From an uncultured Victivallales bacterium (lineage in GTDB: Bacteria > Verrucomicrobiota > Kiritimatiellia > UBA8416): a DNA stretch of 64,000 bases. A program made the translations under genes and the position numbers. Where the stretch lies: NCBI GenBank assembly GCA_964497125.1, contig CAZCDU010000005.1, positions 35,139-99,138 on the forward strand, in the 5' to 3' direction. How positions within the stretch are numbered: position 1 is the first letter of the stretch; every line of letters begins with the position of its first letter. The notes below the pieces were generated by a model. That model ran no database searches, was not told the origin of the DNA, and saw only the letters and a list, made by a program, of their open reading frames with translations. Below are positions 1 to 64,000 of the stretch, piece by piece.

Positions 1-143
1 AGGAAGACAAGATCGGAAAGCGTCTCGAAACCGAAGTCCATGTCTTTGCGGCAGCCTGATGAGCGCGTAGGGATATACAAGAATGTCCCTGTTCTCACTA
101 TAGGCCCGGCATCGTGACGCCAGTCATTGGGAATGAAGGAAAC

Positions 144-1625
144 ATGCACAGACTTGATGCTACTCTAGAGATTGACAGCGACGCCCGGTGCACGGTCTAC
201 AATCCGATGATCTTCGGAGGGTTTATTGAACATTTCGACAACCAGATCTACGGTGGGGTGTTTGAGCCTGGTTCGCCGTTGGCCGACGAAAAGGGATTCC
301 GACTTGATGTCCTCCAGGCCATCAGAGAACTGAAGACTCCTGTTATTCGCTGGCCCGGCGGGTGCTTCGTGGATTCCTACCACTGGCTGAAGGGTGTGGG
401 GCCTGACCGCGAGCCGTACGGCGATCCGCGCTGGGGAGTGATCGAGCCCAACACCTTCGGCACCCATGAGTTTGTCGAGCTCTGCCGCAGAGTAGGCGCG
501 GAACCGTATATCTGTTTCAACGGTTTGGCATCCCCCCAGGAGAACCTGGATTGGGTATTCTACTGCAACGCTACCGATGGGGCGCTTGCCGAACTGCGCA
601 GGACCAACGGTCAGCCTGAACCTTTTAGCGTCAAGTTCTGGAGCGTGGGCAATGAACGCAGCGGAAAGGATTACATCGACCGCGTACGCGACACGGCGCG
701 GGGGATGAAGGAATTCGATCCGGACCTGAAGATCATGTGCTCTGGCGCGCACGGCGGAAGGCATGCGGTAGTCGATGACTACCTATTCGCGGCTGCTGCT
801 GACTATCTTGACATGATCTCCATCCACAACTACTGGACGGATCGCGGAGACAAGCTGATCCGGTACGACTATCCAACCGCCATTTCCAAGTCGGAACTAC
901 CTGGCCTGTATATCTCTGACACGATTGAAGCGCTTCGTAAGGCAGAGCAACTGGATCGGCTGAAGATCTCTTTCGACGAATGGAACCTGCGGGCATGGCA
1001 GCATCCGAAGTTCCCCCGCAACGAGGTAGAAGACTTCAACGATCCGGAGGTCCGCAGAGTTGTTGAACAGAGACGCAGGGAGAATGATCTCGCTGAGCAG
1101 TACACGATGGCGGACGCGCTCTTCAGCGCATCGTTCCTCAACGCCTGCCTGCGCCATGCGGATACCGTTACGATGGCAGCCGTCGCGCCGCTGGTGAATA
1201 CGCGCGGGCCGCTCTTCGTCCATCCCAACGGTATCGTGAAACGCACGCACTTCCACGCTATGTCGATGTATGCCAACCTGCTCAAGCCACATGTGGTCGA
1301 GATGGACGTCGCCTCGGGGCAACTGGGCCAGGGACAGGATGCTGTGGCCGTGATCGATGCCATTGCCACAGTGGACGCATCGGGTGCACAGTGGTCAATC
1401 GCCCTGGTCAATCGTCATTCCTCAGAAAATGTTCGCTGCACAGTCACGATAAAGGGCAAGTTGCTTGAGGGGGCATACAAGGCAACTGTCCTCACGGGCG
1501 ACTCCGCAGATGCCTACAACAGCATAGAGTCTCCTGACAGAGTAGTACCGGTTAAGACAGAACTGGCCTTCAAGGGCGGCGCTTGCAGCCTGCCGCCTCA
1601 CTCGTTAACTATTGTTGAATTATGA
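144..1625 (+). CDS. abfA: Alpha-L-arabinofuranosidase, glycoside hydrolase family 51
   Basis: ORF 114..1625; motifs IRWPGGCFVDSYHW, FWSVGNE typical of GH51 catalytic TIM barrel; likely start ATG 144 (MHRLD) preceded by aggaa. Confidence 0.75.
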   Translation: MHRLDATLEIDSDARCTVYNPMIFGGFIEHFDNQIYGGVFEPGSPLADEKGFRLDVLQAIRELKTPVIRWPGGCFVDSYHWLKGVGPDREPYGDPRWGVIEPNTFGTHEFVELCRRVGAEPYICFNGLASPQENLDWVFYCNATDGALAELRRTNGQPEPFSVKFWSVGNERSGKDYIDRVRDTARGMKEFDPDLKIMCSGAHGGRHAVVDDYLFAAAADYLDMISIHNYWTDRGDKLIRYDYPTAISKSELPGLYISDTIEALRKAEQLDRLKISFDEWNLRAWQHPKFPRNEVEDFNDPEVRRVVEQRRRENDLAEQYTMADALFSASFLNACLRHADTVTMAAVAPLVNTRGPLFVHPNGIVKRTHFHAMSMYANLLKPHVVEMDVASGQLGQGQDAVAVIDAIATVDASGAQWSIALVNRHSSENVRCTVTIKGKLLEGAYKATVLTGDSADAYNSIESPDRVVPVKTELAFKGGACSLPPHSLTIVEL

Positions 1626-1714
1626 AGCAACGGATGATCGCCGCATGAGAGGGATTGGATACAACCCAATAGGACGGATTCAGGAGATAGCAGATCTGTT
1701 CCTGATCCGCGGCG

Positions 1715-3007
1715 TTGGGCTTGAAGCAGAAGCCGATAGGAGTTAGCCGCACGAGGATGAGACTACGTATACTGATCTTCATAACTGCGCTAGTAGGCGT
1801 GGCGCTTGCTGTTGTCGGGCTCGCCGTGGAGCAGGTTTCCATCGCTGGTATGACAGTTGAGCTCCGCTGGATGTCGTGGGCCATCTTTCTCTGCGGTTAT
1901 GCCGCCTGCTCGGGGGCGAACGTGGCATACTTTGCGTTATCCCGGCGTGATCTGCGAAAGATGATCTGGCGGGGGCGGAACGCGCCAGAGGGTAGCCCCG
2001 CGGCGCTGCAAGCCATGCGCGCCAGCGCGCTGCTCGAGCACCTGCGCAACCCGAACTGGACTCTTGCGTCAATTCTATTCACCAACGTCGGCTTCGGCGT
2101 GTACCTCAGCCAGCTCAGCGACACACTCTTCATAGGGGTCCTTGCCGTCGTGATGCCCGTGCTGAGCATAACCGTCTTCGGAGAGTTCTTCGCCCAGGCC
2201 ACATTCCTCCGTTACGCCGGCCGCATCTGCTATGTGTTCTCTCCCCTGATCTGGGTGCTGAAGTGGATTACCAGCCCTGTCTCGTATCCTCTGGCCCGAG
2301 CTGTTGACGCCCTGTACGGGAAGAACCCGATAAAGCGTCTCGACGAGCGCGATCTCCTGTCCGATCTGGAACTGGAACTGGCGGAGTGGCAAGGCAAGTC
2401 GATGCACCCCGGTGAGCACACGCTCGATCCTGCTGAGCTTATGACCCTCATGAATGCAGCCAGGGCAGATGATGAACCCGCGAGAGAGGCGGGGAAGCTT
2501 CTCGACCCAAAGACAATCGTGCCGCTGGAGTTCAAGGGCGATCGGCCTGTCTTTCCTGAACTCGGCAGGTTTATCCGTGAGAAGCTGTCGATTTCTGAAC
2601 ATCCCTGGTTTGTTCTGACCGACGCGAAGACGGGAGCCCCCCGGTTCTTGCTCGACGTGGACGGATTCGTCCGATCTGCGTACGCCATGGCGGTCACGGG
2701 GAAGGACGATCAGTTCAACCCCCATGACCACACGTTCGCAGTCCGTGTATACCATGATCCGGATACCCACCTGAGAGAGGTGGTAAGCCAATTTCGCGTT
2801 CACGCGATAAACCCACGGGATGATGTCATCGATGTTGATGTGGCCCTGATTTGGACGTCGACCGACCGATGGATCGTCACCGGGGGCGATGTGCTGGGGC
2901 GCTTCCTGCGTGGTGTCGCAAAGCGATACCCCGAAGTCGACGAGCCAGAAGGTCAAGGAGCCCGACATCGAAAGACAGGTGTCCGCTCTCAGCGAAGAAG
3001 CGCGTAG
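1715..3007 (+). CDS. DUF21/CNNM-type four-helix transmembrane domain protein, C-terminal region of unknown function (no CBS pair recognised)
   Basis: Four predicted TM helices; AYFALSRRDLRKM and VFGEFFAQATFLRYAGRICYVFSPLIWVL resemble the DUF21 core (SETALxSLsrarL / IFGEIIPKtlA); alternative start ATG 1757. Confidence 0.45.
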   Translation: MGLKQKPIGVSRTRMRLRILIFITALVGVALAVVGLAVEQVSIAGMTVELRWMSWAIFLCGYAACSGANVAYFALSRRDLRKMIWRGRNAPEGSPAALQAMRASALLEHLRNPNWTLASILFTNVGFGVYLSQLSDTLFIGVLAVVMPVLSITVFGEFFAQATFLRYAGRICYVFSPLIWVLKWITSPVSYPLARAVDALYGKNPIKRLDERDLLSDLELELAEWQGKSMHPGEHTLDPAELMTLMNAARADDEPAREAGKLLDPKTIVPLEFKGDRPVFPELGRFIREKLSISEHPWFVLTDAKTGAPRFLLDVDGFVRSAYAMAVTGKDDQFNPHDHTFAVRVYHDPDTHLREVVSQFRVHAINPRDDVIDVDVALIWTSTDRWIVTGGDVLGRFLRGVAKRYPEVDEPEGQGARHRKTGVRSQRRSA

Positions 3008-3076
3008 AAAGCGCTTAGCGGGACAGTGGGGACAGGCCAGAATCCTGCTACCTTAAGCAACTCGTGCAAGAGAATT

Positions 3077-3222
3077 GAACACCCAATATCCAACAAGGAA
3101 TTTCCAGATTCCAAGTGAAATCAAGAGTGGAATAGAGAAGCTCTTGACTGCAGGCGATGATACAGCAGAGCCCAAGTCTCACCTTGTGCTGTTGGAGATT
3201 CCTTGTTGAGTATTGGGTATTC
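3077..3222. repeat. Imperfect 25-bp inverted repeat pair (22/25 match) enclosing ~96 bp of lower-GC sequence
   Basis: gaacacccaatatccaacaaggaat (3077-3101) vs attccttgttgagtattgggtattc (3198-3222), in convergent intergenic region. Confidence 0.4.
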
Positions 3223-3374
3223 AAAACTCGCTGGCCCCCCTTAAAGTAGCGGTATTCGGGACAGGCCATTGGCGCACGTCCGGATCTCAAACTCCCATTC
3301 CCCGTAACAGCGTAGCCGATTCCGGTGGGCTGGGGGAGGCCCTTCTCTCAGGCTATGGCGCTGCCTGATACACT

Positions 3375-4133
3375 CTAGCCGGCGTGCTCCTGGCGGTAGC
3401 GGCCGGGGGGGAGGCCGAACATTTTTCGGAATTCACGGGTGAAGTGGCTGTGGTCGTAGAAGCCTACTTCAAGTGCGATGCGACCAATCGTGTAGGTTGA
3501 TTGGGCGAGAAGCTGGCTTGCCTTTGTGAGACGATACTGGATTACGAAGCGTGATGGCGTTTGTCCCAACGCCTTCTGAAAGCGTCGCTCGAATTGACTG
3601 ATGGAGAGGCCGGCCACCTTGGCTAGGCGCCCCATGCGGAGCGGCTCCGCGTAGTGGGTGCTGATGTGATCCACGACTTTCCGCATTTCCCGGTAAGGCC
3701 GCCTGGCGCTTGCGCTGCGTTCAAGGTCACGCATGATGCCGACGATTCCGATACAGTTGCCGCCAGCGTCGAAGATCGGGAATTTGCTGGTGATATGCCA
3801 ACTCATGGATCCGTCGGGGTTGGCAACCAACTCGCTTCGGCGCATGACCGGCCGGCCGGTCTTCATGACCATTTGGTCATCGGCGTGGTAGTGCGCAATC
3901 ATGTAGCTGGGGAAAAAGTCATAGTCTGTCTTGCCAATAATGTCACTTTCTGTAGCCAGACCGAGCTTTTCGAGCTGCAGGGCATTCGCGCCCATGAACC
4001 TGCTTTGGCGGTCTTTCATGAAGAAATACACATCATCCAGGCATCCAAACATGTCGAGGATTGTTGAAGCATCCGCTATTGAGCGCACAAAGGACTCCTT
4101 GGTAGTGATAGGGGGGCTCTCGTGGCTCATGGC
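3375..4133 (-). CDS. AraC/XylS family transcriptional regulator with N-terminal PAS-like sensor domain
   Basis: C-terminal HTH_AraC (GLSISQFERRFQKALGQTPSRFVIQYRLTKASQLL...FYDHSHFTREFRKMFGLPPGRYR); start MSHESPP with aaggag RBS. Confidence 0.8.
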   Translation of the reverse strand, partial: AMSHESPPITTKESFVRSIADASTILDMFGCLDDVYFFMKDRQSRFMGANALQLEKLGLATESDIIGKTDYDFFPSYMIAHYHADDQMVMKTGRPVMRRSELVANPDGSMSWHITSKFPIFDAGGNCIGIVGIMRDLERSASARRPYREMRKVVDHISTHYAEPLRMGRLAKVAGLSISQFERRFQKALGQTPSRFVIQYRLTKASQLLAQSTYTIGRIALEVGFYDHSHFTREFRKMFGLPPGRYRQEHAG

Positions 4134-4232
4134 TGCTCCTTTAGGTATCAATTCCGTGAGAATGCGGAAAATATACACAATCTCGCGGAATTCGTCCAAG
4201 TTTATTGGCATTCGGGGCGGTATTATCCCGTC

Positions 4233-5087
4233 ATGATGAAATTCGGAATAAATTCGTTTCTATTGTCGTCCGGCTTCACCAACGACGATCTGCCGATTAT
4301 CGAGCAGTTCAAGGCTTGGGGGGCCGATATCGCAGAGTTTGCCGTACTTGAGCCGGAATTGATCGATGCCGCGGCGCTGCGCCGCGCGATTGAGGCGGCG
4401 GGTATGGAGAATTGCCCCGTTTGCGGCATTTGGCCGGAATACCGCGATTTGCGCGGGACGGAGGAGGCACAGCGTAACAGCGCGGAGTACGTGAGTCAGT
4501 TGATTGACCTGGCGTCCGAGATCGGATCTACAATCGTTGCCGGTCCCATGTATTCCTGCGTGGGCCGCTGCGGGCTCTACTCGGATACGGAGAAGGAAGC
4601 GCAGAGCGATCTGATTGCCGGGCACCTTGAGAAGCTGTGCGCGAAGGCGGAGAAGGCGGGGGTCCTGCTTTGCCTCGAGGCGCTGAATCGTTTCGAGACG
4701 GATTGTATTAATACGCTGGCCCAGGCGTCTGCCCTGATTGACAAGGTTGGAAGCCCGGCCCTGAAGATCCATGCAGATACGTTCCATATGAATATTGAGG
4801 AGAGCGATCCGGCTGAAGCCATTCGCACCGCGGGTGACCATATCGGGCACATCCACGCCAGCGGAAGTCACCGCGGAATCCCCGGGACCGGGCACGTGGA
4901 CTGGAGCGGGATCTTCGGTGCGCTGAAGGATATCAACTACGGCGGTGACATCTGCATTGAGACCTTCTCCGCCGACAACGATACGATTGCCCGCGCTGTA
5001 TCCATCTGGATCCGGCGGTTCGAGACGCCGGCGCAGCTCGCTGTGGATGGGCTTGGATTCCTGCGTGATGCGTGGGAGAAGGCGTAA
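4233..5087 (+). CDS. Sugar phosphate isomerase/epimerase (xylose isomerase-like TIM barrel)
   Basis: MMKFGINSFLL start, pattern typical of AP_endonuc_2/xylose-isomerase-like TIM barrel family. Confidence 0.7.
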   Translation: MMKFGINSFLLSSGFTNDDLPIIEQFKAWGADIAEFAVLEPELIDAAALRRAIEAAGMENCPVCGIWPEYRDLRGTEEAQRNSAEYVSQLIDLASEIGSTIVAGPMYSCVGRCGLYSDTEKEAQSDLIAGHLEKLCAKAEKAGVLLCLEALNRFETDCINTLAQASALIDKVGSPALKIHADTFHMNIEESDPAEAIRTAGDHIGHIHASGSHRGIPGTGHVDWSGIFGALKDINYGGDICIETFSADNDTIARAVSIWIRRFETPAQLAVDGLGFLRDAWEKA

Positions 5088-5121
5088 CATTTTTTGCGAA
5101 ACTAAGAGGAGGACCAGAAAC

Positions 5122-6642
5122 ATGAAATCAATTCTGTCATGTACGATAGCCGCTGTTCTGATGAGCTTTGGACTTACGGCAACTGCCGGTGAGTTTGTTT
5201 CCATCTTTGATGGCAAGACGCTTGACGGGTGGGATGGCGATCCCCGCTTCTGGCGGGTCGAGGACGGTGCGGTCGTTGGCGAAACGACTGAGGAGGTACC
5301 GACAAAGGGCAACACGTTTTTAGTCTGGGAGGGTGGTGAGGTAGCTGACTTTGAGCTCAAGGTGGAGTTCAAGATCCGCAATCACAATAGTGGTATCCAG
5401 TACCGCAGCTTTCCAATAGAGGGGAAGCAGTGGGTTGTGGGCGGCTACCAGGCCGACTTCTCTTCCGACCATAAATGGACCGGTTCCGCCTGGGGTGAGA
5501 AGTACAAGAAGATGTTGGCCGTTCGCGGCGAGAAGACCGTTGTAGGCGAACAGGGGAAAGCCCGGCGCGTGGTGGCGCAGGTCGGGGATGGCGAGGAGAT
5601 CCTCGCGCACGTCGACAAGGATGGTTGGAACGAATACCACATCATCGCCAACGGCAACCAGTGTATCCAGAAGATCAACGGCGTGGTGACAGCGGAGTTT
5701 TCTGAGAGCAGCGAGGAGCGCTTGCGCTCAGGGCTGATTGCCCTGCAGCTTCATGGCGGGCCACCAATGCAGGTGAGCTTCCGCAATATTCGTCTGCGCA
5801 AACTGAATGCCGATGACAAGAAACAGGTTCTCTTCCTGGCCGGTAATAAGAGCCACGGGTACGGCGCACATGAACACAAGGCTGGTTGCCACCTTCTGTC
5901 CCGTTGCTTGAATGAAAGCGGGTTGGACGTTGTCAGCCAGGTAACGACCGAAGGGGCGTGGCCACAGCCGTGGGTCGGGTACGATAAACCCGATACCGTT
6001 GTTATGTACTGTGACGGCTACGCCAGGCACCTGGCCAAGAGTCACCAGGACAAGATTCAGACGCTTGTCGACCAGGGGGTAGGGGTTGCCTGCCTGCATT
6101 TTGGTGTTGAGGTGGTGAAAGAGGAGTTGGGCCCGCAGTTCCTGGAGTGGATTGGCGGGTACTTCGAGAACGGCTGGTCGGTCAATCCACACTGGACGCC
6201 AACGTTCGAGCCGCTGCCCGGGCATGCGATCTGCAACGGCGTGAAACCGTTTTCGATTCGGGACGAGTGGTATTACCACATGCGGTTCCAGCCGGAGTTT
6301 GAAAACACAACCGCCATCCTTGCCGCGAAGCCCCCTCTCGAAACGCTGAAGCGTAAGGGCAGCCGGGGCACGAACCCGACGGTGCAAGCTGCTGTCGAGG
6401 CGGGCGTACCTCAAATCGTGTCTTGGGCCTATGAGCGCCCGAATGGCGGGCGTGGGTTCGGATTCACCGGCGGCCATTTTCACCGCAACTGGGCGCAGGA
6501 TGACTTTCGGAAGTTGGTGTTGAACGCGCTCTACTGGACCGCTGGTGGTGACGTGCCGGCCGATGGCATTGCATCACGTACGCCCACAGAGATTGACATG
6601 GAACTGAACCAGGATTACCCGAAACCAAAGGCGCGCAAGTAG
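5122..6642 (+). CDS. Secreted DUF1080 (3-keto-disaccharide hydrolase-like) domain fused to ThuA-like (trehalose utilisation) domain
   Basis: Signal peptide MKSILSCTIAAVLMSFGLTATA; FDGKTLDGWDGD...ALQLHGG (DUF1080 hallmarks) then ThuA-like C-terminal half; aggagg RBS before ATG 5122. Confidence 0.65.
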   Translation: MKSILSCTIAAVLMSFGLTATAGEFVSIFDGKTLDGWDGDPRFWRVEDGAVVGETTEEVPTKGNTFLVWEGGEVADFELKVEFKIRNHNSGIQYRSFPIEGKQWVVGGYQADFSSDHKWTGSAWGEKYKKMLAVRGEKTVVGEQGKARRVVAQVGDGEEILAHVDKDGWNEYHIIANGNQCIQKINGVVTAEFSESSEERLRSGLIALQLHGGPPMQVSFRNIRLRKLNADDKKQVLFLAGNKSHGYGAHEHKAGCHLLSRCLNESGLDVVSQVTTEGAWPQPWVGYDKPDTVVMYCDGYARHLAKSHQDKIQTLVDQGVGVACLHFGVEVVKEELGPQFLEWIGGYFENGWSVNPHWTPTFEPLPGHAICNGVKPFSIRDEWYYHMRFQPEFENTTAILAAKPPLETLKRKGSRGTNPTVQAAVEAGVPQIVSWAYERPNGGRGFGFTGGHFHRNWAQDDFRKLVLNALYWTAGGDVPADGIASRTPTEIDMELNQDYPKPKARK

Positions 6643-7947
6643 CGCGAGGAAGCATAGTACGATGAGTGAAGTTACACGACGGCACTTCATGCGCGACACC
6701 GCGGTGGCCACTGCGGCGATCAGCACGTTCAACATTCTCTCTTCCCGTGCCCAGGAGGCAGCCGGAGGCGAGGTCCTCAAGGTAGCCGTTGTGGGATGCG
6801 GCGGTCGCGGCAATGGTGCGCTCGGCCACTTCCGGGATGCGGCGAAGCTTCTCGGGAAGGACATTGAGGTCGTCGCGCTATGCGATGCATTTGAGGACCG
6901 GGTCCAAGGCTCGTTGAAGCGCCATGGCGTTGACGCGTCCCGCGGGCACTGGGGCTTCAATGCCTACAAGAAAGCCGCGGAGTCGGACGCGGAGTTTGTT
7001 CTTATGGCGACGCCGCCGAACTTCCGCCCTCTGCATCTTGAGGCGATGATCGAGGCGGGCAAGCACTGCTTTGTCGAGAAGCCCGTTGCGGTGGATCCGG
7101 TCGGGGTGCGCAAGGTGATCGAAGTGGGGGAGCGAGCGAAAGCCAAGGGGCTGGCCATCGTGGCCGGCACTCAGCGCCGTTACCAGAAGAACTTCATCAT
7201 GAACAAGGCCCGCGTTGATGCCGGCGCGATCGGACAGATTGTTGGCGGTACGGTGTCATGGAACGGCCGAGTCCCGTGGATTCACAGACGGAAGGCTCAC
7301 TACAGCGACGCCGAGTATATGACCCGTAACTGGTTGAACTTCACGGAGCTATCGGGCGACCACATCTGCGAGCAGCATGTGCATAACCTTGATGTTGCCA
7401 ACTGGTTCATCGGTCGTACGCCGCAGACCTTTATTGGGTTTGGCGGACGTGCCCGTCGCGAGACAGGCAACCAGTTTGATTTCTTCAGCGTTGACATGGA
7501 CTATGGTGATGGCGTCCATATCCACAGTCAGTGCCGGCAGATTCCGGGTTGCTACAACCGGGTTGGCGAGGTCCTGCGTGGTACCGAGGGAAGGGTCGAT
7601 GGTGGTGGTCGCCTATCCGGCAAAGAGGTGACCGTGCCGGATCCCGTGCTGGAGCATGGCAGCGGCTACGTCCAGGAGCATGTTGAACTGATCAAGGGAG
7701 CCCGGAATGGGAAGCCCGCGAATGCAGCCCGCACCGTTGCTGAGGCGACACTATGCGCTGTCGCAGGTCGGATTTCTGCCTACACGGGCAAGTTGGTGCG
7801 GTGGCGTGATATGATGGAGAATACGAACTCCCCGCTCTATTCGCTCGAGCTTGCCCCGACGGCGTTGGCATTTGAGCAGGGCGAAATAGTCCTGCCCGCA
7901 GAAGTGGCACCGATACCCGGCATGGGGGATGGGGCACGGAATCGAGG
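6009..7947. repeat. Copy 1 of 1939-bp near-identical direct repeat (1 mismatch seen)
   Basis: 6009-7947 aligns base-for-base with 9517-11455 (offset 3508); only difference noted g/a at 7911 vs 11419. Confidence 0.9.
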
Positions 7948-7951
7948 ATAG
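6662..7951 (+). CDS. Gfo/Idh/MocA family oxidoreductase with twin-arginine (Tat) signal
   Basis: RRHFMRDTAVATAA Tat motif; Rossmann VAVVGCGGRGNGALGHF; EKPVA motif of Gfo/Idh/MocA. Confidence 0.8.
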   Translation: MSEVTRRHFMRDTAVATAAISTFNILSSRAQEAAGGEVLKVAVVGCGGRGNGALGHFRDAAKLLGKDIEVVALCDAFEDRVQGSLKRHGVDASRGHWGFNAYKKAAESDAEFVLMATPPNFRPLHLEAMIEAGKHCFVEKPVAVDPVGVRKVIEVGERAKAKGLAIVAGTQRRYQKNFIMNKARVDAGAIGQIVGGTVSWNGRVPWIHRRKAHYSDAEYMTRNWLNFTELSGDHICEQHVHNLDVANWFIGRTPQTFIGFGGRARRETGNQFDFFSVDMDYGDGVHIHSQCRQIPGCYNRVGEVLRGTEGRVDGGGRLSGKEVTVPDPVLEHGSGYVQEHVELIKGARNGKPANAARTVAEATLCAVAGRISAYTGKLVRWRDMMENTNSPLYSLELAPTALAFEQGEIVLPAEVAPIPGMGDGARNRG

Positions 7952-9516
7952 AGTTTGGATTGATGTGTCGCGAGCAACGCCATGCTCTCACTGCGTCGAG
8001 CCAGTCTAGATGGGTCGTCGAATCATCTGCCCTTTTGCGTCTTTTGCTCGTTTCGCAGTCCAGGGCCTTGTGGCGCGGAGGATCGCGAGACGGAGAGTAG
8101 AACGGAGAGTAGGGACAGGCAATTAGTAAGGATTGGTCAGTAATGGCAGCTGACGCAGGGGAAGTGGGGTGGATGCTTGTGTCTGAGCTGGCCGCTATGG
8201 GCCGGTCAGCGGTTAGCCCCCTGTGGTTGCGCGCAGATTTGGCGCGCAAGAACACTTACGATAACGATCTTGGCTGCAGATAGGCAGAGCTCACCTGCAA
8301 GTAGTACTCAGTGAGACATGGGATATCCCCGCCTAGCAGGTCGCCGGCGGTGTGATGACCTGAAGCCGTAGACGACGGGCAGTGTATATATCTCCCCATT
8401 GGCAGCCTGCCATCTTGCGGGCGCCGGTCTTGCGTCTCTCACCGAACTGTTGTCGGTGTCTCTCGAAGACATCTTCGACGTAGGCCTTGCTGCCAAGGAC
8501 TGCGCCATCAGCAAAATAGCGTACACGACAACGTAGTACCTGGTTGATTGGCAGAGCGCCGCCGGCATCCAATACGGCTTTGGCTTCCTTAGGGCTGAAG
8601 CCCGGCTTCAGGGGCTGGCCATCCGTGCCTGTGCCGCGGGTCTCTCCCTTCGTGTAGAGCAGCGTGCGGTATTGCTTTGATACCGCGTTCCAGGAGATGT
8701 CCTGATTGGGCGTGCACATGATACGCGATAGCCCCGCTCTTGCCCGCTTTGAGCCTCCCATGGCTTCGCCGTAGCCGCAGAACCGGTAGTCTTTCGGATC
8801 GCTCACAATCCCGGCACGAACAGCATTTAGATCGACATAGGCAGCTACGGCGGACAACGCCCCTTCGCTGTCTCCGACCAAAAGGCTTTTGAACCGTTCT
8901 TCCCAAAGCGTGCCCTTGCGGCCGTGGCGACGATTGTAAGACATCGTGACGCGTTGTTTTAGTGTTTTGAGGAATTCCGAGATGTCATACATCCGATAGG
9001 TGTATTTGGCCTTCAGGGCTTCGGCCGCCTCATGCTCTCCGGTCTCGCGCATTTCAGCAAGTCTTGCTTCCGTGCGATTGGCCTCACGGCGATCATAGAG
9101 ACTTCGGTGTCGGAAGAGGAATAGGCTGTCGCTGACCTCTTCTCGTTCTGGCACATGCAGGACGATGTGAAAATGATTGTCGAGTACGGAGTGCGTCACA
9201 ATCTCGACACCACAGAAGGACTCCGCAGCCCGCATTACCTGTAAAAAGCGTGTCTTTTCGTCGTCATCAAACACCCAACGGCGGTCAACAACGCGTGACA
9301 TGACATGATAGTAGGCTGCGTGATCTTCTCGTATTCGTGCTCTTCGCATACTGGAGTCCTTTCGTGCTCACCGGCACGCTACTGGTGCCTTCTAACCTGT
9401 AGAAGAAGCGAATTCGCATAATTCCGAAAAAAGTTGGAACTTTCTTTGGATGGACTGTGTGTCCCTAGCTGTTGCTAGCTGGTGGTGTTGGATAGACTGT
9501 GTGTCCCTAGCTGTTC
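7948..9516 (-). mobile_element. IS200/IS605-like single-ORF element (Y1 HUH transposase) lying between the two repeat copies
   Basis: Contains tnpA-like ORF 8333..9349; GC-rich hairpins near both ends (ttgcgcgcagatttggcgcgcaa 8231-8253; cgtgctcaccggcacg 9361-9376); 21-bp direct repeat gactgtgtgtccctagctgtt x2 at 9454-9474 and 9495-9515. Confidence 0.55.
8333..9349 (-). CDS. Y1 (HUH) tyrosine transposase, IS200-like/REP-associated family, unusually long (338 aa)
   Basis: HUH motif HFHIVL, YHVMSR N-terminal motif, catalytic Tyr region YVDLNAVRAGIV. Confidence 0.7.
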   Translation of the reverse strand: MRRARIREDHAAYYHVMSRVVDRRWVFDDDEKTRFLQVMRAAESFCGVEIVTHSVLDNHFHIVLHVPEREEVSDSLFLFRHRSLYDRREANRTEARLAEMRETGEHEAAEALKAKYTYRMYDISEFLKTLKQRVTMSYNRRHGRKGTLWEERFKSLLVGDSEGALSAVAAYVDLNAVRAGIVSDPKDYRFCGYGEAMGGSKRARAGLSRIMCTPNQDISWNAVSKQYRTLLYTKGETRGTGTDGQPLKPGFSPKEAKAVLDAGGALPINQVLRCRVRYFADGAVLGSKAYVEDVFERHRQQFGERRKTGARKMAGCQWGDIYTARRLRLQVITPPATC

Positions 9517-10150
9517 CTGTGACGGCTACGCCAGGCACCTGGCCAAGAGTCACCAGGACAAGATTCAGACGCTTGTCGACCAGGGGGTAGGGGTTGCCTG
9601 CCTGCATTTTGGTGTTGAGGTGGTGAAAGAGGAGTTGGGCCCGCAGTTCCTGGAGTGGATTGGCGGGTACTTCGAGAACGGCTGGTCGGTCAATCCACAC
9701 TGGACGCCAACGTTCGAGCCGCTGCCCGGGCATGCGATCTGCAACGGCGTGAAACCGTTTTCGATTCGGGACGAGTGGTATTACCACATGCGGTTCCAGC
9801 CGGAGTTTGAAAACACAACCGCCATCCTTGCCGCGAAGCCCCCTCTCGAAACGCTGAAGCGTAAGGGCAGCCGGGGCACGAACCCGACGGTGCAAGCTGC
9901 TGTCGAGGCGGGCGTACCTCAAATCGTGTCTTGGGCCTATGAGCGCCCGAATGGCGGGCGTGGGTTCGGATTCACCGGCGGCCATTTTCACCGCAACTGG
10001 GCGCAGGATGACTTTCGGAAGTTGGTGTTGAACGCGCTCTACTGGACCGCTGGTGGTGACGTGCCGGCCGATGGCATTGCATCACGTACGCCCACAGAGA
10101 TTGACATGGAACTGAACCAGGATTACCCGAAACCAAAGGCGCGCAAGTAG
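9517..10150 (+). pseudogene. Truncated duplicate of the ThuA-domain 3' end (last ~211 codons of 5122..6642)
   Basis: Identical to 6009-6642; lacks N-terminal DUF1080 and first part of ThuA domain; ORF 9482..10150 only has a fortuitous upstream ATG. Confidence 0.7.
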
Positions 10151-11455
10151 CGCGAGGAAGCATAGTACGATGAGTGAAGTTACACGACGGCACTTCATGC
10201 GCGACACCGCGGTGGCCACTGCGGCGATCAGCACGTTCAACATTCTCTCTTCCCGTGCCCAGGAGGCAGCCGGAGGCGAGGTCCTCAAGGTAGCCGTTGT
10301 GGGATGCGGCGGTCGCGGCAATGGTGCGCTCGGCCACTTCCGGGATGCGGCGAAGCTTCTCGGGAAGGACATTGAGGTCGTCGCGCTATGCGATGCATTT
10401 GAGGACCGGGTCCAAGGCTCGTTGAAGCGCCATGGCGTTGACGCGTCCCGCGGGCACTGGGGCTTCAATGCCTACAAGAAAGCCGCGGAGTCGGACGCGG
10501 AGTTTGTTCTTATGGCGACGCCGCCGAACTTCCGCCCTCTGCATCTTGAGGCGATGATCGAGGCGGGCAAGCACTGCTTTGTCGAGAAGCCCGTTGCGGT
10601 GGATCCGGTCGGGGTGCGCAAGGTGATCGAAGTGGGGGAGCGAGCGAAAGCCAAGGGGCTGGCCATCGTGGCCGGCACTCAGCGCCGTTACCAGAAGAAC
10701 TTCATCATGAACAAGGCCCGCGTTGATGCCGGCGCGATCGGACAGATTGTTGGCGGTACGGTGTCATGGAACGGCCGAGTCCCGTGGATTCACAGACGGA
10801 AGGCTCACTACAGCGACGCCGAGTATATGACCCGTAACTGGTTGAACTTCACGGAGCTATCGGGCGACCACATCTGCGAGCAGCATGTGCATAACCTTGA
10901 TGTTGCCAACTGGTTCATCGGTCGTACGCCGCAGACCTTTATTGGGTTTGGCGGACGTGCCCGTCGCGAGACAGGCAACCAGTTTGATTTCTTCAGCGTT
11001 GACATGGACTATGGTGATGGCGTCCATATCCACAGTCAGTGCCGGCAGATTCCGGGTTGCTACAACCGGGTTGGCGAGGTCCTGCGTGGTACCGAGGGAA
11101 GGGTCGATGGTGGTGGTCGCCTATCCGGCAAAGAGGTGACCGTGCCGGATCCCGTGCTGGAGCATGGCAGCGGCTACGTCCAGGAGCATGTTGAACTGAT
11201 CAAGGGAGCCCGGAATGGGAAGCCCGCGAATGCAGCCCGCACCGTTGCTGAGGCGACACTATGCGCTGTCGCAGGTCGGATTTCTGCCTACACGGGCAAG
11301 TTGGTGCGGTGGCGTGATATGATGGAGAATACGAACTCCCCGCTCTATTCGCTCGAGCTTGCCCCGACGGCGTTGGCATTTGAGCAGGGCGAAATAGTCC
11401 TGCCCGCAGAAGTGGCACCAATACCCGGCATGGGGGATGGGGCACGGAATCGAGG
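9517..11455. repeat. Copy 2 of 1939-bp direct repeat
   Basis: See copy 1. Confidence 0.9.
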
Positions 11456-11459
11456 CTAG
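10170..11459 (+). CDS. Gfo/Idh/MocA family oxidoreductase with Tat signal (intact duplicate of 6662..7951)
   Basis: 429-aa product identical to first copy except where repeat ends at last codons. Confidence 0.8.
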   Translation: MSEVTRRHFMRDTAVATAAISTFNILSSRAQEAAGGEVLKVAVVGCGGRGNGALGHFRDAAKLLGKDIEVVALCDAFEDRVQGSLKRHGVDASRGHWGFNAYKKAAESDAEFVLMATPPNFRPLHLEAMIEAGKHCFVEKPVAVDPVGVRKVIEVGERAKAKGLAIVAGTQRRYQKNFIMNKARVDAGAIGQIVGGTVSWNGRVPWIHRRKAHYSDAEYMTRNWLNFTELSGDHICEQHVHNLDVANWFIGRTPQTFIGFGGRARRETGNQFDFFSVDMDYGDGVHIHSQCRQIPGCYNRVGEVLRGTEGRVDGGGRLSGKEVTVPDPVLEHGSGYVQEHVELIKGARNGKPANAARTVAEATLCAVAGRISAYTGKLVRWRDMMENTNSPLYSLELAPTALAFEQGEIVLPAEVAPIPGMGDGARNRG

Positions 11460-11586
11460 CAGCCTGTCGGTTTTCGAAGAAGACTGCGCGAATATCTGGT
11501 TCAACGACACCCGTTTGCATCAATCTGAAGCAGACGCTATCTTCTCAAGCGTCGGTTGCTTAAAGTCCGATCAGGCTGGCCTGCAC

Positions 11587-11606
11587 ATTTCACGATTACG
11601 TGAAAT
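11587..11606. other. Perfect palindrome atttcacg-atta-cgtgaaat
   Basis: 8-bp arms, 4-nt centre, intergenic downstream of duplicated oxidoreductase gene. Confidence 0.5.
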
Positions 11607-11807
11607 AGCAGGAATGGCGAAACACCCAAACACCCAAATCCGAAGCCAAAAGCCCCGATTCACGGTGGGTTCGTGCGTTTTGATATTCGGATTTAGTCAT
11701 TCTTTGGGTACTTGGGTATCTGGGCATTTGGGTGCTTGGTGCCATTTCGTCTGTAAGTAGTTTTGTGACAGAAGAACAGTCTTGAGTACGAAATGGCCCT
11801 GAGGTTG

Positions 11808-11836
11808 TTGCGTTTCACGGGGCTTTTCTCTATATT
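11808..11836 (+). promoter_or_regulatory. Sigma-70-like promoter TTGCGT-N17-TATATT upstream of secreted paralog A
   Basis: -35 11808-11813, -10 11831-11836 embedded in palindrome ctctatattatagag; ATG 11846 only ~10 nt downstream (near-leaderless). Confidence 0.4.
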
Positions 11837-11845
11837 ATAGAGGTG

Positions 11846-12574
11846 ATGAGACGTTGGGTTCATATAGCTGTGGTTTCGCTGTTGTTCGGCGTAAACGCGG
11901 AGTTGGCGCCAGGGGCTGATTTCTCGCGCTACTCGCTGATTCTGGACCGCCGGCCGTTTGCGGCGGCGACGTTGTCGGATGATGCGGCGGACAACATTGT
12001 GACCTTGGTGGCGCCGCCGGCCTTTGTCAAAGACCTACGGATGTGCGCGATTACCGAAAGCCCGGCCGGCATCCGCGTTGGCTTCGTGAACATCCAATCG
12101 AAACCACCGCAACCTTATTACCTTTATGTTGGGGACTCGGAAGACGGGATTGAGCTTGTCGAGGCCGACTACGATAAGGAAGGCGCCCTGCTTCGAAAGG
12201 GCACGGAGCAGTACTGGCTCTATATGGGGGCAGGCAGCGTTGCCAGCGGCAGTGCTCCTGCGGCTCCTTCATCTGTGACCGTCAGGACCTCTGTCTCTAA
12301 GGGCGGGAGAGGCGTACCGGCTGCCGCCTCGAAATCCGATGCCAAAGGTCCCGGTTCGGTTTCGTATGCGGAACGCCGCCGCCGTCGGCTTGAGCAGATG
12401 CGAGAGCGCGCGGCGGCGACCAGAAAGGTTACGGAAGCTGAGGCCGAGGAGAAACTGCGTAACTACCAGATGGATCTGATTCGCAAAGGCCTCACGCCTC
12501 TGCCAATGCAACTGACTCCGGAAATGGACGCCCAGCTTGTTGCAGAGGGCGTGCTTCCCGCCATGGAAGAGTGA
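11846..12574 (+). CDS. Secreted hypothetical protein, tandem paralog A
   Basis: Signal peptide; shares blocks with 12725..13438 (FSRY..IL.RRPF, LxMCAIT, VRVGF, Y[YF]L[YF]VG.xEDGI.[LV]VEADYD, C-terminal DAQLV.EGVL). Confidence 0.55.
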   Translation: MRRWVHIAVVSLLFGVNAELAPGADFSRYSLILDRRPFAAATLSDDAADNIVTLVAPPAFVKDLRMCAITESPAGIRVGFVNIQSKPPQPYYLYVGDSEDGIELVEADYDKEGALLRKGTEQYWLYMGAGSVASGSAPAAPSSVTVRTSVSKGGRGVPAAASKSDAKGPGSVSYAERRRRRLEQMRERAAATRKVTEAEAEEKLRNYQMDLIRKGLTPLPMQLTPEMDAQLVAEGVLPAMEE

Positions 12575-12580
12575 AGAGAG

Positions 12581-12620
12581 AAAGCTGAAATTGGGAAAGC
12601 TGAAAGCTGAGATGGGGATG
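12581..12620. repeat. Purine-rich intergenic repeat aaagctgaaattgggaaagctgaaagctgagatgggg (family member)
   Basis: Near-identical copy at 49891-49947. Confidence 0.6.
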
Positions 12621-12633
12621 GGATTCGTTATAG

Positions 12634-12672
12634 GCGTTGCACGTTGCAGTCGTTGCACGTTGCAGTCGTTGA
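12634..12672. repeat. Tandem ~16-bp repeats GTTGCAGTCGTTRCAC (2.5 units)
   Basis: gcgttgcacgttgcagtcgttgcacgttgcagtcgttgaac; same unit in tandem at 33429-33508. Confidence 0.6.
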
Positions 12673-12724
12673 ACGGGGGATCAAGAACCGGAGCTGGAGG
12701 AGCGCGTTAGGTGAAGGTGGGTAG

Positions 12725-13438
12725 ATGAGCATGAGAAAGCAGCTACTGTATATAGTATGTGTTTTGGCCGCTCTTCAGATAACTACCTCATATGGGGCTG
12801 TGGTGCAGTCCTTCTCTCGCTACGAAGTGATTCTCAGTCGTCGGCCGTTCGGGGAGGCGCCGTCTGAGGCGGAGTTGGCCGCAGCCAAGCCTGTCGTATC
12901 GACTGGACCATCCTTTATTGACTCTCTCCAGATGTGCGCCATTACTGCCGGCGGCGGGGCGGTTCGGGTTGGGTTCCTGGATACGAAGAGTAATCCCCCG
13001 AAGACGTACTTCCTCTTTGTTGGCGAAATGGAAGATGGCATCACTGTGGTCGAAGCGGACTACGATGCCGAGACCGCGCTTCTGAGCAAGGATGGTGATG
13101 AGCGGCTCCTGTCGATGTCGCCTGGCGGCACCGGTTCCTCTTTAACAGCACAAGCCGCGGTCGCTTCTCAAGAGCGCTCCCAGGCATTCAAGAGAATGCG
13201 CCGAGCGAGGGAACTGGCGAAACGTTCGCCAGAGGAGATTGCGCTCGCGCGGCAACTTGCAATCGAACGCAAAGCGCCTCTCTTGAAAGGAGAGGACTAT
13301 GACAAGCACATCCGCGCCTACAATATGAACCTTATCAGAGCTGGGGGAGACATGGGAGTACCCCTGCCCATTACGCTTACGGAGGAAGAGGACGCGCAGC
13401 TTGTTTCCGAAGGCGTATTGGGGACACCGGGAGAGTGA
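12725..13438 (+). CDS. Secreted hypothetical protein, tandem paralog B
   Basis: Signal peptide MSMRKQLLYIVCVLAALQ; paralogous to 11846..12574. Confidence 0.55.
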   Translation: MSMRKQLLYIVCVLAALQITTSYGAVVQSFSRYEVILSRRPFGEAPSEAELAAAKPVVSTGPSFIDSLQMCAITAGGGAVRVGFLDTKSNPPKTYFLFVGEMEDGITVVEADYDAETALLSKDGDERLLSMSPGGTGSSLTAQAAVASQERSQAFKRMRRARELAKRSPEEIALARQLAIERKAPLLKGEDYDKHIRAYNMNLIRAGGDMGVPLPITLTEEEDAQLVSEGVLGTPGE

Positions 13439-13469
13439 AAAAAAAAACGGAAAAACGGCTGAGAATCAC

Positions 13470-13499
13470 TTGACGGCGAGAAAGAAAATGGGTATAAAT
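13470..13499 (+). promoter_or_regulatory. Sigma-70-like promoter TTGACG-N17-TATAAAT
   Basis: cttgacggcgagaaagaaaatgggtataaatt; follows poly-A tract after paralog B; ~140-nt leader to ATG 13647. Confidence 0.45.
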
Positions 13500-13646
13500 T
13501 AAGTAGACCTAGGGGAAACCCTTAGTGGTTCCAGGGCTAAGGCAAGCTCTGAATTACGGGTTGACGTATCGGAAGCAGTTATAGTAGTATTCAAACAAGT
13601 AACGGGTTGGCTCGACAGGGAGAGCCGCAACAAGGAGGCAGGAGCA

Positions 13647-14435
13647 ATGAAGAAATTGTCACTAAGTCTGGTCGCTTTGATCGCCATGGCCATCGCAGCC
13701 CAAGCGGTAAACAGCGTAAACATCGTGGGAGTCAACACGCTTCAACTTGAGTCCGGGAAGCGCTACATTGCATCCGCGCCCCTGTATGATCCCAACGGTG
13801 ATGGCACCAATACTCTCCTTAGTGTATTTGGTACGGATCAACTCGTACAGGCTGTGAACTATATCAATGCGGATCGAATCATCCTCTTCGATACCGTAGC
13901 TGGTGCCTATCAGGCCTATGCGCAGTATACAGACGGGACGTTCTACGGCTGCAATAACCTTGCAGAGTGGAATGCAGGTTCTGTTCTTGGTAATGATGTG
14001 GTCTTGGAGCCAGGCACTTCGTTTTGGATTGTTCATCCCGCAGGAGAAGCAACGAGCGAAGTTACCCTTAGTGGTGAAGTGCTCGGTGGATCCGCACACA
14101 CTCAGGATGTGGCCCTTGTAACGGGATATCAGCTGGCAGCAAACCCCTATGCGTCAGAGATCGCCATTCAGGATATTGCCAAGATTGCGGATGGGGCGAC
14201 TGCCGATATCAACTACATCAATGCCGACCGTATCGTGACTTGGGATCCAGACGCTCAGGCCTATCAGGCATATGGGCTCTACACGGATGATACTTGGTAT
14301 AAGTGCAATGATCTGGCTGAGTGGAATGCTGGTGGTGATGTTACTGCGACCGTTCCTGTGGCCGGTGGATTCTGGTATATCTCAAAAACGGACTTTACAT
14401 TGACAGACGCCTGTCCGTATAGTGCCGCATACTAA
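13647..14435 (+). CDS. Secreted hypothetical protein with internal tandem domain duplication
   Basis: Signal peptide MKKLSLSLVALIAMAIAAQA; two ~100-aa repeats (NYINADRIILFD..YQAYAQYTDGTFYGCNNLAEWNAG / NYINADRIVTWD..YQAYGLYTDDTWYKCNDLAEWNAGG). Confidence 0.55.
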   Translation: MKKLSLSLVALIAMAIAAQAVNSVNIVGVNTLQLESGKRYIASAPLYDPNGDGTNTLLSVFGTDQLVQAVNYINADRIILFDTVAGAYQAYAQYTDGTFYGCNNLAEWNAGSVLGNDVVLEPGTSFWIVHPAGEATSEVTLSGEVLGGSAHTQDVALVTGYQLAANPYASEIAIQDIAKIADGATADINYINADRIVTWDPDAQAYQAYGLYTDDTWYKCNDLAEWNAGGDVTATVPVAGGFWYISKTDFTLTDACPYSAAY

Positions 14436-14476
14436 AGAACGTTTGTGTGGTTCACTGAATTGATTGGAGCTAGATA

Positions 14477-15052
14477 ATGACGAAGTGGGTTGGACTAGGG
14501 ATCGTGATGATCGCGCTTGCCGCGAGTACTTCTTTCGGAGGTACAATTGCTTGGGCATACGCAAGTGACTTGGGTGGAAGCTACACGGCAGGCTGGCTAG
14601 TGGAAATCATTGAGGACGTCAACCAAGACGGGATTTCCATTGGGGGTGGCCTTGGTAGCGGTATGATAATGTACAGGAATCCAGGAGATTTGTCGCGAGC
14701 TCACCTCGATGGTGATGACACTTGGGTGACGGCTAATATCACGACGACCCTGCAGAGCGGGAAGACGGGAACAGGATGGGGAACTACCTTCAATGCTCCT
14801 GGATCGTCGCTAGCTACATCTGACAATATTTACACCGTCATCTACAATGGGGCGACGTTTGAGAGCGCAACGCAGTACCGCGTCGTTGATGCCTCACCTT
14901 TCGCTCTACCCTCAACGGATATTGATGCGGACTATGCACCTGGGTCAGTGAATGGTGCATGGGCTCCCATCGTAGCAGTGCCGGAGCCTGGGAGTATGGT
15001 TCTTTTCGCCTTAGGCATCGTGACACTGGCCGTACGTCGCAAGCGCCGCTAG
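14477..15052 (+). CDS. PEP-CTERM sorting-domain protein (exosortase substrate)
   Basis: C-terminus VPEPGSMVLFALGIVTLAVRRKRR = PEP motif + TM helix + basic tail. Confidence 0.7.
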   Translation: MTKWVGLGIVMIALAASTSFGGTIAWAYASDLGGSYTAGWLVEIIEDVNQDGISIGGGLGSGMIMYRNPGDLSRAHLDGDDTWVTANITTTLQSGKTGTGWGTTFNAPGSSLATSDNIYTVIYNGATFESATQYRVVDASPFALPSTDIDADYAPGSVNGAWAPIVAVPEPGSMVLFALGIVTLAVRRKRR

Positions 15053-15077
15053 CTCTGGACGAATCAGATTCGTAGAT

Positions 15078-15110
15078 GGGGGCCTCTCGCGAGGCCCCCA
15101 TCTTTTTTTT
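15078..15110 (+). terminator. Rho-independent terminator
   Basis: gggggcctc-tcgc-gaggccccc stem followed by tcttttttttg. Confidence 0.8.
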
Positions 15111-15138
15111 GCCGTCTACGTATCATGGGAATCCGCCA

Positions 15139-15750
15139 ATGACTGTTTTCTCAAGACTCCTTCTTTTGATTTGCATGTGCATCATAGGTAGCACTTGCGA
15201 CGCTGAGCAGCCGCTGTCAAAGAATCTTCTTTTTCTTGCTTCACCGGAAGTGTCGTCTGAACTTGCCAACGCACGTTTCAGGTTCCTGGAAATGAACGTG
15301 AGAGGGACGCTCCGCACAGATAGGACCCTTTTGCGCACCGCGGAGCTGACTCCGAAAGAGCAGCTCAAGGCATTTTCTTGTATGGTGACTGACGGAGATG
15401 CCCTAGTCATTGCTCTTGTCAACTCACCATCTGGAGGAGGCCCCGTCGTTGCCTACTCGGTAGGGCTTGGTGCCTCCGTGGTCAACATTTCGCCGATCCT
15501 AGCGATGAAAGAGCTTACGCCGACGGGGCAGAGCGCGAGAATCGATAGGGCCCTGATGTTTGCAATTGGGATGCTACTGCAAGTTGATTCGTGCATGAAT
15601 CCATTCTGCGCCTTGAGCGAGGTCGATCATTTCCGTAAGGATCAATTGCCTGGGCGGAATTACTGCCCCGCCTGCACCGACAAGGTCTCTGACCAGCTCA
15701 AGAACCATGGGGTATGTGAGGGGACGCCGCTGCCGAAATCCGGCAAGTAG
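15139..15750 (+). CDS. Cys-rich secreted/lipoprotein-like hypothetical protein (CX4C...X18...CXXC motif)
   Basis: Start MTVFSRLLLLICMCIIGSTC; C-terminal CMNPFC...CPAC zinc-ribbon-like spacing; upstream part of ORF 15076 lies in terminator. Confidence 0.4.
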   Translation: MTVFSRLLLLICMCIIGSTCDAEQPLSKNLLFLASPEVSSELANARFRFLEMNVRGTLRTDRTLLRTAELTPKEQLKAFSCMVTDGDALVIALVNSPSGGGPVVAYSVGLGASVVNISPILAMKELTPTGQSARIDRALMFAIGMLLQVDSCMNPFCALSEVDHFRKDQLPGRNYCPACTDKVSDQLKNHGVCEGTPLPKSGK

Positions 15751-15768
15751 AGCTTGGCCTTGCTGTAT

Positions 15769-17958
15769 CTATTTGCCTCGGTGGCCCTCGCTCTTGGCGG
15801 GGATCTTGCCCTTTACGAGCAGTGCTGTCTTCATCAACGTGATGACATTGCTGAAGTCATCCGTCCAGAGAATGTCCTTGTCCTCTGCGCCAAGTGGTCT
15901 GATGATTGCGCCTTCTGGTGCGCTTACCGCATAGGCTGTGTCACGTGAGAGGAGTACCCATAGGCAGTCGGCCATGATTCGCATGTCGCCTGTTCCTTCA
16001 ACAACGTATCCGTGCAACCCATAGTGTTTGGCAATGCCTGCGAGTACGGGAACCAGATCCAGGTACATATTGGTGATTTGGATGGCCAACACACCGTTCT
16101 CGGGGTTGAGGTGGGCTAGATAGGTCGCAAACGCCTCGACGGTCAGCAGATGAACGGGGATGGCATCGCCATTGAAGGCATCCATGTTGAGAATGTCAAA
16201 ATTGTGGGATCCGTTTTCTTCCAACTCCTGCTCCATTGAAAGCCTTGCATCCCCGATGACTAGCTCTACATCTGCAGGGCAAGCCGACAGATACCTGAAG
16301 TGCGCTGTGTTTGTGGCAATGTCCACAACATCAGGGCTGAGCTCATAGAACCGAAACCGGTCACCATCGCGACCGTAGGCGGCGACCGTTCCTATGCCAA
16401 GTCCGAGTACTCCCACGTGCATGTTTGGAGACACGCCTGTCTCGGCGCTCTGTCGCTTTGGGTGGTTGGCGAAGGCGATCCCGATGCCGCTTCTGGGACC
16501 AAAGTAGGCATTGGGAATGTTTGCGAATGGTCCTCGGTCGAACTGCAGCCCGTGGCAGATCTTGCCATGCATGAGCGAATAGACATGGACCCCCCTTGCT
16601 TGTTCCTCTTCAACAACCTTGAGCGCACCGTAGAAGCTGCGAGAACGGGCGACGGTTGTCAATGTTGGTCCATCCTCGGGCATTTTGGAGAGGGCAAACA
16701 GAATAGCAGCAGTTGCAACCAGCATTGGGACTCGCCATGAATGCATCCAAGCACGATCAAAAAGGAAGGTAGTCGCCAGAACGCAGGAGAACATGAGTCC
16801 GATCCGGAGTTCCCAGTAGTCTGAAAAGAGAATAGGTGCGGCGATACCAACGAAAAGGCCTCCAATTGCCCCCCCTAAGGCGATCATCAGGTAGAAGAAC
16901 GTCAGCAAGTCTGGCGAAGGTCTCTGCTTGTGGAGCATTCCCAGGCAGAGCATGCACGAGCAGAACAGGCAAATCAGGTATGTGGCCAACTGGGGTATCA
17001 TCCCAAGCTTGAGTTCGTGTTGCATCACGTAGAGCAAGACACCCGTCACTGGCAGCATAATCGTGGCCGCGATCACGGGTATGTTCGCTGCATGACTGCT
17101 GAAACAGATAATGAAGGCGATTAAGTAGAGAGAGAGGGGTAGTAGCCAGAGCAGTGGGACGGGAGCCACATTGGCGCAGATCTGGTTCGTCATGGAGATC
17201 AGCATCAATGTGGCACATGCCGAAAGGCCGAGCCAAACCAACCCCTTCCTCCAAACCCGGCTGATAGGGAATTTGGCCTCAGTTCTGGTTGCAATGGCAG
17301 ATCGCATTTTGAGGGCGTGCAGCGAACACGCTGTACAGACTATAGCGAAAGCTACATATCCCAGACCCCACATTGAAGCTTGCTGTCTGATCCCAGACAG
17401 AGGCTCCAGCAATAGCGGATACACCAGAAGGGCGAAGAGTGACCCCACATTTGAGATCGCATAGAAGAAATAGAGGGGCTTCTTCTGGCTACTGTCTTTG
17501 CCATAGAACCATGATTGAACGAGGGGGCTAGTGCTGGAAAGCAGTAAGTAGGGCAGACCAACAGACATAGCAAGGATGATGACGACCGCCAGTGTTGGGT
17601 CATGCTCCAGAAGAGCCATTGCCCATGCGCGTGGTGGTGTGACCGGCGTGCCCCAGATTGCGTGCTGCCACCCGAGTGAGGCAAGCGAAAGCACGATTAG
17701 AGTTATATGGCAGACAACCTGCGTCATGATCCTGGTCTGCGAAATCAGGTAGGCATAGAGATACCCGAAAAACAGTAGCGCTTGAAAGAAGAGTAGGCAT
17801 GCAGTCCACACGGATGCAGCACCGCCAAACCAGGGAAGAATATGTTTGGCTATGAGTGGTTGTACCAGAAACAGCTCGAAGGCACTCAGAAATGCCAGCA
17901 GCAAGTAAACTGTAGTAACTGCCGTGCTTTTTGTTGAATTGCTGTTCGCTATACTCAT
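15769..17958 (-). CDS. Polytopic membrane protein fused to C-terminal spermidine/spermine synthase-like (aminopropyltransferase fold) domain
   Basis: ~12+ TM helices then VLGLGIGTVAAYG...FRFYELSPDVVDIA...VIGDARL...NFDILNMDAF; start ambiguous (ATG 17958 or upstream 18030/18123). Confidence 0.6.
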   Translation of the reverse strand: MSIANSNSTKSTAVTTVYLLLAFLSAFELFLVQPLIAKHILPWFGGAASVWTACLLFFQALLFFGYLYAYLISQTRIMTQVVCHITLIVLSLASLGWQHAIWGTPVTPPRAWAMALLEHDPTLAVVIILAMSVGLPYLLLSSTSPLVQSWFYGKDSSQKKPLYFFYAISNVGSLFALLVYPLLLEPLSGIRQQASMWGLGYVAFAIVCTACSLHALKMRSAIATRTEAKFPISRVWRKGLVWLGLSACATLMLISMTNQICANVAPVPLLWLLPLSLYLIAFIICFSSHAANIPVIAATIMLPVTGVLLYVMQHELKLGMIPQLATYLICLFCSCMLCLGMLHKQRPSPDLLTFFYLMIALGGAIGGLFVGIAAPILFSDYWELRIGLMFSCVLATTFLFDRAWMHSWRVPMLVATAAILFALSKMPEDGPTLTTVARSRSFYGALKVVEEEQARGVHVYSLMHGKICHGLQFDRGPFANIPNAYFGPRSGIGIAFANHPKRQSAETGVSPNMHVGVLGLGIGTVAAYGRDGDRFRFYELSPDVVDIATNTAHFRYLSACPADVELVIGDARLSMEQELEENGSHNFDILNMDAFNGDAIPVHLLTVEAFATYLAHLNPENGVLAIQITNMYLDLVPVLAGIAKHYGLHGYVVEGTGDMRIMADCLWVLLSRDTAYAVSAPEGAIIRPLGAEDKDILWTDDFSNVITLMKTALLVKGKIPAKSEGHRGK

Positions 17959-18065
17959 GATCAGAGAAGTGACGATGAAGGATTTGCGTGTTGCTGTCAA
18001 ATCTGATCGTGTACGTTCGAACTTCCGCATTGTCACACTCCCCAGAGCCTGTGTACGATCAGGGC

Positions 18066-21000
18066 ATGGAAACGAGTAAACTATTTGATAAGCTGGTTGG
18101 CCTCGCGCTTGTTGCCGTGGCATTGGTTGTCTATCTGACTACGCTTAGCTCCGGGGTCTGTCCCGGGCCGTCTGCGTCACTCTTGGCGGGGCATGTCGGG
18201 TTGATTCCCCGGTTCTCTCCTGCGTCACCCGTGTGGACGGGGCTTGTGGCCGTTGTCCGTGCTGTTTCGGGGGCGAATTTCGTGTTTGCGCTGAACCTGA
18301 TGAGCGCGGTGTTCGCCGCTAGTGCCGTTGGCCTGCTCTTTGTTCTCGTCAGGGAAGGTGTGGCGATCTTCGTGGATGAGTTGGGGGGCACTGCAACGCG
18401 TCGGCGCGCGGCTTCGCTCCTGGCGGGCAGTGCCGCGGCACTCAGCCTCACGTTCTGTATACCGTTCTGGATTGTGGCGAACCGGGCGCATACCGCGGCG
18501 CTGGATGTGTTTCTGCTTCTCATGGCGGCACGGTTGCTTCTGGCGTACATGGACTATGGCAAGCTTTGGATTGCTCTCCTGTTCAGTTTCTGTTTTGGCG
18601 TTGGTGTGGTGGAGTTCGCAACGTTCATCGTTGTGGCTCCGGTGTTCGGCGCCTGGCTGGTTTACGTCATGTGGAAGCGCAACGTTCTCAGGCTTCCGGC
18701 TGTTCTGGCGCTTGTTGGCTGCACCGTCGTTGGATTGCTCGTGTACCTGCTCGGTGCGTGGGGATTCTACAAGACGCCAGGGTACGAGTTGAGGGGCTAC
18801 GCAGGATTCTTTGACATTATCTGGCACATGTGGCGCGAGCAGTATGCGCTTGTCTCCAGGAGTCTTCCGAAAGAGGGATGGCTTATCATTCTGTTTGTTA
18901 CCGTAGTGCCATGGTTTGCGATGTTCAGCGTTGCCAAACGCGGCCTTAACGATGAGCGGGATTGGAGTCTGTACCTGCTACATGTGATCATGACAGGGTT
19001 GGTGGTCGCGGTTCTGTTGAATTCGCCGATAGCACCGTTTGCCATGCTCGGTATGGGTCGCCTTCTCGTGACTCCCTACGTTCTGGTCGCCATGGTGACG
19101 GGGTATCTTGTCGCCTACTGGTTCCTCCTGCCTTCCGGGTGGGGACGTGATCCTGAAGCCGCATTGACACGATTCTATCGCAGTTTCTTTGGTTGGGTTC
19201 TCATTGCCCCGTTGGTAGGCGTTCTTATCTGGACTCCTTTTCGCAATGCGACGCAGACTGGCACACAGCAGACTCATTTCGTGAGCGCGTTTTCAGATGA
19301 AGTCATTGATAGCCTCGAGGGGCGAGAATGGTTGTTGTCAGATGGCGTGTTGGACAACCACTTACTCCTGGCGGCCAAACGCGAGGGGGTGCCCCTGAAG
19401 GTCATCAATGTGGGGGCGGGGAGTAGTTCGCTCTATCTCGACTATCTCGCTTCCCAGTTCGAAAATACGCGCATGCAGAACCTCGTCAAAGTCGGTATTC
19501 CGGCTTTGATGGCCGAATGGATGCAGGAAGGATCCGGCGTTCAGGACGAGGTGGCGAGTCTCGCTATGCCGGATATCTGGGAGCGGTACGGGTTCGCGGC
19601 GGTTCCAAACAAGCTTGTTTTCCTCGGAGCGACGGACAAGTCGGCACTGGATGCAGACGAAATGGTCACGAAGCATCGTGAATTCTGGAGCCGTTTTGGC
19701 CCCGTTCTTGAAGAAGGCGAGTCTGTCGTGGGAGAGAATCCCTGGCATGCTTGGGGGAGACGACATGCTGGGCTCGTGGCGAACAACTTGGGGGTCCTCC
19801 TCGAGGACCTTGGCCGTCCAGAGGATGCGTATGCTGTTTACGAGTCGGCGCGCGGGATCGATCCGGACAATGTGAGCGCCCTGCTGAACATGTCAACGAT
19901 GGTCGAGGCGGGGCGTGCCTCGAACCCCTCTGGCTCCGTGAAGGCGGATATGGACGCGCTCAAGGCCAATATGGAGCAGAAGTACGATATCTGGTCACTG
20001 GCACGCTACTATGGCTATGTACGGGCGCCCGATGCATTTGCACAGTTGGGTTGGACGTGGGCCTATTCCGGCCAGGCAGGAATGGCTGTCTCTGAGTTGG
20101 GAAAAGCGGCAGACATGCTTCCCAATGACAAGAAGGGCGCCGTTCAGGAGCTCATGGCGGATATCTTCCTTAGAGAGAACCAGCCCACAGAGAGTGAAGC
20201 GATCTACCGCGAGATTCTCGCGAGGGACAAGGGGAATCAGGCGGCTCTGATGGGGTTAGTGCACATACGGCTTGGACAGAAGAAGTTCAAGGATGCTGAG
20301 GGGTTCCTGTCGCTCGCGGCGGACAGCGGTGTCCCTTCCGAGCAGATCGAGTTGCAGCGCGCGGGAATCGCCTTCGCAGCCGGTGAGCAGGAGCGCGCGA
20401 AGGAAATTCTGGACGAGCTACTTCAATCCAATCGCAAGCTCTTGAGGGGATGGGTCCTTCTTGCGGATATTGCATTCGCAGAACAGAATGACCGCACTTT
20501 GGACAAGTGCCTGAGGAGGCTCGGAGAATTGGAGGGAGACCGCGGCTATTTTGGATCGGTGATTCGAGGACGACGCGCCCTGCTTGAGAAGGATATTGCC
20601 TCAGGGGCTGATGCTTTCGAAACGGCTCTGTCTCAGAACCCCACGAATGTGGAACTAGTCGAGGTACTGCTTCGCCTGGAGCTGATGCTTGGGCGGCAGG
20701 AGAAGCTGCGGTCTCGTGTTAAGTCGCTTCTCCAGCAGAACCCAAAGCATGGAATGGCCCTCTATGTCCGCGGTAGCCTACAGATTGCAGATGGTGAGCT
20801 GGCACTGGCCGAAGACTCACTGCGGGGCAGTCTCCGTGCATCACGGTCGCCGATGACGTTGAACGATCTCGCCTGGGTGGTTCAGGCCCGTGGTGGCTAT
20901 GAGGAGGCGGAGAAGCTGATCGATGAGGCGCTTGGGTTGGCCGAGAAGCAGCATGCCCTGTGGGACACCAAGGGCACAATCCTGTTGCGGATGGAACGTT

Positions 21001-21209
21001 ACGAGGAAGCGGTTGAGGCGTTCGGCAGGTCGCTAGCCATTTTCGACAAGATACCGTCTGTTCACCTGCACATGGGTGAGGCCCAATTGGCTCTGGGTCG
21101 CAAGGAGGCCGTCAGGCAAGTTGTGGAATTGCTGGAGCCGAATAAGGATGCGCTCAGCACCGAGGATCGGGAACTGCTGGGCAAGCTGTCTGCAGCTTTG
21201 AACGAATAG
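18066..21209 (+). CDS. Large polytopic membrane protein with C-terminal TPR repeats (DUF2723/TMEM260-like putative glycosyltransferase)
   Basis: N-terminal ~11 TM helices, C-terminal ~500 aa of TPR-like helical repeats; start METSKLF. Confidence 0.5.
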   Translation: METSKLFDKLVGLALVAVALVVYLTTLSSGVCPGPSASLLAGHVGLIPRFSPASPVWTGLVAVVRAVSGANFVFALNLMSAVFAASAVGLLFVLVREGVAIFVDELGGTATRRRAASLLAGSAAALSLTFCIPFWIVANRAHTAALDVFLLLMAARLLLAYMDYGKLWIALLFSFCFGVGVVEFATFIVVAPVFGAWLVYVMWKRNVLRLPAVLALVGCTVVGLLVYLLGAWGFYKTPGYELRGYAGFFDIIWHMWREQYALVSRSLPKEGWLIILFVTVVPWFAMFSVAKRGLNDERDWSLYLLHVIMTGLVVAVLLNSPIAPFAMLGMGRLLVTPYVLVAMVTGYLVAYWFLLPSGWGRDPEAALTRFYRSFFGWVLIAPLVGVLIWTPFRNATQTGTQQTHFVSAFSDEVIDSLEGREWLLSDGVLDNHLLLAAKREGVPLKVINVGAGSSSLYLDYLASQFENTRMQNLVKVGIPALMAEWMQEGSGVQDEVASLAMPDIWERYGFAAVPNKLVFLGATDKSALDADEMVTKHREFWSRFGPVLEEGESVVGENPWHAWGRRHAGLVANNLGVLLEDLGRPEDAYAVYESARGIDPDNVSALLNMSTMVEAGRASNPSGSVKADMDALKANMEQKYDIWSLARYYGYVRAPDAFAQLGWTWAYSGQAGMAVSELGKAADMLPNDKKGAVQELMADIFLRENQPTESEAIYREILARDKGNQAALMGLVHIRLGQKKFKDAEGFLSLAADSGVPSEQIELQRAGIAFAAGEQERAKEILDELLQSNRKLLRGWVLLADIAFAEQNDRTLDKCLRRLGELEGDRGYFGSVIRGRRALLEKDIASGADAFETALSQNPTNVELVEVLLRLELMLGRQEKLRSRVKSLLQQNPKHGMALYVRGSLQIADGELALAEDSLRGSLRASRSPMTLNDLAWVVQARGGYEEAEKLIDEALGLAEKQHALWDTKGTILLRMERYEEAVEAFGRSLAIFDKIPSVHLHMGEAQLALGRKEAVRQVVELLEPNKDALSTEDRELLGKLSAALNE

Positions 21210-21370
21210 CCGCAGAGACGCGCGGGGCGCGAAAGAGCTCGTCGACTGCTGGGGAACCGCGGATGGGCGCTGATGGGTACGGATGATCGTCGTCTGCTGC
21301 TGATAGGCTCTGCTGGGGGATCTGAACAGGAGGAAGCAGAGGGCGCAGAGGATGCTGATGGGCTTTGCGG

Positions 21371-22084
21371 CTAGTCGTCTCCGCGAAGCGCTTTGAGTTC
21401 CTCCTCTGTGAGGTCACGCCATTGGCCGGGGCGCAGGTCTCCGAGGGTTAGGTCTCTGATCTTTGTACGGGTCAGGCGGTGTATGCGGAGGCCTACCGTC
21501 TCACACATTTTCCGGATCTGTCGGTTGCGACCCTCTTTGAGCTCGAAGATCAGGAGTGCTTTCCCGCTTTCACGGCGAGTGCGCTCAAGCGTTACCTTCG
21601 CCGGGCGCGTCTGGTAGTCGTCGATCAACATCGGCCGATTGAGAACGGCCAGCGCTTCTTCGTTCACGTCTCCTGAGACGGTTACTTCATAGCGCTTGCT
21701 CTGTTCATAACGAGGGTGCGTCAGGCGGTTGGCGAGCTCGCCGTCGTTGGTCAACAGCAACAGACCTTCGCTGTCCTTGTCTAGCCGTCCCACCGGAAAG
21801 AGCCGGCTGTCGATGGTATCGACAAGCTCGAGAACGGTTCTTCCCTGGGCAGACGATGCGCTGCAGATGTAGCCCCGTGGCTTGTATAGAAGAATGGTGC
21901 GGCGGGTGGTGGTATGTCTGACCTCCCTGCCATCAACCGACACGGTATCGGCATCGGGGTCGACCTGTACCCCCGGTTCCTGAACGCAGGCACCGTTTAC
22001 GGTAACGCGCCCGTCCTGAATGAGCTGCTCTGATGCTCGCCGGGAGGCGACACCCGCTTGGGCGAGGTATTTCTGTAAGCGCAT
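21371..22084 (-). CDS. rluB: 23S rRNA pseudouridine synthase, RsuA/RluB family (S4 + PseudoU_synth_2)
   Basis: MRLQKYLAQAGVASRR (S4) and catalytic FPVGRLDKDSEGLLLLTNDG. Confidence 0.85.
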   Translation of the reverse strand: MRLQKYLAQAGVASRRASEQLIQDGRVTVNGACVQEPGVQVDPDADTVSVDGREVRHTTTRRTILLYKPRGYICSASSAQGRTVLELVDTIDSRLFPVGRLDKDSEGLLLLTNDGELANRLTHPRYEQSKRYEVTVSGDVNEEALAVLNRPMLIDDYQTRPAKVTLERTRRESGKALLIFELKEGRNRQIRKMCETVGLRIHRLTRTKIRDLTLGDLRPGQWRDLTEEELKALRGDD

Positions 22085-22120
22085 CTATGAAGTAAAGCAG
22101 CGCAGACCGTCCCGGTCAAC
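22085..22120 (-). promoter_or_regulatory. Conserved promoter-like motif TTGACC-N17-TTTACT-N6-ATG (leaderless) upstream of rluB
   Basis: Minus-strand read ttgaccgggacggtctgcgctgctttacttcatagATG; near-identical motif at 63471-63506. Confidence 0.45.
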
Positions 22121-22173
22121 AGGCCAATGTTGAGGAGTTTCCCCGTTCTTTGCGGGCTGACCAGAGCAGAGAG

Positions 22174-22197
22174 GAGCCAGTTGGAGACAACTGGCTC
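22174..22197. promoter_or_regulatory. Perfect 24-bp palindrome gagccagttg-gaga-caactggctc
   Basis: Divergent intergenic region rluB/UDPGP; shares core CCAGTTG-N4-CAACTGG with 22211-22234. Confidence 0.45.
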
Positions 22198-22210
22198 TAC
22201 TCTAGAAGTA

Positions 22211-22234
22211 CATCCAGTTGTCGCCAACTGGATG
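22211..22234. promoter_or_regulatory. Perfect 24-bp palindrome catccagttg-tcgc-caactggatg
   Basis: Second copy of CCAGTTG-N4-CAACTGG operator-like site, 37 bp from the first. Confidence 0.45.
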
Positions 22235-22349
22235 CGGATGCGCCGCCGGGGAACGGGAGAGAAGTGCACATCTGACTTTGCGTAGCGGTTGGGGTTTTGT
22301 AGAGTGGCGCTGGATTTGCTGGCGATGAAGCAAGAATGAGGAGATTGCT

Positions 22350-23765
22350 ATGATTTCTTATGATGAGGCTAAAGCGTTGTTGGAGGATAAAGGTCAGAAC
22401 CATGTTCTGCGGTTTTGGGATCGGTTGAAGGCCGACGAGCGTGACGCATTGCTGACACAGATTGAGGCCATCGATTTCTCGAGCATCGCATCCATGCAGG
22501 GGCTCTTGGCGTCGGAGGCAGAGGAAGAGGCCGGCGGTGCAATTGAACCATCACCGGTTGTGGAGCTTCCTGAACTCAAAGAGCGTGCAGCGGCTGAAGG
22601 CCTGGCGGCCCTTGGATGCGCGGCGCTGGCCAGAGGCGACGTTGGCGTTGTTCTGGTTGCCGGGGGTCAAGGATCGCGCCTGGGGTTTGACGGTCCCAAG
22701 GGGGCATACCTGGTGGCACCAATCTCGGGGGCCTCTCTCTTCGAGATTCATGCACGCAAGATCCTGGCGCTGGAGCGTAAGTATGGTGCTGAGATTCCGT
22801 TCTACATCATGACGAGTCAGCTTAATGATGCCCCGACCCGAGCTTTCTTCGCTGAGAATGATAACTTCGGTCTCGATGCTGACCGCGTCTTGTTCTTTAC
22901 GCAGCGTATGTGGCCCGCGCTCACGGGCGAGGGCAAGTTGATCCTAGACTCACCGTCTCACATCTTCGTGAGCCCCGATGGACACGGAGGAACCATCACG
23001 GCGCTCCAGCAGACGGGGATGTTTGATGACATGGACCGCCGCGGCATTGAGACGCTATTCTACTTCCAGGTTGATAATCCGCTTGTTGAGATTGCTGATC
23101 CGACATTCATCGGCTTGCACCTCAAGGAGGGCGCGGATGTCTCCGTGAAAGTATGTTCCAAGCGTGACCCGGAGGAGGGGCTTGGGATCGTGGCGAAGAA
23201 GGGCGACCGCAGTATGGTTGTCGAGTACTCCGAGCTGACTCCGGAACAGATGAACGAAAGGCTGCCTGACGGCAGGCTGAAGCTGCTTTTCGGTAGCGTG
23301 GCAATCCATATGTTCTCGGTAGCGTTCTTGAAGAAGGAAGCGGCCTCGCAGTTGCCGCTTCATGTGGCGCACAAGAAGGTTCCTTATCTTGATGATGCCG
23401 GTGAGCTCGTCAAGCCGGATGCTCCGAATGCGTACAAGTTCGAGAAGTTCATTTTTGATTCGATTCCCGATGCCGATATCAGTCTGAACGTTGAGTTTGC
23501 CCGGGAGAACGAGTTCTCTCCGGTAAAGAACGCGGAGGGGAGCGATTCCCCGGCTACGTGTCAGAGGGATATGATCCTGAAGTATGCCGGCTGGCTCGAG
23601 GCGTGTGGCGTCGATGTTGCACGTGACGGCGATGGCATTCCCGTGCATAAGATCGAAATTGATCCCTGCTTTGCATTGGGACCTGAGGATCTGGGCGAGA
23701 AGCTTGGCGAAGGGTTCGTGCTGGATGGGGATTTGCTGCTTTCGGATGAGGAAGAGGCCGTCTAA
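22350..23765 (+). CDS. UDP-sugar pyrophosphorylase (UDPGP/UAP1 family nucleotidyltransferase)
   Basis: LVAGGQGSRLG, PKG motif, YIMTS; eukaryote-type UDPGP fold. Confidence 0.75.
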   Translation: MISYDEAKALLEDKGQNHVLRFWDRLKADERDALLTQIEAIDFSSIASMQGLLASEAEEEAGGAIEPSPVVELPELKERAAAEGLAALGCAALARGDVGVVLVAGGQGSRLGFDGPKGAYLVAPISGASLFEIHARKILALERKYGAEIPFYIMTSQLNDAPTRAFFAENDNFGLDADRVLFFTQRMWPALTGEGKLILDSPSHIFVSPDGHGGTITALQQTGMFDDMDRRGIETLFYFQVDNPLVEIADPTFIGLHLKEGADVSVKVCSKRDPEEGLGIVAKKGDRSMVVEYSELTPEQMNERLPDGRLKLLFGSVAIHMFSVAFLKKEAASQLPLHVAHKKVPYLDDAGELVKPDAPNAYKFEKFIFDSIPDADISLNVEFARENEFSPVKNAEGSDSPATCQRDMILKYAGWLEACGVDVARDGDGIPVHKIEIDPCFALGPEDLGEKLGEGFVLDGDLLLSDEEEAV

Positions 23766-23926
23766 CGCGGAACGCGGAATGCGGAATGCGGAATTGAGAG
23801 GGTATTCCGACGCTGCGCGTTGGCACGCTGAGGCGTGTGCGGCTCGCCAGGGACCCTTCAGCCTAGAAGCGGCAGTTCAACTGCTCTTTCTAGGTTCAGT
23901 GGTGGGCAGGCAGACTCACCCTACCT

Positions 23927-24160
23927 GGGAGTGCGGAAGAGGCACAGGCTCCCCGGAATACCGGGGAAGCCCGTCCTACACGGGTGTTGCGGAAGAGGCA
24001 CAGGCTCCCCGGAATACCGGGGAAGCCCGTCCTACACGGGTGTTGCGCGAGAGGCACAGGCTCCCCGGAATACCGGGGAAGCCTGTCCTACACGGGTGTT
24101 GCGCGAGAGGCGCTGGCTCCCCGGAATACCGGGGAAGCCTGTCCTACACGGACTGTTGCA
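23927..24160. repeat. Tandem repeat, 56-bp unit x ~4, each unit with hairpin ccccgg-aata-ccgggg
   Basis: Period 56 measured at 23941/23997/24053/24107; units contiguous, near-identical. Confidence 0.85.
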
Positions 24161-24186
24161 GGGAAGATGCGCCGATACGGACTATG

Positions 24187-25578
24187 CTACTTCTCGGGGG
24201 AGTCTGGCGGGGGTAGAGGTTTCTGGGCGACGACGATGCGGAAGCCGATGGTGTCGTAGCGGGCTACGGGGCGGTCGATGCCGCGGGCTCGGATCCGTAG
24301 GCTTTCCTTGGAGTCGAAGTCCCATGATCCGCCTTTGCGTACCTTGAACTGGCGGTCAGTCTCATCCATCCAATTGTCGCACCATTCCCAGACGTTGCCG
24401 GCAAGGCCGTAGACGCCCCATTCGTTCATGCCGCTGTTGTCAACAGGGCAGGTCACAGCATAACCATCATCATAGCCGCGTATGCCTTGCCATTGTGAGA
24501 GGTTCTCCCGGGCAGTGGCGTCTGAGTGGTTGCCATAGAGAGGCGGCCAGTCGTTACCCCACGGGTAGCGGCGGGATTCACCACAGCTGGCAACAAATTC
24601 CCACTCGTCAGATGTAGGCAGCCGGAACTCACACTGGACAGGGATTCGATCAGCGAAACTCTCGTTCAGCCAACCGCAGTAAGCCATGGCATCGTCCCAG
24701 CTCACGTACACGGCGGGCTGGTCAGCACCGTTCAGGTCAAGTCCTTCGAAGGCGCGGCTGCTGTGCTTAAGGTCATGCTGGCGATATTGCCGATTCGTGA
24801 TCTCGTACTTCCCGAACCAGATTGCGAGGGGTTCCACCCATACGAAGGAGAGCTGCATTCCCAGACCGAGGGGGACGCTGAGAAACGTGCCGGGCAGAAT
24901 CTCCGGCCCCGCCAGCGGTGCCGCTTTGTCAGGCAGGTCCCCTGTCGGCAGTTCAGGCGGCATGTTGGTTTCGACTTCCGGTTCAGGAAGGTCTTCGATG
25001 ATAAGGAATCCGGCGTTCAGTTCGGTATCGACCCGGGCCTGGGCCAGCAGAACTGCTGCTTTCGAGTACGGGTTCTTCTTAACGGCGAGGTGGAGCGGCG
25101 TGTAGCCCATATCGGTACGGGCGGTGAGGTCTGCGCCGGCATCAATAAGCAACCTAACGGCGGCGGCCGCGTTCTTGCTGGCAGCCCAGTGAAGGGGGGT
25201 AATGCCACTTCGCGCGGCCGCGTTGACATCACCGCCATTGGCGATTAGCAGCGAGACGGTGTCAGCTGCATCACGGCTTGCGGCCCAATGCAATGGCGTG
25301 AAGTCTGTGTCTGTCTTGGCGTTGACCGGGGCGCCACGCTCGACAAGCAGTTTGACGGCAGCATGCAGGTCTGTTGCGGCTGCGAGGTGAAGCGCCGTGA
25401 CTCCGCCCCGAATCGACTCGCTGAGATCGATGTCTGCAGCTGGATTGAGCATCGATTCCAGTGTCACAAGATCGCGAGCACGTACTGCCTGATGTAGAGG
25501 CCCAGCCAAGACGATACTTGGCCGCGTGGCTGTCATCGCTGCTGCAACGATAAAGGTAAAGAGGATCCTACCAAACAT
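24187..25578 (-). CDS. Ankyrin-repeat + FGE-sulfatase (SUMF1/formylglycine-generating-enzyme fold) domain protein, secreted
   Basis: Start MFGRILFTF with signal peptide; ANK repeats (TALHLAAA, TPLHWAAS x2, TPLHLAV); C-terminal FGE motifs YVSWDDAMAYCGWL, GNVWEWC, RKGGSW. Confidence 0.7.
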   Translation of the reverse strand: MFGRILFTFIVAAAMTATRPSIVLAGPLHQAVRARDLVTLESMLNPAADIDLSESIRGGVTALHLAAATDLHAAVKLLVERGAPVNAKTDTDFTPLHWAASRDAADTVSLLIANGGDVNAAARSGITPLHWAASKNAAAAVRLLIDAGADLTARTDMGYTPLHLAVKKNPYSKAAVLLAQARVDTELNAGFLIIEDLPEPEVETNMPPELPTGDLPDKAAPLAGPEILPGTFLSVPLGLGMQLSFVWVEPLAIWFGKYEITNRQYRQHDLKHSSRAFEGLDLNGADQPAVYVSWDDAMAYCGWLNESFADRIPVQCEFRLPTSDEWEFVASCGESRRYPWGNDWPPLYGNHSDATARENLSQWQGIRGYDDGYAVTCPVDNSGMNEWGVYGLAGNVWEWCDNWMDETDRQFKVRKGGSWDFDSKESLRIRARGIDRPVARYDTIGFRIVVAQKPLPPPDSPEK

Positions 25579-25649
25579 AGGTCGCAGTTTAGTCTGGGGG
25601 TGGGGGGGGAGTAAAGCTGAAAGCAGGGGCTGATAGGCTCTGCTGGGGA

Positions 25650-26906
25650 TCACTCCCTGGCTTCGTCTTGCAGCACGGACCGGGGGATCCAGCCTCGTCG
25701 GTTCTTTGACGCGACGAGAGCCCAACCGTCGTGATGGCGCAGGATGTCCACTTCCGTCGAGTCCGGCATTTCGAACGTTGCCATTGAGCTGGCCGACGGG
25801 GCCATCCGGGCTTGGCTGATGCCGTGGGTGATGCCCTGCTCATAGCGGGCCCTGCCGAGGGCGGTACGAATACGGGAGCCGAGACCCTCCTTCTTAACCT
25901 GGTTTGTGGGTGACTGTGATACGGAGGTATCAGACGGACGGAAGTGCTCAAGCGTGGCGGCTGGCGCATCATGAAAGGTGATTGGGAATGGTCCCCCGAC
26001 GAGGGTCTTATACGAGCCTTCCTCTGTATCGAAGTAGGTAAGCGAAACGGCGGGAATGGCCGCGATGTCTGCAGTTTGTGGGATGATGATCTGTTCGTAT
26101 ATCAACGAGCCGGGGTCCGAATGGACCCGCTTGGGGTCGTAGACCTTCAGTTGGGGGCGCTGCGTCACCTGAGGGACACTGATGTCTTCCATGTAAGCTT
26201 CACCGGAGATGCGAGTTCGCAGATTCACCAGATCGCCCGGTGCAATATCAGAGGGGTCGATCGAGGCCTCGAGGGTTGCGGTGCCGATGACGCCGGAGAA
26301 ATCGGGGGGCGGTTGCGGCGGCGTCTTCACTGTGAGCTCGATGGGTGTCAGAGCCACGGTAAGCGGGAGTTCTTCCCATGCGCTCCCGATGAAGAGCCGG
26401 CGGCGGCGCATGGCGACCAGTTTCAATGTGGGGGCGATGCGAACGCTGCCCGGCGTCATGGCCCGGGCCTTGCAGCGGTAGCTGTGAATCTCAGTGATGC
26501 GATGTCCGTCTCCAATTCGTTTTGTCGGGAGGGTCTCGAATGCGGTGAACATATCCACAAGCCGCTTGTCAGGCAGATCTTCAAGGTCCAGCTTCTGACG
26601 AATCTGGACTCCCTCCGTCTTAATCGTAAGTGTGAATAGGAACGTCTCCCGTTCGTAGAGCTGGTCCTTGCTCACGCTGATCTCGGCTGTAACGGGGGCG
26701 CTTTTGGTTTGGGCGGTGGCGAGTGAAGCAGAAAGCAGAAAGCAGAGAGCGGAAAGGAAAAGAGGGAGAGAGAGTTGAACAGAAGGAAGCAAAGGAAACG
26801 AAGGAAAGAGTTCCCGAAAGCTGCTTTGGACGGGAATCCAAAGCAGATTCCGGAAACGGTTGTCTAAAAGAGACGAAGATTGAGATGGCCTGCGGGAGGC
26901 GGTCAT
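25650..26906 (-). CDS. BatD-like protein with C-terminal SH3b-like domain
   Basis: Start MTASRRP; signal/TM; BatD-type beta-rich body; C-terminal HDGWALVASKNRRGWIPRSVL. Confidence 0.5.
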   Translation of the reverse strand: MTASRRPSQSSSLLDNRFRNLLWIPVQSSFRELFPSFPLLPSVQLSLPLFLSALCFLLSASLATAQTKSAPVTAEISVSKDQLYERETFLFTLTIKTEGVQIRQKLDLEDLPDKRLVDMFTAFETLPTKRIGDGHRITEIHSYRCKARAMTPGSVRIAPTLKLVAMRRRRLFIGSAWEELPLTVALTPIELTVKTPPQPPPDFSGVIGTATLEASIDPSDIAPGDLVNLRTRISGEAYMEDISVPQVTQRPQLKVYDPKRVHSDPGSLIYEQIIIPQTADIAAIPAVSLTYFDTEEGSYKTLVGGPFPITFHDAPAATLEHFRPSDTSVSQSPTNQVKKEGLGSRIRTALGRARYEQGITHGISQARMAPSASSMATFEMPDSTEVDILRHHDGWALVASKNRRGWIPRSVLQDEARE

Positions 26907-29506
26907 GGTTGCACCTCGGTGTGCGTGGGGGGTGGGGCGAGCGAGGCGTCGGGGCGGAGCTCGAGATAGATGGTGGTGATGGCGCTGGACCCGAACAGAA
27001 TAAGGAGTGCAATTCCAACACCAAGTAGGGTTCGGTATGTGTCTCTGAGCCCCACCATGCGAAGCAGGAGGGATACCCACACGAGAAGAACCGCAATGGA
27101 TGCGATGGTTACGCGCGTCTGTCCCGAGAGTCCGTAGTGCCAGAAGAGGAGTGATCGATACCAGGGCAGCTTGGGAATCACAAGTCCGTCGTCAATGCCC
27201 CGCAGGGCTAGTCTCATGTTCCGCTCAAGCTCCCACGTCGTCCCGGAGTAGCGTTCGGATCGCGACAGCGCATTGAGCGCTTCATGGTAGCGACCAGCCA
27301 TGAGGAGTGACGTGCCATAGTTGTAGAGCAGGGGGGCATTGCGGATGCCCTGGTCCAGAATACGTGACAAGGCGGCGGCGGTCTGGTCGAATTCGCCCGG
27401 GGTGCTGGCAGATGAGAGCTGCGACATTGCCAGTTGCGACTCGAACTCAATGGCTTGTGGGTTGGCTTGCGCCATCACCGAAGGAGCAACAAGCACCAGG
27501 AGTGCAGGAAGCCAACGTCGAATTACGGCAAGGGGCGAACGGGACGTGTCCTCCTCTTTGGATTGAAATTCTTCGTCCAGCTCGGAGATTACGTCACAGG
27601 CGTTGGAAGCGTCGTGCTGGATATCGTCCTGCGACTGATCCATGGCTTGGAAGCTTGCGTTGAAGTTTCGAAGAAGCAGGTCTGAAAAACGAGCCGCGAT
27701 CTCTTTCGATACATCGTGCTTTGCCAGAGCCAGGGCCAGGTCTGTCGGTGTGAGTGCCGCTGACAGTAGATCAAGCCGCATCTCAACGTACTGGCGCAGA
27801 GCTGCTGCGATCTCCTGCCGTGCGGCGGCTGCAGAGGTGGTTGCCAGGGCGGGAGCGTGTTGTAGGCGTTCAAGAACGTGGTCTGCGGCCGTGGCGTGAC
27901 GGTGGCGTCGTTCTACAGCGGGCATTAGTCGCCGTCCTGCTCGAAGTGCGGCTCCAATCAGAAACAGAATGGGGCCGAGAATGAGTAATGGCAGATGGAG
28001 TCGAGCCGTAAAGATGGACTCCGGTTCTGCGATGTTCCGAGGCATGGCGATGGGGGCAGGAACCAGCAGGTTGGGGTCGGTGTCCTCGGCCACGATGGTC
28101 ACGCTCTGCTCGACCGTGTCGATCACGATGCTCTGCTCCACTTCGGTCGCCGGGTTGGCGCGGATGGGAATCGGGTCGGTCAGGATGGTGTCGTAGGAAC
28201 GCTTGTTCGTGTTGTAGAAGGAGATAGCCACGGGCGGGAATTCATAGGTCCCGGCGCGTGATGGCCTTACCGTATACCGATAGAGACGACTGTCTTCATG
28301 GGTCTCACTATGGACGGAATCCTCGTAGATGCGGAAATCGGCGCCCAGATCCTCCTGGAGACTGAGACGAGGGGCGAAGAGATTTTCCAGGCGGATGTCG
28401 CCCGAGATGTCGATTTTCAGCGTGAGTGGATCGCCGACCTTGCAGGTCTGGGCGTCGAGGCTCGCCTTCGCGACAAGCCGGCTTCCGATTGCTCCCACGT
28501 AGGACGCGGGACGGCCTTCTTCTGGCGGTGCCACGACTCGTATGGGTTTTGCCTCGACCACGGCGAATATTGGCTCCGTAATCCCTTGTCCAGACGGTGT
28601 TGCTTTGACGAATACCTCGCCCTTGAATGACACAGGGCCAAACGTATACGTCCCCTCGGTCGTTGGTACGTAATCTATGGGGAGCTTGTATTCGAAGTAG
28701 CTGAGGCCATTGTGGTTAACGGTCGTGGGCTTGAAATCGAAGCGGGCGGGTTGCTGCCTGTTGTGGAGGGATTGCATGTTGAAGAAGCCGTCAAACGGGT
28801 TGGACTCCACGGTATAGTCATTCACGGCCAGCCCGGGAGCCCGACGGTTTCGTATCAGCATCCCGTTCAGGAGTTTCTCGACGTTGGGCCCCTCTAGTCC
28901 TTCAAAGGCTTCGTTCTTGAGGTAGGGAATGTGCAGGCGGGGAGGGCGTTCCGATGGTAGGGGACTGGTCTCCACATAGGGCGGCGGAAGTTTCTGGACA
29001 AGAACACGGAGCTGAACGGTAAATGTCTCGTCTACAATGACTTCCGGCTTTGACTGCTCCAGAAAGAGCAGGACACGCTGCTGGGCCTCCACGCCACGGA
29101 CCGCTATGGTCTGGCCCGGTATTGAGGTCTTCCCGCGCGCGTGGTTGACCGTAATGGGACCCAGTTGGATAGAGCCTGTACGTGTGGGTGCAATATCGTA
29201 CTGGAATATGCGCCCGGAGAAGCCGGTGCGGCGACCATTTACTATGGACATGATGCTCTGATCCATATGGCCGCGAGGCGTGATGCTGCAGTCTTTGATG
29301 GCCGACAGATCAGGATTCATGCCTTGCTTGAATCCGTCAACTTTGAGTGTGAGGCGAGTGGTCTCACCGATGAAGATGCGCACCTGGCTAACGGAAGCTT
29401 CTAGTTTGATCTCTTTGGCCCAGGCGATGGAGGAGAGCGTACACAGGTACAGCGCTACGAGGCATGCTCTAGGCAGGGAACGTTGTCTGTGCTTTTGCTG
29501 TTTCAC
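26903..29506 (-). CDS. Large BatD-like protein (867 aa) with central TM segment and C-terminal TPR-like region
   Basis: Signal peptide, repeated BatD-like beta segments, TM LPLLILGPILFLIGAAL, TPR-like C-terminus and two terminal TM helices. Confidence 0.5.
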   Translation of the reverse strand: MKQQKHRQRSLPRACLVALYLCTLSSIAWAKEIKLEASVSQVRIFIGETTRLTLKVDGFKQGMNPDLSAIKDCSITPRGHMDQSIMSIVNGRRTGFSGRIFQYDIAPTRTGSIQLGPITVNHARGKTSIPGQTIAVRGVEAQQRVLLFLEQSKPEVIVDETFTVQLRVLVQKLPPPYVETSPLPSERPPRLHIPYLKNEAFEGLEGPNVEKLLNGMLIRNRRAPGLAVNDYTVESNPFDGFFNMQSLHNRQQPARFDFKPTTVNHNGLSYFEYKLPIDYVPTTEGTYTFGPVSFKGEVFVKATPSGQGITEPIFAVVEAKPIRVVAPPEEGRPASYVGAIGSRLVAKASLDAQTCKVGDPLTLKIDISGDIRLENLFAPRLSLQEDLGADFRIYEDSVHSETHEDSRLYRYTVRPSRAGTYEFPPVAISFYNTNKRSYDTILTDPIPIRANPATEVEQSIVIDTVEQSVTIVAEDTDPNLLVPAPIAMPRNIAEPESIFTARLHLPLLILGPILFLIGAALRAGRRLMPAVERRHRHATAADHVLERLQHAPALATTSAAAARQEIAAALRQYVEMRLDLLSAALTPTDLALALAKHDVSKEIAARFSDLLLRNFNASFQAMDQSQDDIQHDASNACDVISELDEEFQSKEEDTSRSPLAVIRRWLPALLVLVAPSVMAQANPQAIEFESQLAMSQLSSASTPGEFDQTAAALSRILDQGIRNAPLLYNYGTSLLMAGRYHEALNALSRSERYSGTTWELERNMRLALRGIDDGLVIPKLPWYRSLLFWHYGLSGQTRVTIASIAVLLVWVSLLLRMVGLRDTYRTLLGVGIALLILFGSSAITTIYLELRPDASLAPPPTHTEVQP

Positions 29507-29653
29507 TGTGGTTCGCGTCTTCTTCTTGGGGCCCTGTGTGGTGCTACTGTATTCTGGCCCTTTCGGGCCAGCTCGGCTCGGCAGGGACGCCTCGCCCTAC
29601 CAGGAGGAGTTGGTCGTGACGGCCAACGCTACACATGAGATGTCATGTGGAAT

Positions 29654-32368
29654 CTACCAGTCCCGTTCGAATGGCGGAAGCGGAATCAAGTCGTTGCGTC
29701 GCCGCTTCTCATCTTCATGCTCGCGCTCGCGTTCCAGTGCTCGCTCCAGGAGTTTGCGAACATCCTCCTGTTCGCGGGGCTCCTGTTCTTGCGACTCATC
29801 TTGCTGTTGCTCCTGCTGATCCTGTTCCTCTTCGTCTTGTGGCTGGTCTTGTGGCTGCTGATCGTTTTCGCTTTGCTGCTGTTCCTCTTGCTGATCCTGC
29901 TGATCCTGTTGCTGCTGGTTCTGCTGCTTGGGGAGCAAAGTCTGGATCGTGGATAAGCTGTTCTGACTGGCTTTCTGGCTTTCAACTGCGGCTTCAGTAT
30001 CCTTGTTCCTGATCTGCTCAGCCGCCGCTCGTTGATGCTCGATTGCCTTGTCCGCCAGTTCGAGGATCTTGGCGCGTGCCTCCGGAGTGATGCCCTGGGC
30101 TTCCCCGGTGGCGTTGGTCGACGCGGGATCAGGAGGAGGAACCGTTCCTTCTTCAGGGACGGCCTGTTCAAAGCGATGCTTGAACATCTCTGTCAGCATG
30201 GCCGCTTCCTCTTGGATCTCTTCCGGTGCTATGTATTCATCCAGCGGCAGGCTCCCTTCCGTCATTCCAAGCACGTTGGTCTGCTGGCGGATATCTTCAC
30301 GCAGCAACATGTCATACGGTGCAACAGTCTTCCAGAGCTGGTAGGTGCCATGTTCTGCAATTTTGGATGCGCGGAAACCCTCTGGATCTAGATCTCTGAG
30401 CTTTCCGGCTCCGCTATGCATCTCTTCCCGCGTGACGTCCATGAGTTGGTTCAGGGCGGCGAAGTGTTGGGCGTTTGAGGCGCTTCCCTGTTGTGCCATC
30501 GCTTCCGTCAGCTTCGCTTTCAATGGCATCCACAGATCGGCCTGCTCTTGCTGTCGCTCGGCCAGTGCTTCCAGCAGACGAATACGTTCCGGGCTGGTGT
30601 TGGTGATAGCGGTCGTGATCTGTTTGGCGAGCTCTCGTTGTTCGGACAGCATCTGGTCGGCCAGTTGGGGGGCTGGTGTCTTTTCGTATTGCTTGGCGAG
30701 TGCGAGCGCTTTCGCGTTCTGCTCTTCTGCTGCCAGGCGAGACATGCTCACCGCCACGTTGTCCCGTGCGATGGTTTGGTCGGGATCACTCCGCCACGCT
30801 TCTTTGAATGCCTCACCGGCTTCTCTCAGCAGCCTTACCCGTTTCTCCGCCTGCTCGGGATCGTTCGCGTCCAAGCCCTCTGCGGACCGGTAGAGCGTAC
30901 TCCCAAGGGCCGTGTTTTCATCCCGTTCGCCACGGCGTCCCTGGAGTGACAGCTCGCGAAGTATGTGCGAGGAGGCCTCGTAGTCCCCATCCTTGGCTAG
31001 AGCAATGGCAGCGTTGTGGCGGAAATCACGGCTGGCTCGGCGGGATACTCCTTGCGCGGCCTGCAGGTAGGCCTCCGCGGCTTCGCGGTACTTGCCTCGC
31101 TTGAAGAGTCGCTGGGCGTACCGTGCCCCGTTTCGGCCTGCCGGCGTGGCGTGTTCTGATTTGCTTTCGACAACCTGGGGCGTCGCATTGGTGGTTTCGA
31201 CGGCATTGGTGGTGCCGGGGGCTGCGTTGAGATACTGCCCATAGAAACCAAGAATCAGGGCTATGCCAATCTGTTTGAGCTCACGTTTAGGTGGTGTCAG
31301 GTCTTTGATCGTCGGGGTTGTTGCGGCCGCTGATGCTTCGGTCGGCTGAGTCATGCGACCGCTTCCGAGGCGGCCACGGCTGAGATAGCAGGTGCCGAGA
31401 AGCAGGCAGAGGCCGGGGAACAGGAACCACTGGTAGCGTTCGATGGTTCGCCGCTCTTGTGTCTCCGCCAGCTCGCGGGCATTGATGTTGCGTAGGTGAT
31501 CGCGATAGATGGTCCCAAGCGTTGTGCTCGTCATGCTGGCCGTTTCTACCGGAATGTAGGAGCCCCCGGAGGCCTTGGCGATCTTGTAAAGCGTGTCGTG
31601 ATCGAGTTTCGTGACGATATCCGTCTTCTTGTGCTGTAAGTAGCGGGTACGACCTTCCTTGTCCGGTATCCGAGAGCCCTGGCGGCTTCCCAGCCCAACG
31701 GTATAGATTGGGATTCGTTTCTCGCCCGCAGATTCCGCCATCTCGATGGATTTTCCGGTCAGGTCCTCGCCGTCGGAGATCAAGACGATCGCCTTGTGGG
31801 AGGACTCGCTCTCGTCAAAGGCGTCCAGCGCCTTCGTAATCGCTCCACCAATATCGGTCTCGCCGCGTGGGGCTGAAGCCGGACTCAATCCGTCGAGCGC
31901 CTGCCGCAGAAAGGCATAGTCTGTCGTGAGGGGACACACGAGCGAAGCCTTGGATCGAAAACCGATCAGTGCTGCACGATCGCCCTGAAGCTCCTTGATC
32001 AGATCGATCAGGTCGATTTTGGCACGGCGAAGACGAGAGGGATGCACGTCATTGGCTAGCATGGATCGCGAGACATCAACGGCAATCACAAGGTCTCGTG
32101 CCTGCTGGTAGACCGTTTCTTCACGTTCTCCCCACTTCGGGCGCGCTGCGGCAACGAGCAGCAGCAGCAACCCGACGGTTGCGAGCGCAATTTGCCAGAG
32201 CAAGCGGTTGATACGTCGTCCCGGGAATATCCTGCGCTGTAGTTCCGGCGCTACGAAACCAGTCATGGCACGGGTGGTCCGCTTGTAGAGGGCCCACCAC
32301 CATCCCCCGATCGCGGGTACGATCCAGAGGAAGTAGAGCACCCATGCATTTTCAAAATGTAGCGTCAT
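29654..32368 (-). CDS. BatB-like VWA protein fused to BatC-like TPR region with long Q/E-rich low-complexity C-terminus
   Basis: Two N-terminal TMs, VWA (DLVIAVDVSRSM...LISDGED), TPR-like segment (YREAAEAYLQAAQG), C-terminal QQNQQQQDQQDQQEEQQQ... tail. Confidence 0.65.
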   Translation of the reverse strand: MTLHFENAWVLYFLWIVPAIGGWWWALYKRTTRAMTGFVAPELQRRIFPGRRINRLLWQIALATVGLLLLLVAAARPKWGEREETVYQQARDLVIAVDVSRSMLANDVHPSRLRRAKIDLIDLIKELQGDRAALIGFRSKASLVCPLTTDYAFLRQALDGLSPASAPRGETDIGGAITKALDAFDESESSHKAIVLISDGEDLTGKSIEMAESAGEKRIPIYTVGLGSRQGSRIPDKEGRTRYLQHKKTDIVTKLDHDTLYKIAKASGGSYIPVETASMTSTTLGTIYRDHLRNINARELAETQERRTIERYQWFLFPGLCLLLGTCYLSRGRLGSGRMTQPTEASAAATTPTIKDLTPPKRELKQIGIALILGFYGQYLNAAPGTTNAVETTNATPQVVESKSEHATPAGRNGARYAQRLFKRGKYREAAEAYLQAAQGVSRRASRDFRHNAAIALAKDGDYEASSHILRELSLQGRRGERDENTALGSTLYRSAEGLDANDPEQAEKRVRLLREAGEAFKEAWRSDPDQTIARDNVAVSMSRLAAEEQNAKALALAKQYEKTPAPQLADQMLSEQRELAKQITTAITNTSPERIRLLEALAERQQEQADLWMPLKAKLTEAMAQQGSASNAQHFAALNQLMDVTREEMHSGAGKLRDLDPEGFRASKIAEHGTYQLWKTVAPYDMLLREDIRQQTNVLGMTEGSLPLDEYIAPEEIQEEAAMLTEMFKHRFEQAVPEEGTVPPPDPASTNATGEAQGITPEARAKILELADKAIEHQRAAAEQIRNKDTEAAVESQKASQNSLSTIQTLLPKQQNQQQQDQQDQQEEQQQSENDQQPQDQPQDEEEQDQQEQQQDESQEQEPREQEDVRKLLERALEREREHEDEKRRRNDLIPLPPFERDW

Positions 32369-32374
32369 CTCTGT

Positions 32375-33421
32375 CTATACCAATCGTCTTGCGATTGCCA
32401 TGTTGAGGGCTAGTCCCAGCAAGACCAGTGCGATGCCGGGAGTCAGGAAATGGGGGAAGAGTTCACGGTACTGGCGGTAGACGTCCTGCTCGACACGGGT
32501 CGTTTCCAGTTCGTCGATCTTCTCCAGCGCCCGGCCGAGGCCCTTTTCGTCCTTAACATTGAAGTATTCGCCGTTTGTCTCCGATGCGATGCGGCGAAGC
32601 AGGACTTCGTCGAGCGTGACGTGTGCCCGTGAGATCACCTTGCGTCCAAAGCGGTCTGTCGCCCAGAACGGTGCGCGCCCGGAGCTGCCTACGCCGATGG
32701 TGTAGACTTTGACGCCAAGCTTTCGTGCCACCTCGATTGCGCTATCCGGCTCAATGATTCCCGTGTTGGATTCTCCGTCACTGAGAAGAACGATGACTTT
32801 GGATACGGGTTCGGCTCTTTCAATCCGGGCGCAAGCCGTCGCGAGAGCATCGCCCACGGCCGTGAGTAGTTCATCCTCGTTCATAACGTTGCCGTTCTTA
32901 TCAAAGACGGCCTTGGGTGTAGCGACGCCTTCGAGAACGTGACCGAGGGCCTCATGGTCGGATGTCATGGGAGCCAGGGTTGAGACGTATCCGCCGAACA
33001 CGATGAGACCAATGAGGTCGTCTTCGCGTTCCTCCACGAAAGCTGCAAAGGCCTCTTTGACGGCGTCCAGACGTGTCTTATATTTCATGCCGGTTGGCGC
33101 TCGCGTCGACATGTCCAGCGCCTCCATAGAGCCAGAGATATCAACTACCATCTGGATGGCGATGACATCAGCGGTCTTGCGGCTCTTGGACAGGACCGTT
33201 TGAGGACGAGCCATAGCCAATAACAACAGACCCAGTCCGGTCAGAATGACGATCGGCAGCAGGCGGGACACAACGGTACGCCACGAGCGGCCCTGCCGCG
33301 GCACGCGCTTCATGGGCGCAAACCGAATGCCCTGCTGCACGCGTCTCGCATAGATACACCACCCCGCCAACGCCATGGGCGCCAGGAGCAGAAAACTAGA
33401 TGGATTTCCAAATTGAAACAT
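32375..33421 (-). CDS. BatA-like VWA domain membrane protein
   Basis: N-terminal TMs, VWA MIDAS VVDISGSM...LLSDGESN, C-terminal TM. Confidence 0.75.
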   Translation of the reverse strand: MFQFGNPSSFLLLAPMALAGWCIYARRVQQGIRFAPMKRVPRQGRSWRTVVSRLLPIVILTGLGLLLLAMARPQTVLSKSRKTADVIAIQMVVDISGSMEALDMSTRAPTGMKYKTRLDAVKEAFAAFVEEREDDLIGLIVFGGYVSTLAPMTSDHEALGHVLEGVATPKAVFDKNGNVMNEDELLTAVGDALATACARIERAEPVSKVIVLLSDGESNTGIIEPDSAIEVARKLGVKVYTIGVGSSGRAPFWATDRFGRKVISRAHVTLDEVLLRRIASETNGEYFNVKDEKGLGRALEKIDELETTRVEQDVYRQYRELFPHFLTPGIALVLLGLALNMAIARRLV

Positions 33422-33428
33422 AGATTCA

Positions 33429-33508
33429 GGTTTCAGTCGTTACAATCGTTTCAGTCGTTACACGTTTCAGTCGTTACACGTTGCACGTTGCAGTCGTTAC
33501 ACGTTGTG
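33429..33508. repeat. Tandem ~16-bp repeats GTTTCAGTCGTTACAC / GTTGCAGTCGTTACAC (~5 units)
   Basis: Same family as 12634-12672. Confidence 0.6.
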
Positions 33509-33551
33509 GATGTTACAGTGGCCTCTGTTGAAGAGACGAATAGACTCACGA

Positions 33552-34541
33552 TTACAATAGCTTTTCCTTGTGTTCGGTGACGGTGGCGATTCCTTCGGCG
33601 GCTTCGGAGTGATCGGCGTCGGTGGTGATGTAATCTTTGGCGGTCGTAATGGATGAGTCGATATTGGCGCCGTCAGGCTGGTAGGCAGCAAACTTGACGA
33701 GATCAGCAGCTTCGAGGAAGGACTGAAGCCGCTCAACAACGTCGGCTTCAAACCGGGGATCGCTGGAGACCGCGGCCAGGAACTCTTCTGTGGTTTGCTC
33801 GGGGGCGCGGATGTGGTGTTGGCGTTCGATGTATCGACGGACGACCATCGTGAGTTCAACATAGAAGTCCTTTACCTGGTTCTTCTCAACCAGTTTCCTG
33901 GCGAGAAGCTCACTCAGTTCCTCGAGGGCGCGTTCTCGAGGCGACATGCGCATCAGTCGAATACGTCGATGTGCGCGCCGTATCAGTTTCCAGACGATGA
34001 AGCCTATGCCTGTCAGAATGAGTAGAATGCCAAGGTAACCGGCTGTGGTCCGCATGGAGGGGTGAATCCATACCGGGTCCAGGCGAGCTTCAATGTCATC
34101 ACCTACGTTCCGGTCCGTAACGGCATTCATGGGCAGAACGATGGGGGGTGTCGCAATCCAGCTGTTGCCGTTGTAGGTGATTGCCATTGGCGCGACTCGG
34201 TATTCGTCCGCGATGAGAGGCGTTAGCCGAATGACACGTTCAAGGGTTACGGTCCCGTCGTCATGGCGATTGGGTTCGCGGTCAAACTGCCCGGCATCGA
34301 GGAAGCCCTGGAAACGATCATGGGTGGCGGGGAGCTCGACCGCGATCTGCTCCGGGCTTTTGACGCGGATGGTGAACACGATATCACGGTCCAGGTAGAC
34401 GCTGCCGGGGTCGGCCGTAAGTGTGACCGTGACAGGTCCCTGGGTGACCGTTTCCTGTCGAGGCTCAGAAGCGAAGGCCAGGCCTGCGAACGCCAGCAAC
34501 AGGCATATGGCATGCCGACCGTAATGTCGTGTCCTCAGCAT
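33552..34541 (-). CDS. Membrane protein of the MoxR/DUF58/Bat operon (possibly DUF4381-type)
   Basis: Start MLRTRHYGRHAICLLLAFAGLAFA; one internal TM; position between DUF58 and batA. Confidence 0.4.
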   Translation of the reverse strand: MLRTRHYGRHAICLLLAFAGLAFASEPRQETVTQGPVTVTLTADPGSVYLDRDIVFTIRVKSPEQIAVELPATHDRFQGFLDAGQFDREPNRHDDGTVTLERVIRLTPLIADEYRVAPMAITYNGNSWIATPPIVLPMNAVTDRNVGDDIEARLDPVWIHPSMRTTAGYLGILLILTGIGFIVWKLIRRAHRRIRLMRMSPRERALEELSELLARKLVEKNQVKDFYVELTMVVRRYIERQHHIRAPEQTTEEFLAAVSSDPRFEADVVERLQSFLEAADLVKFAAYQPDGANIDSSITTAKDYITTDADHSEAAEGIATVTEHKEKLL

Positions 34542-34545
34542 GGCT

Positions 34546-35436
34546 TTAGCCTCTCCTTGCACGGATCTGTCGTTGCCGGAATAGCTGTCGGACATCGTCA
34601 ACAAAGGGACGGACTGTTGATACGGGAATGTGATCGACTTTGTTCCGACGGAACATCGCGAGAAGGGCTTCCTGCTCCGATCGCGCCTGTGTCGCAAACT
34701 CGCTGCGCAGTGAAGCGGATTGCGTGTCCACGATAATGAGCTCGCCCGTTTCGGCATCTTCAAGTTCGAGTAGCCCCACGTTGGGAAGCTCCAGCTCGCG
34801 GGGATCCGTGATAGGGCAGCAGATGACATCGTGACGGCGTGCTGCCACGCGGAGCTCTTTCTCGTAGTCGATGTCCTGGAAGTCGGAAATCAGAAACACG
34901 ACAGCTTTGCGTTTTTGGACGCTGTTTAAGAAGCGGAAGGCGCCGGCGATATCCGTGCCGTGCGTTGTGACCTCGGCAGCCAGCACTTCACGTACGAGGC
35001 GCATCGCAGCCGTGCGCCCCTTGCGTGGCGGGATGCACTTCTCAATACGATCACTGAACAGAATCAGCCCGATGTTGTCCTGGTTCTTGATCGCCGAGAG
35101 CGCAAGCAGGCAGGTGATCTCCGCGGCGGTCTCGGCCTTCGATCGAGTTGTGGATCCGAAACACTGTGAACCCGATATGTCGACGAGGAAGATCACGGTG
35201 AGTTCACGTTCTTCACTGAAGTGCTTCACATAGGGATGTCCCATGCGGGCAGTGACGTTCCAGTCGATGGAACGCACATCATCTCCCGGGACGTACTCAC
35301 GGACTTCATCGAACTCGATTCCCTGCCCTTTGAAGACGGACTGATAGGCGCCAGAGAGGTGCTGGTCGACCAGGCGATTGGTAATCACCTTGATCTTTCC
35401 CACTTGCTTCATCAATTCTTTGGTGTCAATCGGCAT
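34546..35436 (-). CDS. DUF58 domain protein (VWA-like, MoxR partner)
   Basis: Conserved DUF58 blocks GIEFDEVREYVPGDDVRSIDW, VIFLVDISGSQ. Confidence 0.85.
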   Translation of the reverse strand: MPIDTKELMKQVGKIKVITNRLVDQHLSGAYQSVFKGQGIEFDEVREYVPGDDVRSIDWNVTARMGHPYVKHFSEERELTVIFLVDISGSQCFGSTTRSKAETAAEITCLLALSAIKNQDNIGLILFSDRIEKCIPPRKGRTAAMRLVREVLAAEVTTHGTDIAGAFRFLNSVQKRKAVVFLISDFQDIDYEKELRVAARRHDVICCPITDPRELELPNVGLLELEDAETGELIIVDTQSASLRSEFATQARSEQEALLAMFRRNKVDHIPVSTVRPFVDDVRQLFRQRQIRARRG

Positions 35437-35544
35437 CTTGAGGTGTCAGTGTTCAGTGTTCAGGTTTCAGGGCGAGATGTTCCGACGCTGCGCATCGGTG
35501 CCACTTGCGTGGCGTGTTGGCCGAGATGGCCAACGCTACAACTT

Positions 35545-36531
35545 CTATGGGACGGGGAGTTCACTCAGTAGATGTGTGATGACGTCTTCGCTGGTGACGT
35601 CTTCGGCTTCGGCCTCGTAGGTCAGGATTACACGGTGACGCAGGACATCGTGGGCAATCTCCTTCACATCCTGAGGCGTGGCATAGGCACGTCCATTGAG
35701 CATCGCGTTGGCACGCGACGCCAGGTTGAGGTAGAGGCTGGCGCGCGGGGAGGCTCCGTATTCAATCTGGTGGTCGATATCGACCTTGTACTCAGACGGT
35801 TTGCGGGTCGCGAATACGATGTCGAGGATGTAGTCGGCGACTTTCTCGTCGCAGTAAACCTGATCCAGAATGCTGCGCATCGTGGCGATATCGTCAGACG
35901 ACATGACGGGCTCAAGCTTGATGTTCTGATCTCGCGTGAAGCGGTTCATAATGCGCCGTTCGTCATCCTTTGAGGGATAATCTACTTTGCACTTCAGCAT
36001 GAAACGGTCAACCTGCGCCTCGGGCAGGGGGTAGGTGCCCTCCTGTTCGATCGGGTTCTGCGTGGCCATGACCATGAAGGGCGAGGGCAGCGGGTAGGTC
36101 GAGTCACCGATGGTAACCTGGTGTTCCTGCATGGACTCAAGCAAGGCCGATTGCACTTTGGCCGGGGCGCGGTTGATTTCGTCTGCCAGCAGGATGTTGG
36201 TGAACACCGGCCCTTTGCGGGGGGCGAATGTGCCCTCTTTCGGATTGTAGATCATGGTCCCCACGACATCGGCCGGCAGCAAGTCAGGTGTGAATGAAAT
36301 CCGCTGGAATTGAACGCCGATGGAGTCGGCCAACGACTTCACGGCCGTGGTTTTGGCCAGCCCGGGGACGCCCTCCAGCAGAATGTGTCCACCGGTAATC
36401 ATGGCAATCAACATACGATCAATGAGCTTCTCCTGGCCAACGATGACCTTTGTCACCTCCTGGCGGAGCTTCTCAATCGTCTGCGACTGCTCTTTGAGCA
36501 TGTCTGTTGTCTTGGCGATATCCGTACTCAT
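35545..36531 (-). CDS. MoxR-family AAA+ ATPase
   Basis: Walker A GVPGLAKT, LLADEINRAPAKVQSALLESMQE, ATQNP. Confidence 0.9.
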   Translation of the reverse strand: MSTDIAKTTDMLKEQSQTIEKLRQEVTKVIVGQEKLIDRMLIAMITGGHILLEGVPGLAKTTAVKSLADSIGVQFQRISFTPDLLPADVVGTMIYNPKEGTFAPRKGPVFTNILLADEINRAPAKVQSALLESMQEHQVTIGDSTYPLPSPFMVMATQNPIEQEGTYPLPEAQVDRFMLKCKVDYPSKDDERRIMNRFTRDQNIKLEPVMSSDDIATMRSILDQVYCDEKVADYILDIVFATRKPSEYKVDIDHQIEYGASPRASLYLNLASRANAMLNGRAYATPQDVKEIAHDVLRHRVILTYEAEAEDVTSEDVITHLLSELPVP

Positions 36532-37886
36532 TCTGTAATAGTCTCCTTCGCGGCTTCCGGCTCCGCGGTGGTTTCGGTTGCTGTGCTTGTCACGGCTTCT
36601 GTTTCCCCGGTGTCGGGTGTTGCCGGTGTCTCTTCCTCTGTTTCTTCTTGAGGCGCTGTTTCGATATGACTCTCCGCAGCGGGGGAGGACGCTGATTCCG
36701 CTGCCTCCGCCTCAGCGTCTGGTTCAGAGGAGCCAGTTGTTTCGGGCGAAGCTACTTCTGCCTCCGGTTCCTCTTCTTGCTCCTCTTCCGGTTCCTTCAG
36801 CAGCTCTGAGCGGGGTTTGTAGAATGCCCCAGCCTTGTAGCCTTGAATACGGAAGGTCCATTTGCCGAGGCGGCTGTTTAGTTTGGCCACTTCCGTTTTG
36901 GTCTGTTCGGCTTTGCCTGCATCCGGCGTGTCTTCTTCTGTTGACTCATCGCCTTCCTCTTCTTCATCGGCCACTTCCGGTTCAACGTATTGAACGGAGA
37001 TCCTCGCGTAGCGGTCATCTGTATCGCCGATGGGGTCACTCACGGTGACATCGAACTGTTTGCCGTCCTTGGTCCACGCGTGGAAGGCGGTTGGCTTCTC
37101 AAAGCCAAGGTCGGCATCGCTCTGCTCGGGATCCGCAATATCCTTGAGATTGAGATAGCTCAGCGCGTTCTCGATCGTGTAGGACTTGCTGGAATCGTAC
37201 TCTTCTCCGTCGGCCAGGTTGCTCATGACAAGCTTGTCATCATCATCGCGCGCCACCTCGTAAGCATCGCCGTCGCCTTGCTCAACGCGAACGCGGGCAA
37301 TCTCGGAGCCGGGGATGTTGAGAATCTCGGTGTTTAGCCAGCTCTCGATTTCTGTGGTTGCCTCACGGATGGGATCTGCGACGAGGTACACGGTGGCACC
37401 GTTGTCGACGGAGACATAGCGCCCATCCGGAAAGCCGCCGTAGCCCATCGGTCCGGGTGTGGTGCTTTGGCGTTCGCGCTGCTCGCCGAGCATGATGGCC
37501 GATATCTCATTGCCACCGGCGTTGAGTTTGATCGTCGTTGCCGCATTGGCATCAATGCCCAGTTCGCGCTTCTGATCCTCGTTGAGGTCAGTAACCTGGC
37601 CAATCTCCAGGCCCTCAAGCTTGAGGAGCAGATCCCGTATCTTCGCGAAGTCCGCTGCATAGCCGAAACGGGATGGCATTACCCATCCGGATTCTCCCCG
37701 GGTTACGCGGCAGGTTTCTTCTCCGGTCGCAATGATGATCTCATCAATGGCATTGAGGTCGATGCTCTCGAGCACGCTGGTGCCGATAATCGAAGGCTCC
37801 GCTGTGTCATCGCGTGACGTCAGCCAGGCGACGCCGCCAAGAATTGCACAGGCAGTCAGCAGAAGTATCAGTTGTTTTGCTTTCAT
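36528..37886 (-). CDS. DUF4340-like periplasmic protein with acidic E-rich C-terminal tail
   Basis: Signal peptide; typical position downstream of GldG-like gene; 4-bp overlap with moxR. Confidence 0.5.
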   Translation of the reverse strand: MKAKQLILLLTACAILGGVAWLTSRDDTAEPSIIGTSVLESIDLNAIDEIIIATGEETCRVTRGESGWVMPSRFGYAADFAKIRDLLLKLEGLEIGQVTDLNEDQKRELGIDANAATTIKLNAGGNEISAIMLGEQRERQSTTPGPMGYGGFPDGRYVSVDNGATVYLVADPIREATTEIESWLNTEILNIPGSEIARVRVEQGDGDAYEVARDDDDKLVMSNLADGEEYDSSKSYTIENALSYLNLKDIADPEQSDADLGFEKPTAFHAWTKDGKQFDVTVSDPIGDTDDRYARISVQYVEPEVADEEEEGDESTEEDTPDAGKAEQTKTEVAKLNSRLGKWTFRIQGYKAGAFYKPRSELLKEPEEEQEEEPEAEVASPETTGSSEPDAEAEAAESASSPAAESHIETAPQEETEEETPATPDTGETEAVTSTATETTAEPEAAKETITE

Positions 37887-37921
37887 AGGTACATTCTCTC
37901 CACGTGTAATGCGTTAGTTGT

Positions 37922-39814
37922 TCAGCCGTTTCTCTTGCGGCGAACGCCGTAAACAATTCCTGCAAGGGCAACCAGAAGTGGCATCAGGGCAATGTTGATG
38001 ACTTTGACCTGGATGCCCAATCTCTCGATATCCCGGCGTAAGCTCTTGCGGACCTCCTTGAGCTCCTGCTTGATCTCGAATTCCCGCTTGCGGAAGCCCT
38101 CGATAGCTTTGCGCTGTTGATCGCTCAGGATGAACTGCTGTCTGTCATCCTTCTGCGCCTGGAGTTCGTTGAGTTGGCGCTGGGCCTCCTGGAGACTCTT
38201 CTCCAGTGACGTTTCACGTTCCCGCCACTGTGCCACGGCATCGGCTTCGAGCTTGTCTACCTTCGTGAAGGGGCGGTGGAAGGTGCCCCTTGATCGGATG
38301 CTGATCAGATCGCTGCTACCCGCCATGGTTTCGACCATGTTGGCGAAGAACGTCAGGTTGTCGTTGAGGGGGCGATGGGCGGTCTGGCCGAAGAAGGAGA
38401 TCTCTTCAACACAAAGCGGATCGAAGAGCATGTCAACGTCCGCCACGACAATGACAACGCTCTTGCCTTCCGTGAGTGCCTCAGGCTCAGCGATGTTCTC
38501 TTCCGTGCCCTCTTCATCCGACGCGGCCGGCTTGCCGCCGGGAAACGCGGTCTTGAAGGTGCCGGCGAGCTTCAATGCGACGTGCTGCCGGGTGGGGGAC
38601 GCCGTGAACTGGTTGCGAATGGCATCGCTGCCGTACCGGGCGCTCATGGCATTCACGAAGCCGCACCGTTCAGAGGCTGTCAACAGGGGGGTTACCTCAA
38701 TATCGTCAGAGGTGTTGTCCGTCAGGGCGCCGCCAAAGGCAGCACGCAGAACATTGAGCTTGGTTGTAATGATGTCGTCGCCGTCAATGTTCGACTTGTT
38801 GAATGAGATGACGGTTGGATTGCGGTCGACGCCGCCCTGGGGCGAGCGCATGGGAGTGGCGCCATCGTAGTCGGCGAGGACCTTCGATGCGTCGTAGCCA
38901 ACGCCCCACGCCGAAAGCAGCCTGGGTGCGTCGGAGGCCGTCTGTGGCATGCCATAGGGGGAGGGCGCCGCACTCTGATCTGCGAAACTCATGGGGTCGA
39001 CAAACATGACCACGTGCCCACCGCCCAGCACGAACTGGTCGATGGCGAACTGAGCGTCATCGGAAAGCTCCTTGGGATGTACAACCAGCAGGGCCTGTAT
39101 GTTGGATGGAATGCCATCTTCGGCGGACTTGATTTCCTGCAGATCGTAATCGCCACGCAGCTCCTGTACCGCGATCCAGGCCGGCTGCGGTGGTGGCTGT
39201 GGCTGTCCGGGCATCGCAAACTGCTGCCCTGGCGTTCCCATGATGGGGAGACTGCTGAGTACACCAACAGCCGGTTTCTGCGGGTGCGTGACGCGATGGA
39301 TCATGCGCGTGACATGGAACTCAAGCAGTTGCTGCATACGCGGGTCGAGCGTGGGCAGAACAGCCTCGGTCTTCCCGGCTGTAGCCACAAGACCGAAGTA
39401 GATTGGCGGGCCAAACATATCCAGCGATTGGCCCGCGATGCCGTATTTCTGGGCCCACTCCTCGGCGTCTGAGTCCGGCTTGGGGTCCAGTTTCTGGATC
39501 TTGACCTTGCCCTTGGATGCCAACCGGTATTCCTCGAGGAGATCCTCGACCTGGCTAGCGTAGTTCTTGAGGCCGGCCGGAATCTTCGGATTGCTGCTGT
39601 TAAAGAACAGTTTCAGCGTTACCGGTTGCTCAAGCGTCTTGAGCGCGTTGGCCGTACCTTCTGATAGTGAGTAGAGCTTCTCGTCGGTGAGATCCACCCG
39701 CAGGCGCATGTTTCCAACGATGATATTGACTGCGATCAGAATGCCGAGCAAGGCCACCAGGCCAAGCAGGCTGCTTCCGATCTTCCACACGGGGAGTGAT
39801 TTGGTTGCTTTCAT
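37922..39814 (-). CDS. GldG-like auxiliary component of ABC-type transport system
   Basis: N- and C-terminal TM anchors with large periplasmic domain; adjacent ABC-2 permease and ATPase. Confidence 0.65.
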   Translation of the reverse strand: MKATKSLPVWKIGSSLLGLVALLGILIAVNIIVGNMRLRVDLTDEKLYSLSEGTANALKTLEQPVTLKLFFNSSNPKIPAGLKNYASQVEDLLEEYRLASKGKVKIQKLDPKPDSDAEEWAQKYGIAGQSLDMFGPPIYFGLVATAGKTEAVLPTLDPRMQQLLEFHVTRMIHRVTHPQKPAVGVLSSLPIMGTPGQQFAMPGQPQPPPQPAWIAVQELRGDYDLQEIKSAEDGIPSNIQALLVVHPKELSDDAQFAIDQFVLGGGHVVMFVDPMSFADQSAAPSPYGMPQTASDAPRLLSAWGVGYDASKVLADYDGATPMRSPQGGVDRNPTVISFNKSNIDGDDIITTKLNVLRAAFGGALTDNTSDDIEVTPLLTASERCGFVNAMSARYGSDAIRNQFTASPTRQHVALKLAGTFKTAFPGGKPAASDEEGTEENIAEPEALTEGKSVVIVVADVDMLFDPLCVEEISFFGQTAHRPLNDNLTFFANMVETMAGSSDLISIRSRGTFHRPFTKVDKLEADAVAQWRERETSLEKSLQEAQRQLNELQAQKDDRQQFILSDQQRKAIEGFRKREFEIKQELKEVRKSLRRDIERLGIQVKVINIALMPLLVALAGIVYGVRRKRNG

Positions 39815-39865
39815 GGTTGCTTATCCAATCTCCTGTCTATTCGAGTCGTTAGGCAATGTTGAGCG

Positions 39866-40615
39866 TTATGCTGATTTGCGGTTGTCGAGTACCAGGTGCG
39901 TGCCGACGATCATGAAGACCATGACACTCAGGTAGTAGACAACATCCTTCAGATCCACGACGCCACGCTTGATGGCTTCGTAGTGAGGCGTGAAGCTGAG
40001 CGAAGCGATCGTGTTGACGAGCCAGCTGGGTGCCCAGCGGGAGAAGAATCCCGTAATCGGCTCCCATCCTGCAAGGAGCAGGACGAAACAGAAGGTCAGG
40101 GCGAGTACGAAACTGATGACCTGGTTGCGTGTCATCGATGACGTCAGCATGCCAACGGAAACGTACGCACCGGCCAGCAGTATCGATCCGACGTAGCCAC
40201 AGAACACCACGCCCAGATCGGGGTCACCCAGGTGGCAGGTTGTAACCACCATTGTTGGAATCGTGAGTGCAATGGCCATGGCGATGAATAGCCAGGCGGC
40301 GAGGAACTTGCCAACGATGGCCTGTGTCATGGTGACAGGCATGGTCAGCAGGAGTTCAATCGTGCCGCCGCGACGTTCTTCGGCCCAGAGTCCCATGGTG
40401 GCCGCGGGGACCAGCAGGAGGTAGACCCAGGGATGCCAGAAGAAGAACGGCTCCAGGTCTGCCACGCGACGTTCGTAGAAATGATGTACCGAGAAGGTCA
40501 GGAATCCGGTGAGAACCAGAAACACGACCATGAATACGTACGCGACGGGGGATTCGAAGTAGGACTTCAGTTCCCTGCGGAAGATGGTGGAAATATTACG
40601 TGCGTTCGATGACAT
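39866..40615 (-). CDS. ABC-2 type transporter permease (GldF-like)
   Basis: Six TM helices, ABC2_membrane pattern. Confidence 0.75.
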   Translation of the reverse strand: MSSNARNISTIFRRELKSYFESPVAYVFMVVFLVLTGFLTFSVHHFYERRVADLEPFFFWHPWVYLLLVPAATMGLWAEERRGGTIELLLTMPVTMTQAIVGKFLAAWLFIAMAIALTIPTMVVTTCHLGDPDLGVVFCGYVGSILLAGAYVSVGMLTSSMTRNQVISFVLALTFCFVLLLAGWEPITGFFSRWAPSWLVNTIASLSFTPHYEAIKRGVVDLKDVVYYLSVMVFMIVGTHLVLDNRKSA

Positions 40616-41359
40616 TTATGCATCCTCCTCAAGTGTGAGTTTGCGGAATACATCATCCAGGCGCCCTGTGCTGCTCATGGCTTTGAGCTCGTCGGGGGTA
40701 CCGTTGGCCGCGACTTGGCCGTTGGCGATGATGATGGCCCGGTTGCAGACTGCATCCACCTCTTCGAGGATGTGGGTGGAGACAATGATGACCTTTTCGG
40801 AGGCCATTTCTTTGATCATTTCACGGACAACGAACTTCTGGTTGGGGTCGAGCCCGTCCGTCGGTTCGTCCATGATCAGGACCCGGGGATCATGAAGAAT
40901 GGCCTGGGCAAAGCAGGTTCGCTGTCGGTAGCCCTTGGAAAGGGTATGGACCGTCTGGTCGCGCACCTTGGTCAGATGACACTTGGTGATGGTTTGATCG
41001 ACACGATCGACAAGTTCGGAGCCTGAGAAGCCACGAATCGATCCCGTGAACTTCAAGAAATTGGCTACGGTCATGGAGCCGTAGGCGGGCGCGTTCTCTG
41101 GAAGATAGCCGATCTGTTCCTTAACGCCAATCGGGTCCGTCGCCACATCGCAACCACCGACGAGCGCCGTTCCCGATGTGGGAGGCAGAAAGCCCGTGAT
41201 CATCCGCATGGTTGTCGTTTTTCCCGCGCCGTTCGGACCGAGGAATCCCAGGACTTCACCTTTGGATACTTCAAATGTCACGCCTCGCACGGCTTCAATG
41301 TGTCCGAAGTTCTTCTTCAGGTCCCGGACCTCAACCTTGCTGTTGCCGCCTTCAGTCAT
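40616..41359 (-). CDS. ABC transporter ATP-binding protein (GldA-like)
   Basis: Walker A GPNGAGKTT, signature LSKGYRQR, Walker B LIMDEP; start MTEGG with GGAGGTG RBS. Confidence 0.85.
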   Translation of the reverse strand: MTEGGNSKVEVRDLKKNFGHIEAVRGVTFEVSKGEVLGFLGPNGAGKTTTMRMITGFLPPTSGTALVGGCDVATDPIGVKEQIGYLPENAPAYGSMTVANFLKFTGSIRGFSGSELVDRVDQTITKCHLTKVRDQTVHTLSKGYRQRTCFAQAILHDPRVLIMDEPTDGLDPNQKFVVREMIKEMASEKVIIVSTHILEEVDAVCNRAIIIANGQVAANGTPDELKAMSSTGRLDDVFRKLTLEEDA

Positions 41360-41420
41360 TGGCGCCACCTCCGAGTTGCTATGTTAGTGTGCATAGTCAT
41401 ACGTCTCCTCTTTTCATCTG

Positions 41421-42773
41421 CTACAAGGGCAGATCGTGTTCCTTGATTTTGCGTTGGATGGTTCTGCGTGAAAGGCCGAGTTCGTCAGCTGTAAGCGTTC
41501 GGTTACCCGCATGGCGTGCCAGTGTCTGGCGCAGGATCTCCTTCTCGATGTCCTGCAGCGTCATGCCGCTGGGGGCCGTGAAGGGGACATCCGGGGCCGG
41601 GGCATCCCGGGTGAGTGTAAGGTCGCGAGCCGATAGTGTGGGAGATGTCGACATCACGACGGCGGATTCAATGACATTGCGAAGTTGGCGGATATTTCCA
41701 GGCCAGCTTTGGGAGACGAGGGCACCGTAGAAGTCTGGCGCTACTTCGCGAATCGCACGGTCATGTTCGGCGCAGGCAGCTGCGATAAAGCGGTCTGCAA
41801 GTGGACGTATATCACCACGTCGTTCGCGAAGAGGGGGCACGGCAATGTCGACTACTTTGAGGCGATAGAGCAGGTCTTCACGGAAATCACCATTGGCCAC
41901 CAGTTCTTCCAGGCTGCGGTTGGATGCGGAAACGACGCGAACATCGACACTGAATGAGCCCTGTCCTCCGATGCGCGTTACCTTGCGTTCTTCCAATACA
42001 CGCAGGAGCTTAATCTGTACGTCTGCGGGCGCGTCGCCGACTTCGTCGAGAAAGAGCGTCCCTCCATTGGCGCGCTCGAATGCGCCCTGGTGCTGTCGGA
42101 TCGCCCCTGTGAAGGAGCCTTTCTCGTGGCCAAAGAGTTCGGACGCCAGCAGTGATTCGATGAAGGCTCCACAGTTGACGGCGACAAAGGGGCCATTGGC
42201 GCGTGGCCCGTCATAGTGGAGGGCCCGCGCCACCAGCTCCTTGCCGGTTCCGCTCTCGCCCTGGATGAGTACGGTTGCCGACGTGGCTGCCAAGGTGCGA
42301 ACCTGTTCGAGTAGGGCGACACTGACGGGGTCCTCGGCGGTCATGGCGCCGGAGCCGAACTGGCTGCGTGCGTTGGTGCGGAAACGATCCACCTGGCAAC
42401 GGAGGCGTGATGCCTCAACGGCTCGTCCGAGTTTGGTCTGGAGGTCGTCGAGGTCCAGCGGTTTCGTGATGTAGTCATAAGCTCCGGACTTCAATGCCTT
42501 CACGCTAGAATCAACGGAACCGTAGGCCGTCATGATCATGACGGGGACTTCGGGGTTCAGCTTCAGAATTGTCGTCAGCACCTCGATACCATCGATATCC
42601 GGCAGAACGAGATCAGAGAGCACAACGTCAAACGAGCCGCTCTTGAATGCTGCGATACCTTCCTCACCGGTCGCGGCCGCAACGGCGAGCATATCTCCAT
42701 CCTCGACGGCCTCGACCACGGACGCGCGTCCGTCGGGGTCATCTTCGATTATCAGTATGCGCGGTTCTTCCAT
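41421..42773 (-). CDS. Sigma-54-dependent response regulator (NtrC family: REC + AAA+ + HTH)
   Basis: REC DxxxD..K; Walker A GESGTGKE; sigma-54 contact motif GSFTGA; C-terminal Fis-type HTH. Confidence 0.85.
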   Translation of the reverse strand: MEEPRILIIEDDPDGRASVVEAVEDGDMLAVAAATGEEGIAAFKSGSFDVVLSDLVLPDIDGIEVLTTILKLNPEVPVMIMTAYGSVDSSVKALKSGAYDYITKPLDLDDLQTKLGRAVEASRLRCQVDRFRTNARSQFGSGAMTAEDPVSVALLEQVRTLAATSATVLIQGESGTGKELVARALHYDGPRANGPFVAVNCGAFIESLLASELFGHEKGSFTGAIRQHQGAFERANGGTLFLDEVGDAPADVQIKLLRVLEERKVTRIGGQGSFSVDVRVVSASNRSLEELVANGDFREDLLYRLKVVDIAVPPLRERRGDIRPLADRFIAAACAEHDRAIREVAPDFYGALVSQSWPGNIRQLRNVIESAVVMSTSPTLSARDLTLTRDAPAPDVPFTAPSGMTLQDIEKEILRQTLARHAGNRTLTADELGLSRRTIQRKIKEHDLPL

Positions 42774-42786
42774 ATTGGGGTAATCT

Positions 42787-44139
42787 CTATGCAGTTTCCG
42801 TGCCAGCTGAAAGAGGGAGCGTGATTCGAATGCAGGTGCCTTGTCCGCTCGGAGGACTGGCAACTTCGATGGTTCCGCCTGACCTCTCAATGGCGGCCTT
42901 GGCCAGGAAAAGCCCAAGGCCCGTACCTTCCGGCCGCTCCGTAATGAACATATCGAAGATCTGTTTGCGTTTGTGTTCCGGAACGCCGGGGCCACAGTCT
43001 ATGATATCAACGATCGCTGTTTCCCCGCTTTTCCGGATGTTAACGGTGACCGTCTTCCCCGCCGGCGAGAACTCCTCGGCATTCGTCAGGACGTTGACCA
43101 GCGCACGGCGCAGTGAGCCCTCGTAGGCTGAGACGGCAACGCCTTCGGGAGGGGCATTCACCTCGCTGGAGACCTCTGCCTTCTCGAATCGGGGCAGCAG
43201 CATCTCGAGAGAGTCACGGATGCAGGCGACCAGGTCGACGCGGGTGCGGTCATCGCGATCCGGACGGGATACATAGAGGAATTCCTGGAACACCTTGTCC
43301 ATGCGGTCCAGTGTGCTGCGCACGCGCGTGGCCAGCTTGCCCATGCGTTCCGGGCGTGCCCCGTCGCTACGCTCGGTTTCGCGATGCAGCATCTGAACGT
43401 CGAGTCGCATTGACGACATCGGATTGCGGAAGTCGTGCACGATTCCATTGGCCAGCATTCCGGAGAAGGCGAGATGCTCTTCATCGCGCCGCAGTGCCTC
43501 CCGTTTGGCTTCGCGTCGCATCATCCAGACGACGACAAGGGCGCATATGGCGAACGAGATGAGCACCGTGATGAGGGTCAGTCTGAACATAGACGCAATG
43601 GCCGCTTCACTGGCTTCTTCTTCGCGGTTAACGGTATCCTTGCGTAGCGCTACGTGGACTCGGGTATCGACGCCATCGGGGCTGTCCACGGTTGTTCCAA
43701 AGACCACAACAGGTATGGACTCTCTGCCAACTTCAAGCAGCTCACGGCGCATTTCCACCGGCGCGGATGCCGGGGGGACCGGAGTGGGGGGCTCAGAGCC
43801 ATCCAGAAGGCGGGTCTGCTCATGAAATACAACGACCCCGTCGCGCACGACAGAAACATACTGTAGGCCATCCTCGAGTGTATAGAGGTTGCGGACAAGG
43901 CGGGAAAACTCGCTCCAATCACTGGCGTTCGCATTGGTTGATGTCACCGATGGCTGTGACGAGAGGCGGGCTACCATCGCCTGGCCCTGGCTGATGACCG
44001 TTTCGGCGGCAGCGGTATGTGCGGAGCGTCTGTGCATACGGCGGAGCACAACGAGCGTACTCCCAGCGAGGCCCGCGATTAAGAGCACGAGCAACGCCGT
44101 GATGAGCGTCAGAGGCAAGTTGGTTCGCTTATGCCGCAT
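42787..44139 (-). CDS. Sensor histidine kinase (HisKA + HATPase_c) with N-terminal periplasmic/TM region
   Basis: H-box HDFRNPMSSM, N/G boxes (NVLTNAEEFS, DCGPGVP, GTGLGL). Confidence 0.8.
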   Translation of the reverse strand: MRHKRTNLPLTLITALLVLLIAGLAGSTLVVLRRMHRRSAHTAAAETVISQGQAMVARLSSQPSVTSTNANASDWSEFSRLVRNLYTLEDGLQYVSVVRDGVVVFHEQTRLLDGSEPPTPVPPASAPVEMRRELLEVGRESIPVVVFGTTVDSPDGVDTRVHVALRKDTVNREEEASEAAIASMFRLTLITVLISFAICALVVVWMMRREAKREALRRDEEHLAFSGMLANGIVHDFRNPMSSMRLDVQMLHRETERSDGARPERMGKLATRVRSTLDRMDKVFQEFLYVSRPDRDDRTRVDLVACIRDSLEMLLPRFEKAEVSSEVNAPPEGVAVSAYEGSLRRALVNVLTNAEEFSPAGKTVTVNIRKSGETAIVDIIDCGPGVPEHKRKQIFDMFITERPEGTGLGLFLAKAAIERSGGTIEVASPPSGQGTCIRITLPLSAGTETA

Positions 44140-44230
44140 TCAGTTCCTTCTCGTTGGTCTAGGGAAAGCAGGAAAAGTACCACGATGTTGAGTCAATAAA
44201 CTAGCAATAATGGGTTGATTCATAACTTTA

Positions 44231-44247
44231 GTGCGACAGGTTGTCGC
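44231..44247. promoter_or_regulatory. Perfect palindrome TGCGACA-ggt-TGTCGCA
   Basis: In divergent HK/hsp20 intergenic region. Confidence 0.4.
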
Positions 44248-44408
44248 AGTCAAGTGCGTCGCAATGTCGCGGGGTGAGGGGTGGGTGATGGCGGGTGGGG
44301 TGGGGTGAAGCCTGGGATCTGAATTCTCACGAATCCAGCTACGGGGTGTTGAATCCAGCTGCGGGGGCTGGTCTCAGAAGGGGGTGCAGGCCGGCGAGTG
44401 GCACTCCG

Positions 44409-44424
44409 TGGCACGGATCGTGCA
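44409..44424 (+). promoter_or_regulatory. Sigma-54 (-24/-12) promoter TGGCACGgatcgTGCA upstream of hsp20
   Basis: Matches TGGCACG-N4-TTGCA with one mismatch; GG/GC spacing correct. Confidence 0.5.
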
Positions 44425-44438
44425 TCGAGGATGGTGCC

Positions 44439-45050
44439 ATGAAGACGAGACTCTCAATCGAGCGGGTTCTGCTGACCGCAATTCTGGGGATGCAGCTTGT
44501 GATTGCCTGGGGGCTGTTTCGCCCTGATCAGGAGCCTCTTGACGTGGCGGATGCCGGGGATCCCGTCGTTCCGGACGAGTTTGTCGCGTCGGAGCCCGTG
44601 CTGCCACCGCGCGTATCCCCCGTGATGATGGTCCCGAGGCGCGATCCGTTCGGCGAAATGGATGCCTTCTTTGCCGGCGCCTTCGAGAATATGGCGCGTC
44701 TACGCTCTGCTATGCACATTGACGAGGGGTGGGACGCCCTTCGGACCTCGCCAACTATGGATATGCGTGACGGAGAGTCGGATTATCTCGTCTCGTTCAG
44801 TATTCCCGGTGCCGATGCCTCTGATATCGATGTCTCGCTGGCCGGCCGCGTTCTGACGGTCCAGGCGCTGACTCCCGTTCGCGGCCCGTATTCGACGCGC
44901 TTGCAGCGTTTTGAGCGTCGCGTTCTTCTGCCGGGACCTGTTGGTGTCGCCGATGATGCGCACGCCAGCATCACTAACGGCATCCTGCGCGTTCATGTTC
45001 CCAAGGGCTCAGATGGCAGCCCGCAGCTTGGGACTTTCAGACTCTTCTGA
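44439..45050 (+). CDS. Hsp20/alpha-crystallin family small heat-shock protein with N-terminal TM/signal segment
   Basis: C-terminal ACD pattern (DMRDGESDYLVSFSIPGADASDIDVSLAGRVLTVQA...ITNGILRVHVPK). Confidence 0.65.
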   Translation: MKTRLSIERVLLTAILGMQLVIAWGLFRPDQEPLDVADAGDPVVPDEFVASEPVLPPRVSPVMMVPRRDPFGEMDAFFAGAFENMARLRSAMHIDEGWDALRTSPTMDMRDGESDYLVSFSIPGADASDIDVSLAGRVLTVQALTPVRGPYSTRLQRFERRVLLPGPVGVADDAHASITNGILRVHVPKGSDGSPQLGTFRLF

Positions 45051-45175
45051 TTGAGCCGTAATGGCGCTCCTTTCCGTCCTGTGTTCATGAATAGGGTCAT
45101 AATGACTCTGTGTGAGCTCCTTTTGTAGATGCGTAACATGCAGTGTGTAAGCATCTTACGTGTTTCTTGGTGTTC

Positions 45176-45190
45176 TGGTACGCGGAATGC
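45176..45190 (+). promoter_or_regulatory. Sigma-54-like promoter TGGTACGcggaATGC upstream of clpB
   Basis: GG-N10-GC spacing preserved; ~40 nt upstream of clpB ATG with aaaggaga RBS. Confidence 0.4.
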
Positions 45191-45230
45191 TATCTAATCC
45201 AGCGAGGACGTACATGAAAGGAGATTTCTA

Positions 45231-47796
<2,566 letters not shown>

Positions 47797-47825
<29 letters not shown>

Positions 47826-48504
47826 AACGTGGCTCGATGAAGACGGGTGGATGCATGTAGATGGGTTCCAGCGGGTCACTCGCGATTCCGGCTACCTTGC
47901 GGTGTCGTGCCAAGCGTGCGACGTCGACGGCAGCGGGGAGTTGGGGCGCCTCAATGAGTGTTACCTCTGCGGGTATGATGCCCCGGAGCTCGGCCTCGAG
48001 GCGATCCCAGTCCGGTGAAACGACGGTGTCACCTTGCCGGAGATGATTTGCGAACTCGTCGATAGGAATAAGCGAAAACGCCTCTTCGATCCGGAGGGGC
48101 GATTGAGACGTGTCGAAGCTCCCCATCCACAGGCGGTGTCTCCGTGCATCGCCGACGACAACAATGCGACCCGTTGGTGACTGTTCGTCCTGAATCCGGG
48201 CCGCGACGGCTTCTGCGCTGCTGACGCCGATCACGTCTGTCTGTGCCGGCAGCGCGAGTGCGCGCACAGCGGATAACGCAATGCGGAGTCCCGTGAAGTT
48301 TCCGGGGCCCAATCCAACGGCGTAGAGATCGACGCCTTTGAATGTGACCGCATGGGCATCCATGAGGGTTGTGATCGCGTCCAGCATGCGTTGCGTTGAT
48401 CCCCGCGCGGCATCCCAGCTCGTTTCACCGAGGCATTGGTCCCCGCAAAGCAGGGCCGCGGACGGCGTCGTGGTCGATGGCTCAATAGCTAGCGTGCAGT
48501 TCAT
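47797..48504 (-). CDS. tsaB: tRNA N6-threonylcarbamoyladenosine biosynthesis protein TsaB (YeaZ)
   Basis: YeaZ/Kae1-like fold pattern LAIEPSTTT...[14 protein letters not shown]. Confidence 0.75.
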
Positions 48505-48603
48505 GGGGACTAAGTAAAACAGAAACGCGGAAATCTGAAAGCAGAAATCGAGAAAAGAAAGAGGGGCAAGGGCGAATGGCGCCTGGACAAGCTCTCCTTT
48601 GCA

Positions 48604-48695
48604 CTAACCCACCCCTGCCCCTCCCAGGAGGGGATCTCGCGTAAAGCGCGCCGGTGCAGGAAGTTCCCCTCCTGGGAGGGGTTAGGGGTGGGTTC
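48604..48695. repeat. Complex palindromic element: ~29-bp inverted arms (ctaacccacccctgcccctcccaggagggg / cccctcctgggaggggttaggggtgggtt) separated by ~33 bp
   Basis: Each arm also contains its own palindrome cccctcc-NN-ggagggg. Confidence 0.55.
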
Positions 48696-48836
48696 TTCTT
48701 CAGCGCTTATCTATCGCCATTCGGGACAAGGGCCTGGAATTTCTGGCCATGAGGAAGGGATCGGGCTGGCGTTCTCTGGAGTGGTTCCGTATGATTCGCC
48801 ACCAGAACTGAAATGGGGCTTTGTAAGGAGGCTGAA

Positions 48837-49517
48837 ATGGCGTTGAATATTGTTGAGAAGATTGATGGTGCGGTGAAAATTAAGCATGTATTGGCAAGTG
48901 TTTCGGATAAGACAGGGCTGGATGTTCTCATCCCGGGGCTGGTCGAAGCGAATCCCGATGTGATGATCTATTCGACGGGCGGTACGTACAAAGCAATTGA
49001 GGCGATCCTTGGCGAGAAGGCGTCGACACATCTGACGGCCGTTTCCGCCTACACCGGTCAGCCGGAGATGCAGGGCGGACTTGTGAAGACGCTCGATTTC
49101 AAGATCTACCTTGGCCTGCTGAGCGAGACTTACAACGAAGCCCACCAGGAAGACTTGGCGCGCGTTGCCGGGGTGCCGATTGATATGGTGATCGTGAACC
49201 TCTATCCGTTCAAATCGACCGTAGCCCAAGATGGGGTAACGCCCGAGAAGGCCCGCACCAATATCGATATCGGCGGCCCGTGCATGGTGCGAGCTTCGGC
49301 AAAGAACTACCTGCGTGTGGCGTCGGTTACGGATCCGTCCGACTACCCGGCTATCCTTGAGGAGATCGCGTCGAATGGGGGCATGGTGTCACTGGCCCAG
49401 CGCCTGAAGCTGATGCAGAAGGCCTTTGCTCATACCGCCGCGTATGACACGGCGATTGCCGCGTACTTCGCCGAACAGGGCATTGACGATGTGGAATGTT
49501 GCTATACGGTAGCGTAA
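48837..49517 (+). CDS. Stand-alone PurH N-terminal-like domain protein (MGS-like/IMP cyclohydrolase domain) lacking AICAR transformylase domain
   Basis: VLASVSDKTGL, STGGT, DMVIVNLYPF, NIDIGGPCMVRASAKN resemble PurH N-domain; ends at 49517 after 227 aa. Confidence 0.6.
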   Translation: MALNIVEKIDGAVKIKHVLASVSDKTGLDVLIPGLVEANPDVMIYSTGGTYKAIEAILGEKASTHLTAVSAYTGQPEMQGGLVKTLDFKIYLGLLSETYNEAHQEDLARVAGVPIDMVIVNLYPFKSTVAQDGVTPEKARTNIDIGGPCMVRASAKNYLRVASVTDPSDYPAILEEIASNGGMVSLAQRLKLMQKAFAHTAAYDTAIAAYFAEQGIDDVECCYTVA

Positions 49518-49885
49518 TGTACGAGTTGAGCATAACAACCCACTTTTCGGCGGCGCATCACCTGGTGGCCTATCCCGGTGCATGTGCCGTGCTCCATGGG
49601 CATAACTGGCAGGTTGACGTCTCTGTGCAAGGCGAGGAACTTGATGAGCTCGGAATGCTGATCGATTTCAAGCTTCTTAAGTCCGCGGTGAACGAGCTGA
49701 TGGATGAGCTGGATCACAGTGACCTCAACACCCACGAAGAATTCAAAGACCTCAACCCTACCTCGGAACAGATCGCCCGCTTTCTGTTTCGTCGACTCTC
49801 AGTCAGCGCCAAGGGCGATCGCCACAAGATCTCCCGTGTTACGGTGCACGAGACTCCCGGTTCCACGGCGAGCTATTGGGAGTAG
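49517..49885 (+). CDS. queD: 6-carboxy-5,6,7,8-tetrahydropterin synthase QueD (PTPS family)
   Basis: HGHNW zinc-binding motif, PTPS length; start overlaps upstream stop (TAATG). Confidence 0.85.
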   Translation: MYELSITTHFSAAHHLVAYPGACAVLHGHNWQVDVSVQGEELDELGMLIDFKLLKSAVNELMDELDHSDLNTHEEFKDLNPTSEQIARFLFRRLSVSAKGDRHKISRVTVHETPGSTASYWE

Positions 49886-49890
49886 GGATA

Positions 49891-49947
49891 AAAGCTGAAA
49901 TGGGGAAAGCTGAAAGCTGAGATTGAGATTGAGATTGAGAAGGACTC
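49891..49947. repeat. Purine-rich repeat aaagctgaaatggggaaagctgaaagctgagattgagattgagattgag
   Basis: Copy of element at 12581-12620, plus (gagatt)3. Confidence 0.6.
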
Positions 49948-49956
49948 TGCATTCTC

Positions 49957-50796
49957 GTGATTGATTTGCACACGCATTCCACCTTCTCGGACGGATCGTT
50001 GACTCCCGAGGAACTGGCTCAATTGGCGCGTGAGGTGGGACTCTCCGCTATTGCGTTGACAGACCATGACACAACCGACGGCGTTCCGGGTTTCGTGGCG
50101 GCCTGTGACCGTGAAGGCATCACGGGACTTGCGGGCGTCGAGATCAGCGCTGATACGCCGAAGGGCACCATGCACTTGCTTGGGTTCTTTGTGGATCCCG
50201 AGCACCCGGGGCTCTGCCAGTCGCTTGTCCGGATTCGCGAGGGGCGAACCATACGCAACCGCAAGATTCTGGAACGTCTGGCCAAGCTTGGTGTGGGCGT
50301 GACCTGGGACGAGGTGTCCGCATTGGCCGGTGGCGATGTTGTGGGGCGGCCCCACATTGCCAGGGCCCTGGTCAACGGTGGGCATGTGGAGTCATGTGCC
50401 AGCGCGTTTCGCGATTGGCTCGGCAAAGGCAAGCCCGCTTATGTTGACCGTTTTCGGCTTTCTCCGGAAGAGGGGCTTTCGCAGATTCGGGATGCCGGCG
50501 GCGTGGCTGTCCTGGCGCATCCGTTCACGCTGGGGCTTCGCAGGGGGCAGTTGCGGAAATGCGTTTCCGAGCTCGTGGGGTGGGGCCTTGCCGGCATAGA
50601 GGTCTTCTATCCCGAGCATGGCGACAACCGTAGAAAAGAGTACCGGGGATTGGCGAAGGAGTTTGACCTCGTCATGACAGGCGGCTCTGACTTTCACGGT
50701 GATATGAACCCGGCTATCCGACTTGGTCGCGGATTCGGCAATGTCAATGTTCCCGATTCGGTGCTCGTTGAGCTGAAGCAGCGCGTCGGGTGCTAG
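49957..50796 (+). CDS. PHP-domain phosphoesterase (TrpH/YciV-like)
   Basis: [22 protein letters not shown] metal-binding motifs. Confidence 0.8.
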
Positions 50797-51527
50797 ACCA
50801 GCCACCGGCAGTCATCACGGAATTCCGATGGCGATCGTCCGGTACGCTGCTTGAAGAAGTGGCTGAAGCCTGCCAGGTCACTGTAGCCCGTGGCGTGCGC
50901 GATCTGTGAGATTGTGAGGTCCGTGTTCTGCAGGAGATGTCGAGCGTGCGTGAGTCGCAGATGCGCCAGCACGCGGATGGGGGATTCGCCCTGTTCCACT
51001 TGGAAGCGCCTTGTCAGTTGACCTCTGCCGCAGCCGAATTCCCGCTCCAGATTCTCAAGTGTGATCGGCTCATCAAGATGTGTCTGCATATAGGCGATGA
51101 CGCGTGTTACCAGTTGGTCTGTGGAATCGTCCCTCGTGCCTTCGGTACTTCGGTCCAGAAGCTGATGGCAGACAAACCGGAGTGCCAATGCTCTGTGTTC
51201 TTCCGGTCGATGGTGCTCGAAGAAGACATCATGAATAACGGTGGCGGCGATCTCATCCACTGCGATGCTGCCGTTCACGGTGAGCTCCGGTCTGTCAGCG
51301 TCATCAACGAGCCAGAAGACAACCGTCGCGGCCTCGAGGCGAATAGAAGTGACTTGCTGAAGGGGAAGAAAGATCGCTGTGCAGGCCGGCAGGTGCGTCG
51401 GCCCGGCTGGGGATGGCACTTCGGCGTTCCCGGACATGACAACAAGCCCCAGAATACCGTCCTGCTGCTGCCATTCCGCAGGAGGCGACCACAGGTCGGT
51501 CAAGGTCTCTATGGCTATCGATCTCAT
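50793..51527 (-). CDS. AraC/XylS family transcriptional regulator (cupin-like N-terminus)
   Basis: C-terminal HTH_Ara[33 protein letters not shown]. Confidence 0.8.
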
Positions 51528-51613
51528 GAATAGACAAATATCCTTGTTTCAAAACACCTGAGAGGGTAGGTTTCGTCTGTCAAAGAACTTAAACAGGCGC
51601 TAAGGAGAATGCA

Positions 51614-52738
51614 ATGGCAGATGTAACCCTGAAAGACGTGTACAAGATCTATCCTGGTGATGTCACAGCGGTGAAAGAGTTCAATCTTCATATTGAGCAT
51701 GGGGAGTTTCTTGTGCTGGTTGGGCCATCCGGCTGTGGAAAATCAACGACACTGCGTATGGTGGCCGGGCTCGAAGAGATTTCCAAAGGCACCGTCCAGA
51801 TCGGTGAGCGCCTCGTTAATGACGTCCCGCCGAAAGATCGCGACATCGCCATGGTCTTCCAGAATTACGCGCTCTATCCGCATATGACGGTTTACGACAA
51901 CATGGCATTCGGGTTGAAGCTTCGGAAGTTCAAGAAGGCTGAGATTGAGAAGCGCGTCAAGGACGCCGGCGAGATTCTGGGGCTCACCGAATACCTGGAT
52001 CGTCGTCCGAAAGCTCTTTCCGGTGGTCAGCGCCAACGCGTTGCCATGGGACGCGCGATTGTTCGTGAACCGGCCGTGTTCCTGTTTGATGAGCCGCTTT
52101 CGAACCTGGATGCCAAGATGCGTGTTGAGATGCGTAAGGAGATCCTGCGCCTCCACAAACGGATCGCTACCACGATGATCTACGTGACACATGACCAGGT
52201 CGAGGCCATGACGCTTGGTGACCGTATCTGCGTGATGCGCGATGGCATCATTGAGCAGGTGGGGGAACCCACGACAGTGTTCGATCATCCGGCATCGCTT
52301 TTCGTGGCGCGCTTTATCGGGACGCCCCCCATGAACATCTTTGAGGGCACACTGGTGGCTGAAAACGGTCAGACCGTGTTCGTTGGTGGCGAGCTGCGTG
52401 CACCCATTGCGGAGCGGCAGCTCGATATGGTGAAGGACTTCGTCGGCAAGCCGGTTTCTCTTGGCCTACGCCCCAAAGCGTTTTCGCTGAAGGATGCGAA
52501 CACCCCGCCCGATGCCGTGGCATTGCCGGGCACGGTTGAAGTCTGCGAACTGCTGGGGGAAGAGATCCTGGCGCACATGCACAATGGTGATCACAAGTTC
52601 ACGGTCAGCCTGGACCCGCATGTGAAGGCTGAGCTGGATGGTGTTCTGGATATCTGTCTCGACATGCAGCGGGTACATATCTTCGACAATGAATCGGGGC
52701 GGAATCTTACCATGCCGGGGGCGCTCCGGAACGGGTAA
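51614..52738 (+). CDS. ABC transporter ATP-binding protein, carbohydrate-import MalK/UgpC-like (orphan, no adjacent permease)
   Basis: GPSGCGKST, LSGGQRQRVAMGRA, FLFDEPLSNLD; C-terminal TOBE-like domain. Confidence 0.85.
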   Translation: MADVTLKDVYKIYPGDVTAVKEFNLHIEHGEFLVLVGPSGCGKSTTLRMVAGLEEISKGTVQIGERLVNDVPPKDRDIAMVFQNYALYPHMTVYDNMAFGLKLRKFKKAEIEKRVKDAGEILGLTEYLDRRPKALSGGQRQRVAMGRAIVREPAVFLFDEPLSNLDAKMRVEMRKEILRLHKRIATTMIYVTHDQVEAMTLGDRICVMRDGIIEQVGEPTTVFDHPASLFVARFIGTPPMNIFEGTLVAENGQTVFVGGELRAPIAERQLDMVKDFVGKPVSLGLRPKAFSLKDANTPPDAVALPGTVEVCELLGEEILAHMHNGDHKFTVSLDPHVKAELDGVLDICLDMQRVHIFDNESGRNLTMPGALRNG

Positions 52739-53222
52739 GCCTCCTTGGCTGGAGTCTGCTTGCCGGGGACGGCTGCTCAGACTAGGCCTGCGGAGGCTTA
52801 CCCGTTCCTCCGCTGGTTGTTTGAGGCTTTGGGGCAGGGCGCTCCAGAACGGGTAGTCCTCCTTGGCTGGAGTGAGCGGGGCGCTCACTAGGCCTTCGGA
52901 GGACCACCCGTTCTTCCGCTGAGTGTTTGAGGCTTAGGGGCAAGGCGCTCCGGAACGGGTAGGCCTCCTTGGCTGGAGTCTGCTTGCCGGGGACGGCTGC
53001 TCAGACTAGGCCTGCGGAGGCTTACCCGTTCCTCCGCTGGTTGTTTGAGGCTTTGGGGCAGGGCGCTCCAGAACGGGTAGTCCTCCTTGGCTGGAGTGAG
53101 CGGGGCGCTCACTAGGCCTTCGGAGGACCACCCGTTCCTCCGCTGAGTGTTTGAGGCTTTGGGGAGGGCGCTCCGGAACGGGTAAGCCTCCTTGGCTGGA
53201 GTCTGCTTCGTAAGGTAGGGCG
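52716..53222. repeat. Tandem array of structured repeats: 224-bp super-unit (A 118 bp + B 106 bp) x2 plus partial; first unit overlaps last codons of ABC gene
   Basis: ctccttggctgg anchor at 52741/52859/52965/53083/53188; A and B variants keep nested hairpins with compensatory changes. Confidence 0.85.
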
Positions 53223-53789
53223 AACCGTCTCGGTGAGCCGGGATGTACGGCGAACGCATACCTTGTTTGGCACCGCTGCCGATCGAACCGGGTATTCGTC
53301 GTACTTCGTACGCCGCGCGGCTCGGCAGGGACGCCTCGCCCTACCTCGGCGGCATCGTGCGGGAGGGCGAAGTTCTCAGGTCAGCTCCACCGCCGGCGTC
53401 GTTTCTCCGCCAGATCATACATGATGGAAACTTCTCTTGCGTAGGCCGGACATCTTGTCCGGCTGTTCAACTGAAGGATGTAGGCGGGAATCCCGCGGCT
53501 GCGGGACCGCCCTACGGAAGAACCGGAAACACTAAGGAACTGTGGGTGAAGTTCCAGGTCAGCTGGGCCGGCGGCCCAGTCATTGGGTCATTTGGCTCGC
53601 TTCGCGAGCGTCATTAGTCATTGGGAAAGAGGACCGCATTAATCATGCGGGAAACTTCCCAATGACGTGCCGAAGGCACAAATGACCAATGACGGCGGCG
53701 TAGCCGCCTAATGACGAAACGACGAGTGAAACGAGGAAGTTTCAGACTAGGACAGGATGCTCCGGAACGGGTAGTCCTCCTCGGCCTGG
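53223..53789. repeat. Non-coding block rich in GC hairpins and dispersed repeat modules
   Basis: gctcggcagggacgcctcgccctacc (also at 29575), gtaggccggacatcttgtccggc (also at 59918), CAATGAC motif array 53575-53715, partial repeat-A seed at 53758-53780. Confidence 0.6.
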
Positions 53790-54410
53790 TCATTTGCCTT
53801 CTTCGGCGGTTTTCAGGAGTTTGGCTAGGTCGGTGTGGCCGCGTTGTTGGGCGAAGGCGGCGGCGGAGTCGCCATCGGTATCGACGAGTTTGGGGTTGGC
53901 TTTGTGGTCCAGGAGTAGGACGGCGATGTCACCATGGCCTTCGGCCGCTGCGAACATCAAGGCGGTCCAGTTTTCATGTCCATCGGTCAGGTTCACTTCA
54001 GCGCCGGCTTTTAGCAGTGCCTTCACTGTATCGAGATTCGGCCCCGTTGAGGCATACATCAGGGCGGTGCGCTTGGTTTCATCACTGGCGTTCACATTGG
54101 CACCGGCCGAAAGAAGCGCTTCCACGATGGGGGTGTGGCCGTTGAAGGCGCTGAGCATCAAGGCCGTGCGACCATCAGGAGCAGAGATGTCCGGATCGGT
54201 CCCGTTCTTCAGTCCCAACTGTATCCTTTCCAGCTTGCCTCCGAGTGCGGCTTCCAGGAACTGCTCCAATGGCATGGGATTGAGCGGCTTTGTCGTCTCC
54301 GCTTGTGGCTTGGGTTCCGGTTTCTCGGGCGGACGATCGCAACCTGTTAGAAGCGTAGCTGCGGTCAGGGCAGCCAGAATGGATGTCATTTTCCGGGTAG
54401 TGCAGGTCAT
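53790..54410 (-). CDS. Ankyrin-repeat lipoprotein
   Basis: Lipobox LLTGC; ANK repeats (TALMLSAFNGH, TALMYAS, TALMFAAAEGH). Confidence 0.7.
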   Translation of the reverse strand: MTCTTRKMTSILAALTAATLLTGCDRPPEKPEPKPQAETTKPLNPMPLEQFLEAALGGKLERIQLGLKNGTDPDISAPDGRTALMLSAFNGHTPIVEALLSAGANVNASDETKRTALMYASTGPNLDTVKALLKAGAEVNLTDGHENWTALMFAAAEGHGDIAVLLLDHKANPKLVDTDGDSAAAFAQQRGHTDLAKLLKTAEEGK

Positions 54411-54435
54411 GATCTGTCTTTCTCTTGGTATGGGA

Positions 54436-55710
54436 CTATTCGTGTCTCAGGGCGTCAATGGGGTCAAGGTTGGCTGCTCGTACGGCGGGATAGAGTCCAA
54501 ATAGGATGCCGATGGCAACACTGATCGAAAGGGATAGGCCAACGCTCCAGGAGGTGACAACGGTTGGCATGTCTGCAAGCTTGGCAATGACCAGCGGCAC
54601 GAGGAGGCCCAGCAGAACGCCTATCAGACCTCCCGACGTTGACAGCACGACGGTTTCGACCAGGAACTGGTGAATGATCTGGCGCTTCTTGGCGCCAATG
54701 GCACGCCGTACGCCGATCTCTCGTGTACGCTCAGTGACAGAAGCCAACATGATGTTCATGATTCCGATGCCACCAACAAGCAGGCTGATGCAGGCGATGG
54801 ACCCCAGTACAACATTGAAGGTCCGCTGGGTCTCGCGTGCTTGTCGGAGAAGGGCCAGTGGTACGTGGAGACGATAGTCCTTCACCTTGTGCGAGGTGGC
54901 AAGCATACGGCGAATGGCTTCTGCGGTCGGTTCCACGTTCTCGAGTGTATTGACGCTGACGATGATTTGGTGGAGCTCGACTTCCTCACGGTTGAACGAT
55001 CCGCTTGCCACTCTCATGTCGATGTCACCATAACGCTCTCTTGCCACAGGTAACGGAATGTATATGTCGGTGGCGCGGTCCGGTGTCTGTAGTGTCGTGC
55101 CTTCGCCGCCTTCATTGCGGACGACTCCCACGACGCGGTAGATGTTGCTTCCAACACGGATCGACTGCCCCAGAACATGTTCAACGGCCAGGAGTTTACG
55201 TGCCACCGTCTCGGTGATAACAGCCACGGCCCGGCGTTCGTCAATGTCTTCCTGCACAAGCGTACGACCGGCAACGACATCACGTTTCACCAAGTCAAAC
55301 CAGCGCGTTGTCGTGCCGACGATGCGTACGTCTGCATGCCGTCCCCCGACCCGCGATTCTTTGCGTAGGATCTTGGCAGGCACGGTCTGTTGGATGGTAT
55401 CGAATGTTTCGCTGATCTGTCTGTGGTCGTCATAGCTCAGACCGTATACGATCACGCGCTTGCGGCCCGTGGCGGTGGCCGTTTCATCGGCCAGGGGCTT
55501 TTCTGAGGTGATGATGATGTTGTGACTTCCAAGTCGGCGGATTTGATCCAGCGCTTGTTTGCTGGCACCTTCGCCAACTGAGAGCATTGCGATTACGCTG
55601 GCTACGCCAAAGACAATTCCCAGCATGGTGAGCAACGACCGTAGCTTGTGCAGGAGCACATTCTCTAGCCCCAGCCGGAGATTACGCAGGAAACGGCTGC
55701 GGTACATCAC
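54436..55710 (-). CDS. ABC transporter permease, MacB/FtsX family
   Basis: N-terminal TM, MacB periplasmic domain, C-terminal FtsX 3-TM domain. Confidence 0.85.
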   Translation of the reverse strand: MMYRSRFLRNLRLGLENVLLHKLRSLLTMLGIVFGVASVIAMLSVGEGASKQALDQIRRLGSHNIIITSEKPLADETATATGRKRVIVYGLSYDDHRQISETFDTIQQTVPAKILRKESRVGGRHADVRIVGTTTRWFDLVKRDVVAGRTLVQEDIDERRAVAVITETVARKLLAVEHVLGQSIRVGSNIYRVVGVVRNEGGEGTTLQTPDRATDIYIPLPVARERYGDIDMRVASGSFNREEVELHQIIVSVNTLENVEPTAEAIRRMLATSHKVKDYRLHVPLALLRQARETQRTFNVVLGSIACISLLVGGIGIMNIMLASVTERTREIGVRRAIGAKKRQIIHQFLVETVVLSTSGGLIGVLLGLLVPLVIAKLADMPTVVTSWSVGLSLSISVAIGILFGLYPAVRAANLDPIDALRHE

Positions 55711-56459
55711 ATCCCCCCTTGGCTGGCAATCCGGCCATCCCGCATGTGGAGTTGCCGGTCGGCATAGGCCGCGATATCCGGCTCGTGGGTCACCATCACG
55801 ATGGTCTTGCCCTGCTCATGGAGGTCACCGAGCATCTGCATGATCTCTTTCCCTGTCTGCGTATCGAGATTGCCGGTGGGTTCATCGGCCAGGATGACGG
55901 CAGGATCGTTTGCCAGCGCGCGCGCAACAGCAACGCGTTGTCGCTGCCCGCCAGAGAGCTCGGTAGGACGATGGTGGAGTCGCGACTCAAGTCCGACCCG
56001 TGAGGCCAGCTCCCTTGCGCGCTCACGGCTCTCTTCCAAGGACCAGCCCTGGTAGTAGAGTGGCAGTTCTATGTTGCGGAGCACGGTGAGCTGAGGGAGC
56101 AGGTTGAAGCTTTGAAAGATGAAACCCAGGCGCCGGAGACGGACGTCGCTCAGGTCGTCATCACCCATGTTGCTGACATCCTGGCCCGACAGCTCGTAGG
56201 AACCCCCGGTTGGTGTGTCCAGGCATCCAATGAGATTCAGAAGCGTACTCTTTCCTGATCCGCTGGGGCCCATCACGGCCCAGAATTCACCGGTGTGAAT
56301 GGACAGGGATACGTCGTCCAGAGCTCTTACGGTGACAGTCCCCATCTGGTAGGTCTTGTCAACGTTCTTGAGTCTAATGACAACGCTATTGCCGTTTTTG
56401 TTTTCCTGCACGGCGTTTCTCGCGTGTGGGTTCTGGATTGGTGCGTTTCTGATCGCCAA
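55707..56459 (-). CDS. ABC transporter ATP-binding protein (MacB/LolD-type)
   Basis: GPSGSGKST, LSGGQRQRVAVARA, ILADEPTGNLD; possible alternative GTG start at 56411 reducing overlap with upstream gene. Confidence 0.85.
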   Translation of the reverse strand: MAIRNAPIQNPHARNAVQENKNGNSVVIRLKNVDKTYQMGTVTVRALDDVSLSIHTGEFWAVMGPSGSGKSTLLNLIGCLDTPTGGSYELSGQDVSNMGDDDLSDVRLRRLGFIFQSFNLLPQLTVLRNIELPLYYQGWSLEESRERARELASRVGLESRLHHRPTELSGGQRQRVAVARALANDPAVILADEPTGNLDTQTGKEIMQMLGDLHEQGKTIVMVTHEPDIAAYADRQLHMRDGRIASQGGM

Positions 56460-57963
56460 CCGGTTTGGACTCGCGTTCGGCGTCGCGAAGGGGGGGCGTG
56501 AGAAGCACGCGATCTCCTTCGGTCAGCCCCGACAGCACATGAATCATACGGTTGTTGTCCTTGCCAACTTCGATGTCGCGGGCCTCTGATTTGCCATGGC
56601 TATCGACGACATACACCGTAGGGGTTCCCTTTATGCGTACGACTGTCTGGACCGGGATATAGAGTACATCCGCGTGCTGTTTTGCAACGATCTCAACTTC
56701 GCAGGTCATCCCGTTGCGCAGCCCATCTGCGTCATCGTCAATGTAGACGTCGGTGTTGTAGACCTTGAGGTCCGGATTCGTCCAGAAAGAGGCGGGGTTC
56801 GGGAGAGGAGCAACTTGGTGCACGCTTCCCTTAAAGACCGCATGGGGTAGGGCGTCGACGGTGATCTGGGCCGGCATGCCATTGGTAAGCTGTTTGACGT
56901 GAGTTTCGTGGACCTTGATTGATGCCATCATCTTTGAGGTGTCCGGTAACCGGATTAGAGCTTCACGTTCGCGAACCTCCCGACCCGCTGCCAGGGGTTC
57001 ATCGTTGCTGCGATGGTGCCACCTCGATGCACTAGTGGCGTAGACAACCAAACCATCGGATGGTGCGACGATGCGAGTCGCCTTGATCTGTTCCTTGATG
57101 GCGGCAAGCTTGTCGCTTTGCCGTTTGAACTCAGCATCCTTGGCCGCGAAATCTGCTTCGGCTTGTACGATGCTGGCCGATGCTTTACGGCGTGCCCTTT
57201 CGAGCGACATCGTTGCCTGCTTCGCATCGCTCTCCAATTCCGCGAGATCGCGTTTGTTGGTGTAGTTCTCCAGAAGCTCTTTCTTGCTGCGGGCTAGTTC
57301 CAGGTCCAGGTCTGCCTTCTTGGCCGCTAGTTCATCGGCCTGGAGTTCGCTCTGCGAGACGAGCTTCTCTTCGAAGAGAACGCGGGACCACTTCTGTTTC
57401 TCCTCGGCTCGCTGGAGGTCTTCCTCGGCAAGGGTGATGCGCACCTCGGCTTCACGCAGTTGCTGTGGGTATTCCCCTTCGATGTACTTCTCAAGATCCT
57501 GTTTCGCAAAGCGCAGCGTTGTCTCGGCCTTCTCTGTGTCGCTGGCGGCCTGGTTCTTCGTGATGGCCAAATCCTCGCGGGCCCGTACAAAGAGCGCTTC
57601 TGCATTCTGCACTTTGATCTGTTGGGCGAACAGGCTCTCTTCAAGTTCGCTGGCATCGAGTTCCACCAGCAGATCTCCCTTTTTGACCTGTGCACCCTCA
57701 TCGATGACCCAGATGATGCTCGTGCGACCCTCAATCTCATTCTTGATGACGATCTTGTCCTGCGCCTCAACGGTTCCCGATTCCGTGAAGCTGATGACAA
57801 GCGGTCCCCGCCTGACCGCAAACGTGAGTGATGCCTCGTCCGGGCCGGATTCTGATCCTTGCTTGTGACGCCCAAGCCCGATCACAGCAAGCAGTGCCAG
57901 CACGGCAACAAGTCCAATAATCCATAACTTCGGTTTTGATCGTTTTCCTGAGGTGTCACTCAT
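56386..57963 (-). CDS. HlyD/MacA-family periplasmic adaptor (membrane fusion protein) with extended coiled-coil
   Basis: N-terminal TM, long coiled-coil, beta-barrel/MP domains; in operon with MacB-like pump and TolC. Confidence 0.8.
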   Translation of the reverse strand: MSDTSGKRSKPKLWIIGLVAVLALLAVIGLGRHKQGSESGPDEASLTFAVRRGPLVISFTESGTVEAQDKIVIKNEIEGRTSIIWVIDEGAQVKKGDLLVELDASELEESLFAQQIKVQNAEALFVRAREDLAITKNQAASDTEKAETTLRFAKQDLEKYIEGEYPQQLREAEVRITLAEEDLQRAEEKQKWSRVLFEEKLVSQSELQADELAAKKADLDLELARSKKELLENYTNKRDLAELESDAKQATMSLERARRKASASIVQAEADFAAKDAEFKRQSDKLAAIKEQIKATRIVAPSDGLVVYATSASRWHHRSNDEPLAAGREVREREALIRLPDTSKMMASIKVHETHVKQLTNGMPAQITVDALPHAVFKGSVHQVAPLPNPASFWTNPDLKVYNTDVYIDDDADGLRNGMTCEVEIVAKQHADVLYIPVQTVVRIKGTPTVYVVDSHGKSEARDIEVGKDNNRMIHVLSGLTEGDRVLLTPPLRDAERESKPVGDQKRTNPEPTREKRRAGKQKRQ

Positions 57964-59770
57964 GATTCTCGGCTCCAGGGTTGGTTGTGGCAGCCTGGGC
58001 GGCTGCTGTCAGGGGCGATTCCGTCATAATGCCGACATCAGCGACCTGAAGGACGGCGACATCGCGCTGTAGACGCAGGTCGGCAAGCCGGTAACTGATG
58101 ATCGCGCTGGTCAGGGCGTTACGGGCAGAGAGCAGTGACTCCTCGGCCTCCAGCAGATCCCGCATCTCGGCACGGCCGGCCTTGAGGAAGAGATCGGTGC
58201 TGTGCTGCCGGCGTTCCGCTAGTCGCACGGCCTCCAGCTGTGTGGTGATGCTCTCGCGTGAGGCGGCCAGATCCCGCAGTCCGTTGCGGATATCGAGTTT
58301 GATGTCATCCTCCGCATCCTGGGCATCACGCACGGCCTGTTCGAGTTTAATGATACTGTTACGGAAGGCGTTGCGCTCGGCCGTTCGTTCGAACGGGAGA
58401 TCGATGGAGAGGAGTCCGGAGAGAATTCCCTTCGAGAGCTCCAGGTCCGCATTGCCCTGGCCGGCGGATCCCAGCGATCGGCTGGCTCCGGCCGAGGCCG
58501 AGCCAAGCAACGATATCTCGGCGCGCAGCGCGTCCGCCGCAATGACGACCGCTCGCTGAGCGTCTGCGACCCTCCCTGCTGTCGCGCGCAGGTCAAGCCG
58601 GTTCTCGAGCGCCATCACGGTGACGCCGCGAACATCAGGGATGCTGGTGGTATCTGTGCCCCGCGCTTCTGCATCGGCAACGAGGCGGCTGAAAGCATCC
58701 CTACGGACCGTAAGCTCTGCATCCGGCGGCAGACCGAGGGTGACTTTGAATCGGTCCAGCGTCTGTGCTGCAGTCTGTTTGGCGCCGACGAGTCGGTCGT
58801 AGGCCCTGAGTTGATCCTGGTGGGCCTGGTTGACCTGGATCTCCGGAAGGCGACCTGCTTCTGCCACGGAACGCGCACGCTCAGCGGATGCAACCAGGGT
58901 GTCGTAGTTGCGCTGGGCGTTGTAGGTGCGGTCGTTGGCCTGCATGACATCGAGGTACGCTTCTGTAACGCGAACAGCCAGACCGCGCTTGAACTCCTCG
59001 AGCGAATAGATGGCGTAGATGACGTCCCGCTCGGCCTGGGTCAACGCCTCCCGTGCGATATGGCGTCCGGCCCCGCGAAGCAATGGAATGGAGACGGTGG
59101 CATCTGCGGAAAGCCCCCAGGCGGATTCGCGATCTCCGGTGAGAAGCTTGACCAGGTCCACGGCGATCTGCCCGGAGATTGCTGCTCCCGTCTTGAACGT
59201 CTTACTCACGGATGTGACGAGGCCGTTCTCGACTCCCTCAACGGTATCATCGCCACTGCGGTCGCTGCTCACCTCCGTGTCAAGGGCGCCGGCAAAGGTC
59301 GAGCGAAAGGCATCGCCCTGGAGATCAAGCGCCAGTGCGCTTTGGAATACGGACTCTTTGACCGACTGGTAATCGCGGCTGTTGCGGGCGGCAATCTGCA
59401 AGGCGTCCTGGAGGGAAAGCTCAACCGTATCGTCCTGGTTCCATAAGACGCTGACGACGTTGGTTGAATCCGGCGGCACGGGATGGGCTTCCGTCGGCCA
59501 GTGAGGCGGGGGCGTGAGTTCGTGCGTACTGAGCGTCGCCGCACTGTGAGCGGGCAAGTCCTGGACAGCCATTAGGCGTCTTCGCAGCGTGATCGCGGGT
59601 CTCTCGATTGTGAATGCTTCATCGGAACCGATGACGCTGTTGCGCGTGGCATCGACGGCTGTCGTGGCTACGCGATCTGCCTGCGCGCGATAGTGCGCGG
59701 GGGTACGGCAGCCGGTCAGCATGGCGCAGGAGAGCGTCAGCGGCACAAAGATGACAATGCGAAATTTCAT
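57956..59770 (-). CDS. TolC-family outer membrane efflux protein
   Basis: Lipoprotein-like signal LTGC; two OEP-type coiled-coil repeats; operon context. Confidence 0.7.
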   Translation of the reverse strand: MKFRIVIFVPLTLSCAMLTGCRTPAHYRAQADRVATTAVDATRNSVIGSDEAFTIERPAITLRRRLMAVQDLPAHSAATLSTHELTPPPHWPTEAHPVPPDSTNVVSVLWNQDDTVELSLQDALQIAARNSRDYQSVKESVFQSALALDLQGDAFRSTFAGALDTEVSSDRSGDDTVEGVENGLVTSVSKTFKTGAAISGQIAVDLVKLLTGDRESAWGLSADATVSIPLLRGAGRHIAREALTQAERDVIYAIYSLEEFKRGLAVRVTEAYLDVMQANDRTYNAQRNYDTLVASAERARSVAEAGRLPEIQVNQAHQDQLRAYDRLVGAKQTAAQTLDRFKVTLGLPPDAELTVRRDAFSRLVADAEARGTDTTSIPDVRGVTVMALENRLDLRATAGRVADAQRAVVIAADALRAEISLLGSASAGASRSLGSAGQGNADLELSKGILSGLLSIDLPFERTAERNAFRNSIIKLEQAVRDAQDAEDDIKLDIRNGLRDLAASRESITTQLEAVRLAERRQHSTDLFLKAGRAEMRDLLEAEESLLSARNALTSAIISYRLADLRLQRDVAVLQVADVGIMTESPLTAAAQAATTNPGAENHE

Positions 59771-59784
59771 AACAGACTGGGGAT

Positions 59785-59813
59785 ACTACCGCATGCCTCT
59801 GGTTAGGGCAAGT
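59785..59813 (-). promoter_or_regulatory. Sigma-70-like promoter TTGCCC-N17-TAGTAT upstream of efflux operon
   Basis: Minus-strand read ttgccctaaccagaggcatgcggtagtatccccagtctgttATG. Confidence 0.4.
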
Positions 59814-59915
59814 GGCGGACGATGCTCCGGGCTATTATGCGGTGTGGGAAGTGCGGGGGAGTGGACTAGTAGGGTCCGAGCGCACTCGGACTAATCATGG
59901 GCGCAACTTCTTTGG

Positions 59916-60010
59916 TAGGCCGGACATCTTGTCCGGCAGAGGAAGAGGACCGACGGGCAAGATGCCCATCCTACATATGGAGTCGAAAACGTTAGGAAAC
60001 AGGTGAAGTT
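59916..60010. repeat. Dispersed repeat module (hairpin gccggaca-tct-tgtccggc ... gtgaagtttcagg) shared with 53436-53560
   Basis: 23-nt identical core gtaggccggacatcttgtccggc at both loci, similar 3' end. Confidence 0.6.
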
Positions 60011-60015
60011 TCAGG

Positions 60016-60549
60016 CTAGTCCTTGATTCCCGTGACAATGTGAACGAGATCGAAGGCGCTGTGAATGCGGTGGCGCTCGGTGATGTAGATGTCTTCGAGG
60101 GAGGCAATCGCTGTAGGCATTCCGCTCCGGCTTATCATGACGTATGCGTCCACAATGATGTCGGGTGGCGTGCCACGGGCTCGCATACTCATGACTTCCC
60201 ACAGAGGCAGGTGCACGCCGTGTGCCTCGGCAGACAACCACGCCCGCAGTGTGCCGAACGCGGAGGGTTTCCCGCCAACGGGTTTGATGGCTTCATCTGC
60301 TGATTCCGTGGGGTCGACGGGAGCACTGGGGTTGAGGCTCTTTCCGTAGAGCTTTGTGCACAGGAACTGGGTTGCGCAGAGGGCCGCCGGAACCGCCATC
60401 AGGATGGCGCCTGAGAAGATCAGGAGAATTCCGAGCCAAGCGCCCTTGAGGAGAATGGCGACACCACCCACCATGACGGACATTCCGAGCAATGAAAGCA
60501 GACCAAGCCGGAGGAGGACGAGAGCGAGATGTTTCCAGTCACGAGCCAT
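60016..60549 (-). CDS. Hypothetical membrane protein (2 TM)
   Basis: ORF with two N-terminal hydrophobic helices; no recognised motif. Confidence 0.35.
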   Translation of the reverse strand: MARDWKHLALVLLRLGLLSLLGMSVMVGGVAILLKGAWLGILLIFSGAILMAVPAALCATQFLCTKLYGKSLNPSAPVDPTESADEAIKPVGGKPSAFGTLRAWLSAEAHGVHLPLWEVMSMRARGTPPDIIVDAYVMISRSGMPTAIASLEDIYITERHRIHSAFDLVHIVTGIKD

Positions 60550-60580
60550 GTTGACTCATGCTAGCGCGAGTGACGCACAA

Positions 60581-61237
60581 TTACACGTCAAAACCCACGC
60601 CGACGCGGTCACAGAACGAGACGATAGGACAGCGTTCGCACTGGGGTCGTATGGGTTTGCAGAGCGTCTGGCCGAACGAAACAAGCTGCCGGTTCCAAGA
60701 CTTCCAGTAGCGTTTTGGCAAGATCTCTCTCAGCCGCATTTCCGTTTCGAGCGGCGTCTTCGTCACGAGGAGTCCCAGGCGGTTGGAGATGCGGTGGACA
60801 TGGACATCCACGCAGATGCCGTGCTTGTCAAAAGCCACCGTAACCACAAGGTTCGCTGTCTTCCGTCCGACACCGGGCAGCTTGCATAGTTCATCAATGG
60901 TTTCAGGAATCCGGCCTCCGAATTCCCGGTCCAGGACATCCGGCAGTTGCTTCAGGTGTTTCGCTTTGACGCGGAAGAACCCCACTGGGTGCAGGAGTTT
61001 CTCCAGTTTCGGAAGCGAGACGCGCCGCAGGTCCTCGGGACACTGCACGACCTTGAAGAGCTTCTTCACGACTTGTGTCGTGGTCTCATCCTTGGTGCGC
61101 GCACTGAGTATGGTCGCCACGAGGACCTTGAAAGGCGAGCCAGTCTGTGCCTGGATGAACTCGATGATCGGTGCGTCGTGCTTGTCGTACTCGCGCTTCA
61201 GTGCCTTATGGACGGCGGGGATATCATCAACCGTCAT
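60581..61237 (-). CDS. nth: Endonuclease III (HhH-GPD base-excision repair glycosylase with 4Fe-4S cluster)
   Basis: HhH LPGVGRKTANLV, catalytic D, C-terminal CX6CX2CX5C. Confidence 0.85.
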   Translation of the reverse strand: MTVDDIPAVHKALKREYDKHDAPIIEFIQAQTGSPFKVLVATILSARTKDETTTQVVKKLFKVVQCPEDLRRVSLPKLEKLLHPVGFFRVKAKHLKQLPDVLDREFGGRIPETIDELCKLPGVGRKTANLVVTVAFDKHGICVDVHVHRISNRLGLLVTKTPLETEMRLREILPKRYWKSWNRQLVSFGQTLCKPIRPQCERCPIVSFCDRVGVGFDV

Positions 61238-61241
61238 GGGG

Positions 61242-61949
61242 CTAGCTCGTGTAGGCGCTATTCATCTGCGTCAGAATCTCGTCTGCGGCTGCAGCGGGAT
61301 CGTTGGCCTCCAGGATCGGGCGCCCGACGACGAGAAAGGACGATCCGCCGTTGACGGCCATCGCGGGGGTGGCAACGCGCTTCTGATCTCCCACATCGCC
61401 TCCGGCTGGGCGAATGCCCGGCGTCACAAGTATCGGCCCGTCACCAAGATTCTCGCGGAAGTTGGCCACCTCGAGCGGCGAGCAGACAAGGCCATCAATG
61501 CCGCAGTCAATGGCAAGGCGTCCCAATGCGGCGGTGTGATCGCCGATGCTGCGCAGAATTCCAAGTTCGGTGAGATCATCCTGGTCAAGGCTTGTCAACG
61601 TCGTCACGGCAACGAGCTTGGGTGCCTTGTCACCCTCTTGAGCGGCGGCCTCCGCTGCAGCGCTAAGCATGGCACGCCCGCCCCCTGCGTGCACGGTAAG
61701 CAAGCCCACATTGTGCTGGGCTGCCGCCTGTACGGCCCGGGCAACGGTTCGTGGGATGTCGTGCAGCTTGAGGTCGAGGAAGATTTGTTTTCCGCTCTCG
61801 GCCAGAAACTCAAGTGCAGCCGGTCCGGCCGCTGCAAACAGTTCGAGGCCGATCTTGTAGTGAGTCACCCCGCTGGGCAGTGCATTCACAATAGCGGGGA
61901 TCTCATCGGCGGTTGGGACATCAAGGGCGACAATCAGCTCAGGCTTCAT
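61242..61949 (-). CDS. pyrF: Orotidine 5'-phosphate decarboxylase
   Basis: LIVALD, FLDLKLHDIP motifs. Confidence 0.85.
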   Translation of the reverse strand: MKPELIVALDVPTADEIPAIVNALPSGVTHYKIGLELFAAAGPAALEFLAESGKQIFLDLKLHDIPRTVARAVQAAAQHNVGLLTVHAGGGRAMLSAAAEAAAQEGDKAPKLVAVTTLTSLDQDDLTELGILRSIGDHTAALGRLAIDCGIDGLVCSPLEVANFRENLGDGPILVTPGIRPAGGDVGDQKRVATPAMAVNGGSSFLVVGRPILEANDPAAAADEILTQMNSAYTS

Positions 61950-62391
61950 CTACAGGGCTCCCGGGGTTCGGTTTTTCAATCGTAACGCGTCGCGTATCAG
62001 GTTCATCCATAACTTCAAAGGCAACGTGAATGGTGCTCTCCGGCAGCAGGTCTCCGGCACGTTCGGCCCACTCGATAAGGGTGATGCCCTTGGAATCGAA
62101 GTAGTCGTCAAGTCCGAGGGTGAAGAGCTCATCCGGGTCTGCAATACGATAGAGGTCCATATGGCAGAGCGGCAGCTGCCCCTCGTACTCGTTGATCATC
62201 GTAAAGGTAGGGGAGGTAATGGCATCAGGAATGCCGAGGGCCCGGGCAATGCCGGTTGCGAAGCAGGTCTTGCCACTACCGAGGTCACCGTGCAGGGCCA
62301 GCACGCTGCCCGGGCAGAGGGATGATGCCAGTTGGCGGGCCAGGCCCTGTGTGGCCTCGACGGAATTAGTGATGGCGGTTTCTGTATTCAT
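61939..62391 (-). CDS. tsaE: tRNA threonylcarbamoyladenosine biosynthesis ATPase TsaE (YjeE)
   Basis: P-loop GDLGSGKT, SPTF motif. Confidence 0.8.
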   Translation of the reverse strand: MNTETAITNSVEATQGLARQLASSLCPGSVLALHGDLGSGKTCFATGIARALGIPDAITSPTFTMINEYEGQLPLCHMDLYRIADPDELFTLGLDDYFDSKGITLIEWAERAGDLLPESTIHVAFEVMDEPDTRRVTIEKPNPGSPVDEA

Positions 62392-63470
62392 TACGACGTG
62401 GCCAGTAGGGGGGCAAGGTTCTCGCGCAGCTCTGCCTCGAGATCGCGCTGACGATAGCGGGCTAACCGTTTGGATTGCTGTTTGACGACAGCGGCTCGCA
62501 GGGCTGCGTTGCCGGTGAGCTGGCCCAGCAGCTCGGCGGCAAGGTCATATCGGCGTTCTGATAGCAGAAGTCCGCTGCCATCCAGGGTTTCGGGAACAGC
62601 TGCCGATGCATGTGCAACGATCGGTACACTGTGCAACATGCTTTCCAAGAGCGGGATGCAGAAGCCTTCATGCTCACTCATGCAGAGAAAGGCGTCTGCG
62701 CTGGCGTAGCAGGCATTGAGTTCGGGTTGCGTGACGGTACCACAGAAGAGGACGTTGTTCAGTTGCAGTTCCCGCACATACGTGGTGAGGAGGCTGTAGT
62801 AACGTTCAGAGCCGGCATGCGATCCAACGTGAACAAGCCGGGAACGTGGCTCAATGGTCTTCTGGTAATAAGCGAACACCTGTAGCAGGTCCTCAATCTT
62901 CTTATTGGGTGTGCAGCGACCGACGAACAGGATGTTCTTGCAGCCATCCGAGAGCTTGCTACGCATCCGCGCATCGATATCGTCCGTCAGCCGAGAGAAA
63001 TCCAGCACCAGCGGCAACACCGTGACGTCGCGGTAGCCTGCTGCTTCCAGCTCAGACGCATTGAAACGACTGTCCGCCATGTTCACTTCGGCAATATAGG
63101 CGAGAGCGGCGATCTGCTCCCGCCCTCGTTGCAGGATTCCCGCTGTCTGCTTGTTGACGAGCTCGAAGTAGTTGGATGGCGTGATGTTGTGGTACAGAAT
63201 CGCTTTCTTGCATGGCAGCTCTTTGAACGCGTCGTTGACTTTGGAGCCGACGGAAAGGTGCAGGAGGACGATGTCGTCCGGCGATGCGACGGGGATGTAG
63301 TGTTCGATATCTCTCACCTGTTTGCGCTGCGCCGGCTGAACGCAACGGTCTTCACTGAAGATCTCAGATGTATAGCCCCAGCGCCGGAAAATCGTGCGGA
63401 ACAACGTTGCCTCATTGCTGATGGCATCGCCTGGCGTATGGCCGGGAGAGAATTGGTGAATAGCAGACAT
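62391..63470 (-). CDS. Glycosyltransferase family 4 (GT-B fold)
   Basis: EGF/EHEGFCIPLLESM motif typical of GT4. Confidence 0.7.
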   Translation of the reverse strand: MSAIHQFSPGHTPGDAISNEATLFRTIFRRWGYTSEIFSEDRCVQPAQRKQVRDIEHYIPVASPDDIVLLHLSVGSKVNDAFKELPCKKAILYHNITPSNYFELVNKQTAGILQRGREQIAALAYIAEVNMADSRFNASELEAAGYRDVTVLPLVLDFSRLTDDIDARMRSKLSDGCKNILFVGRCTPNKKIEDLLQVFAYYQKTIEPRSRLVHVGSHAGSERYYSLLTTYVRELQLNNVLFCGTVTQPELNACYASADAFLCMSEHEGFCIPLLESMLHSVPIVAHASAAVPETLDGSGLLLSERRYDLAAELLGQLTGNAALRAAVVKQQSKRLARYRQRDLEAELRENLAPLLATS

Positions 63471-63506
63471 GGCCTAAGTAAAACAGCGCAGACCGCTCCG
63501 GTCAAT
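63471..63506 (-). promoter_or_regulatory. Conserved promoter-like motif TTGACC-N17-TTTACT-N6-ATG upstream of GT4 gene
   Basis: Minus-strand read ttgaccggagcggtctgcgctgttttacttaggccATG; near-identical to rluB upstream motif. Confidence 0.45.
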
Positions 63507-63591
63507 AGGCCAATGCTAAATTGGCAGCGAAGCGGCAAATCTGAGATTGGGAAAGCGGAAATGGTGAAAAGGCGAGGGTCATGGTTCCGGG

Positions 63592-64000
63592 CTAGTCCTG
63601 CTCGCCGGTACCATCGATCACGGAATCCAGCAGGACGGCGTCGGGATTGATACCAAGCTTCTTGAGCTTGGTGGCGACCGCCTCGTTCTTAGGATCAAGG
63701 GCATAGCTCTCGCGCCAATAGCTCGTTGCCACGGCTTTATTGCCGAGGGCGTTATGGACTTCACCCAGGTGATCAAGAATCTCGGCGTCAGGCCCCATCA
63801 GCTTACTGGCCTTCTCAAGTTCTGTCAGGGAGTCTTCGAAGCGGCCCTGCTTGAAGTGGATCCACCCGAGTGTATCACGGTAAGGCGCGCTGTCGGGCAC
63901 CAGTTTCAGCGCGCGGTTGACGTATTCAAGTGCGCGATCCAGTTTCATGTCGGCCTCGGCCCAGGTGTAGGCGAGGTAGTTCAGAACGCGGTGACTCTCA
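63592..64000 (-). CDS. TPR-repeat protein, partial (5' end beyond window)
   Basis: TPR-like helices; reading frame remains open upstream of the annotated ATG to the window edge. Confidence 0.55.
   Translation of the reverse strand, partial: ESHRVLNYLAYTWAEADMKLDRALEYVNRALKLVPDSAPYRDTLGWIHFKQGRFEDSLTELEKASKLMGPDAEILDHLGEVHNALGNKAVATSYWRESYALDPKNEAVATKLKKLGINPDAVLLDSVIDGTGEQD

Follow-up and report, generated by a model that had tools for sequence, protein, structure and literature searches.

Members of the IS200/IS605 group encode a class 1 TnpA that has a Y---Q motif and is about 150 aa long, carry subterminal hairpins on one strand, and occur in multiple identical copies. RAYT genes belong to REPtrons that have flanking REP hairpins with a GTAG foot, and REP copies are dispersed genome-wide. 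Target-site duplications left by transposons are short direct repeats of fixed length (2-15 bp). Campbell-type integration by a single crossover, as well as RecA-dependent tandem duplication and loop-out, are textbook processes.

The HUH/Y1 fold of single-strand DNA transposases combines a HuH metal-binding motif with a single catalytic tyrosine, on a beta-sheet scaffold unrelated to RNase H. Among the TnpA_Y1 proteins, subclass 2.3 has a median length of 325 aa and the key motifs NHYH, WE, and YVDLNP; its members also have an insertion between beta3 and alphaC that is conserved and about 55 aa long, and a long C-terminal tail in two parts (Quentin, Siguier, Chandler, and Fichant 2018, PMC6006769). 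The enzymes of this subclass are without known activity (PMC6006769), and transposition has not been demonstrated for the group; subclass 2.3/TIRYT enzymes have to date been considered immobile or of unknown function. TIRtrons (TIRYT) contain a RAYT-like Y1 gene and flanking inverted repeats that share GGGGWSAS (Di Nocera et al. 2013, PMC3733652). A HUH transposase unit surrounded by duplicated host-side sequence is known from ISCR1, where the 3'-CS is duplicated in the 'complex class 1 integrons' (PMC8386438). This arrangement has been explained by a circle of the element plus flanking DNA that is rescued by homologous recombination (e.g. PMC8386438).

The 64-kb window, by which we mean the whole stretch of DNA that was analysed, contains a 3,508-bp tandem unit comprised of a 1,943-nt repeat and a 1,565-nt spacer, followed by a second copy of the repeat. 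We call the two copies A and A', the spacer B, and the left and right flanks L and R (Table 1). Comparison of the sequence with itself confirmed that 6009-7947 recurs at 9517-11455 with a constant offset of 3508, as the initial annotation had stated. The single mismatch reported there is correct for that interval and lies at 7912 (G; A at 11420). There is a second mismatch immediately after it (7948 A, 11456 C), and matching then continues through the TAG stop (7951 and 11459), so that the full repeat, 6009-7951 and 9517-11459, has two mismatches. Both are synonymous (CCG/CCA, Pro; GGA/GGC, Gly). The left edge of the repeat is abrupt, with almost no match over 5990-6008. The repeat region contains no N's and the match between A and A' is far above chance expectation. 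The beginning of B shows no residual similarity to that of R, and its end shows none to L. Repeat comparison and domain searches recovered the coordinates and gene content of the unit as first read.

Table 1. Features of the duplicated locus (positions are those of the window)
Feature	Position	Strand	Remarks
3-keto-disaccharide hydrolase / ThuA fusion gene, intact	5122..6642 (start 4945/5122)	+	domain search
Repeat copy A	6009..7951	+	last 634 nt of ThuA-fusion gene, 19-nt spacer, complete Gfo/Idh/MocA gene to TAG
Gfo/Idh/MocA oxidoreductase, copy 1	6662..7951	+	429 aa, TAT signal
Phased sites 7873, 7912, 7948	7873..7948	+	sole sites phased between copies
Spacer B	7952..9516	-	1,565 nt; TIRtron plus 158 nt non-conserved DNA; missing from L-A-R alleles
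Non-conserved stretch	7952..8101	.	about 150 nt between oxidoreductase stop and conserved TIRtron core
Downstream (right-end) inverted motif	8109..8125	+	GTAGGGACAGGCAATTA on + strand; ~210 nt beyond stop codon
Class-2 Y1 HUH protein gene	8333..9349	-	338 aa; TIRYT / TnpA_Y1 subclass 2.3-like
Upstream (left-end) motif array	9446..9518	-	two 31-nt units 42 nt apart, each with AGGGACACAC on transposase strand
5'-truncated ThuA ORF	9482..10150	+	222 aa; first 12 codons including start from B; crosses novel junction B/A'
Repeat copy A'	9517..11459	+	differs from A only at 11420 (A vs G) and 11456 (C vs A)
Gfo/Idh/MocA oxidoreductase, copy 2	10170..11459	+	protein identical to copy 1

The left boundary of the repeat, between 6008 and 6009, falls inside the ThuA-fusion gene, and the reading frame is unbroken across it. 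The second copy of the repeat supplies an intact oxidoreductase gene and a 5'-truncated ThuA fragment, in agreement with the first reading. The TAT signal of the oxidoreductase was detected with TIGR01409 (20.3 bits, cut-off 16.7).

We observed the order L-A-B-A'-R in three independent metagenome assemblies (L001, L002, and L003) and in the window's own contig; these are short-read scaffolds in which read pairs cannot span the 1.9-kb repeat and the loop is traversed by heuristics. The 222-aa ORF, a marker of the B/A' junction, was also found in a fourth ENA sample and one JGI contig. Two scaffolds (L036 and L037) begin exactly at 6009, and JGI contigs end at 7872 and 7911, immediately before phased variants. 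The search of relatives for an unduplicated allele, proposed with the initial annotation, was successful. Two contigs of the same species, 99.8-99.9 % identical and free of N's, have the order L-A-R without B and the second copy of A. These are L031 (6,044 nt; 3210-7951 joined to 11460-12761) and L066 (JGI; 7,099 nt; 4764-7951 joined to 11460-15371), and both have 7912A/7948C. The gene order in L-A-R is AraC, a sugar-phosphate-isomerase-like gene, the ThuA fusion, Gfo/Idh/MocA, and hypothetical genes. The A'/R junction is identical to the A/R junction of these alleles; the outer junctions of A-B-A' are native and only A/B and B/A' are novel. A sister species (L054-L063), with approximately 81 % nucleotide identity over 3377-7920, contains one ThuA-Gfo pair and neither the transposase nor a second copy of A. 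Since L-A-R occurs in the same species and B is missing from the sister species, we take the 3,508-bp unit to be a structural variant that is derived and segregating. With the repeat and both novel junctions present in several independent assemblies, next to an L-A-R allele and a sister species without the unit, we regard the variant as genuine and as a fairly ordinary one, of the recombination type, in a natural population of this uncultured bacterium.

The existence of L-A-R contigs is also consistent with a different reading, namely that the linear order is wrong and that the chromosome is L-A-R accompanied by a free 3.5-kb circle of A+B, or carries an (A-B)n-A amplification, with the loop traversed once. 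B-only short contigs are present in the JGI data, and there is a 3,506-nt 'loop' contig (L005; A-end/B/A'), which is a property of the assembly graph and does not prove that a circle exists. Within each assembly, both copies have identical interior variants, as if one graph edge had been reused. However, a circle that does not replicate would seldom be covered deeply enough to assemble in five or more samples, and the unit encodes no replication function besides the Y1 enzyme, whose homologues are located in stable chromosomal contexts. The variants at the right junction are cleanly phased into B-linked and R-linked states, a pattern that fits both readings and is not decisive. We consider a free circle or an amplification unlikely.

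The initial annotation described the duplication as recent, with one mismatch. Neither the age nor the near-identity is established, given that interior variants of A are always alike in both copies of any one assembly and copy-specific variants occur only within 80 nt of the right junction. This pattern of shared variants is what a repeat node used twice in a short-read graph yields, and short-read assembly probably overstates the identity of A and A'. Polymorphism in A is limited to 6630-7948, which is essentially the Gfo gene, and is also found between the two L-A-R contigs, so that not all of it can reflect differences between A and A'. At 7873-7912-7948, the B-linked copy is T/C-G-A, with A at 7912 in one contig, whereas the R-linked copy and the unduplicated alleles are always T-A-C. 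Outgroups have C-G at 7873 and 7912 and, as polarised by these two synonymous sites, the transposase-linked copy retains the outgroup states. The B-linked haplotypes C-G-A, T-G-A, and ?-A-A form a gradation towards T-A-C, which is invariant in the R-linked copy, and these right-edge sites suggest graded gene conversion.

Graded differences confined to the right edge, with outgroup states retained in the B-linked copy, are also expected if the duplication is old and has been homogenised by gene conversion, the L-A-R alleles being secondary RecA-mediated deletions; direct repeats of 1.9 kb are expected to loop out. Yet the truncated ThuA part (6009-6629), which should evolve freely as a pseudogene, is variant-free in all assemblies. 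B, L, and R are likewise invariant across assemblies, and the sister species is without B. An old duplication is thus an improbable account in our view. It overlaps with the single-crossover explanation favored below, the main difference being one of timing.

The protein encoded in the 1.57-kb spacer is a HUH/Y1 one-tyrosine enzyme by fold, as first described. It matches Pfam Y1_Tnp (PF01797; 47.4 bits, cut-off 23) on the minus strand, the match covering only residues 11-80. An AF2 model (pLDDT 83.6) matched 4ER8, 2XM3, and 2A6O with a probability of 1.00, the closest structural match being E. coli TnpA_REP (4ER8). The protein contains NHFH (57-60), WE (148-149), and YVDLNA (170-175), and N57-H58-F59-H60 and Y170 are unchanged across 20 homologues. 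An insertion of approximately 55 aa splits the Y1 match, and predicted helices at 73-141 occupy the gap. The match to the NCBIfam RAYT profile REP_Tyr_transpos (NF047646; 59.3 bits, cut-off 80) picks up again at 122-191 and is followed by a C-terminal tail of approximately 145 aa (192-338). Thus, the architecture is that of subclass 2.3 in the insertion between beta3 and alphaC, the long tail, and the length of 338 aa. The key motifs NHYH, WE, and YVDLNP are present with F in place of Y and A in place of P, both of them conservative changes. By its motifs only, we describe the protein as class 2 TnpA_Y1 subclass 2.3-like or TIRYT-like. The nearest named homologues are from Lentisphaerota MAGs, and paralogues that are approximately 70-93 % identical occur together in the same sample series. 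Judging by what the distant transposase homologues are called, the host may belong to the PVC group, which is no more than a guess.

The label 'IS200-like' given to the element at first was not borne out. The IS200 profile NF033573 scored 22 bits against a cut-off of 55, and the Y motif belongs to the Y---N type of class 2. We found none of the class 1 traits of IS200/IS605, no second copy in the window, and the identical protein only at this locus. A typical IS200 element was rejected on these grounds, the protein being class 2 and RAYT-related with inverted GGGACACAC motifs instead of hairpins. A RAYT/REPtron was rejected as well because the NF047646 score is below its cut-off, the other 62 kb do not contain the motif, and the hairpins are weak. 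We also rejected an ISCR or IS91 rolling-circle element because the protein has a one-tyrosine Y1 domain.

The GGGACACAC motifs lie on both sides of the Y1 gene. The outer left-end unit adjoins the junction with A' (9516/9517), which is 9 nt outside the outermost left-end motif, and the inner unit lies at a conserved distance to the ATG in four other family members (L010, L013, L042, and L050). The right-end motif, with an inverted TAGGGACA at 8110-8117, occupies the same position as the right-end motifs of homologues, including L010. Across the family, (A/G)GGGACAC occurs in 2 to 6 copies upstream and in 1 to 3 inverted copies downstream. The locus has the flanking inverted repeats sharing GGGGWSAS seen in TIRtrons (TIRYT). 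The inverted match was significant in L010, L013, and L042 (0-3 of 200 shuffles), whereas the window taken by itself gave a weak match (45 of 200). Only weak hairpins of 3-5 bp were predicted, and there are no dispersed motif copies in the other 62 kb of the window.

A search for other copies of the 7948-9516 element, as first suggested, revealed none in the 64 kb or in the contigs that code for the identical protein, and the exact sequence of B was found at no other place in the data compared. The nearest relative, the L010 element, is 85.6 % identical to B and shares only 8102-9467, so the inserted DNA exceeds a precise end-to-end element. The stretch 7952-8101 is not common to the L010 element and is dissimilar to R. 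A 70 %-identical element of the L013 type has a perfect 39-nt flanking direct repeat in all samples. Of the five family members examined besides B, four (L010, L042, L047, and L050) have no flanking direct repeat of at least 11 nt. With a repeat of 1,943 nt and most family members lacking one, we rejected a transposon target-site duplication; the initial annotation had already judged the repeat too long for this.

The 39-nt repeat and the position of the A' junction just outside the left-end motif are consistent with a duplication coupled to the transposase. At a replication fork, the Y1 enzyme might have connected its two ends to positions on sister strands that are separated by 1,943 nt, leading to a giant 'target duplication' by analogy with sister-chromatid or alternative transposition. 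This is improbable in light of the four family members without a flanking repeat, a right-hand junction 158 nt past the conserved right end, and the lack of known activity for the subclass (PMC6006769). Also, the B-linked copy keeps outgroup states relative to the R-linked copy, which a copy freshly made in situ would not be expected to do. A broader version, in which subclass 2.3/TIRYT enzymes are mobile and integrate at replication forks with ends joined at staggered positions to give variable target duplications (39 nt in the L013 type, 1,943 nt here), is the most doubtful proposal that we considered. If true, this locus would be the first caught-in-the-act TIRtron insertion.

The best explanation, to which we give a probability of roughly 0.45, is a Campbell-type crossover or unequal exchange that created the segregating 3,508-bp variant, with later gene conversion; here we infer a circle, the direction of change (gain versus loss), a role for the enzyme, and the conversion itself. 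Direct copies of A, of which the empty allele has only one, stand on both sides of the insert, and the joins to L and R are native. The ancestral locus would be L-A-R, to which the variant adds B and a second copy of A. One reciprocal homologous crossover between a 3.5-kb circle of A+B and chromosomal A would lead to A-B-A', and unequal sister-chromatid exchange would yield the identical product. The 3,506-nt contig L005 is in keeping with such a unit. Crossing over in reverse, between A and A', would loop the unit out and produce L-A-R alleles, in which the right end of A' is necessarily retained. The Y1 enzyme may at most have made a single joint, between the outer edge of the left-end array (9516) and 6009 within ThuA. 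Gene conversion after formation would keep the interiors of the copies alike and leave differences only at the right edge, and short-read assembly would then collapse any remaining interior differences. Integration of this kind would require a circle from a cell in which B was already downstream of a Gfo allele. Neither such a donor allele (L-A-B-X) nor a circular form of A+B was found in the data compared, and the origin of the circle needs an additional event. The initial annotation had proposed a transposase-associated or recombination-mediated duplication. Recombination is a likely origin; nothing shows that the enzyme made the duplication, and the inserted DNA has 158 nt outside the conserved element.

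The structure also equals a tandem duplication in which an insertion occupies the joint, as would arise if a replication-based or illegitimate rearrangement (template switching or unequal illegitimate exchange) duplicated A and captured a copy of B from another place in the genome, with no role for the transposase. The imprecise inserted DNA, with its 158 extra nt, is consistent with this, as is possible microhomology of at most approximately 2 nt (CT) at 9517-9518. There is, however, no second B in the 64 kb or in identical-protein contigs from which to copy, the nearest relative being 85.6 % identical, and a B/A' joint at the outer edge of the end-motif array would be a coincidence. We think such a rearrangement rather unlikely, though less so than a transposase-coupled event.

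Compared to known systems, the B protein has the same HUH/Y1 catalytic fold as the enzymes of IS200/IS605. As in ISCR1, a transposase unit lies between two direct copies of adjacent host DNA, and recombination also removes such units. By contrast, ISCR and IS91 have two-tyrosine Rep-like rolling-circle enzymes with oriIS and terIS, whereas the B enzyme is a one-tyrosine class-2 protein. The enzyme is like TnpA_Y1 subclass 2.3 in length, motifs, insertion between the HuH strand and helix C, long tail, and lack of flanking REP-like hairpins. It differs in the middle residue of HuH (F not Y) and in the proline of the Y motif (A), and subclass 2.3 has been described mainly in Chromatiales and Alteromonadales, whereas the nearest named homologues here are from Lentisphaerota MAGs. 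B resembles a TIRtron in combining a Y1 gene with inverted (A/G)GGGACAC, in a motif that is undispersed in the 64-kb window, and in being an element that is usually low-copy. Unlike the published set, which is from other phyla, it has only one short inverted copy downstream in the window. No TIRtron presence/absence variant with a kilobase-scale flanking duplication is reported in PMC3733652 or PMC6006769. Campbell-type integration does not explain how the circle arose or how 9516 came to be joined illegitimately to 6009, and the data are metagenome assemblies and not an isolate. It is nonetheless matched in the insert between direct repeats of a single-copy target, the native outer junctions, the co-existing unduplicated allele, and a unit that equals repeat plus insert.

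The window contains a direct repeat whose two copies, A and A', lie on either side of a spacer, B (7952-9516), and between a left flank, L, and a right flank, R. The initial annotation had 6009-7947 recurring at 9517-11455 with a constant offset of 3508 and one mismatch (7912/11420). We found this repeat to be real and to extend to 7951/11459, with a second mismatch at 7948/11456 followed by a TAG stop common to both copies. The full repeat is thus 1,943 nt long with two differences, both synonymous and both within its final 40 nt. The left edge is sharp and N's are absent. No residual homology, which would be a sign of an older or longer duplication or of paralogue conversion, was found past the repeat ends. 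The ThuA part of A belongs to a gene encoding a 3-keto-disaccharide-hydrolase/ThuA fusion and the oxidoreductase has a TAT signal. The intact second oxidoreductase and truncated ThuA described in the initial annotation are both present in A'.

Features of the duplicated locus (window coordinates)
Feature	Position	Strand	Content
Repeat copy A	6009-7951		3' part of the ThuA-fusion gene (last 634 nt) and complete Gfo/Idh/MocA gene
Gene for 338-aa Y1 HUH protein	8333-9349	minus	Pfam Y1_Tnp match
Truncated ThuA ORF	9482-10150		Start codon taken from spacer B
Repeat copy A'	9517-11459		Same oxidoreductase, intact, and truncated ThuA ORF

Exact-protein look-ups recovered the order L-A-B-A'-R in three independently assembled samples (L001, L002 and L003), as well as a contig with L-A-B (L004) and a 3,506-nt 'loop' contig (L005). 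A further ENA sample also has the 222-aa ORF across B|A', and a JGI contig has it with a single substitution. Contig ends coincide with the expected break points of a repeat graph: two scaffolds (L036, L037) begin exactly at 6009, and JGI contigs stop at 7872 and 7911, directly before variants at 7873 and 7912. This recurrence in independent samples, together with contig ends where a repeat graph predicts them, demonstrates that both novel junctions are genuine in many samples. The unduplicated allele, which the initial annotation proposed to look for in relatives, also exists. It is found as gap-free L-A-R in L031, a 6,044-nt contig from a different study (3210-7951 + 11460-12761), and in L066, a 7,099-nt JGI contig (4764-7951 + 11460-15371). 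Samples with the duplicated form are SAMN10231894, SAMN10231913, SAMN10231914 and SAMN10231891, and those with L-A-R are SAMN11854493 and JGI 3300009332. In a sister species, the gene order is AraC, isomerase-like gene, ThuA, Gfo, second Gfo and transporter, with ThuA 96 % identical at the protein level (210 residues compared) and DNA about 81 % identical over 3377-7920. Both the transposase and the duplication are absent from this sister-species locus. Since L-A-R contigs occur in the same species and the sister species has no such unit, the 3,508-bp stretch appears to be a derived feature, and one that is polymorphic in the population. With L|A and A'|R both native, the novel joints are confined to A|B (7951|7952) and B|A' (9516|9517).

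The window region shared with the sister species, 3375-7951, is a conserved four-gene module (about 81 % nucleotide identity, flanks differing on both sides) encoding an AraC/PAS regulator, a xylose-isomerase-like TIM-barrel protein, the 3-keto-disaccharide hydrolase/ThuA fusion and the TAT-exported Gfo/Idh/MocA protein. It looks like a 3-keto-glycoside utilisation cassette, and its right synteny break coincides with the repeat end. A metagenome scan with the oxidoreductase returned only relatives with 36-80 % identity that had no downstream synteny.

The initial annotation suggested a recent duplication. Differences between assemblies are nearly all within A, with zero to one in the 12 kb of L, B and R; roughly 16 variable sites lie at 6630-7948. 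Interior differences are identical in both copies of any one assembly (for example 6630/10138, 6682/10190, 6685/10193 and 6739/10247), and the copies differ from each other only at sites less than 80 nt from the right junction. This pattern matches that of a short-read assembler traversing one graph edge twice, and the near-identity of A and A' is therefore not an independent measurement. In short-read metagenome contigs, such 'near-perfect' kilobase repeats are largely an assembly by-product and no evidence of recency. Because paired ends are too short to bridge 1.9 kb, the same graph would also describe an L-A-R locus accompanied by a free circle, or a greater degree of amplification, readings that we regard as unlikely though ahead of the other alternatives to be weighed.

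T-A-C at 7873, 7912 and 7948 is constant in the R-linked copy and in both L-A-R alleles. The B-linked copy has C-G-A (L001, L003), T-G-A (the window, L002, L004) or ?-A-A (L005). Two outgroups have C-G at the first two of these sites. The outgroup states and the graded B-linked haplotypes are the basis on which the B-linked copy appears to keep older states that have been progressively converted towards the other copy. A very recent duplicate of the sampled L-A-R alleles would not show this pattern. Recency is not established. Among the polarised interior variants, neither haplotype is ancestral throughout. It is improbable that the duplication is old and was kept uniform by conversion, the L-A-R alleles being secondary deletions; this scenario separates from our preferred explanation mainly in timing.

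The Gfo/Idh/MocA gene is highly mosaic among assemblies of one species independently of the duplication (6630-7948; L033, L064, L068 and L070). There are 21 differences in 7273-7519 in L064, 28 in 7537-7648 in L068 and L070, and an additional variant cluster at 6630-6943; most are synonymous and none is within 6009-6629. Tracts at 7273-7519, 7402-7519 and 7537-7648 diverge by 8-22 % while 12 kb of flanks are nearly invariant, suggesting that the gene has recombined with diverged alleles or paralogues or that the assemblies are chimeric. A search for the donor of the 7273-7519 and 7537-7648 tracts among the sister-species and other related loci gave a best match of only about 80-85 %. The L-A-R contigs L031 and L066 also differ from each other within A, so not all variation in A is between copies.

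We examined the protein encoded in B, which the initial annotation called an IS200-like Y1 transposase. The Pfam Y1_Tnp match covers residues 11-80 only. The NCBIfam RAYT model matches residues 122-191 with 59 bits, under its 80-bit cut-off, and the IS200 model gives only 22 bits. Alignment with 20 homologues showed that N57-H58-x-H60, W148-E149 and Y170-x-D-L-N174 are invariant. An AlphaFold model (pLDDT 83.6) is nearest to E. coli TnpA_REP (4ER8), with ISDra2 and IS608 TnpA next. The protein has over 4,300 relatives, mostly about 337 aa long, and the few that are named have Lentisphaerota-type labels or 'RayT'. A GTDB genome scan with the transposase gave a single distant Victivallales match, and searches of viral contigs and plasmids gave nothing useful. 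Several features fit TnpA_Y1 subclass 2.3 of Quentin et al. (PMC6006769): the NHFH, WE and YVDLNA motifs, the length, a helical insertion of about 55 residues after the HuH strand, and a long tail. In the published subclass the motifs are NHYH, WE and YVDLNP, the median length is 325 aa, REP is absent and genomes carry several diverged copies each (PMC6006769).

B aligns with the element in L010, a paralogue or orthologue in another context, at 85.6 % nucleotide identity restricted to window positions 8102-9467. Flank alignments of several homologues revealed a conserved motif, AGGGACACAC(A)nTCTATCC, some 110 nt before the ATG, and more copies lie farther from the gene; the window has two, at 9446-9518. 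About 200-300 nt past the stop the motif recurs as its reverse complement, of which the window has one copy at about 8110-8125. For L010, L013 and L042, three loci of the family, the inverted match is significant. The flanking motif fits GGGGWSAS, the consensus described for TIRtron terminal inverted repeats; TIRtrons carry a TIRYT gene (Di Nocera et al., PMC3733652). The 31-nt unit and its core have no dispersed REP-like copies in the other 62 kb of the window, and only weak hairpins are predicted at B. Based on these inverted ends, the undispersed motif and the weak hairpins, B is a TIRtron plus about 158 nt of unrelated DNA (7952-8109) rather than an IS200-type insertion sequence. The annotated Y1 HUH protein stands; the element is not IS200-like in the strict sense. 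Rfam, promoter and terminator scans of the region returned nothing. The end arrays expand and contract: the 93 %-identical paralogue in L010 has six or seven upstream GGGACACAC units at 5706-5903, including 32-nt tandem units, compared with two in the window. Tetranucleotide composition does not resolve whether this paralogue shares a genome with the window.

Other repeats occur in the window. Tandem and nested repeats at 52714-53208 and 53750-53797 are built from a 224-nt unit, whose copies are 99 % identical, and a 48-nt sub-unit that occurs six times, and an array with a 56-nt period (about five units) lies at 23876-24151, just downstream of a UDP-glucose pyrophosphorylase-like gene. Intergenic AAAGCTGAAA-rich 39-mers are at 12581-12619, 48516-48576, 49891-49929 and 63537-63575, and intergenic CGTTGCACGTTGCAGT units at 12635-12678 and 33456-33506. 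Two other dispersed motifs, possibly REP-like intergenic elements, are GCGCGGCTCGGCAGGGACGCCTCGCCCTACC, which is 31 nt long, and GGCCGGACATCTTGTCCGGC, which forms a hairpin; the sites are 29571-29601 and 53315-53345, 53435-53463 and 59909-59937, and L054 39-103. About 66 nt around 53370-53435 are 82 % conserved in the sister species.

At 7953-7975 the left-end unit recurs as a degenerate direct copy. Considered as the true right terminus of B, this copy proved not to be significant (20-22 of 200-300 shuffles); it has no counterpart among homologues, the flanking repeat of L013 aside. In L013 (3693-3731 + 5363-5401), and also in L017, L018 and L019, a perfect 39-nt direct repeat, TGTATTGTCCCTTCGGGACTGAGGTCCGTCCTCCGTCCA, lies on both sides of a transposase-gene homologue with 70 % identity. 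The repeat includes a GTCCC-TTCG-GGGAC hairpin; in L017 there is also a 119-nt duplication within the right-end motif array. The 39-nt repeat hints at a transposase-coupled 'giant target duplication' in the window. Such repeats were found solely in the L013 type; L010, L042, L047 and L050 have none, and we rejected them as a family trait. Given these four members and a right junction that lies off the element end, this origin is quite unlikely.

The insert lies between direct copies of a segment found once in the empty allele, and the outer junctions are native. We therefore consider a single reciprocal homologous crossover between a circle, [A+B], and chromosomal A to be the most likely account, with a probability of roughly 0.45. 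Such a circle would recombine with chromosomal A to yield A-B-A', unequal exchange between sisters would give the identical product, and the reverse crossover would restore L-A-R. Gene conversion and assembly collapse would produce the near-identity of A and A'. The different 3' haplotype of the B-linked copy favors this account; against it, neither the circle nor the predicted donor allele, L-A-B-X, was seen. Capture of a B copy by template switching or illegitimate exchange is doubtful, no other copy of B having been seen in the window or among contigs that encode the identical protein. The circle account is also favored by the 158 nt that separate the Gfo stop from the conserved right end and do not belong to the element, which suggest that the A|B adjacency was inherited rather than being a transposase joint. 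At most, the Y1 enzyme might be responsible for the illegitimate joint of the outer edge of the left-end array (9516) to ThuA at 6009. Where the initial annotation allowed a transposase-associated or a recombination-mediated duplication, recombination is a likely origin and the transposase-coupled reading is disfavored.

To our knowledge, neither mobility nor function has been demonstrated for TIRYT or subclass 2.3 Y1 proteins, numerous as they are. A within-species presence/absence variant with exact boundaries is a substrate for testing Y1 cleavage beside GGGACACAC arrays. The variant also brings a secreted Gfo/Idh/MocA oxidoreductase, part of a 3-keto-sugar utilisation cluster, to twice its dose. 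Because of this doubled dose and a gene that is unusually mosaic in the population, the variant may be an adaptive gene amplification in the wild. Both components of the locus are of known kinds: the element is a TIRtron, and the tandem duplication is of the recombination type and has a mobile-element-like gene at its joint. The same circle-crossover logic has been proposed for ISCR1 units, which are flanked by duplicated 3'-CS in complex class 1 integrons and, like the unit in the window, can be lost by recombination (PMC8386438).

Follow-up and report, generated by a model that had tools for sequence, protein, structure and literature searches.

The element upstream of rluB in the 64,000-nucleotide stretch of DNA analysed here (the window) is a real, non-random and conserved motif. 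It is probably the proximal part of a reusable, lineage-specific promoter cassette that would drive leaderless or nearly leaderless mRNAs, a reading drawn from comparison of related sequences. The constant core is CTG-YTTTACT, which is found 6-9 nt ahead of the start codon in 13 instances from seven genomes, at rluB, tsaB, GT4, tsaE, rnhC and nth. Upstream of this core stand two interchangeable modules, referred to below as A and B. To our knowledge, the promoter architecture of PVC bacteria outside Chlamydia and Akkermansia is essentially unmapped, and the organisms considered here are uncultured.

If this reading is true, the CTG-YTTTACT core together with an A or a B module would supply a searchable promoter model for the lineage, as well as a rule for mending mis-called start codons, with at least five database proteins here wrongly extended or truncated. 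It would also be a clean natural case in which modular promoters are reused ahead of conserved housekeeping genes. If confirmed, a -10-like box that apparently works without an A at position -11 would be of interest to transcription specialists.

The Element in the Window

The element was first described as a 40-nt motif at rluB composed of TTGACC, a 17-nt spacer, TTTACT, tcatag and the ATG, and it is present exactly as written. The near-identical element that the original prediction placed before the gene for a GT4 glycosyltransferase holds up as well, over a shared block that reaches ten bases further than first described (CATTGGCCTR...YTTTACTT). Within this block, the rluB copy (minus strand, 22129-22090) and the GT4 copy (minus strand, 63515-63476) are the same at 36 of 40 bases; their flanks cannot be aligned and the edges of the block are sharp. 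The two copies have the common reading CATTGGCC-T-R-TTGACC-N17-TTTACT-N6-ATG, and the gene behind the second copy heads a GT4-tsaE-pyrF-nth operon. A third site, with the sequence ctgTTTTACTTAGtcccc ATG, precedes tsaB at 48504. There, the gttttacttag-N-ATG part that this start was said to share can be read directly in the sequence as ctgTTTTACTTAGtccccATG. Coordinates are collected in Table 1.

Table 1. Positions of the cassette and its parts at four genes of the window.
Feature	Position	Strand	Remarks
rluB copy through ATG	22129-22082	minus	CATTGGCCTG TTGACC GGGACGGTCTGCGCTGC TTTACT tcatag ATG
rluB CATTGGCCTG	22120..22129	minus	right half of GCCAATG-N3-CATTGGC palindrome plus linker
rluB TTGACC, -35-like hexamer	22114..22119	minus	5/6 match to TTGACA
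rluB 17-nt spacer GGGACGGTCTGCGCTGC	22097..22113	minus	conserved core CGGTCTGCGCTG at 22109-22098
rluB spacer CGGTC	within 22097..22113	minus	right arm of GACCG-N3-CGGTC palindrome
rluB TTTACT, -10-like hexamer	22091..22096	minus	TG at 22099-22098, extended -10-like
rluB tcatag, discriminator (hexamer to ATG, 6 nt)	22085..22090	minus	sole polymorphic stretch in 10 population contigs
rluB ATG start	22082..22084	minus	23S rRNA pseudouridine synthase; proposed +1 of a leaderless mRNA
GT4 copy through ATG	63515-63468	minus	CATTGGCCTA TTGACC GGAGCGGTCTGCGCTGT TTTACT taggcc ATG
GT4 module A	63537..63575	minus	T-rich TTTCNG-type repeats, upstream of module B
GT4 complete module B plus hexamer	63477..63536	minus	GCCGCTTCGCTG CCAATTTAGCATTGG CCTA TTGACC GGAGCGGTCTGCGCTGT TTTACT; nhmmer E=4.6e-20
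GT4 TTGACC	63505-63500	minus	
GT4 spacer	63499-63483	minus	
GT4 TTTACT	63482-63477	minus	followed by taggcc
GT4 ATG	63470-63468	minus	
tsaB promoter, A-only type	48502..48558	minus	T-rich repeats 48558-48519; ctgT; TTTACT 48518-48513; tagtcccc; ATG 48504-48502
Ankyrin/FGE-sulfatase gene, A plus CTTTACT core	25576..25616	minus	CTTTACT 25616-25610, 31 nt before ATG; then 18 nt, TAAACT 25591-25586, 7 nt, ATG 25578-25576

Comparison with shuffled sequence shows how far these matches depart from chance. The degenerate 40-mer has two matches in the window against 0.00 expected, and CTGYTTTACT has three against 0.12 expected, with all three sitting 6-8 nt before a true ATG. The bare hexamer TTTACT occurs eight times on the two strands of the window, three of them at gene starts. 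The 12-nt core of the spacer, searched alone with up to two mismatches, was not enriched (11 matches, 10.9 expected), and for this core only the two exact copies count.

Exact proteins were found on metagenome contigs, the longest of which is Ga0171655_1000466 (68 kb). Neither 40-nt block varies across 19 such contigs, of which 10 carry the rluB copy and 9 the GT4 copy. The single variation is found among the rluB contigs, where the stretch between hexamer and ATG carries either catag or tgtag.

Genes and Start Codons Behind the Element

The products of the downstream genes are those named in the original prediction: an RluB-type pseudouridine synthase, a GT4 glycosyltransferase (followed by tsaE, pyrF and nth) and TsaB. 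RluB (S4 and PseudoU_synth_2 domains), GT4 (Glycos_transf_1), TsaB and RNase HIII belong to unrelated families, and a check of such genes for a shared function, as had been suggested, shows the set leaning toward RNA and DNA housekeeping (rluB, tsaB, tsaE, rnhC and nth). The S4 domain of RluB aligns from residue 1, and the N-termini MRLQKYLAQAG, MSAIHQFSPGH and MNxTLAIEPS are kept in relatives; the start codons assigned here are therefore credible. In the databases, by comparison, the rluB, GT4 and tsaB calls in proteins P0002 (254 aa), P0122 (378 aa) and P0242 (252 aa) are wrongly extended through the cassette, while P0121 (337 aa) and P0241 (196 aa) are wrongly truncated to an internal ATG. 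These starts are likely mis-called in the clade because the true ones lack a ribosome-binding site. An analysis of intergenic hexamer enrichment was uninformative, as longest-ORF gene models swallow these promoters.

A fourth site in the window has a different layout. Upstream of the ankyrin/FGE-sulfatase gene, module A and CTTTACT are followed at some distance by TAAACT, and this arrangement is kept in L033, L034 and L035, giving four species with the window. TTTACT lies here where a -35 box would be relative to TAAACT, and its role at this gene is consequently ambiguous. At the ankyrin/FGE gene and at an M50 peptidase gene, the cassette is found 31-58 nt from the start codon. It is thus not bound to the start codon, which points to a signal at the DNA level and argues against a translation signal.

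Near tsaB, in the divergent intergenic region that it shares with purH, lies a 20-nt inverted repeat (48618-48681; CCCCTCCCAGGAGGGGATCT / AGTTCCCCTCCTGGGAGGGG) with 95% complementarity and a 24-nt loop.

Relatives of the Window Organism and the Constant Core

Had the motif been absent elsewhere, the original prediction would have fallen; it is instead found in an uncultured Victivallales MAG (L003/L037) and in L038 and L040. The MAG was reached by two routes. In a scan of GTDB genomes, one per species, with the core and hexamer as query (CGGTCTGCGCTGNTTTACT), seven matches were returned, of which one was genuine, namely the element upstream of rnhC in the MAG (L003). The other six came from unrelated phyla without extended similarity and were set aside as chance matches, as were all six matches of a metagenome scan with CCGGNNCGGTCTGCGCTGNTTT. 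The remaining loci were obtained through protein homologs, so that six related metagenomic species were compared, or seven genomes with the window organism; instances of the motif within them were located by Hamming and nhmmer searches. The sample is biased, since the loci were chosen via these same genes. Those fetched by rluB were L033 (79% protein identity), L034 and L035 (73% and 71%), and L036 and L037 (the MAG) were fetched by rluB and GT4 (60% and 71%). GT4 also retrieved L038 (85%) and L039 (81%), and tsaB retrieved L040 (71%) and L041 (66%).

The core is the constant part of the cassette. In the window organism it lies 6 nt before the ATG at rluB, GT4 and rnhC (L018:3654) and 8 nt before it at tsaB. 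The 6-nt distance is also found at rluB in L033, at GT4 in L038 and L039, and at tsaB in L040. L039 further has rnhC, tsaE and nth at 8 nt, the last with CCCTACT, and in the MAG both GT4 (CTCTACT) and rnhC stand at 9 nt. TTTACT is thus exact in 11 of 13 instances; 12 conform to YT[T/C]TACT and one is CCCTACT. Every one of the 13 starts is an ATG. In 12 of them a TG precedes the hexamer with one base in between, and of the 12 instances examined at position -1, nine have a pyrimidine, which is usually C.

At pgi, YTTTACT is found 15-17 nt before the ATG in the MAG (L037:2504, minus strand) and in L039 (L039:3612, minus strand), with a GGAGGA Shine-Dalgarno sequence in between. The pgi gene of the window organism has TGATAAT-GGGAGA and a GTG start instead.

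Modules A and B and the Portability of Module B

Module A consists of T-rich TTTCNG repeats, for example atttctgctttcccaatttctg. It can be identical between different genes of different species, as in the 37 of 37 positions shared by rnhC of the window organism (L018) and tsaE of L039. Module B is about 52 nt long and follows the pattern GCCGCTTCGCTG-CCAATG-N3-CATTGG-CC-NN-TTGACC-N2/4-CGGTCTGCGCTG. It holds the GCCAATG-N3-CATTGGC palindrome, TTGACC and CGGTCTGCGCTG, and corresponds to the conserved element of the original prediction. The copy at rluB breaks off at the centre of the first palindrome, whose left half is missing there (nhmmer match to model positions 20-60).

The distribution of module B does not follow the genes. 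It is present at rluB in the window and absent there in L033; present at GT4 in the window, L038 and the MAG and absent in L039; present at rnhC in the MAG and absent in the window organism and L039; and present at tsaB in L040 and absent in the window. With module B coming and going at orthologous promoters, the conserved spacer cannot be taken as a constant signature of these genes, and a gene-specific regulator site is not the simplest reading of a spacer that lies within a portable module.

Sequence identity follows the same lines. The window GT4 cassette and the tsaB cassette of L040 are the same at 86 of 96 positions, with 39 of 39 in module B, and identity between the window GT4 cassette and its own orthologs is lower (83% in L038 and 76% in the MAG). 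Within the MAG, the GT4 and rnhC cassettes share 84 of 91 positions, and the spacers of both are 2 nt shorter. An nhmmer profile of module B run over about 241 kb of clade DNA returned no further full copy and one degenerate copy, upstream of nth in L038. All seven distinct copies in this DNA are promoter-proximal and have one orientation. From these comparisons, module B is best read as having been gained, lost or copied among the promoters of a few housekeeping genes (rluB, tsaB, GT4-tsaE, rnhC and nth), both within and between related species.

The degenerate copy lies in the pyrF-nth gap (L038:5880-5960). It has CCAACG-ggg-CGTTGG in place of CCAATG-nnn-CATTGG, where T>C on one arm is matched by A>G on the other and the palindrome is preserved, and is followed by A-like repeats and then TTTGCT-N7-ATG of nth.

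Repeats of the module A type (AAAGCTGAAA.../...TTTCAGCTTT) are also found directly after stop codons, where the T-rich, promoter-like strand runs antisense into the 3' end of the gene. Such repeats occur in the window at 12581-12619 and 49891-49929 (plus strand as listed, with the T-rich strand being the minus strand) and in relatives at L033:8092-8127, L033:5149-5180 and L036:7750-7783, and some of them finish with CTTTACT, CTTTTAT or CTTTATT. Their possible roles include those of an antisense promoter or of an element of the 3' end; alternatively, they may form a dispersed repeat family able to work in both orientations.

The Proposed Leaderless Promoter

In the proposed mechanism, CTG-YTTTACT would serve as an extended -10-like element and would be read by a holoenzyme of the sigma-70 family. 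Module B would donate a near-consensus -35 box at 17 nt, and module A may act like an UP element or as curved DNA. [quoted passage not shown] Module B itself would spread by gene conversion, by recombination at short CTG/CGCTG repeats or by transfer.

Much of the geometry agrees with this proposal. Both window copies, L038 and L040 have TTGACC-17-TTTACT-6-ATG with TG at the extended -10 position, and their 17-nt spacing lies within the 16-18 nt accepted between hexamers. All six B copies carry TTGACC, matching five of the six bases of TTGACA where at least four were asked for; promoters with module A only keep the TG and have no recognisable -35 box. In the MAG copies, TTTACT is 15 nt from TTGACC and 2-3 nt farther from the ATG, while TACTCT is at 17 nt. 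Read in this register, as TTGACC-17-TACTCT-7-ATG, the MAG copies have the canonical spacing back together with a TAnnnT box, which they are the only ones to offer.

The hexamer itself does not fit the proposal. TTTACT does not have the form TAnnnT, as its second position (-11) is a T and not the near-invariant A, and for this reason it is not a canonical -10 box. A sigma-70 consensus scan of 21800-22500 and 63300-64000 returned no promoters. The leaderless promoter of the original prediction is partly supported, by its geometry, by the TG and by the placement of the core 6-9 nt before the ATG at 13 starts, with a hexamer that departs from the canonical -10.

Shine-Dalgarno pairing is absent at the four starts scored in the window organism (rluB, GT4, rnhC and ankyrin/FGE; dG +1.9 to -2.2 kcal/mol). 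With the canonical anti-Shine-Dalgarno sequence, the duplex energies are +1.9 for rluB, -1.8 for GT4 and -2.2 for rnhC, as against -7 to -11 for genes led by a Shine-Dalgarno sequence, although about half of the organism's called genes lack its core and this absence therefore discriminates weakly. Canonical -10-like boxes also stand near the ATG of other genes in the organism that lack a Shine-Dalgarno sequence, such as a purN-like gene with TAAAAT-N8-ATG (L018:6518-6542) and a floA-like gene with TAGCAT-N8-ATG (L018:12900-12924); the TAAACT-N7-ATG of the ankyrin/FGE gene is likewise canonical. The purN-like and floA-like boxes suggest that the organism commonly expresses genes without a leader. 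About 10% of the starts mapped in Akkermansia, which also belongs to the PVC bacteria, are those of leaderless transcripts (PMC4782308).

A plain -35/-10 promoter does not explain the tight conservation of the spacer CGGTCTGCGCTG and of two palindromes, which reaches 39 of 39 positions across species. This conservation allows three readings: the copies may be recent, made by gene conversion or transfer; a factor may bind them; or a hairpin may be required, with one degenerate copy showing a paired change (CCAACG...CGTTGG).

Alternative Readings

Several other readings of the cassette were weighed against a leaderless promoter. Module B might chiefly be an operator, with one or two dimeric factors binding its two palindromes (GCCAATG-N3-CATTGGC, centred at about -47, and GACCG-N3-CGGTC, centred at about -27 and overlapping the -35 box) and co-regulating a small regulon for RNA modification and nucleic-acid maintenance. 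Both palindromes are perfect, with constant arms around variable centres (TTAGC, GGG, AAG, GAA; GGA, GAG, TAC), substitutions among the six copies concentrate in the linkers, and the cassette genes overlap in function (tsaB, tsaE, rluB, rnhC, nth). Against an operator stand the presence or absence of module B at orthologous promoters and in only some genes of the set within one genome, the loss of the left half-site of the first palindrome at rluB, and an identity of 36-39 of 40 nt, which exceeds what an operator normally needs. In the MAG, moreover, the arms of the second palindrome are 2 nt closer to each other, a change that a rigid dimer would tolerate poorly. We consider it unlikely that this is the main role of module B, though an operator could coexist with a promoter. 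CTG-YTTTACT, with or without TTGACC, could also be read by an alternative sigma factor that recognises a -10 box of its own, which would account for the lack of an A at -11 as well as for a hexamer that is unusually invariant. The extended core is near-invariant over 10 nt and far less degenerate than a housekeeping -10 (with TTTACT exact in most instances, as given above), the consensus scan rejects it, and other genes of the organism use TAnnnT boxes (TAAACT, TAAAAT, TAGCAT) at an equal distance from the ATG. TTGACC at 17 nt together with TG is nevertheless the classical housekeeping architecture, the A-only promoters lack the conserved -35-like box that such factors usually require, and the genes have constitutive housekeeping functions, all of which leaves an alternative sigma factor improbable. 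Sigma-54 and ECF-type promoters were rejected by eye against their consensus spacings, with no GG-N10-GC spacing and no GAAC/CGTC pair found. TTTACT was also rejected as a -35 box for a -10 box within the coding region, there being no TAnnnT 16-18 nt downstream in rluB or GT4.

The cassette could also lie in a transcribed 5'-UTR with the promoter further upstream, in which case the U-rich module A and UUUACU would recruit ribosomes without a Shine-Dalgarno sequence (for example through protein S1) and the hairpins of module B would be regulatory. The A repeats are indeed U-rich on the sense strand, translation without a Shine-Dalgarno sequence is evidently common when half of the genes lack one, and module B can fold as two hairpins closed by a short helix, the first of which survives in the degenerate nth copy of L038 through its paired change (CCAACG-ggg-CGTTGG). 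The fold energies are no better than those of shuffled sequences, however (z +0.34, -0.70, -1.20 and -1.53), minimum-energy structures differ between copies, none of 16 predicted pairs is compensatory among the five full copies, and no Rfam match at gathering score was found in the window. A structured cis-regulatory RNA was rejected on the same lines, there being no Rfam match, covariation or excess stability. In addition, the cassette nearly fills the 72-121 nt gap before GT4 and leaves no space for a promoter further upstream, module A is missing altogether from the rluB copy, and the distance from core to start varies from 6 to 58 nt. A GC-rich module B between a U-rich module A and the start should break an S1-type leader, yet it is tolerated. 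A 5'-UTR of this kind is accordingly very unlikely. A further reading takes module B as a relic of, or an active, tiny mobile element of the MITE, REP or IS-end kind, whose outward -35 box forms a hybrid promoter with the resident -10. It would fit with the insertion or deletion of B at a fixed point between module A and CTTTACT, with the short direct repeats that flank it (...CGCTG/CCAAT...GCGCTG/YTTTACT), with its palindromic content, and with a weak match to a Y1-transposase-like gene (PF01797) on L035. Copies within a genome are closer to each other than orthologous copies are, with the 15-nt form in the two MAG copies and the 17-nt form in the two from the window. In the same 241 kb of clade sequence, though, B is confined to promoters of the same few genes in one orientation, the GTDB scan found the exact 18-mer at a single site of the MAG (with the GT4 copy of the MAG being one base off), and no copy has terminal inverted repeats or an associated transposase. 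A mobile element is hence a decidedly improbable source of module B.

In a more novel reading, which we consider unlikely, module B would be recognised by a trans-acting factor dedicated to it, be it a regulator or a specialised sigma factor. Co-evolution with that factor would keep the site near-invariant (39 of 39 positions across species), and gene conversion would shuffle it among leaderless promoters that together form a small regulon for tRNA/rRNA modification and nucleic-acid maintenance (tsaB, tsaE, rluB, rnhC, nth). If true, uncultured Victivallales-like PVC bacteria would have a regulatory circuit that has not been described before and that relies on TTTACT as a non-canonical -10.

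Comparison With Known Systems

Taken as a promoter that yields leaderless mRNAs, the cassette is a fresh example of known phenomena, namely leaderless promoters and propagated promoters. Like the leaderless-mRNA promoters of Mycobacterium, Deinococcus, Streptomyces and Akkermansia, it places a hexamer 6-8 nt before an obligatory ATG, lacks a Shine-Dalgarno sequence and leads to mis-called starts. Unlike them, its TTTACT lacks the A at -11 that defines their TANNNT box, and the element is far more invariant than a normal -10 and is part of a repeated cassette. Extended -10 (TGn) promoters typically have no recognisable -35 box. The cassette resembles these in the TG one base before the hexamer and in its A-only versions without a -35, and departs from them in a non-canonical hexamer and in the T-rich repeats that replace the usual degenerate upstream region.

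Outward-facing -35 boxes at the ends of IS elements and MITEs make hybrid promoters, as with IS1, IS2, IS256 and Correia elements. Here too, a short inserted segment sets a consensus -35 at the right distance from a resident -10. In contrast to those elements, the cassette has no transposase, terminal inverted repeats, clear target-site duplication or, in the 241 kb searched, non-promoter copies, and is found there in a single orientation. Putative mobile promoters, as defined by more than 50 nt at 80% identity or above (Matus-Garcia, Nijveen and van Passel, 2012; PMC3488235), are likewise homologous upstream sequences before non-homologous genes, within and across related genomes. By that measure, the GT4/rnhC pair of the MAG (91 nt, 92%) and the pair formed by window GT4 and L040 tsaB (96 nt, 90%) qualify, and the pair within the window (40 nt, 90%) is too short. 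The authors of that study emphasised species-specific genes, whereas the cassette abuts the start codon, is modular in its A and B parts and serves conserved housekeeping genes (PMC3488235).

Other Repeats in the Window

Several further repeats were seen in the window. The segments 6009-7951 and 9517-11459 form a direct duplication with 3508-nt spacing and blocks of 100% identity, and include two copies of a gene for a 429-aa GFO/IDH/MocA oxidoreductase (6662-7951 and 10170-11459). Downstream of a UDP-glucose pyrophosphorylase-like gene, a 108-nt stretch occurs four times in tandem, overlapping with a 56-nt period and with 63-100% identity (23876-24151). A tandem array of about 224 nt that is 99% identical (52714-53208 and 53750-53797) overlaps small ORFs; it contains sub-repeats of 48 nt (GGGCAAGGCGCTCCGGAACGGGTAGGCCTCCTTGGCTGGAG...), whose spacings alternate within 105-118 nt. 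Finally, short tandem repeats of the CGTTGCACGTTGCAGT type are found in intergenic DNA at 12635-12678 and 33456-33506, upstream of the genes at 12725 (plus strand) and 33421 (minus strand).

Follow-up and report, generated by a model that had tools for sequence, protein, structure and literature searches.

The window analysed here, a 64,000-nucleotide stretch of DNA, carries at 25650-44139 a run of thirteen genes in which a GldA/F/G-like ABC transporter and a DUF4340 protein are joined to a MoxR-Bat module, with a two-component regulator at the head. Does this run encode one envelope-stress system, or is it a row of separate operons? Bat/MoxR-VWA operons and GldG-type ABC/DUF4340 systems are both widespread, and we know of no molecular function for either. 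Our reading, to which we give a probability of about 0.55, is that the run is a conserved, clade-specific cluster that acts as a single sigma-54-controlled envelope-stress unit. Its core is 11 genes in fixed order (ABC ATPase, ABC-2 permease, GldG-like, DUF4340, MoxR, DUF58, DUF4381-like, BatA, BatB, BatD and BatD/SH3), and it adjoins the proteostasis genes hsp20 and clpB, which bear conserved sigma-54 promoters.

Gene content and layout of the cluster

All thirteen genes lie on the minus strand and the list of open reading frames and the Pfam domains bear out the cluster described in the earlier note. Read from the kinase gene to the last gene (BatD-like/SH3), the intergenic gaps are 13, 61, 0, 51, 35, -4, 108, 4, 130, 6, 147 and -4 nt. 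The description of the genes as separated by short gaps or overlaps holds for most of this range and fails for the three gaps of 108-147 nt. These three are filled by lineage-specific repeats and are insertions, their counterparts in the closest relative measuring 2-31 nt. The strand switches at both ends of the run, convergently at 23765/24187 and divergently at 44139/44439. Internal terminators or promoters had been named as features that would split the run; a terminator scan of the window found that none of the gaps between the thirteen genes contains a minus-strand terminator-like site, and a motif scan found no recognisable promoter able to divide the cluster internally. The convergent gap at the end of the cluster contains 4.1 copies of a 56-bp hairpin unit (23932..24159, unstranded, fold z-score -2.95) and is likely to be the terminator region. 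There was no Rfam match at E <= 0.1 across 23000-48500.

The first gene (42787..44139) encodes a sensor histidine kinase with HisKA and HATPase_c domains (Pfam) and two TM segments that flank a periplasmic loop of ~155 aa; its best NCBIfam matches, AtoS and ZraS, are both under cut-off. The second (41421..42773) encodes an NtrC-type sigma-54 enhancer-binding response regulator with Response_reg (REC), Sigma54_activat (AAA+) and HTH_8 domains, in which the GAFTGA-type loop is present as GSFTGA at residue 219. A regulator of this REC, AAA+ and HTH_8 composition paired with a HisKA kinase is an NtrC-type sigma-54 two-component system.

The ABC ATPase (GldA-like, 40616..41359; Pfam ABC_tran; TIGR03522 GldA, 277 bits, cut-off 403), the ABC-2 permease (GldF-like, 39866..40615; six TM segments; TIGR03518, 200 bits, cut-off 289) and the GldG-like accessory protein (37922..39814; DUF7088 and ABC_transp_aux; TIGR03521, 102 bits, cut-off 390) together have, by Pfam, the ATPase, ABC-2 permease and ABC_transp_aux architecture of GldA/F/G transporters, with all three scores under the NCBIfam equivalog cut-offs. 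The GldG-like protein is anchored in the membrane at its N- and C-termini and has a periplasmic DUF7088 and ABC_transp_aux region between them. The DUF4340 protein (36528..37886) is anchored at its N-terminus, has beta-rich modules in the periplasm and ends in an acidic, disordered tail; the 4-bp overlap of its gene with moxR (35545..36531), pointed out earlier, is real. When BatD, the GldG-like protein and a DUF4340 profile were searched against the sequences of the PDB, no informative structural match was found.

MoxR, an AAA+ ATPase with AAA_3 (PF07726, 218 bits) and AAA_lid_2 domains, is 72-95% identical across the linked clade. The DUF58 VWA-like protein (34546..35436; PF01882, 264 bits) has a DISGS MIDAS motif and no TM segment. 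Between it and BatA lies a gene (33552..34541) that the earlier note does not name; it encodes a DUF4381-like membrane protein, here called X9, with a signal peptide, one TM segment and a weak DUF4381 match (E = 0.003), and its position is kept in all linked loci at 38-71% identity. The BatA-like protein (32375..33421; best NCBIfam match VWA_BatA_Lepto, below cut-off; BatA N-terminal domain 20.1 bits, cut-off 25.9) and the BatB-like protein (29654..32368; best NCBIfam match BatB, below cut-off; a 570-aa, Q/E/D-rich helical tail) are two membrane-anchored VWA proteins, with VWA and VWA_2 domains, TM segments and the MIDAS motifs DISGS, found in BatA, and DVSRS. BatD (26903..29506; PF13584, 82 bits in two stretches) has TM segments and a C-terminal helical region. 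Its gene is overlapped by 4 bp by the last of the run (25650..26906), tentatively BatE-like, whose product has matches just under cut-off to BatD (23.7 bits, cut-off 24.1) and SH3 (SH3_3, 21.9 bits, cut-off 27), contains no TPR and occupies a conserved position in relatives. Thus, the Bat set of MoxR, DUF58, BatA, BatB, BatC and BatD originally proposed is present except for BatC: the cluster has no stand-alone BatC, and its TPR signals are sub-threshold and lie within the BatB and BatD tails. After a 71-nt gap follows a co-directional gene for a secreted protein with ankyrin-repeat and FGE-sulfatase domains (24187..25578, minus strand; Pfam), found at the same position with 50% identity in one relative (L140); it is probably a fourteenth member of the cluster.

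Conservation of the linkage

The joining of a Bat module to a GldA/F/G-like ABC system with DUF4340 stood up to comparison and is conserved in deeply diverged relatives. The order ABC-GldG-DUF4340 followed by MoxR-DUF58-X-BatA-BatB-BatD-SH3 is kept in 24 of 46 loci from related GTDB species, at identities of 27-39% for DUF4340 and 32-39% for BatD, and two further clade members taken at random have the same gene order. The gene-neighbourhood comparison suggested in the earlier note therefore did not find the lack of conservation that would have told against one system. Flanking genes differ among the linked loci while the core order is constant. In the remaining 22 loci, ABC-GldG-DUF4340 is found alone, and classic MoxR-Bat operons occur elsewhere without the ABC module; therefore, neither module needs the other.

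Searching from the MoxR side, DUF4340-GldG-ABC was found upstream in all eight metagenome loci with MoxR at least 71% identical (8/8) and, among 52 loci whose MoxR is less than 70% identical, in not one. The GldG tree divides the linked loci between two deep clades and indicates that gut lineages have lost the linkage. Since the order is kept at 32-39% BatD identity and is absent with distant MoxR, the linkage is old; it is restricted to a single clade, within the PVC group, and gut lineages no longer have it. Many of the genomes that keep the order are uncultured Lentisphaerota/Kiritimatiellia. No cultured carrier of the linked type is found among the best 120 MoxR relatives, those with a source name all being MAGs. 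A sole locus (L081) has the opposite module order, MoxR-Bat and then ABC-GldG. It is of Desulfobacterota type and was considered as an independent juxtaposition; this was rejected, three GldG relatives having no Bat genes nearby and the order not being conserved in its own lineage. We found no description of the ABC-GldG-DUF4340/MoxR-Bat linkage in the literature on DUF4340, GldG, MoxR and Kiritimatiella aerotolerance.

Sigma-54 promoters and heat-shock neighbours

Divergent from the kinase gene on the plus strand is hsp20 (44439..45050; alpha-crystallin domain, Pfam HSP20, 29 bits). Its product has a hydrophobic N-terminal segment, residues 6-24, that is kept in all relatives, and is likely to be a membrane-anchored small heat-shock protein. 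Beyond it lies the gene for the ClpB disaggregase (45231..47825, plus strand; Pfam families), a conserved divergent neighbour that adjoins the cluster in L001-L007, L013, L014, L017, L020, L021 and L141.

Sigma-54 -24/-12 motifs stand before all three of these genes: TGGTACGCGGAATGCT (45176..45191, plus strand) 39 nt upstream of clpB, TGGCACGGATCGTGCA (44409..44424, plus strand) 14 nt upstream of the hsp20 ATG and TGGTACTTTTCCTGCT (44167..44182, minus strand) 27 nt upstream of the kinase gene. The background rate of the motif is 0.017 per 250 nt. It is found before clpB in 10 of the 12 loci having that gene, before hsp20 in 7/10 at 9 or more of 11 matches (the remainder have weaker variants) and before the kinase gene in 6/14. 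A second sigma-54-like motif, TGGCACGGAAACTGCA (42790..42805, minus strand), falls within the kinase gene at its 3' end, and the ATG of the regulator follows 16 nt later; the motif is kept in L003 and L007, with a similar motif in L140, and its conservation could instead be that of the coding sequence.

Between the divergent hsp20 and kinase promoters are two candidate activator sites (44232..44271, unstranded), a perfect palindrome TGCGACA-N3-TGTCGCA at 44232-44248 and a degenerate second copy at 44255-44271. The palindrome occurs once in the window, in this gap; the stretches that precede clpB and the ABC gene do not contain it. Related inverted repeats occupy the equivalent position in L003, L007, L022, L023, L048 and L049. 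At the sequence level, these motifs have the -24 GG and -12 GC elements with an inverted repeat upstream, and the palindrome and its copy are probably the binding sites of the activator.

Further down the cluster, linked and unlinked loci differ. Of 31 unique linked loci, 14 have a sigma-54 motif immediately before the ABC ATPase gene; of 20 unlinked loci, none has one (Fisher p = 2.5e-4, uncorrected for phylogeny). No such motif was found upstream of moxR (109 loci), DUF4340 (62 loci) or batA (49 loci). The 61-nt gap between regulator and ABC gene in the window also has no sigma-54 motif, and it has no stable fold (z = +1.1); the same gap contains a strong sigma-54 promoter in the pair-bearing relatives L022, L023, L028, L037, L039, L048 and L049, which places the ABC genes within this clade's sigma-54 regulon. 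Control through an enhancer-binding protein, as first suggested, agrees with this contrast and with the motif upstream of the kinase gene. The placing of a two-component pair at the head of the cluster is correct for the window and does not extend to about half of the linked loci, from which the pair is missing. Wherever the pair is present, a divergent hsp20 is always alongside. The pair is a facultative head of the cluster and looks in the first place like a Zra-style regulator that serves hsp20 and its own genes.

One unit or several, and comparison with known systems

From these features the following mechanism can be proposed. The periplasmic loop of the kinase would sense an envelope or proteotoxic signal, and the activator, phosphorylated by the kinase, would fire the divergent sigma-54 promoters. 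One of them would yield hsp20; the other would give a long transcript running through kinase and regulator and on into the genes from ABC to Bat, since the sequence on the way shows neither a terminator nor a further promoter. In relatives without the kinase pair, the ABC gene would be transcribed from a sigma-54 or sigma-70 promoter of its own. The products would form a membrane-centred system made up of the cytoplasmic AAA+/VWA pair MoxR and DUF58, the membrane MIDAS VWA proteins BatA and BatB, the periplasmic BatD and SH3 proteins, and an ABC-2 exporter with GldG-like and DUF4340 periplasmic accessories, and would serve to maintain or remodel the cell envelope during heat or another stress. 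The fused, compact unit and the promoters in common with hsp20 and clpB point to a shared envelope/proteostasis-stress role. Of the original idea of one envelope-assembly or stress system, the conserved linkage and the sigma-54 promoters are in place, and the step from them to a common function is read from gene order and promoters. A bolder version, which we advance tentatively and hold to be rather doubtful, is that the GldG-type ABC/DUF4340 and MoxR-DUF58-Bat proteins belong, as subunits, to one machine that spans the envelope and is induced with membrane-anchored Hsp20 and ClpB by a sigma-54 envelope/heat-stress circuit. If true, this would be the first functional context for Bat and for GldG/DUF4340.

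The cluster could also be three independent units (kinase/regulator, ABC-GldG-DUF4340 and MoxR-Bat) that are uncoupled and stand side by side through inherited synteny. Every module is found alone in many genomes, the loosest junctions in relatives are the module borders (regulator-ABC gap, median 100 nt; DUF4340-moxR gap, -4 to ~260 nt with a median of 68 and a maximum of 261 nt), the bat genes of Leptospira have independent, internal promoters (PMC3557215), and in L031 and L047 DUF4340 is followed by strong hairpins, which would allow separate or attenuated expression there. We nevertheless consider such independence unlikely, given that order and orientation persist at 32-39% BatD identity where the flanks have changed, that 4-bp overlaps at module borders recur (the window, L003, L060 and L140), that no promoter motif precedes moxR in 109 loci, and that a sigma-54 promoter precedes the ABC gene only where Bat genes follow. 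Closer to our reading, and possible if less probable than it, is that the kinase and activator form a Zra-like module for hsp20 and themselves only, the ABC-Bat genes being driven by another, unrecognised promoter. The confinement of the palindrome to the hsp20/kinase gap, the constant company of hsp20, the absence of the pair from about half of the linked loci and the lack of a sigma-54 motif in the regulator-ABC gap of the window all agree with this; that gap, however, is only 61 nt long with neither terminator nor stable fold, and the seven pair-bearing relatives have their strong sigma-54 promoter precisely there.

As to function, the name Bat implies a dedicated aerotolerance or oxidative-stress system, and sensitivity to oxygen or oxidants is known from Bat mutants of Bacteroides, Porphyromonas and Riemerella (reviewed in PMC11834572); the loss of the linkage in gut and rumen lineages would fit. 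A Leptospira mutant stripped of all its bat genes, however, showed no oxidative phenotype (PMC3557215), Pfam finds no redox enzyme in the cluster, and the neighbours are of heat-shock type rather than oxidant defences, so that we think this improbable for the present cluster. Least probable by far is a part in gliding motility or type IX secretion. The best NCBIfam matches are indeed GldA, GldF and GldG, and the FGE protein encoded by the fourteenth gene resembles GldK, but the GldK match (70 bits, cut-off 350) is limited to the generic FGE-sulfatase domain and lies, like the other three, far under its equivalog cut-off, on which ground we reject this reading, and there is no other gld, spr or por gene in about 21-48.5 kb of the window.

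ZraPSR of E. coli is an envelope stress system in which the genes for a kinase and an NtrC-type activator are divergent from a small chaperone gene, with the activator sites between two sigma-54 promoters. The layout here is alike in its divergent chaperone gene and in its candidate activator sites between sigma-54 promoters, and the best NCBIfam matches include ZraS and ZraR. The proteins are not members of these families (ZraS, 120 against 479 bits; ZraR, 378 against 760 bits), a membrane-anchored Hsp20 stands in the place of ZraP, and at least 11 structural genes follow the regulator. In the literature searched we found no description of a Zra-like sigma-54 heat-shock circuit or of a membrane-anchored small Hsp in Lentisphaerota/Kiritimatiellia.

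The GldA/GldF/GldG transporter of F. johnsoniae and the ABC_transp_aux/DUF4340 systems have the same three-part architecture, in which the GldG-type accessory protein is bitopic, with DUF4340 as the usual fourth gene; to our knowledge, no substrate has been assigned to any of them. The present genes differ in having no gliding/T9SS context, in their junction with MoxR-Bat and in their sigma-54 regulon. A DUF4340 protein with an essential domain has been reported from Verrucomicrobium spinosum (PMC12283558). The archaeal and bacterial DUF4350 (GldG-like)-MoxR-vWA neighbourhood, whose products have been predicted to act as a complex in secretion or membrane remodelling (Makarova et al. 2015, PMC5898192), likewise places a GldG-type extracytoplasmic gene beside COG0714 MoxR and vWA genes, but without ABC transporter, DUF4340 or BatD, and with a different GldG-like family in different lineages.

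The Bat operons of B. fragilis, Riemerella, Francisella, Leptospira and Borrelia correspond most closely to the second half of the cluster: MoxR leads, and after it stand DUF58, a small DUF4381-type membrane protein, two MIDAS VWA proteins, BatD and, last, a protein with a putative SH3 part. MoxR/Bat operons have been linked to heat and oxidative stress (PMC11834572), in Leptospira the bat genes have htpG as a neighbour (PMC3557215), and the tie of Bat/MoxR-VWA genes to such stress and to neighbouring chaperone genes is thus a published one (PMC11834572, PMC3557215, PMC5700661). Whereas the known operons start with MoxR, the module here follows ABC-GldG-DUF4340, overlapping it in the window. 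It also differs from them in having no separate TPR BatC, extra-long BatB and BatD tails, a last protein that would join SH3 to a BatD-like part instead of to TPR, and sigma-54 promoters upstream.

Gene order in the window and among relatives

An ORF map, inspection of start codons and Pfam scans bore out the thirteen consecutive minus-strand genes that the earlier note had placed at 25650–44139, with the domains assigned to them. The run starts with a histidine kinase (42787–44139) and an NtrC-type sigma-54 activator (41421–42773), continues through an ABC ATPase (40616–41359), an ABC-2 permease (39866–40615), a GldG-like protein with DUF7088 and ABC_transp_aux domains (37922–39814) and a DUF4340 protein (36528–37886), and passes into MoxR (AAA_3; 35545–36531), DUF58 (34546–35436), a DUF4381-like membrane protein (33552–34541), a BatA-like VWA protein (32375–33421), a BatB-like VWA protein with a long tail (29654–32368), BatD (26903–29506) and a BatD-like protein with an SH3 domain (25650–26906). 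The successive gaps are 13, 61, 0, 51, 35, −4, 108, 4, 130, 6, 147 and −4 nt, the first −4 being the 4-bp DUF4340/moxR overlap already reported. All the proposed domains are present, and two genes have to be added to the proposed content, the DUF4381-like gene and a fourteenth co-directional gene (24187–25578, minus strand), encoding ankyrin repeats and an FGE-sulfatase domain (Ank-FGE), 71 nt after the SH3 gene. A separate batC, also claimed, is absent; TPR signals are sub-threshold only and lie inside the BatB and BatD tails. The final Bat gene resembles BatE only in its SH3 domain.

The position of the Ank-FGE gene after the SH3 gene is shared with one relative, L140, where the counterpart runs from 20753 to the end of the locus (20987) and the protein is secreted, as in the window. 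The top NCBIfam match of the Ank-FGE protein is the T9SS lipoprotein GldK/PorK, at 70 bits against a cut-off of 350, because the FGE domain is common to both. For the cluster, a role in gliding or type IX secretion was rejected, its matches to such proteins being below the NCBIfam family cut-offs.

For comparison, the window's proteins were mapped by tblastn onto the contigs of 37 relatives found in a DUF4340 protein search and onto further loci from a scan that took a single genome for each GTDB species. All the relatives are uncultured Victivallales, Lentisphaerae or Kiritimatiellae MAGs of the PVC group. Neighbourhood conservation, the check named in the earlier note, was found: 24 of 46 species loci keep the ABC ATPase, permease, GldG-like, DUF4340, MoxR, DUF58, DUF4381-like, BatA, BatB, BatD and SH3 genes, in an order that persists despite identities to the window of only 27–39% for DUF4340 and 32–39% for BatD. 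The remaining 22 have the ABC-GldG-DUF4340 genes without Bat genes. In a metagenome scan with MoxR, DUF4340-GldG-ABC lay directly upstream in all 8 loci that had upstream sequence and a MoxR of 71% identity or more, and in none of 52 with MoxR below 70%; the latter, given enough downstream sequence, are ordinary MoxR-DUF58-(DUF4381)-BatA-BatB(-BatD) operons. Two further clade members, chosen from a MoxR protein search, have the identical gene order.

In a neighbour-joining tree of the GldG-like protein, three labels of which were corrected by eye against the tblastn locus map, the linked loci (both modules joined) form two deep clades. The unlinked loci fall partly in outgroups (Verrucomicrobiae, Acidoferrum) and otherwise make up a single large gut/rumen clade plus two singletons. 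Such a tree would be most simply explained by a single old fusion followed by several losses. The flanks vary while the core order persists, the upstream neighbour being the kinase/regulator pair, clpB, hsp20 or a DegP-type protease. A fixed order amid changing flanks is the pattern to which selection on an operon-like unit leads, rather than recent common descent alone.

Gaps and repeats within the cluster

The earlier note had named internal terminators or promoters as a reason to split the cluster. In the window's intergenic gaps no terminator-like site was found on the minus strand, and sigma-70-like matches were not in excess of shuffle expectation. None of the three long gaps resembles a conserved regulatory region. 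Two of them (moxR to DUF58, 35516–35539; batB to batD, 29609–29632; minus strand) hold the window's only copies of a 24-nt GC-rich hairpin, GTAGCGTTGGCCRTCWCGRCCAAC, similar to REP elements, and the third, just upstream of batA, holds a run of 16–23-nt tandem repeats (33430–33506). Short tandem repeats with 7–23-nt units around GTTTCAGTCGTTACAC occur both there and before DUF58 (35446–35472). The closest relative is without repeats at either place, and its corresponding gaps are 2–31 nt, barring an insertion between moxR and DUF58. This insertion, a signal peptidase I (Peptidase_S26) gene at 12264–12959 found in L003, L004 and L011 (the closest species-level relative), interrupts an otherwise fixed order.

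The run is bounded by a divergent gap toward hsp20 and clpB and, at the other end, by a convergent gap between the Ank-FGE gene and a UDP-glucose pyrophosphorylase-like gene (22350–23765). The convergent gap carries 4.1 copies of a 56-bp unit (23932–24159, 95% identity), every unit with a perfect hairpin GGCTCCCCGG-AATA-CCGGGGAAGCC. A sigma-54-like motif with one mismatch, TGGCGCTGGATTTGCT (22305–22320, plus strand), lies 30 nt 5' of the pyrophosphorylase-like gene.

Sigma-54 motifs and the divergent hsp20 region

Motifs were scored where GG and GC stood at −24/−12 and the sequence agreed with TGGCAC-N5-TTGCT at 9 or more of the 11 positions, a rule with a background of 0.017 per 250 nt. They precede clpB in 10 of 12 loci (window copy 45176–45191, plus), hsp20 in 7 of 10 (44409–44424, plus) and the kinase gene in 6 of 14, with weaker variants in the rest (window copy 44167–44182, minus). 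For the ABC ATPase gene, 14 of 31 unique linked loci have the motif upstream, and none of the 20 unlinked loci does (Fisher p = 2.5e-4, phylogeny ignored). None was found before moxR (109 loci), before DUF4340 (62 loci) or, in the scanned loci, before the DUF4381-like gene, batA or batD; therefore any sigma-54 response of the clade's Bat genes uses a promoter upstream of the ABC genes. This predicted promoter placement argues more strongly than anything else for a single transcription unit. In the window's own 61-nt gap between regulator and ABC gene the motif survives only in decayed form, and there is no stable fold; here the ABC-Bat genes would be expressed by read-through from the kinase promoter, perhaps with an added promoter at a second motif (42790–42805).

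The hsp20/kinase intergenic region contains a perfect palindrome, TGCGACA-N3-TGTCGCA (44232–44248), occurring once in the window, with a degenerate neighbour alongside. Related repeats stand at the equivalent position in six other lineages. The palindrome is the likely binding site for the activator, whose GSFTGA loop is predicted to contact sigma-54. The earlier note had set the sigma-54 pair at the head of the cluster, which is true of the window and of roughly half of the linked loci, a divergent hsp20 always being present with the pair. Linked loci without it have a divergent clpB, or a same-strand hsp20 just upstream of the ABC genes (L010, L012, L061, L068).

The hsp20 promoter lies 14 nt before the ATG, so that the mRNA would be nearly leaderless. 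By hydropathy, the N-terminal hydrophobic segment of Hsp20 (44439–45050, plus strand) is kept in all relatives, the transmembrane segment reading ERVLLxAILGMQLVIA in the window and in L003, L007, L022, L023, L048, L049, L057 and L140. Hsp20 is probably membrane-anchored, and the positive-inside rule would put its alpha-crystallin domain on the periplasmic side, an unusual arrangement for a small heat-shock protein.

The clpB promoter is kept (L003–L021, L141) also where no kinase/activator pair is nearby, and a palindrome of another type, GTCATAATGAC-like, lies upstream of clpB; this difference suggests that the clade has a further activator and a heat-shock regulon based on sigma-54. In L028, L029, L031, L039, L060 and L062 the stretch from the sigma-54 promoter to the ABC start codon has a conserved TTTTTGTCAYCC followed by a GC-rich hairpin; L016, L017 and L020, with a sigma-70-like promoter before the ABC gene, have another conserved hairpin, TTTCTCTC...GAGAGAA. 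Both types may be leader RNA elements; an Rfam search of the window gave no match.

A proposed envelope-stress unit and its alternatives

Of the readings considered, a sigma-54-controlled envelope-stress unit has the best support; its regulatory part is drawn from sequence evidence, its joint biochemical function and substrate are inferred. From hydropathy and domain content, MoxR and its VWA-like partner DUF58 are predicted to be cytoplasmic, BatA and BatB membrane-anchored VWA proteins with intact MIDAS motifs, the DUF4381-like protein bitopic, and BatD and the BatD/SH3 protein large and mostly periplasmic; the GldG-like accessory protein of the ABC-2 exporter would be anchored at both ends and DUF4340 at its N terminus. 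A MoxR/VWA chaperone-like membrane assembly would be made together with the GldG-type exporter and would probably act on or with it. The tails of DUF4340 (36528–36770, minus; ~80 residues, acidic, E/T/A-rich, predicted disordered) and BatB (29654–29950, minus; low-complexity, Q/E/D-rich) vary in length among relatives.

Pure synteny without function is rather improbable, and keeps some weight because each module works alone elsewhere. Junction tightness is uneven: the gap between regulator and ABC gene has a median of 100 nt across relatives, that between DUF4340 and moxR a median of 68 nt (range −4 to about 260 nt), and strong hairpins follow DUF4340 in some relatives; the two halves could therefore be expressed differently. 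A kinase/activator pair controlling only hsp20 and itself is plausible for the window, if somewhat doubtful, and is contradicted in those relatives whose ABC gene has a sigma-54 promoter upstream.

Published work fits the stress role. Heat and oxidants induce the moxR and bat genes of Riemerella, which influence survival (PMC11834572). The Leptospira bat genes are directly followed by htpG, and bat deletion changed HtpG as the sole protein, with no oxidative phenotype seen (PMC3557215). A dedicated oxygen-tolerance role is weakly supported. In archaea, GldG-like DUF4350 proteins adjoin MoxR and vWA genes (PMC5898192). Other lineages place the ABC-GldG-DUF4340 or Bat module beside envelope proteases, DegP/HtrA-type (L010, 449–1918; L081, 166–1638; L138, 6344–7807) or M48/HtpX-type (L137, 7327–8244), L081, of Desulfobacterota type, having DegP, a full Bat operon and then ABC-GldG; such neighbours of ABC-GldG-DUF4340 are a further, anecdotal, indication of a stress role.

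All the parts are known families; taken singly, there is nothing unusual in a Bat operon, a GldAFG-like transporter or an NtrC-type system. Our literature search found no description of a stable ABC-GldG-DUF4340/MoxR-Bat fusion across a deep PVC clade, of such a cluster sharing a sigma-54 regulon with clpB, or of a membrane-anchored hsp20. The chief value of the cluster is a testable hypothesis for two systems long without explanation, Bat and the GldG-type ABC/DUF4340 genes. In E. coli zraP-zraSR, a chaperone gene diverges from those of a kinase and activator, with sigma-54 promoters and activator sites between them. ZraS and ZraR are among the top NCBIfam matches of the window's pair, yet far under the cut-offs, and the layout of hsp20 and the kinase/activator genes is alike.

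Follow-up and report, generated by a model that had tools for sequence, protein, structure and literature searches.

Palindromic repeats of the REP, REPIN, BIME and ERIC types have been studied mostly in Proteobacteria, and both their function and the way in which they spread are still debated. ERIC/IRU and Correia elements are imperfect palindromes of ~100-150 nt in transcribed intergenic DNA and are thought to alter mRNA stability or termination; their arms are similar in all copies, and Correia elements carry target-site duplications. We know of no stem covariation around an invariant core, and of no fixed position relative to stop codons, in either group. E. coli BIME-2 are built as tandem runs of half-site, short linker, inverted half-site and long linker, lie between gene ends that are often convergent, vary in copy number, and have been proposed to stabilise mRNA 3′ ends and to bind proteins such as IHF or DNA gyrase (Gilson/Bachellier; Ton-Hoang et al. 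2012, the latter cited in PMC3733652). REPINs are hairpin-forming inverted doublets of REPs in which compensatory changes are common; their ordered tandem clusters include flanking sequence, and some alternate two REPIN groups (PMC3116915). The largest cluster in Pseudomonas fluorescens SBW25 comprises four REPINs and one REP in just over 700 bp (Bertels & Rainey 2011, PMC3116915). In REP families, flanking ORFs frequently take their stop codon from the end of a REP, and the clusters are repeated in tandem along with the DNA beside them (PMC3733652).

Here we analysed a 64-kb stretch of DNA (the window), from a Kiritimatiellia-like organism, that contains a hairpin element belonging to a new family, although the kind of bacterial intergenic repeat is familiar. 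At positions 52720-53208 the ~110-base repeat occurs as a genuine cluster of five copies, located between a MalK/UgpC-like ABC ATPase gene of 374 aa (51614-52738, + strand; ORF list, Pfam ABC_tran and OB_MalK) and a convergent ankyrin-repeat gene that bounds the intergenic region (53790-54410, − strand; Pfam Ank_2/Ank). Four full hairpin units and a truncated one, 105-118 nt in length, follow one another in the order A-B-A-B-A′. Tandem Repeats Finder resolved 52720-53208 as a period of 224 in 2.2 copies (97% matches, score 941) and 52781-53202 as a period of 106 in 3.9 copies, and the anchor ctccttggctgg recurs at 52741, 52859, 52965, 53083 and 53188 with a spacing of 118/106/118/105. The tandem ~110-bp units with five anchors reported in the first-pass annotation are thereby borne out, as are the alternation of A and B and the 224-bp super-repeat; to be corrected are the fifth unit, which is truncated at 53208, and the number of copies, as an extra arm lies at 53752-53785. 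The 14-mer CTCCGGAACGGGTA (≤2 mismatches) was found six times compared to 0.41 expected by chance, each time within the MalK-ankyrin intergenic region, and both BLASTN and the covariance model confined the element to this one locus within the window.

The first unit, A1 (52717-52837, + strand), is full and has an A-type apical module with a GCCGGGGACGGC mini-hairpin; it matches the covariance model at 52717-52832 with 107 bits and folds at −66.9 kcal/mol, and the tail CGCTGGTTGTTTGAGG and a short linker come after the hairpin. B1 (52835-52943, + strand), also full, has a B-type apical stem (GAGCG GGG CGCTC), a model match at 52835-52938 with 107.7 bits and a fold of −58.7 kcal/mol. Near-identical duplicates of these two come next: A2 (52941-53061, + strand; match 52941-53056, 106.4 bits), with one G.U in stem P1, and B2 (53059-53166, + strand; match 53059-53162, 106 bits). 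A direct repeat of 221 nt (52720-52940 and 52944-53164, 99% identical) reflects this arrangement, and the 224-bp super-repeat takes in the linker and gene-end bases. A3′ (53167-53208, + strand), assigned from sequence and repeat family, retains only the 5′ arm and the 5′ half of the core; it ends at 53208, inside the apical part, after GGAGTCTGCTT, and its junction is identical in five other assemblies. A sixth copy, the solo 5′-arm fragment GATGCTCCGGAACGGGTAGTCCTCCTCGGCC (53752-53785, + strand; repeat family 67% identity over 48 nt, BLASTN 23/23 with 1 mismatch), adjoins the stop codon of the convergent ankyrin gene and together with A1 brackets a 1-kb repeat mosaic.

Each unit folds as one long hairpin of −57 to −67 kcal/mol, with z scores between −3.5 and −4.7 for the + strand and near −7 for the − strand. 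The nested outer and inner stems proposed at first pass are correct (gcctcc/ggaggc and agtctg/cagact in A units, tcctcc/ggagga and agtgagcg/cgctcact in B units), and the stem differences between A and B are indeed paired. The sequence said to open every unit does so only in the A units, since B units begin with gcgctccAgaacgggtagT. Opposite-strand open reading frames, dismissed earlier as repeat artefacts, can remain so: a six-frame translation of the array gave no protein match at E≤0.01.

Across the family, a conserved ~16-nt motif, CCTCC-nn-GGCY-n-AGT, is present twice in every copy, in inverted orientation around a variable apical stem-loop. The 5′ half reads CCTCC-TT-GGCT-GG-AGT and the reverse complement of the 3′ half reads CCTCC-GNN-GGCC-T-AGT; outside these halves come an outer stem, which varies but stays self-complementary, and two conserved feet, CGCTYCGG... 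on one side and ...CCTYCGCTGG on the other (18 copies). The core GGCTGGAGT...ACTAGGCC does not vary between copies and is asymmetric, which gives the element a defined orientation. Within the core halves, GGCUGGAGU and ACUAGGCC, a conserved U.G accompanies 2x1 and 2x3 internal loops. The outer stems diverge almost completely between copies, although the A and B units of the window have nearly the same one (15/17 positions).

The hairpin is maintained by paired changes. An RNAalifold consensus contained 25 pairs, 13 of which, in the outer and apical stems, showed double changes, and none of 500 shuffles reached that number. In the family alignment 93.4% of cells were paired and 39 were double-change cells, compared to 10.5 in shuffles (0/500), while slid controls gave at most 7 double-change pairs and 11 double-change cells. 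Selection for pairing, which had been claimed from the array itself, is thus upheld once copies from outside are added; within the window the evidence from covariation is thin, as the four sequences of two types have three double-changed pairs and one broken pair, and 23/500 shuffles do equally well. The stems are 96% Watson-Crick. G.U occupied 3 cells and A.C 6 of 312 on the sense strand, a small sample with one invariant U.G left out; this absence of any G.U excess over A.C is weak evidence that the transcribed strand has no wobble bias. An apparent 'identity covariation' of pyrimidines in a symmetric 3x3 loop (TYC/TYC) was dropped, as 14/18 copies agree, many of them non-independent, and 4 disagree.

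The hairpin element is dispersed rather than unique to the MalK locus. Searches were made with sequence patterns (core, and outer-arm or two-arm) and with a covariance model, R1, which scored 80-114 bits on 18 copies; sense matches reached 90-114 bits compared to 20-27 for antisense. The core pattern matched five different contigs of the PVC-group MAG CAYLXP01, where at least seven loci on those contigs carry the element (~50 kb sampled), and the outer-arm pattern matched three metagenome contigs. Looking for the unit beyond its locus, as the first-pass annotation had proposed, recovered copies on MAG and metagenome contigs; that annotation had named units unique to the locus and free of covariation as a refutation, and other loci and covariation were found instead. 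An exact 5′-arm pattern, GCTCCRGAACGGGTARNCCTCCT, had no matches in genome or metagenome contigs because the outer stem is the variable part of the element. Two patterns had no matches in viral contigs, BLASTN in distant mode found none in plasmid and phage collections, and Rfam 15 returned none in the window at gathering thresholds; at E≤10 Rfam gave only chance miRNA- and RNAI-like matches of 16-20 bits.

A strict position accompanies this dispersal. Relative to the upstream stop codon or tRNA 3′ end, the element begins between −20 and +5 nt and on the same strand at 8/8 independent loci, and the upstream neighbours are MalK, PSP1, T2SS-F, T2SS-K, a 176-aa ORF, ArgJ, tRNA-Arg and a second tRNA 3′ end. 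No target sequence is common to the gene and tRNA 3′-end sites. In two cases (T2SS-K to PilM/N, and PSP1 to aroQ) the copy separates co-directional genes that seem to form one operon. Directly 3′ of argJ the element was found in six related metagenome contigs and is retained in orthologues down to 77% protein identity, with stems that differ yet are compensated (GGAACGGGTACTCCTCC, GGAACGGGTACACCTGC, GGGGCGGGGTGTCCCTC and GGAATGGGGTGCTCTCC, each with its complement). At 73% identity argJ overlaps argB and the element is absent. Presence or absence also varies between close relatives: one with a 93% identical MalK has a 31-bp spacer and no element, and one with a 92% identical MalK has 348 bp of unrelated repeats instead. 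Clusters arise repeatedly, as pairs after argJ (L030, L031, L033 and L034) and as a partial triplication (L028), and decayed or chimeric copies also occur (L033b, L036 and L027b).

These copies bear directly on the origin of the MalK tail. The last five MalK codons and the stop codon (GCG CTC CGG AAC GGG TAA; ALRNG-stop) fall inside unit A1, and the first-pass annotation took the array to have been seeded in, or generated from, this gene end. In that account a locus-specific tandem repeat grew from the MalK 3′ coding end, and A and B diverged in place under local selection on RNA or DNA structure; MalK-tail sequence opening each unit, and an outer stem so similar between A and B as to fit local duplication or homogenisation, speak for it. 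However, in other genomes the same element, including CGCTCCGGAACGGGTA..., is non-coding after the argJ stop codon and is also present behind further genes, MAG CAYLXP01 contains both apical modules, A-type and B-type, and the tail is absent from MalK relatives, whose homologues end in ...NLTMP plus 1-5 variable residues. Smith-Waterman comparison of the unit with the relatives' MalK-ankyrin spacer gave scores no higher than shuffles; derivation of the unit from a native spacer was accordingly rejected, the common words CTTGGCTG and TGAGGCTT being chance. In its strong form the account is already refuted by the copies elsewhere, and we give it very little credence; local divergence of A from B by compensatory mutation falls with it, both apical types being present in another genome. 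Because CGCTCCGGAACGGGTA... is non-coding after argJ, homologue tails are variable and the 93% identical MalK has no element, comparison of these sequences indicates that the element supplies the last MalK codons and stop codon, not vice versa. The alternative wording, that the array is 'targeted to that gene end', was half right: all members of the family directly adjoin a gene or tRNA on their own strand, at its 3′ end.

A further reading is that the tandem structure or its copy number is an artefact, produced by mis-assembly of a palindromic repeat. Five independent assemblies have A1-B2-A3′, three units and three anchors rather than five, and are shorter by exactly one 224-bp super-repeat. 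Moreover, four contigs break within unit A1, and the GALQNG ending of one cluster representative comes from a contig that changes to a B-type arm in its last 16 bp. Set against this, six independent assemblies have at least A-B-A′, SNPs specific to B1/A2 of the long form recur in a different sample (L005), and related clusters are present at other loci and in other genomes, all of which makes an artefact most improbable. The cluster noted earlier is real; its count of five units is tentative, assemblies giving either 3 or 5.

The remainder of the intergenic region (53209-53751, no strand assigned) is a mosaic of repeats unrelated to the hairpin unit, with copies elsewhere in the window. It includes a ~134-nt hairpin (53213-53346), the REP-like GTAGGCCGGACATCTTGTCCGGC (53441-53463) and a ~185-nt CAATGAC-rich multi-hairpin element (53567-53750; fold z −6.9), a copy of which occupies a different locus in a relative (L013). 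The word CAGACTAGG, which the A-type units have in common with the terminus of the 53567-53750 element, was taken as a coincidence because the same word ends the L013 copy, where no hairpin unit is nearby. Short GTAG-headed palindromes of classical REP type are also found in the window. GTAG-plus-hairpin sites number 17 compared to ~10 in shuffles, an excess too modest for describing the window as REP-rich by this count.

Among described systems, the SBW25 REPINs (PMC3116915) are alike in being inverted doublets of a conserved short motif that form hairpins of 70-110 nt, with a spacer constrained only in length and pairing, compensatory changes and extragenic copies, and their cluster of four REPINs and one REP is close to the A-B-A-B-A′ array. 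They differ in that our element has no GTAG-type tag and no demonstrated cognate RAYT beside the cluster, its outer stems diverge almost wholly, and it keeps strictly to the same-strand end of an upstream gene or tRNA. With E. coli BIME-2 it has in common the tandem layout of half-sites and linkers between gene ends and a variable copy number, whereas its sequence is different, its hairpin is longer, and an invariant asymmetric core takes the place of the Y/Z REP types. ERIC/IRU and Correia are likewise long imperfect palindromes in intergenic DNA, but the covarying stems and the 3′-end position set the present element apart. GTAG/CGTC-tagged REPs (Di Nocera et al. 2013, PMC3733652) are palindromic, occur in PVC genomes, supply stop codons and form tandem clusters with flanking DNA; the element is 3-5 times longer, lacks a terminal GTAG/CGTC and has a composite stem with conserved internal loops. 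In the 18-copy alignment the GTAG/CGTC tag is not at the element foot, and GTAG appears only within stem P1 of some window units.

On balance we think it somewhat probable that the array is a REPIN/BIME-like dispersed palindromic repeat of marine PVC-group bacteria, duplicated in tandem and forming hairpins at transcript 3′ ends. Several features count against this reading, among them the lack of a GTAG or CGTC tag at the foot and the single locus in the window. A strict gene or tRNA 3′-end position has not been described for REPINs, and the outer stems are far more divergent than recent copy-and-paste from one master would give. The outer-stem divergence and the retention after argJ are at least as compatible with selection for a host function as with selfish spread. 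In REP/REPIN-RAYT systems a genome has tens to hundreds of extragenic copies, and REP/REPINs flank the single-copy RAYT gene to which they belong. Within the window, a RAYT-like Y1_Tnp ORF is present at 8333-9349 (Pfam E 2.5e-12; NCBIfam REP_Tyr_transpos 59 bits, below the cut-off of 80), with no R1 match in its flanks or anywhere in the window outside the array; a tie between this gene and the array was considered and rejected, as no link was found. In the MAG, the 36 kb of loci examined showed no Y1 gene.

The positional evidence could instead denote a dedicated cis-acting structured RNA that the host keeps at transcript 3′ ends, acting as a terminator, a processing site (e.g. for RNase III) or a protein-binding 3′-UTR module. 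The array would then be several signals in a row that insulate two convergent genes, and GGCUGGAGU/ACUAGGCC a candidate site of protein or RNase recognition around which the stems need only pair. The same-strand location at stop codons and tRNA 3′ ends, the retention after argJ with compensated stems, the strong covariation beside an invariant core and the model scores that favour the sense strand are all consistent with such a role. Nevertheless, wobble bias is lacking in these largely Watson-Crick stems, no Rfam family matches, and a terminator scan of the array found no terminator-like site and no U-tract, the tails being CGCTGGTTGTTTGAGG or CGCTGGGAGTTGGGG. A strong terminator would also be polar in the two copies inside apparent operons, close relatives do without the element at the MalK site, and five tandem copies with decayed and chimeric ones elsewhere resemble repeat dynamics rather than a tuned signal. 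We therefore consider this role unlikely, though well short of negligible. Other regulatory RNAs were set aside: a CsrB-like GGA sponge, as the GGA motifs sit in stems, and a ToxI-like antitoxin array, as the units are too long and no toxin gene lies downstream.

A related and broader view, which we hold only tentatively, is that of an undescribed 3′-end element family in Kiritimatiellia/Lentisphaeria-like PVC bacteria, either an end-of-gene signal or a new kind of mobile hairpin that lacks RAYT hallmarks and homes to the 3′ ends of genes. In the former version a dedicated protein may read the core GGCUGGAGU/ACUAGGCC and leave the stems free to covary, and the host may position the element right behind stop codons and tRNA 3′ ends and retain it there as a regular signal for termination, processing or stability; canonical U-tract terminators seem to be absent from the lineage.

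Integron attC sites are also structure-defined single-strand hairpins at ORF 3′ ends, in one orientation and with asymmetric unpaired bases, and conserve structure while sequence varies, so that an integron-type cassette array might be envisaged. The element, however, has feet of the form CGCTYCGGAAC... / ...GTTCCTYCGC rather than the consensus RYYYAAC / GTTRRRY, and its conserved part is central, not terminal. Upstream of it are syntenic housekeeping genes and tRNAs rather than cassettes, the genes called within 10 kb include no integrase, and consecutive units have no ORF between them; we find attC-like recombination sites scarcely credible here. Two further candidates were rejected, a DGR template/variable repeat pair (no reverse transcriptase, and differences that are not adenine-specific) and CRISPR (no spacers).

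Returning to a REPIN/BIME-like repeat, a plausible history begins with the acquisition of one element, or of an A+B pair, between the convergent MalK and ankyrin genes, which would have overwritten the non-conserved MalK tail. The A-B pair would then have been duplicated in tandem through unequal recombination or slippage, carrying along a few flanking bases and yielding the 224-bp super-repeat with a copy number that is probably still variable (3 or 5 units). In the transcript, each unit is predicted to form a very stable stem-loop right after the stop codon, which most likely works as REP/BIME elements do, impeding both 3′ exonucleases and read-through between genes that are convergent or adjacent. 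The core, invariant and asymmetric, would be a putative recognition site for a protein that copies or binds the element, the most evident candidate being a strand-specific DNA enzyme such as a Y1/HUH transposase; no link between the element and a Y1/HUH transposase was found.

In practical terms, the element breaks short-read assemblies, changes the C-terminus of the ABC ATPase and spawns spurious ORFs. For the biology of these poorly known marine PVC bacteria, it presents an unusually clean pattern of an invariant core, freely covarying stems and a position at gene and tRNA ends, and it is kept after argJ across diverged orthologues yet gained or lost elsewhere between close relatives. This combination of a clean pattern with both retention after argJ and gain or loss makes the family a good test case for asking if repeats of this type serve the host as end-of-gene signals, are selfish DNA, or combine the two.

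The hairpin units lie between the MalK/UgpC-like ABC ATPase gene (51614-52738, plus strand) and a convergent ankyrin gene (53790-54410, minus strand), in the order A1 (52720-52837), B1 (52838-52943), A2 (52944-53061), B2 (53062-53166) and a truncated A3 (A3′, 53167-53208), with a solo 5′ arm at 53752-53785. Tandem Repeats Finder reported a period of 224 for 52720-53208 (2.2 copies, 97% matches) and also a period of 106 (3.9 copies). Repeat finding placed six copies of a 48-nt 5′ part at spacings of 118, 106, 118, 105 and 589 nt, and showed 99% identity between the two 221-nt super-repeats. The 14-mer CTCCGGAACGGGTA (≤2 mismatches) occurs six times versus 0.41 expected and is confined to this intergenic region. 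Every unit folds as a single long hairpin followed by a ~27-nt G/T-rich linker. Repeat analysis and folding thus bear out the tandem array of structured units proposed in the first-pass annotation.

In all, 20 contigs drawn from several marine metagenomes encode the exact MalK protein. An A1-B2-A3′ form was found in five contigs (L001, L002, L003, L007 and L009), compared with which the window is longer by exactly 224 bp; four contigs terminate within unit A1. L005, from a different sample, carries SNPs specific to B1 and A2 of the long form. At least three units at the MalK locus are therefore certain, and the five-unit form is backed by two assemblies. The difference reflects either short-read assembly collapse or genuine population variation. 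The MalK variant of the cluster representative P0001 (contig L012) ends in GALQNG, where that of the window ends in GALRNG; because the contig stops 16 bp past the gene, the variant is probably an assembly switch from an A-type to a B-type 5′ arm.

First searches of genome, metagenome and viral contigs with a 5′-arm pattern gave no match, nor did a translated search with the array. An inner pattern (CCTCCTTGGCTGGAGT, 6-36 nt, ACTAGGCC) matched five separate contigs of a single GTDB genome, CAYLXP01, labelled ‘uncultured Victivallales bacterium’, a two-arm pattern matched in three metagenome contigs, and a fuzzy search recovered 15 copies. From the alignment of these 15 (A4) a covariance model (R1) was built, which scored 18 copies at 80-114 bits (opposite strand, 20-27 bits) and found no additional copy in the window, L011, L013 or L021. 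The array unit is a member of a dispersed repeat family. Its consensus reads, 5′ to 3′, CGCTYCGG, a variable outer stem P1 (10-12 bp), the P2 arm CCTCC, TT, GGCT, GG and AGT; a variable apical stem-loop; then ACT, A, GGCC, NNC, GGAGG, the P1 complement, CCTYCGCTGG and a G/T-rich tail. CCTCC is occasionally altered, its partner being altered too, and GGCTGGAGT and ACTAGGCC are invariant throughout strong copies. Metagenome contig Ga0318553_10172081 (L032, 1-94) carries a hairpin whose 17-nt outer arms, AGAACGGGTATGCCTCC and its complement, are those of the window units; its inner part is wholly unlike theirs, and it scores only 17 bits with R1. A genome rich in copies of the element also encodes (L037, 20234-20611) a bAvd/23S_rRNA_IVP protein, an accessory protein of diversity-generating retroelements.

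The A-type apical module (GCCGGGGACGGC) and the B-type module (GAGCG GGG CGCTC) are both present in CAYLXP01; A and B are therefore family subtypes and not the outcome of divergence in place. The window A and B units have almost the same outer stem, which suggests either that a unit was duplicated locally and its apical module exchanged, or that the array has been homogenised.

Paired stem changes that keep the pairing had been read as selection on RNA or DNA structure. The window units alone give little evidence of this, their three double-change pairs being equalled by 23 of 500 shuffles. Across 15 family members, 13 of the 25 consensus pairs were changed on both sides (shuffles 6.0 ± 1.3; slid controls ≤7), with 39 double-change cells (10.5; ≤11) and 93.4% of cells paired (82.3%; not above 56%). 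Since none of 500 shuffles reached these values, the hairpin is maintained. Covariation does not reveal the molecule under selection. Watson-Crick pairs make up 96% of the stems, and G.U cells on the sense strand are no commoner than A.C cells (3 versus 6). This pattern fits RNA no better than it fits a DNA palindrome or the templated correction of one quasi-palindrome arm from the other, a known mutational route.

At eight of eight independent loci, element and upstream gene share a strand (chance probability of shared orientation alone, ~0.004), and the element starts within −20 to +5 nt of the gene 3′ end. The upstream features are MalK (window), PSP1 (L025), T2SS-F (L026), a tRNA 3′ end (L027), T2SS-K and a 176-aa ORF (both L028), tRNA-Arg (L029) and ArgJ (L030, L031). 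No common motif was found just 5′ of the element (TGA|CGCT, TAG|CGCT, CCA-GGG|CGCT, TGAG|CGCT). In two cases the element separates co-directional genes of apparent operons (T2SS-K to PilM/N; PSP1 to aroQ). All ArgJ orthologues at 77-100% identity have one or two copies directly 3′ of the stop codon, with differing but compensated outer stems and one degenerate copy; an argJ at 73% identity overlaps argB and lacks the element, two copies of which lie elsewhere on that contig. Given this retention to 77% identity and the absence in other relatives, the element can persist for long at one site and also vary in presence between close relatives. The main rival explanation, a 3′-end RNA signal kept by host selection, would account for the strict position at gene ends and the retention after argJ; we consider it possible but rather unlikely.

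Clusters of the element recur: differing subtypes are paired after argJ, L034 has a duplicated pair whose copies are separated by a remnant, L033 a chimeric second copy and L028 a partial triplication. Tandem copies bring along a few upstream gene-end bases. The impression that units start with the MalK tail comes from these carried-over bases (GGG|CGCT in the window), the equivalent after argJ being GTGA|CGCT.

The window derives from a Kiritimatiellia-like PVC bacterium. The named homologues of its MalK, 62-73% identical, belong to Pontiella and Tichowtungia, and closer ones to ‘Verrucomicrobia’/Kiritimatiellia MAGs; their C-termini read ...NLTMP followed by 1-5 variable residues, the window tail being GALRNG. 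The convergent MalK and ankyrin-repeat genes are 1052 bp apart. A relative with a 93% identical MalK (L013-L020) has 31 bp here and no repeat, and another at 92% (L011) has a 348-bp spacer of unrelated hairpins and 30-nt repeats; neither resembles the unit above chance. Different lineages have thus received different repeat insertions at this site.

Beyond the array, the window spacer is a patchwork of other repeats. A ~185-nt CAATGAC/GTCATTG-rich multi-hairpin element (53567-53750; fold z -6.9) has no Rfam match. Relative L013 has a copy of 92-98% identity, enlarged by a 31-nt apical insertion, at another locus (11104-11318), between TsaE and a glycosyltransferase. Since the genes flanking that copy are only ~77% identical, this second structured element is apparently mobile between relatives. 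A ~134-nt hairpin (53213-53346) has feet GGTAGGGCGA.../...TCGCCCTACC; the 3′ foot recurs at 97% identity in another intergenic region (29571-29601) and more weakly in a third (23837-23867). Elsewhere, every unit of a 56-bp tandem repeat (23932-24159, 4.1 copies) contains a GGCTCCCCGG/CCGGGGAAGCC hairpin and, after it, GTCCTACAC, a motif also found in a 30-bp × 5 array upstream of MalK in L011 (1717-1896). Heptad CGTTGCA/CGTTACA arrays in two distant intergenic regions (12635-12675, 33430-33506) and A-rich AAAGCTGAAA-type repeats at four sites (12581, 48516, 49891, 63537) are possible protein-binding or promoter-region motifs.

Intergenic DNA of the window also has recurring short palindromes that are headed by GTAG and belong to the classical REP type (e.g. 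GTAGGCCGGACATCTTGTCCGGC; 53441-53463 and 59915-59937; 29609-29633 and 35516-35540; 59955-59974), some of them arranged as inverted pairs; GTAG-plus-hairpin sites are only modestly enriched in the window (17 versus ~10 in shuffles). A RAYT-like Y1_Tnp ORF of 338 aa on the minus strand (8333-9349), which scores 59 bits with NCBIfam REP_Tyr_transpos (cut-off 80), lies in a 1565-bp segment between two 1943-bp direct copies (6009-7951, 9517-11459). These copies have two mismatches and duplicate the C-terminus of a ThuA and a GFO/IDH/MocA oxidoreductase gene. This layout (6009-11459) is found in four other assemblies.

REPINs are hairpin-forming inverted REP doublets in which compensatory changes are common, and their clusters are ordered and tandem, include flanks and in some cases alternate two groups (Bertels & Rainey, PMC3116915). 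REP clusters reiterate in tandem together with flanking DNA, and REP ends supply stop codons, PVC bacteria included (Di Nocera et al., PMC3733652). The array matches the anatomy of REPIN/BIME-type clusters. RAYT-mobilised REPs, however, carry a GTAG or CGTC tag; the element has neither, and the R1 scan of the window found no copy flanking the Y1_Tnp ORF. It is therefore not assigned to the RAYT-mobilised class and is filed as a new family within the general kind ‘extragenic palindromic repeat’, with tandem duplication giving the cluster. A terminator scan of the array rejected a canonical intrinsic terminator. E. coli REPs near stop codons reportedly interfere with translation termination, a finding attributed to Liang, Rudd and Deutscher in 2015; likewise, since its hairpin foot and the stop codon overlap, the element may disturb translation termination here. 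The transcript is predicted to gain one to five very stable stem-loops beginning at the stop codon; on the model of REP/BIME sequences, these would halt 3′ exonucleases and prevent read-through from one convergent gene into the other.
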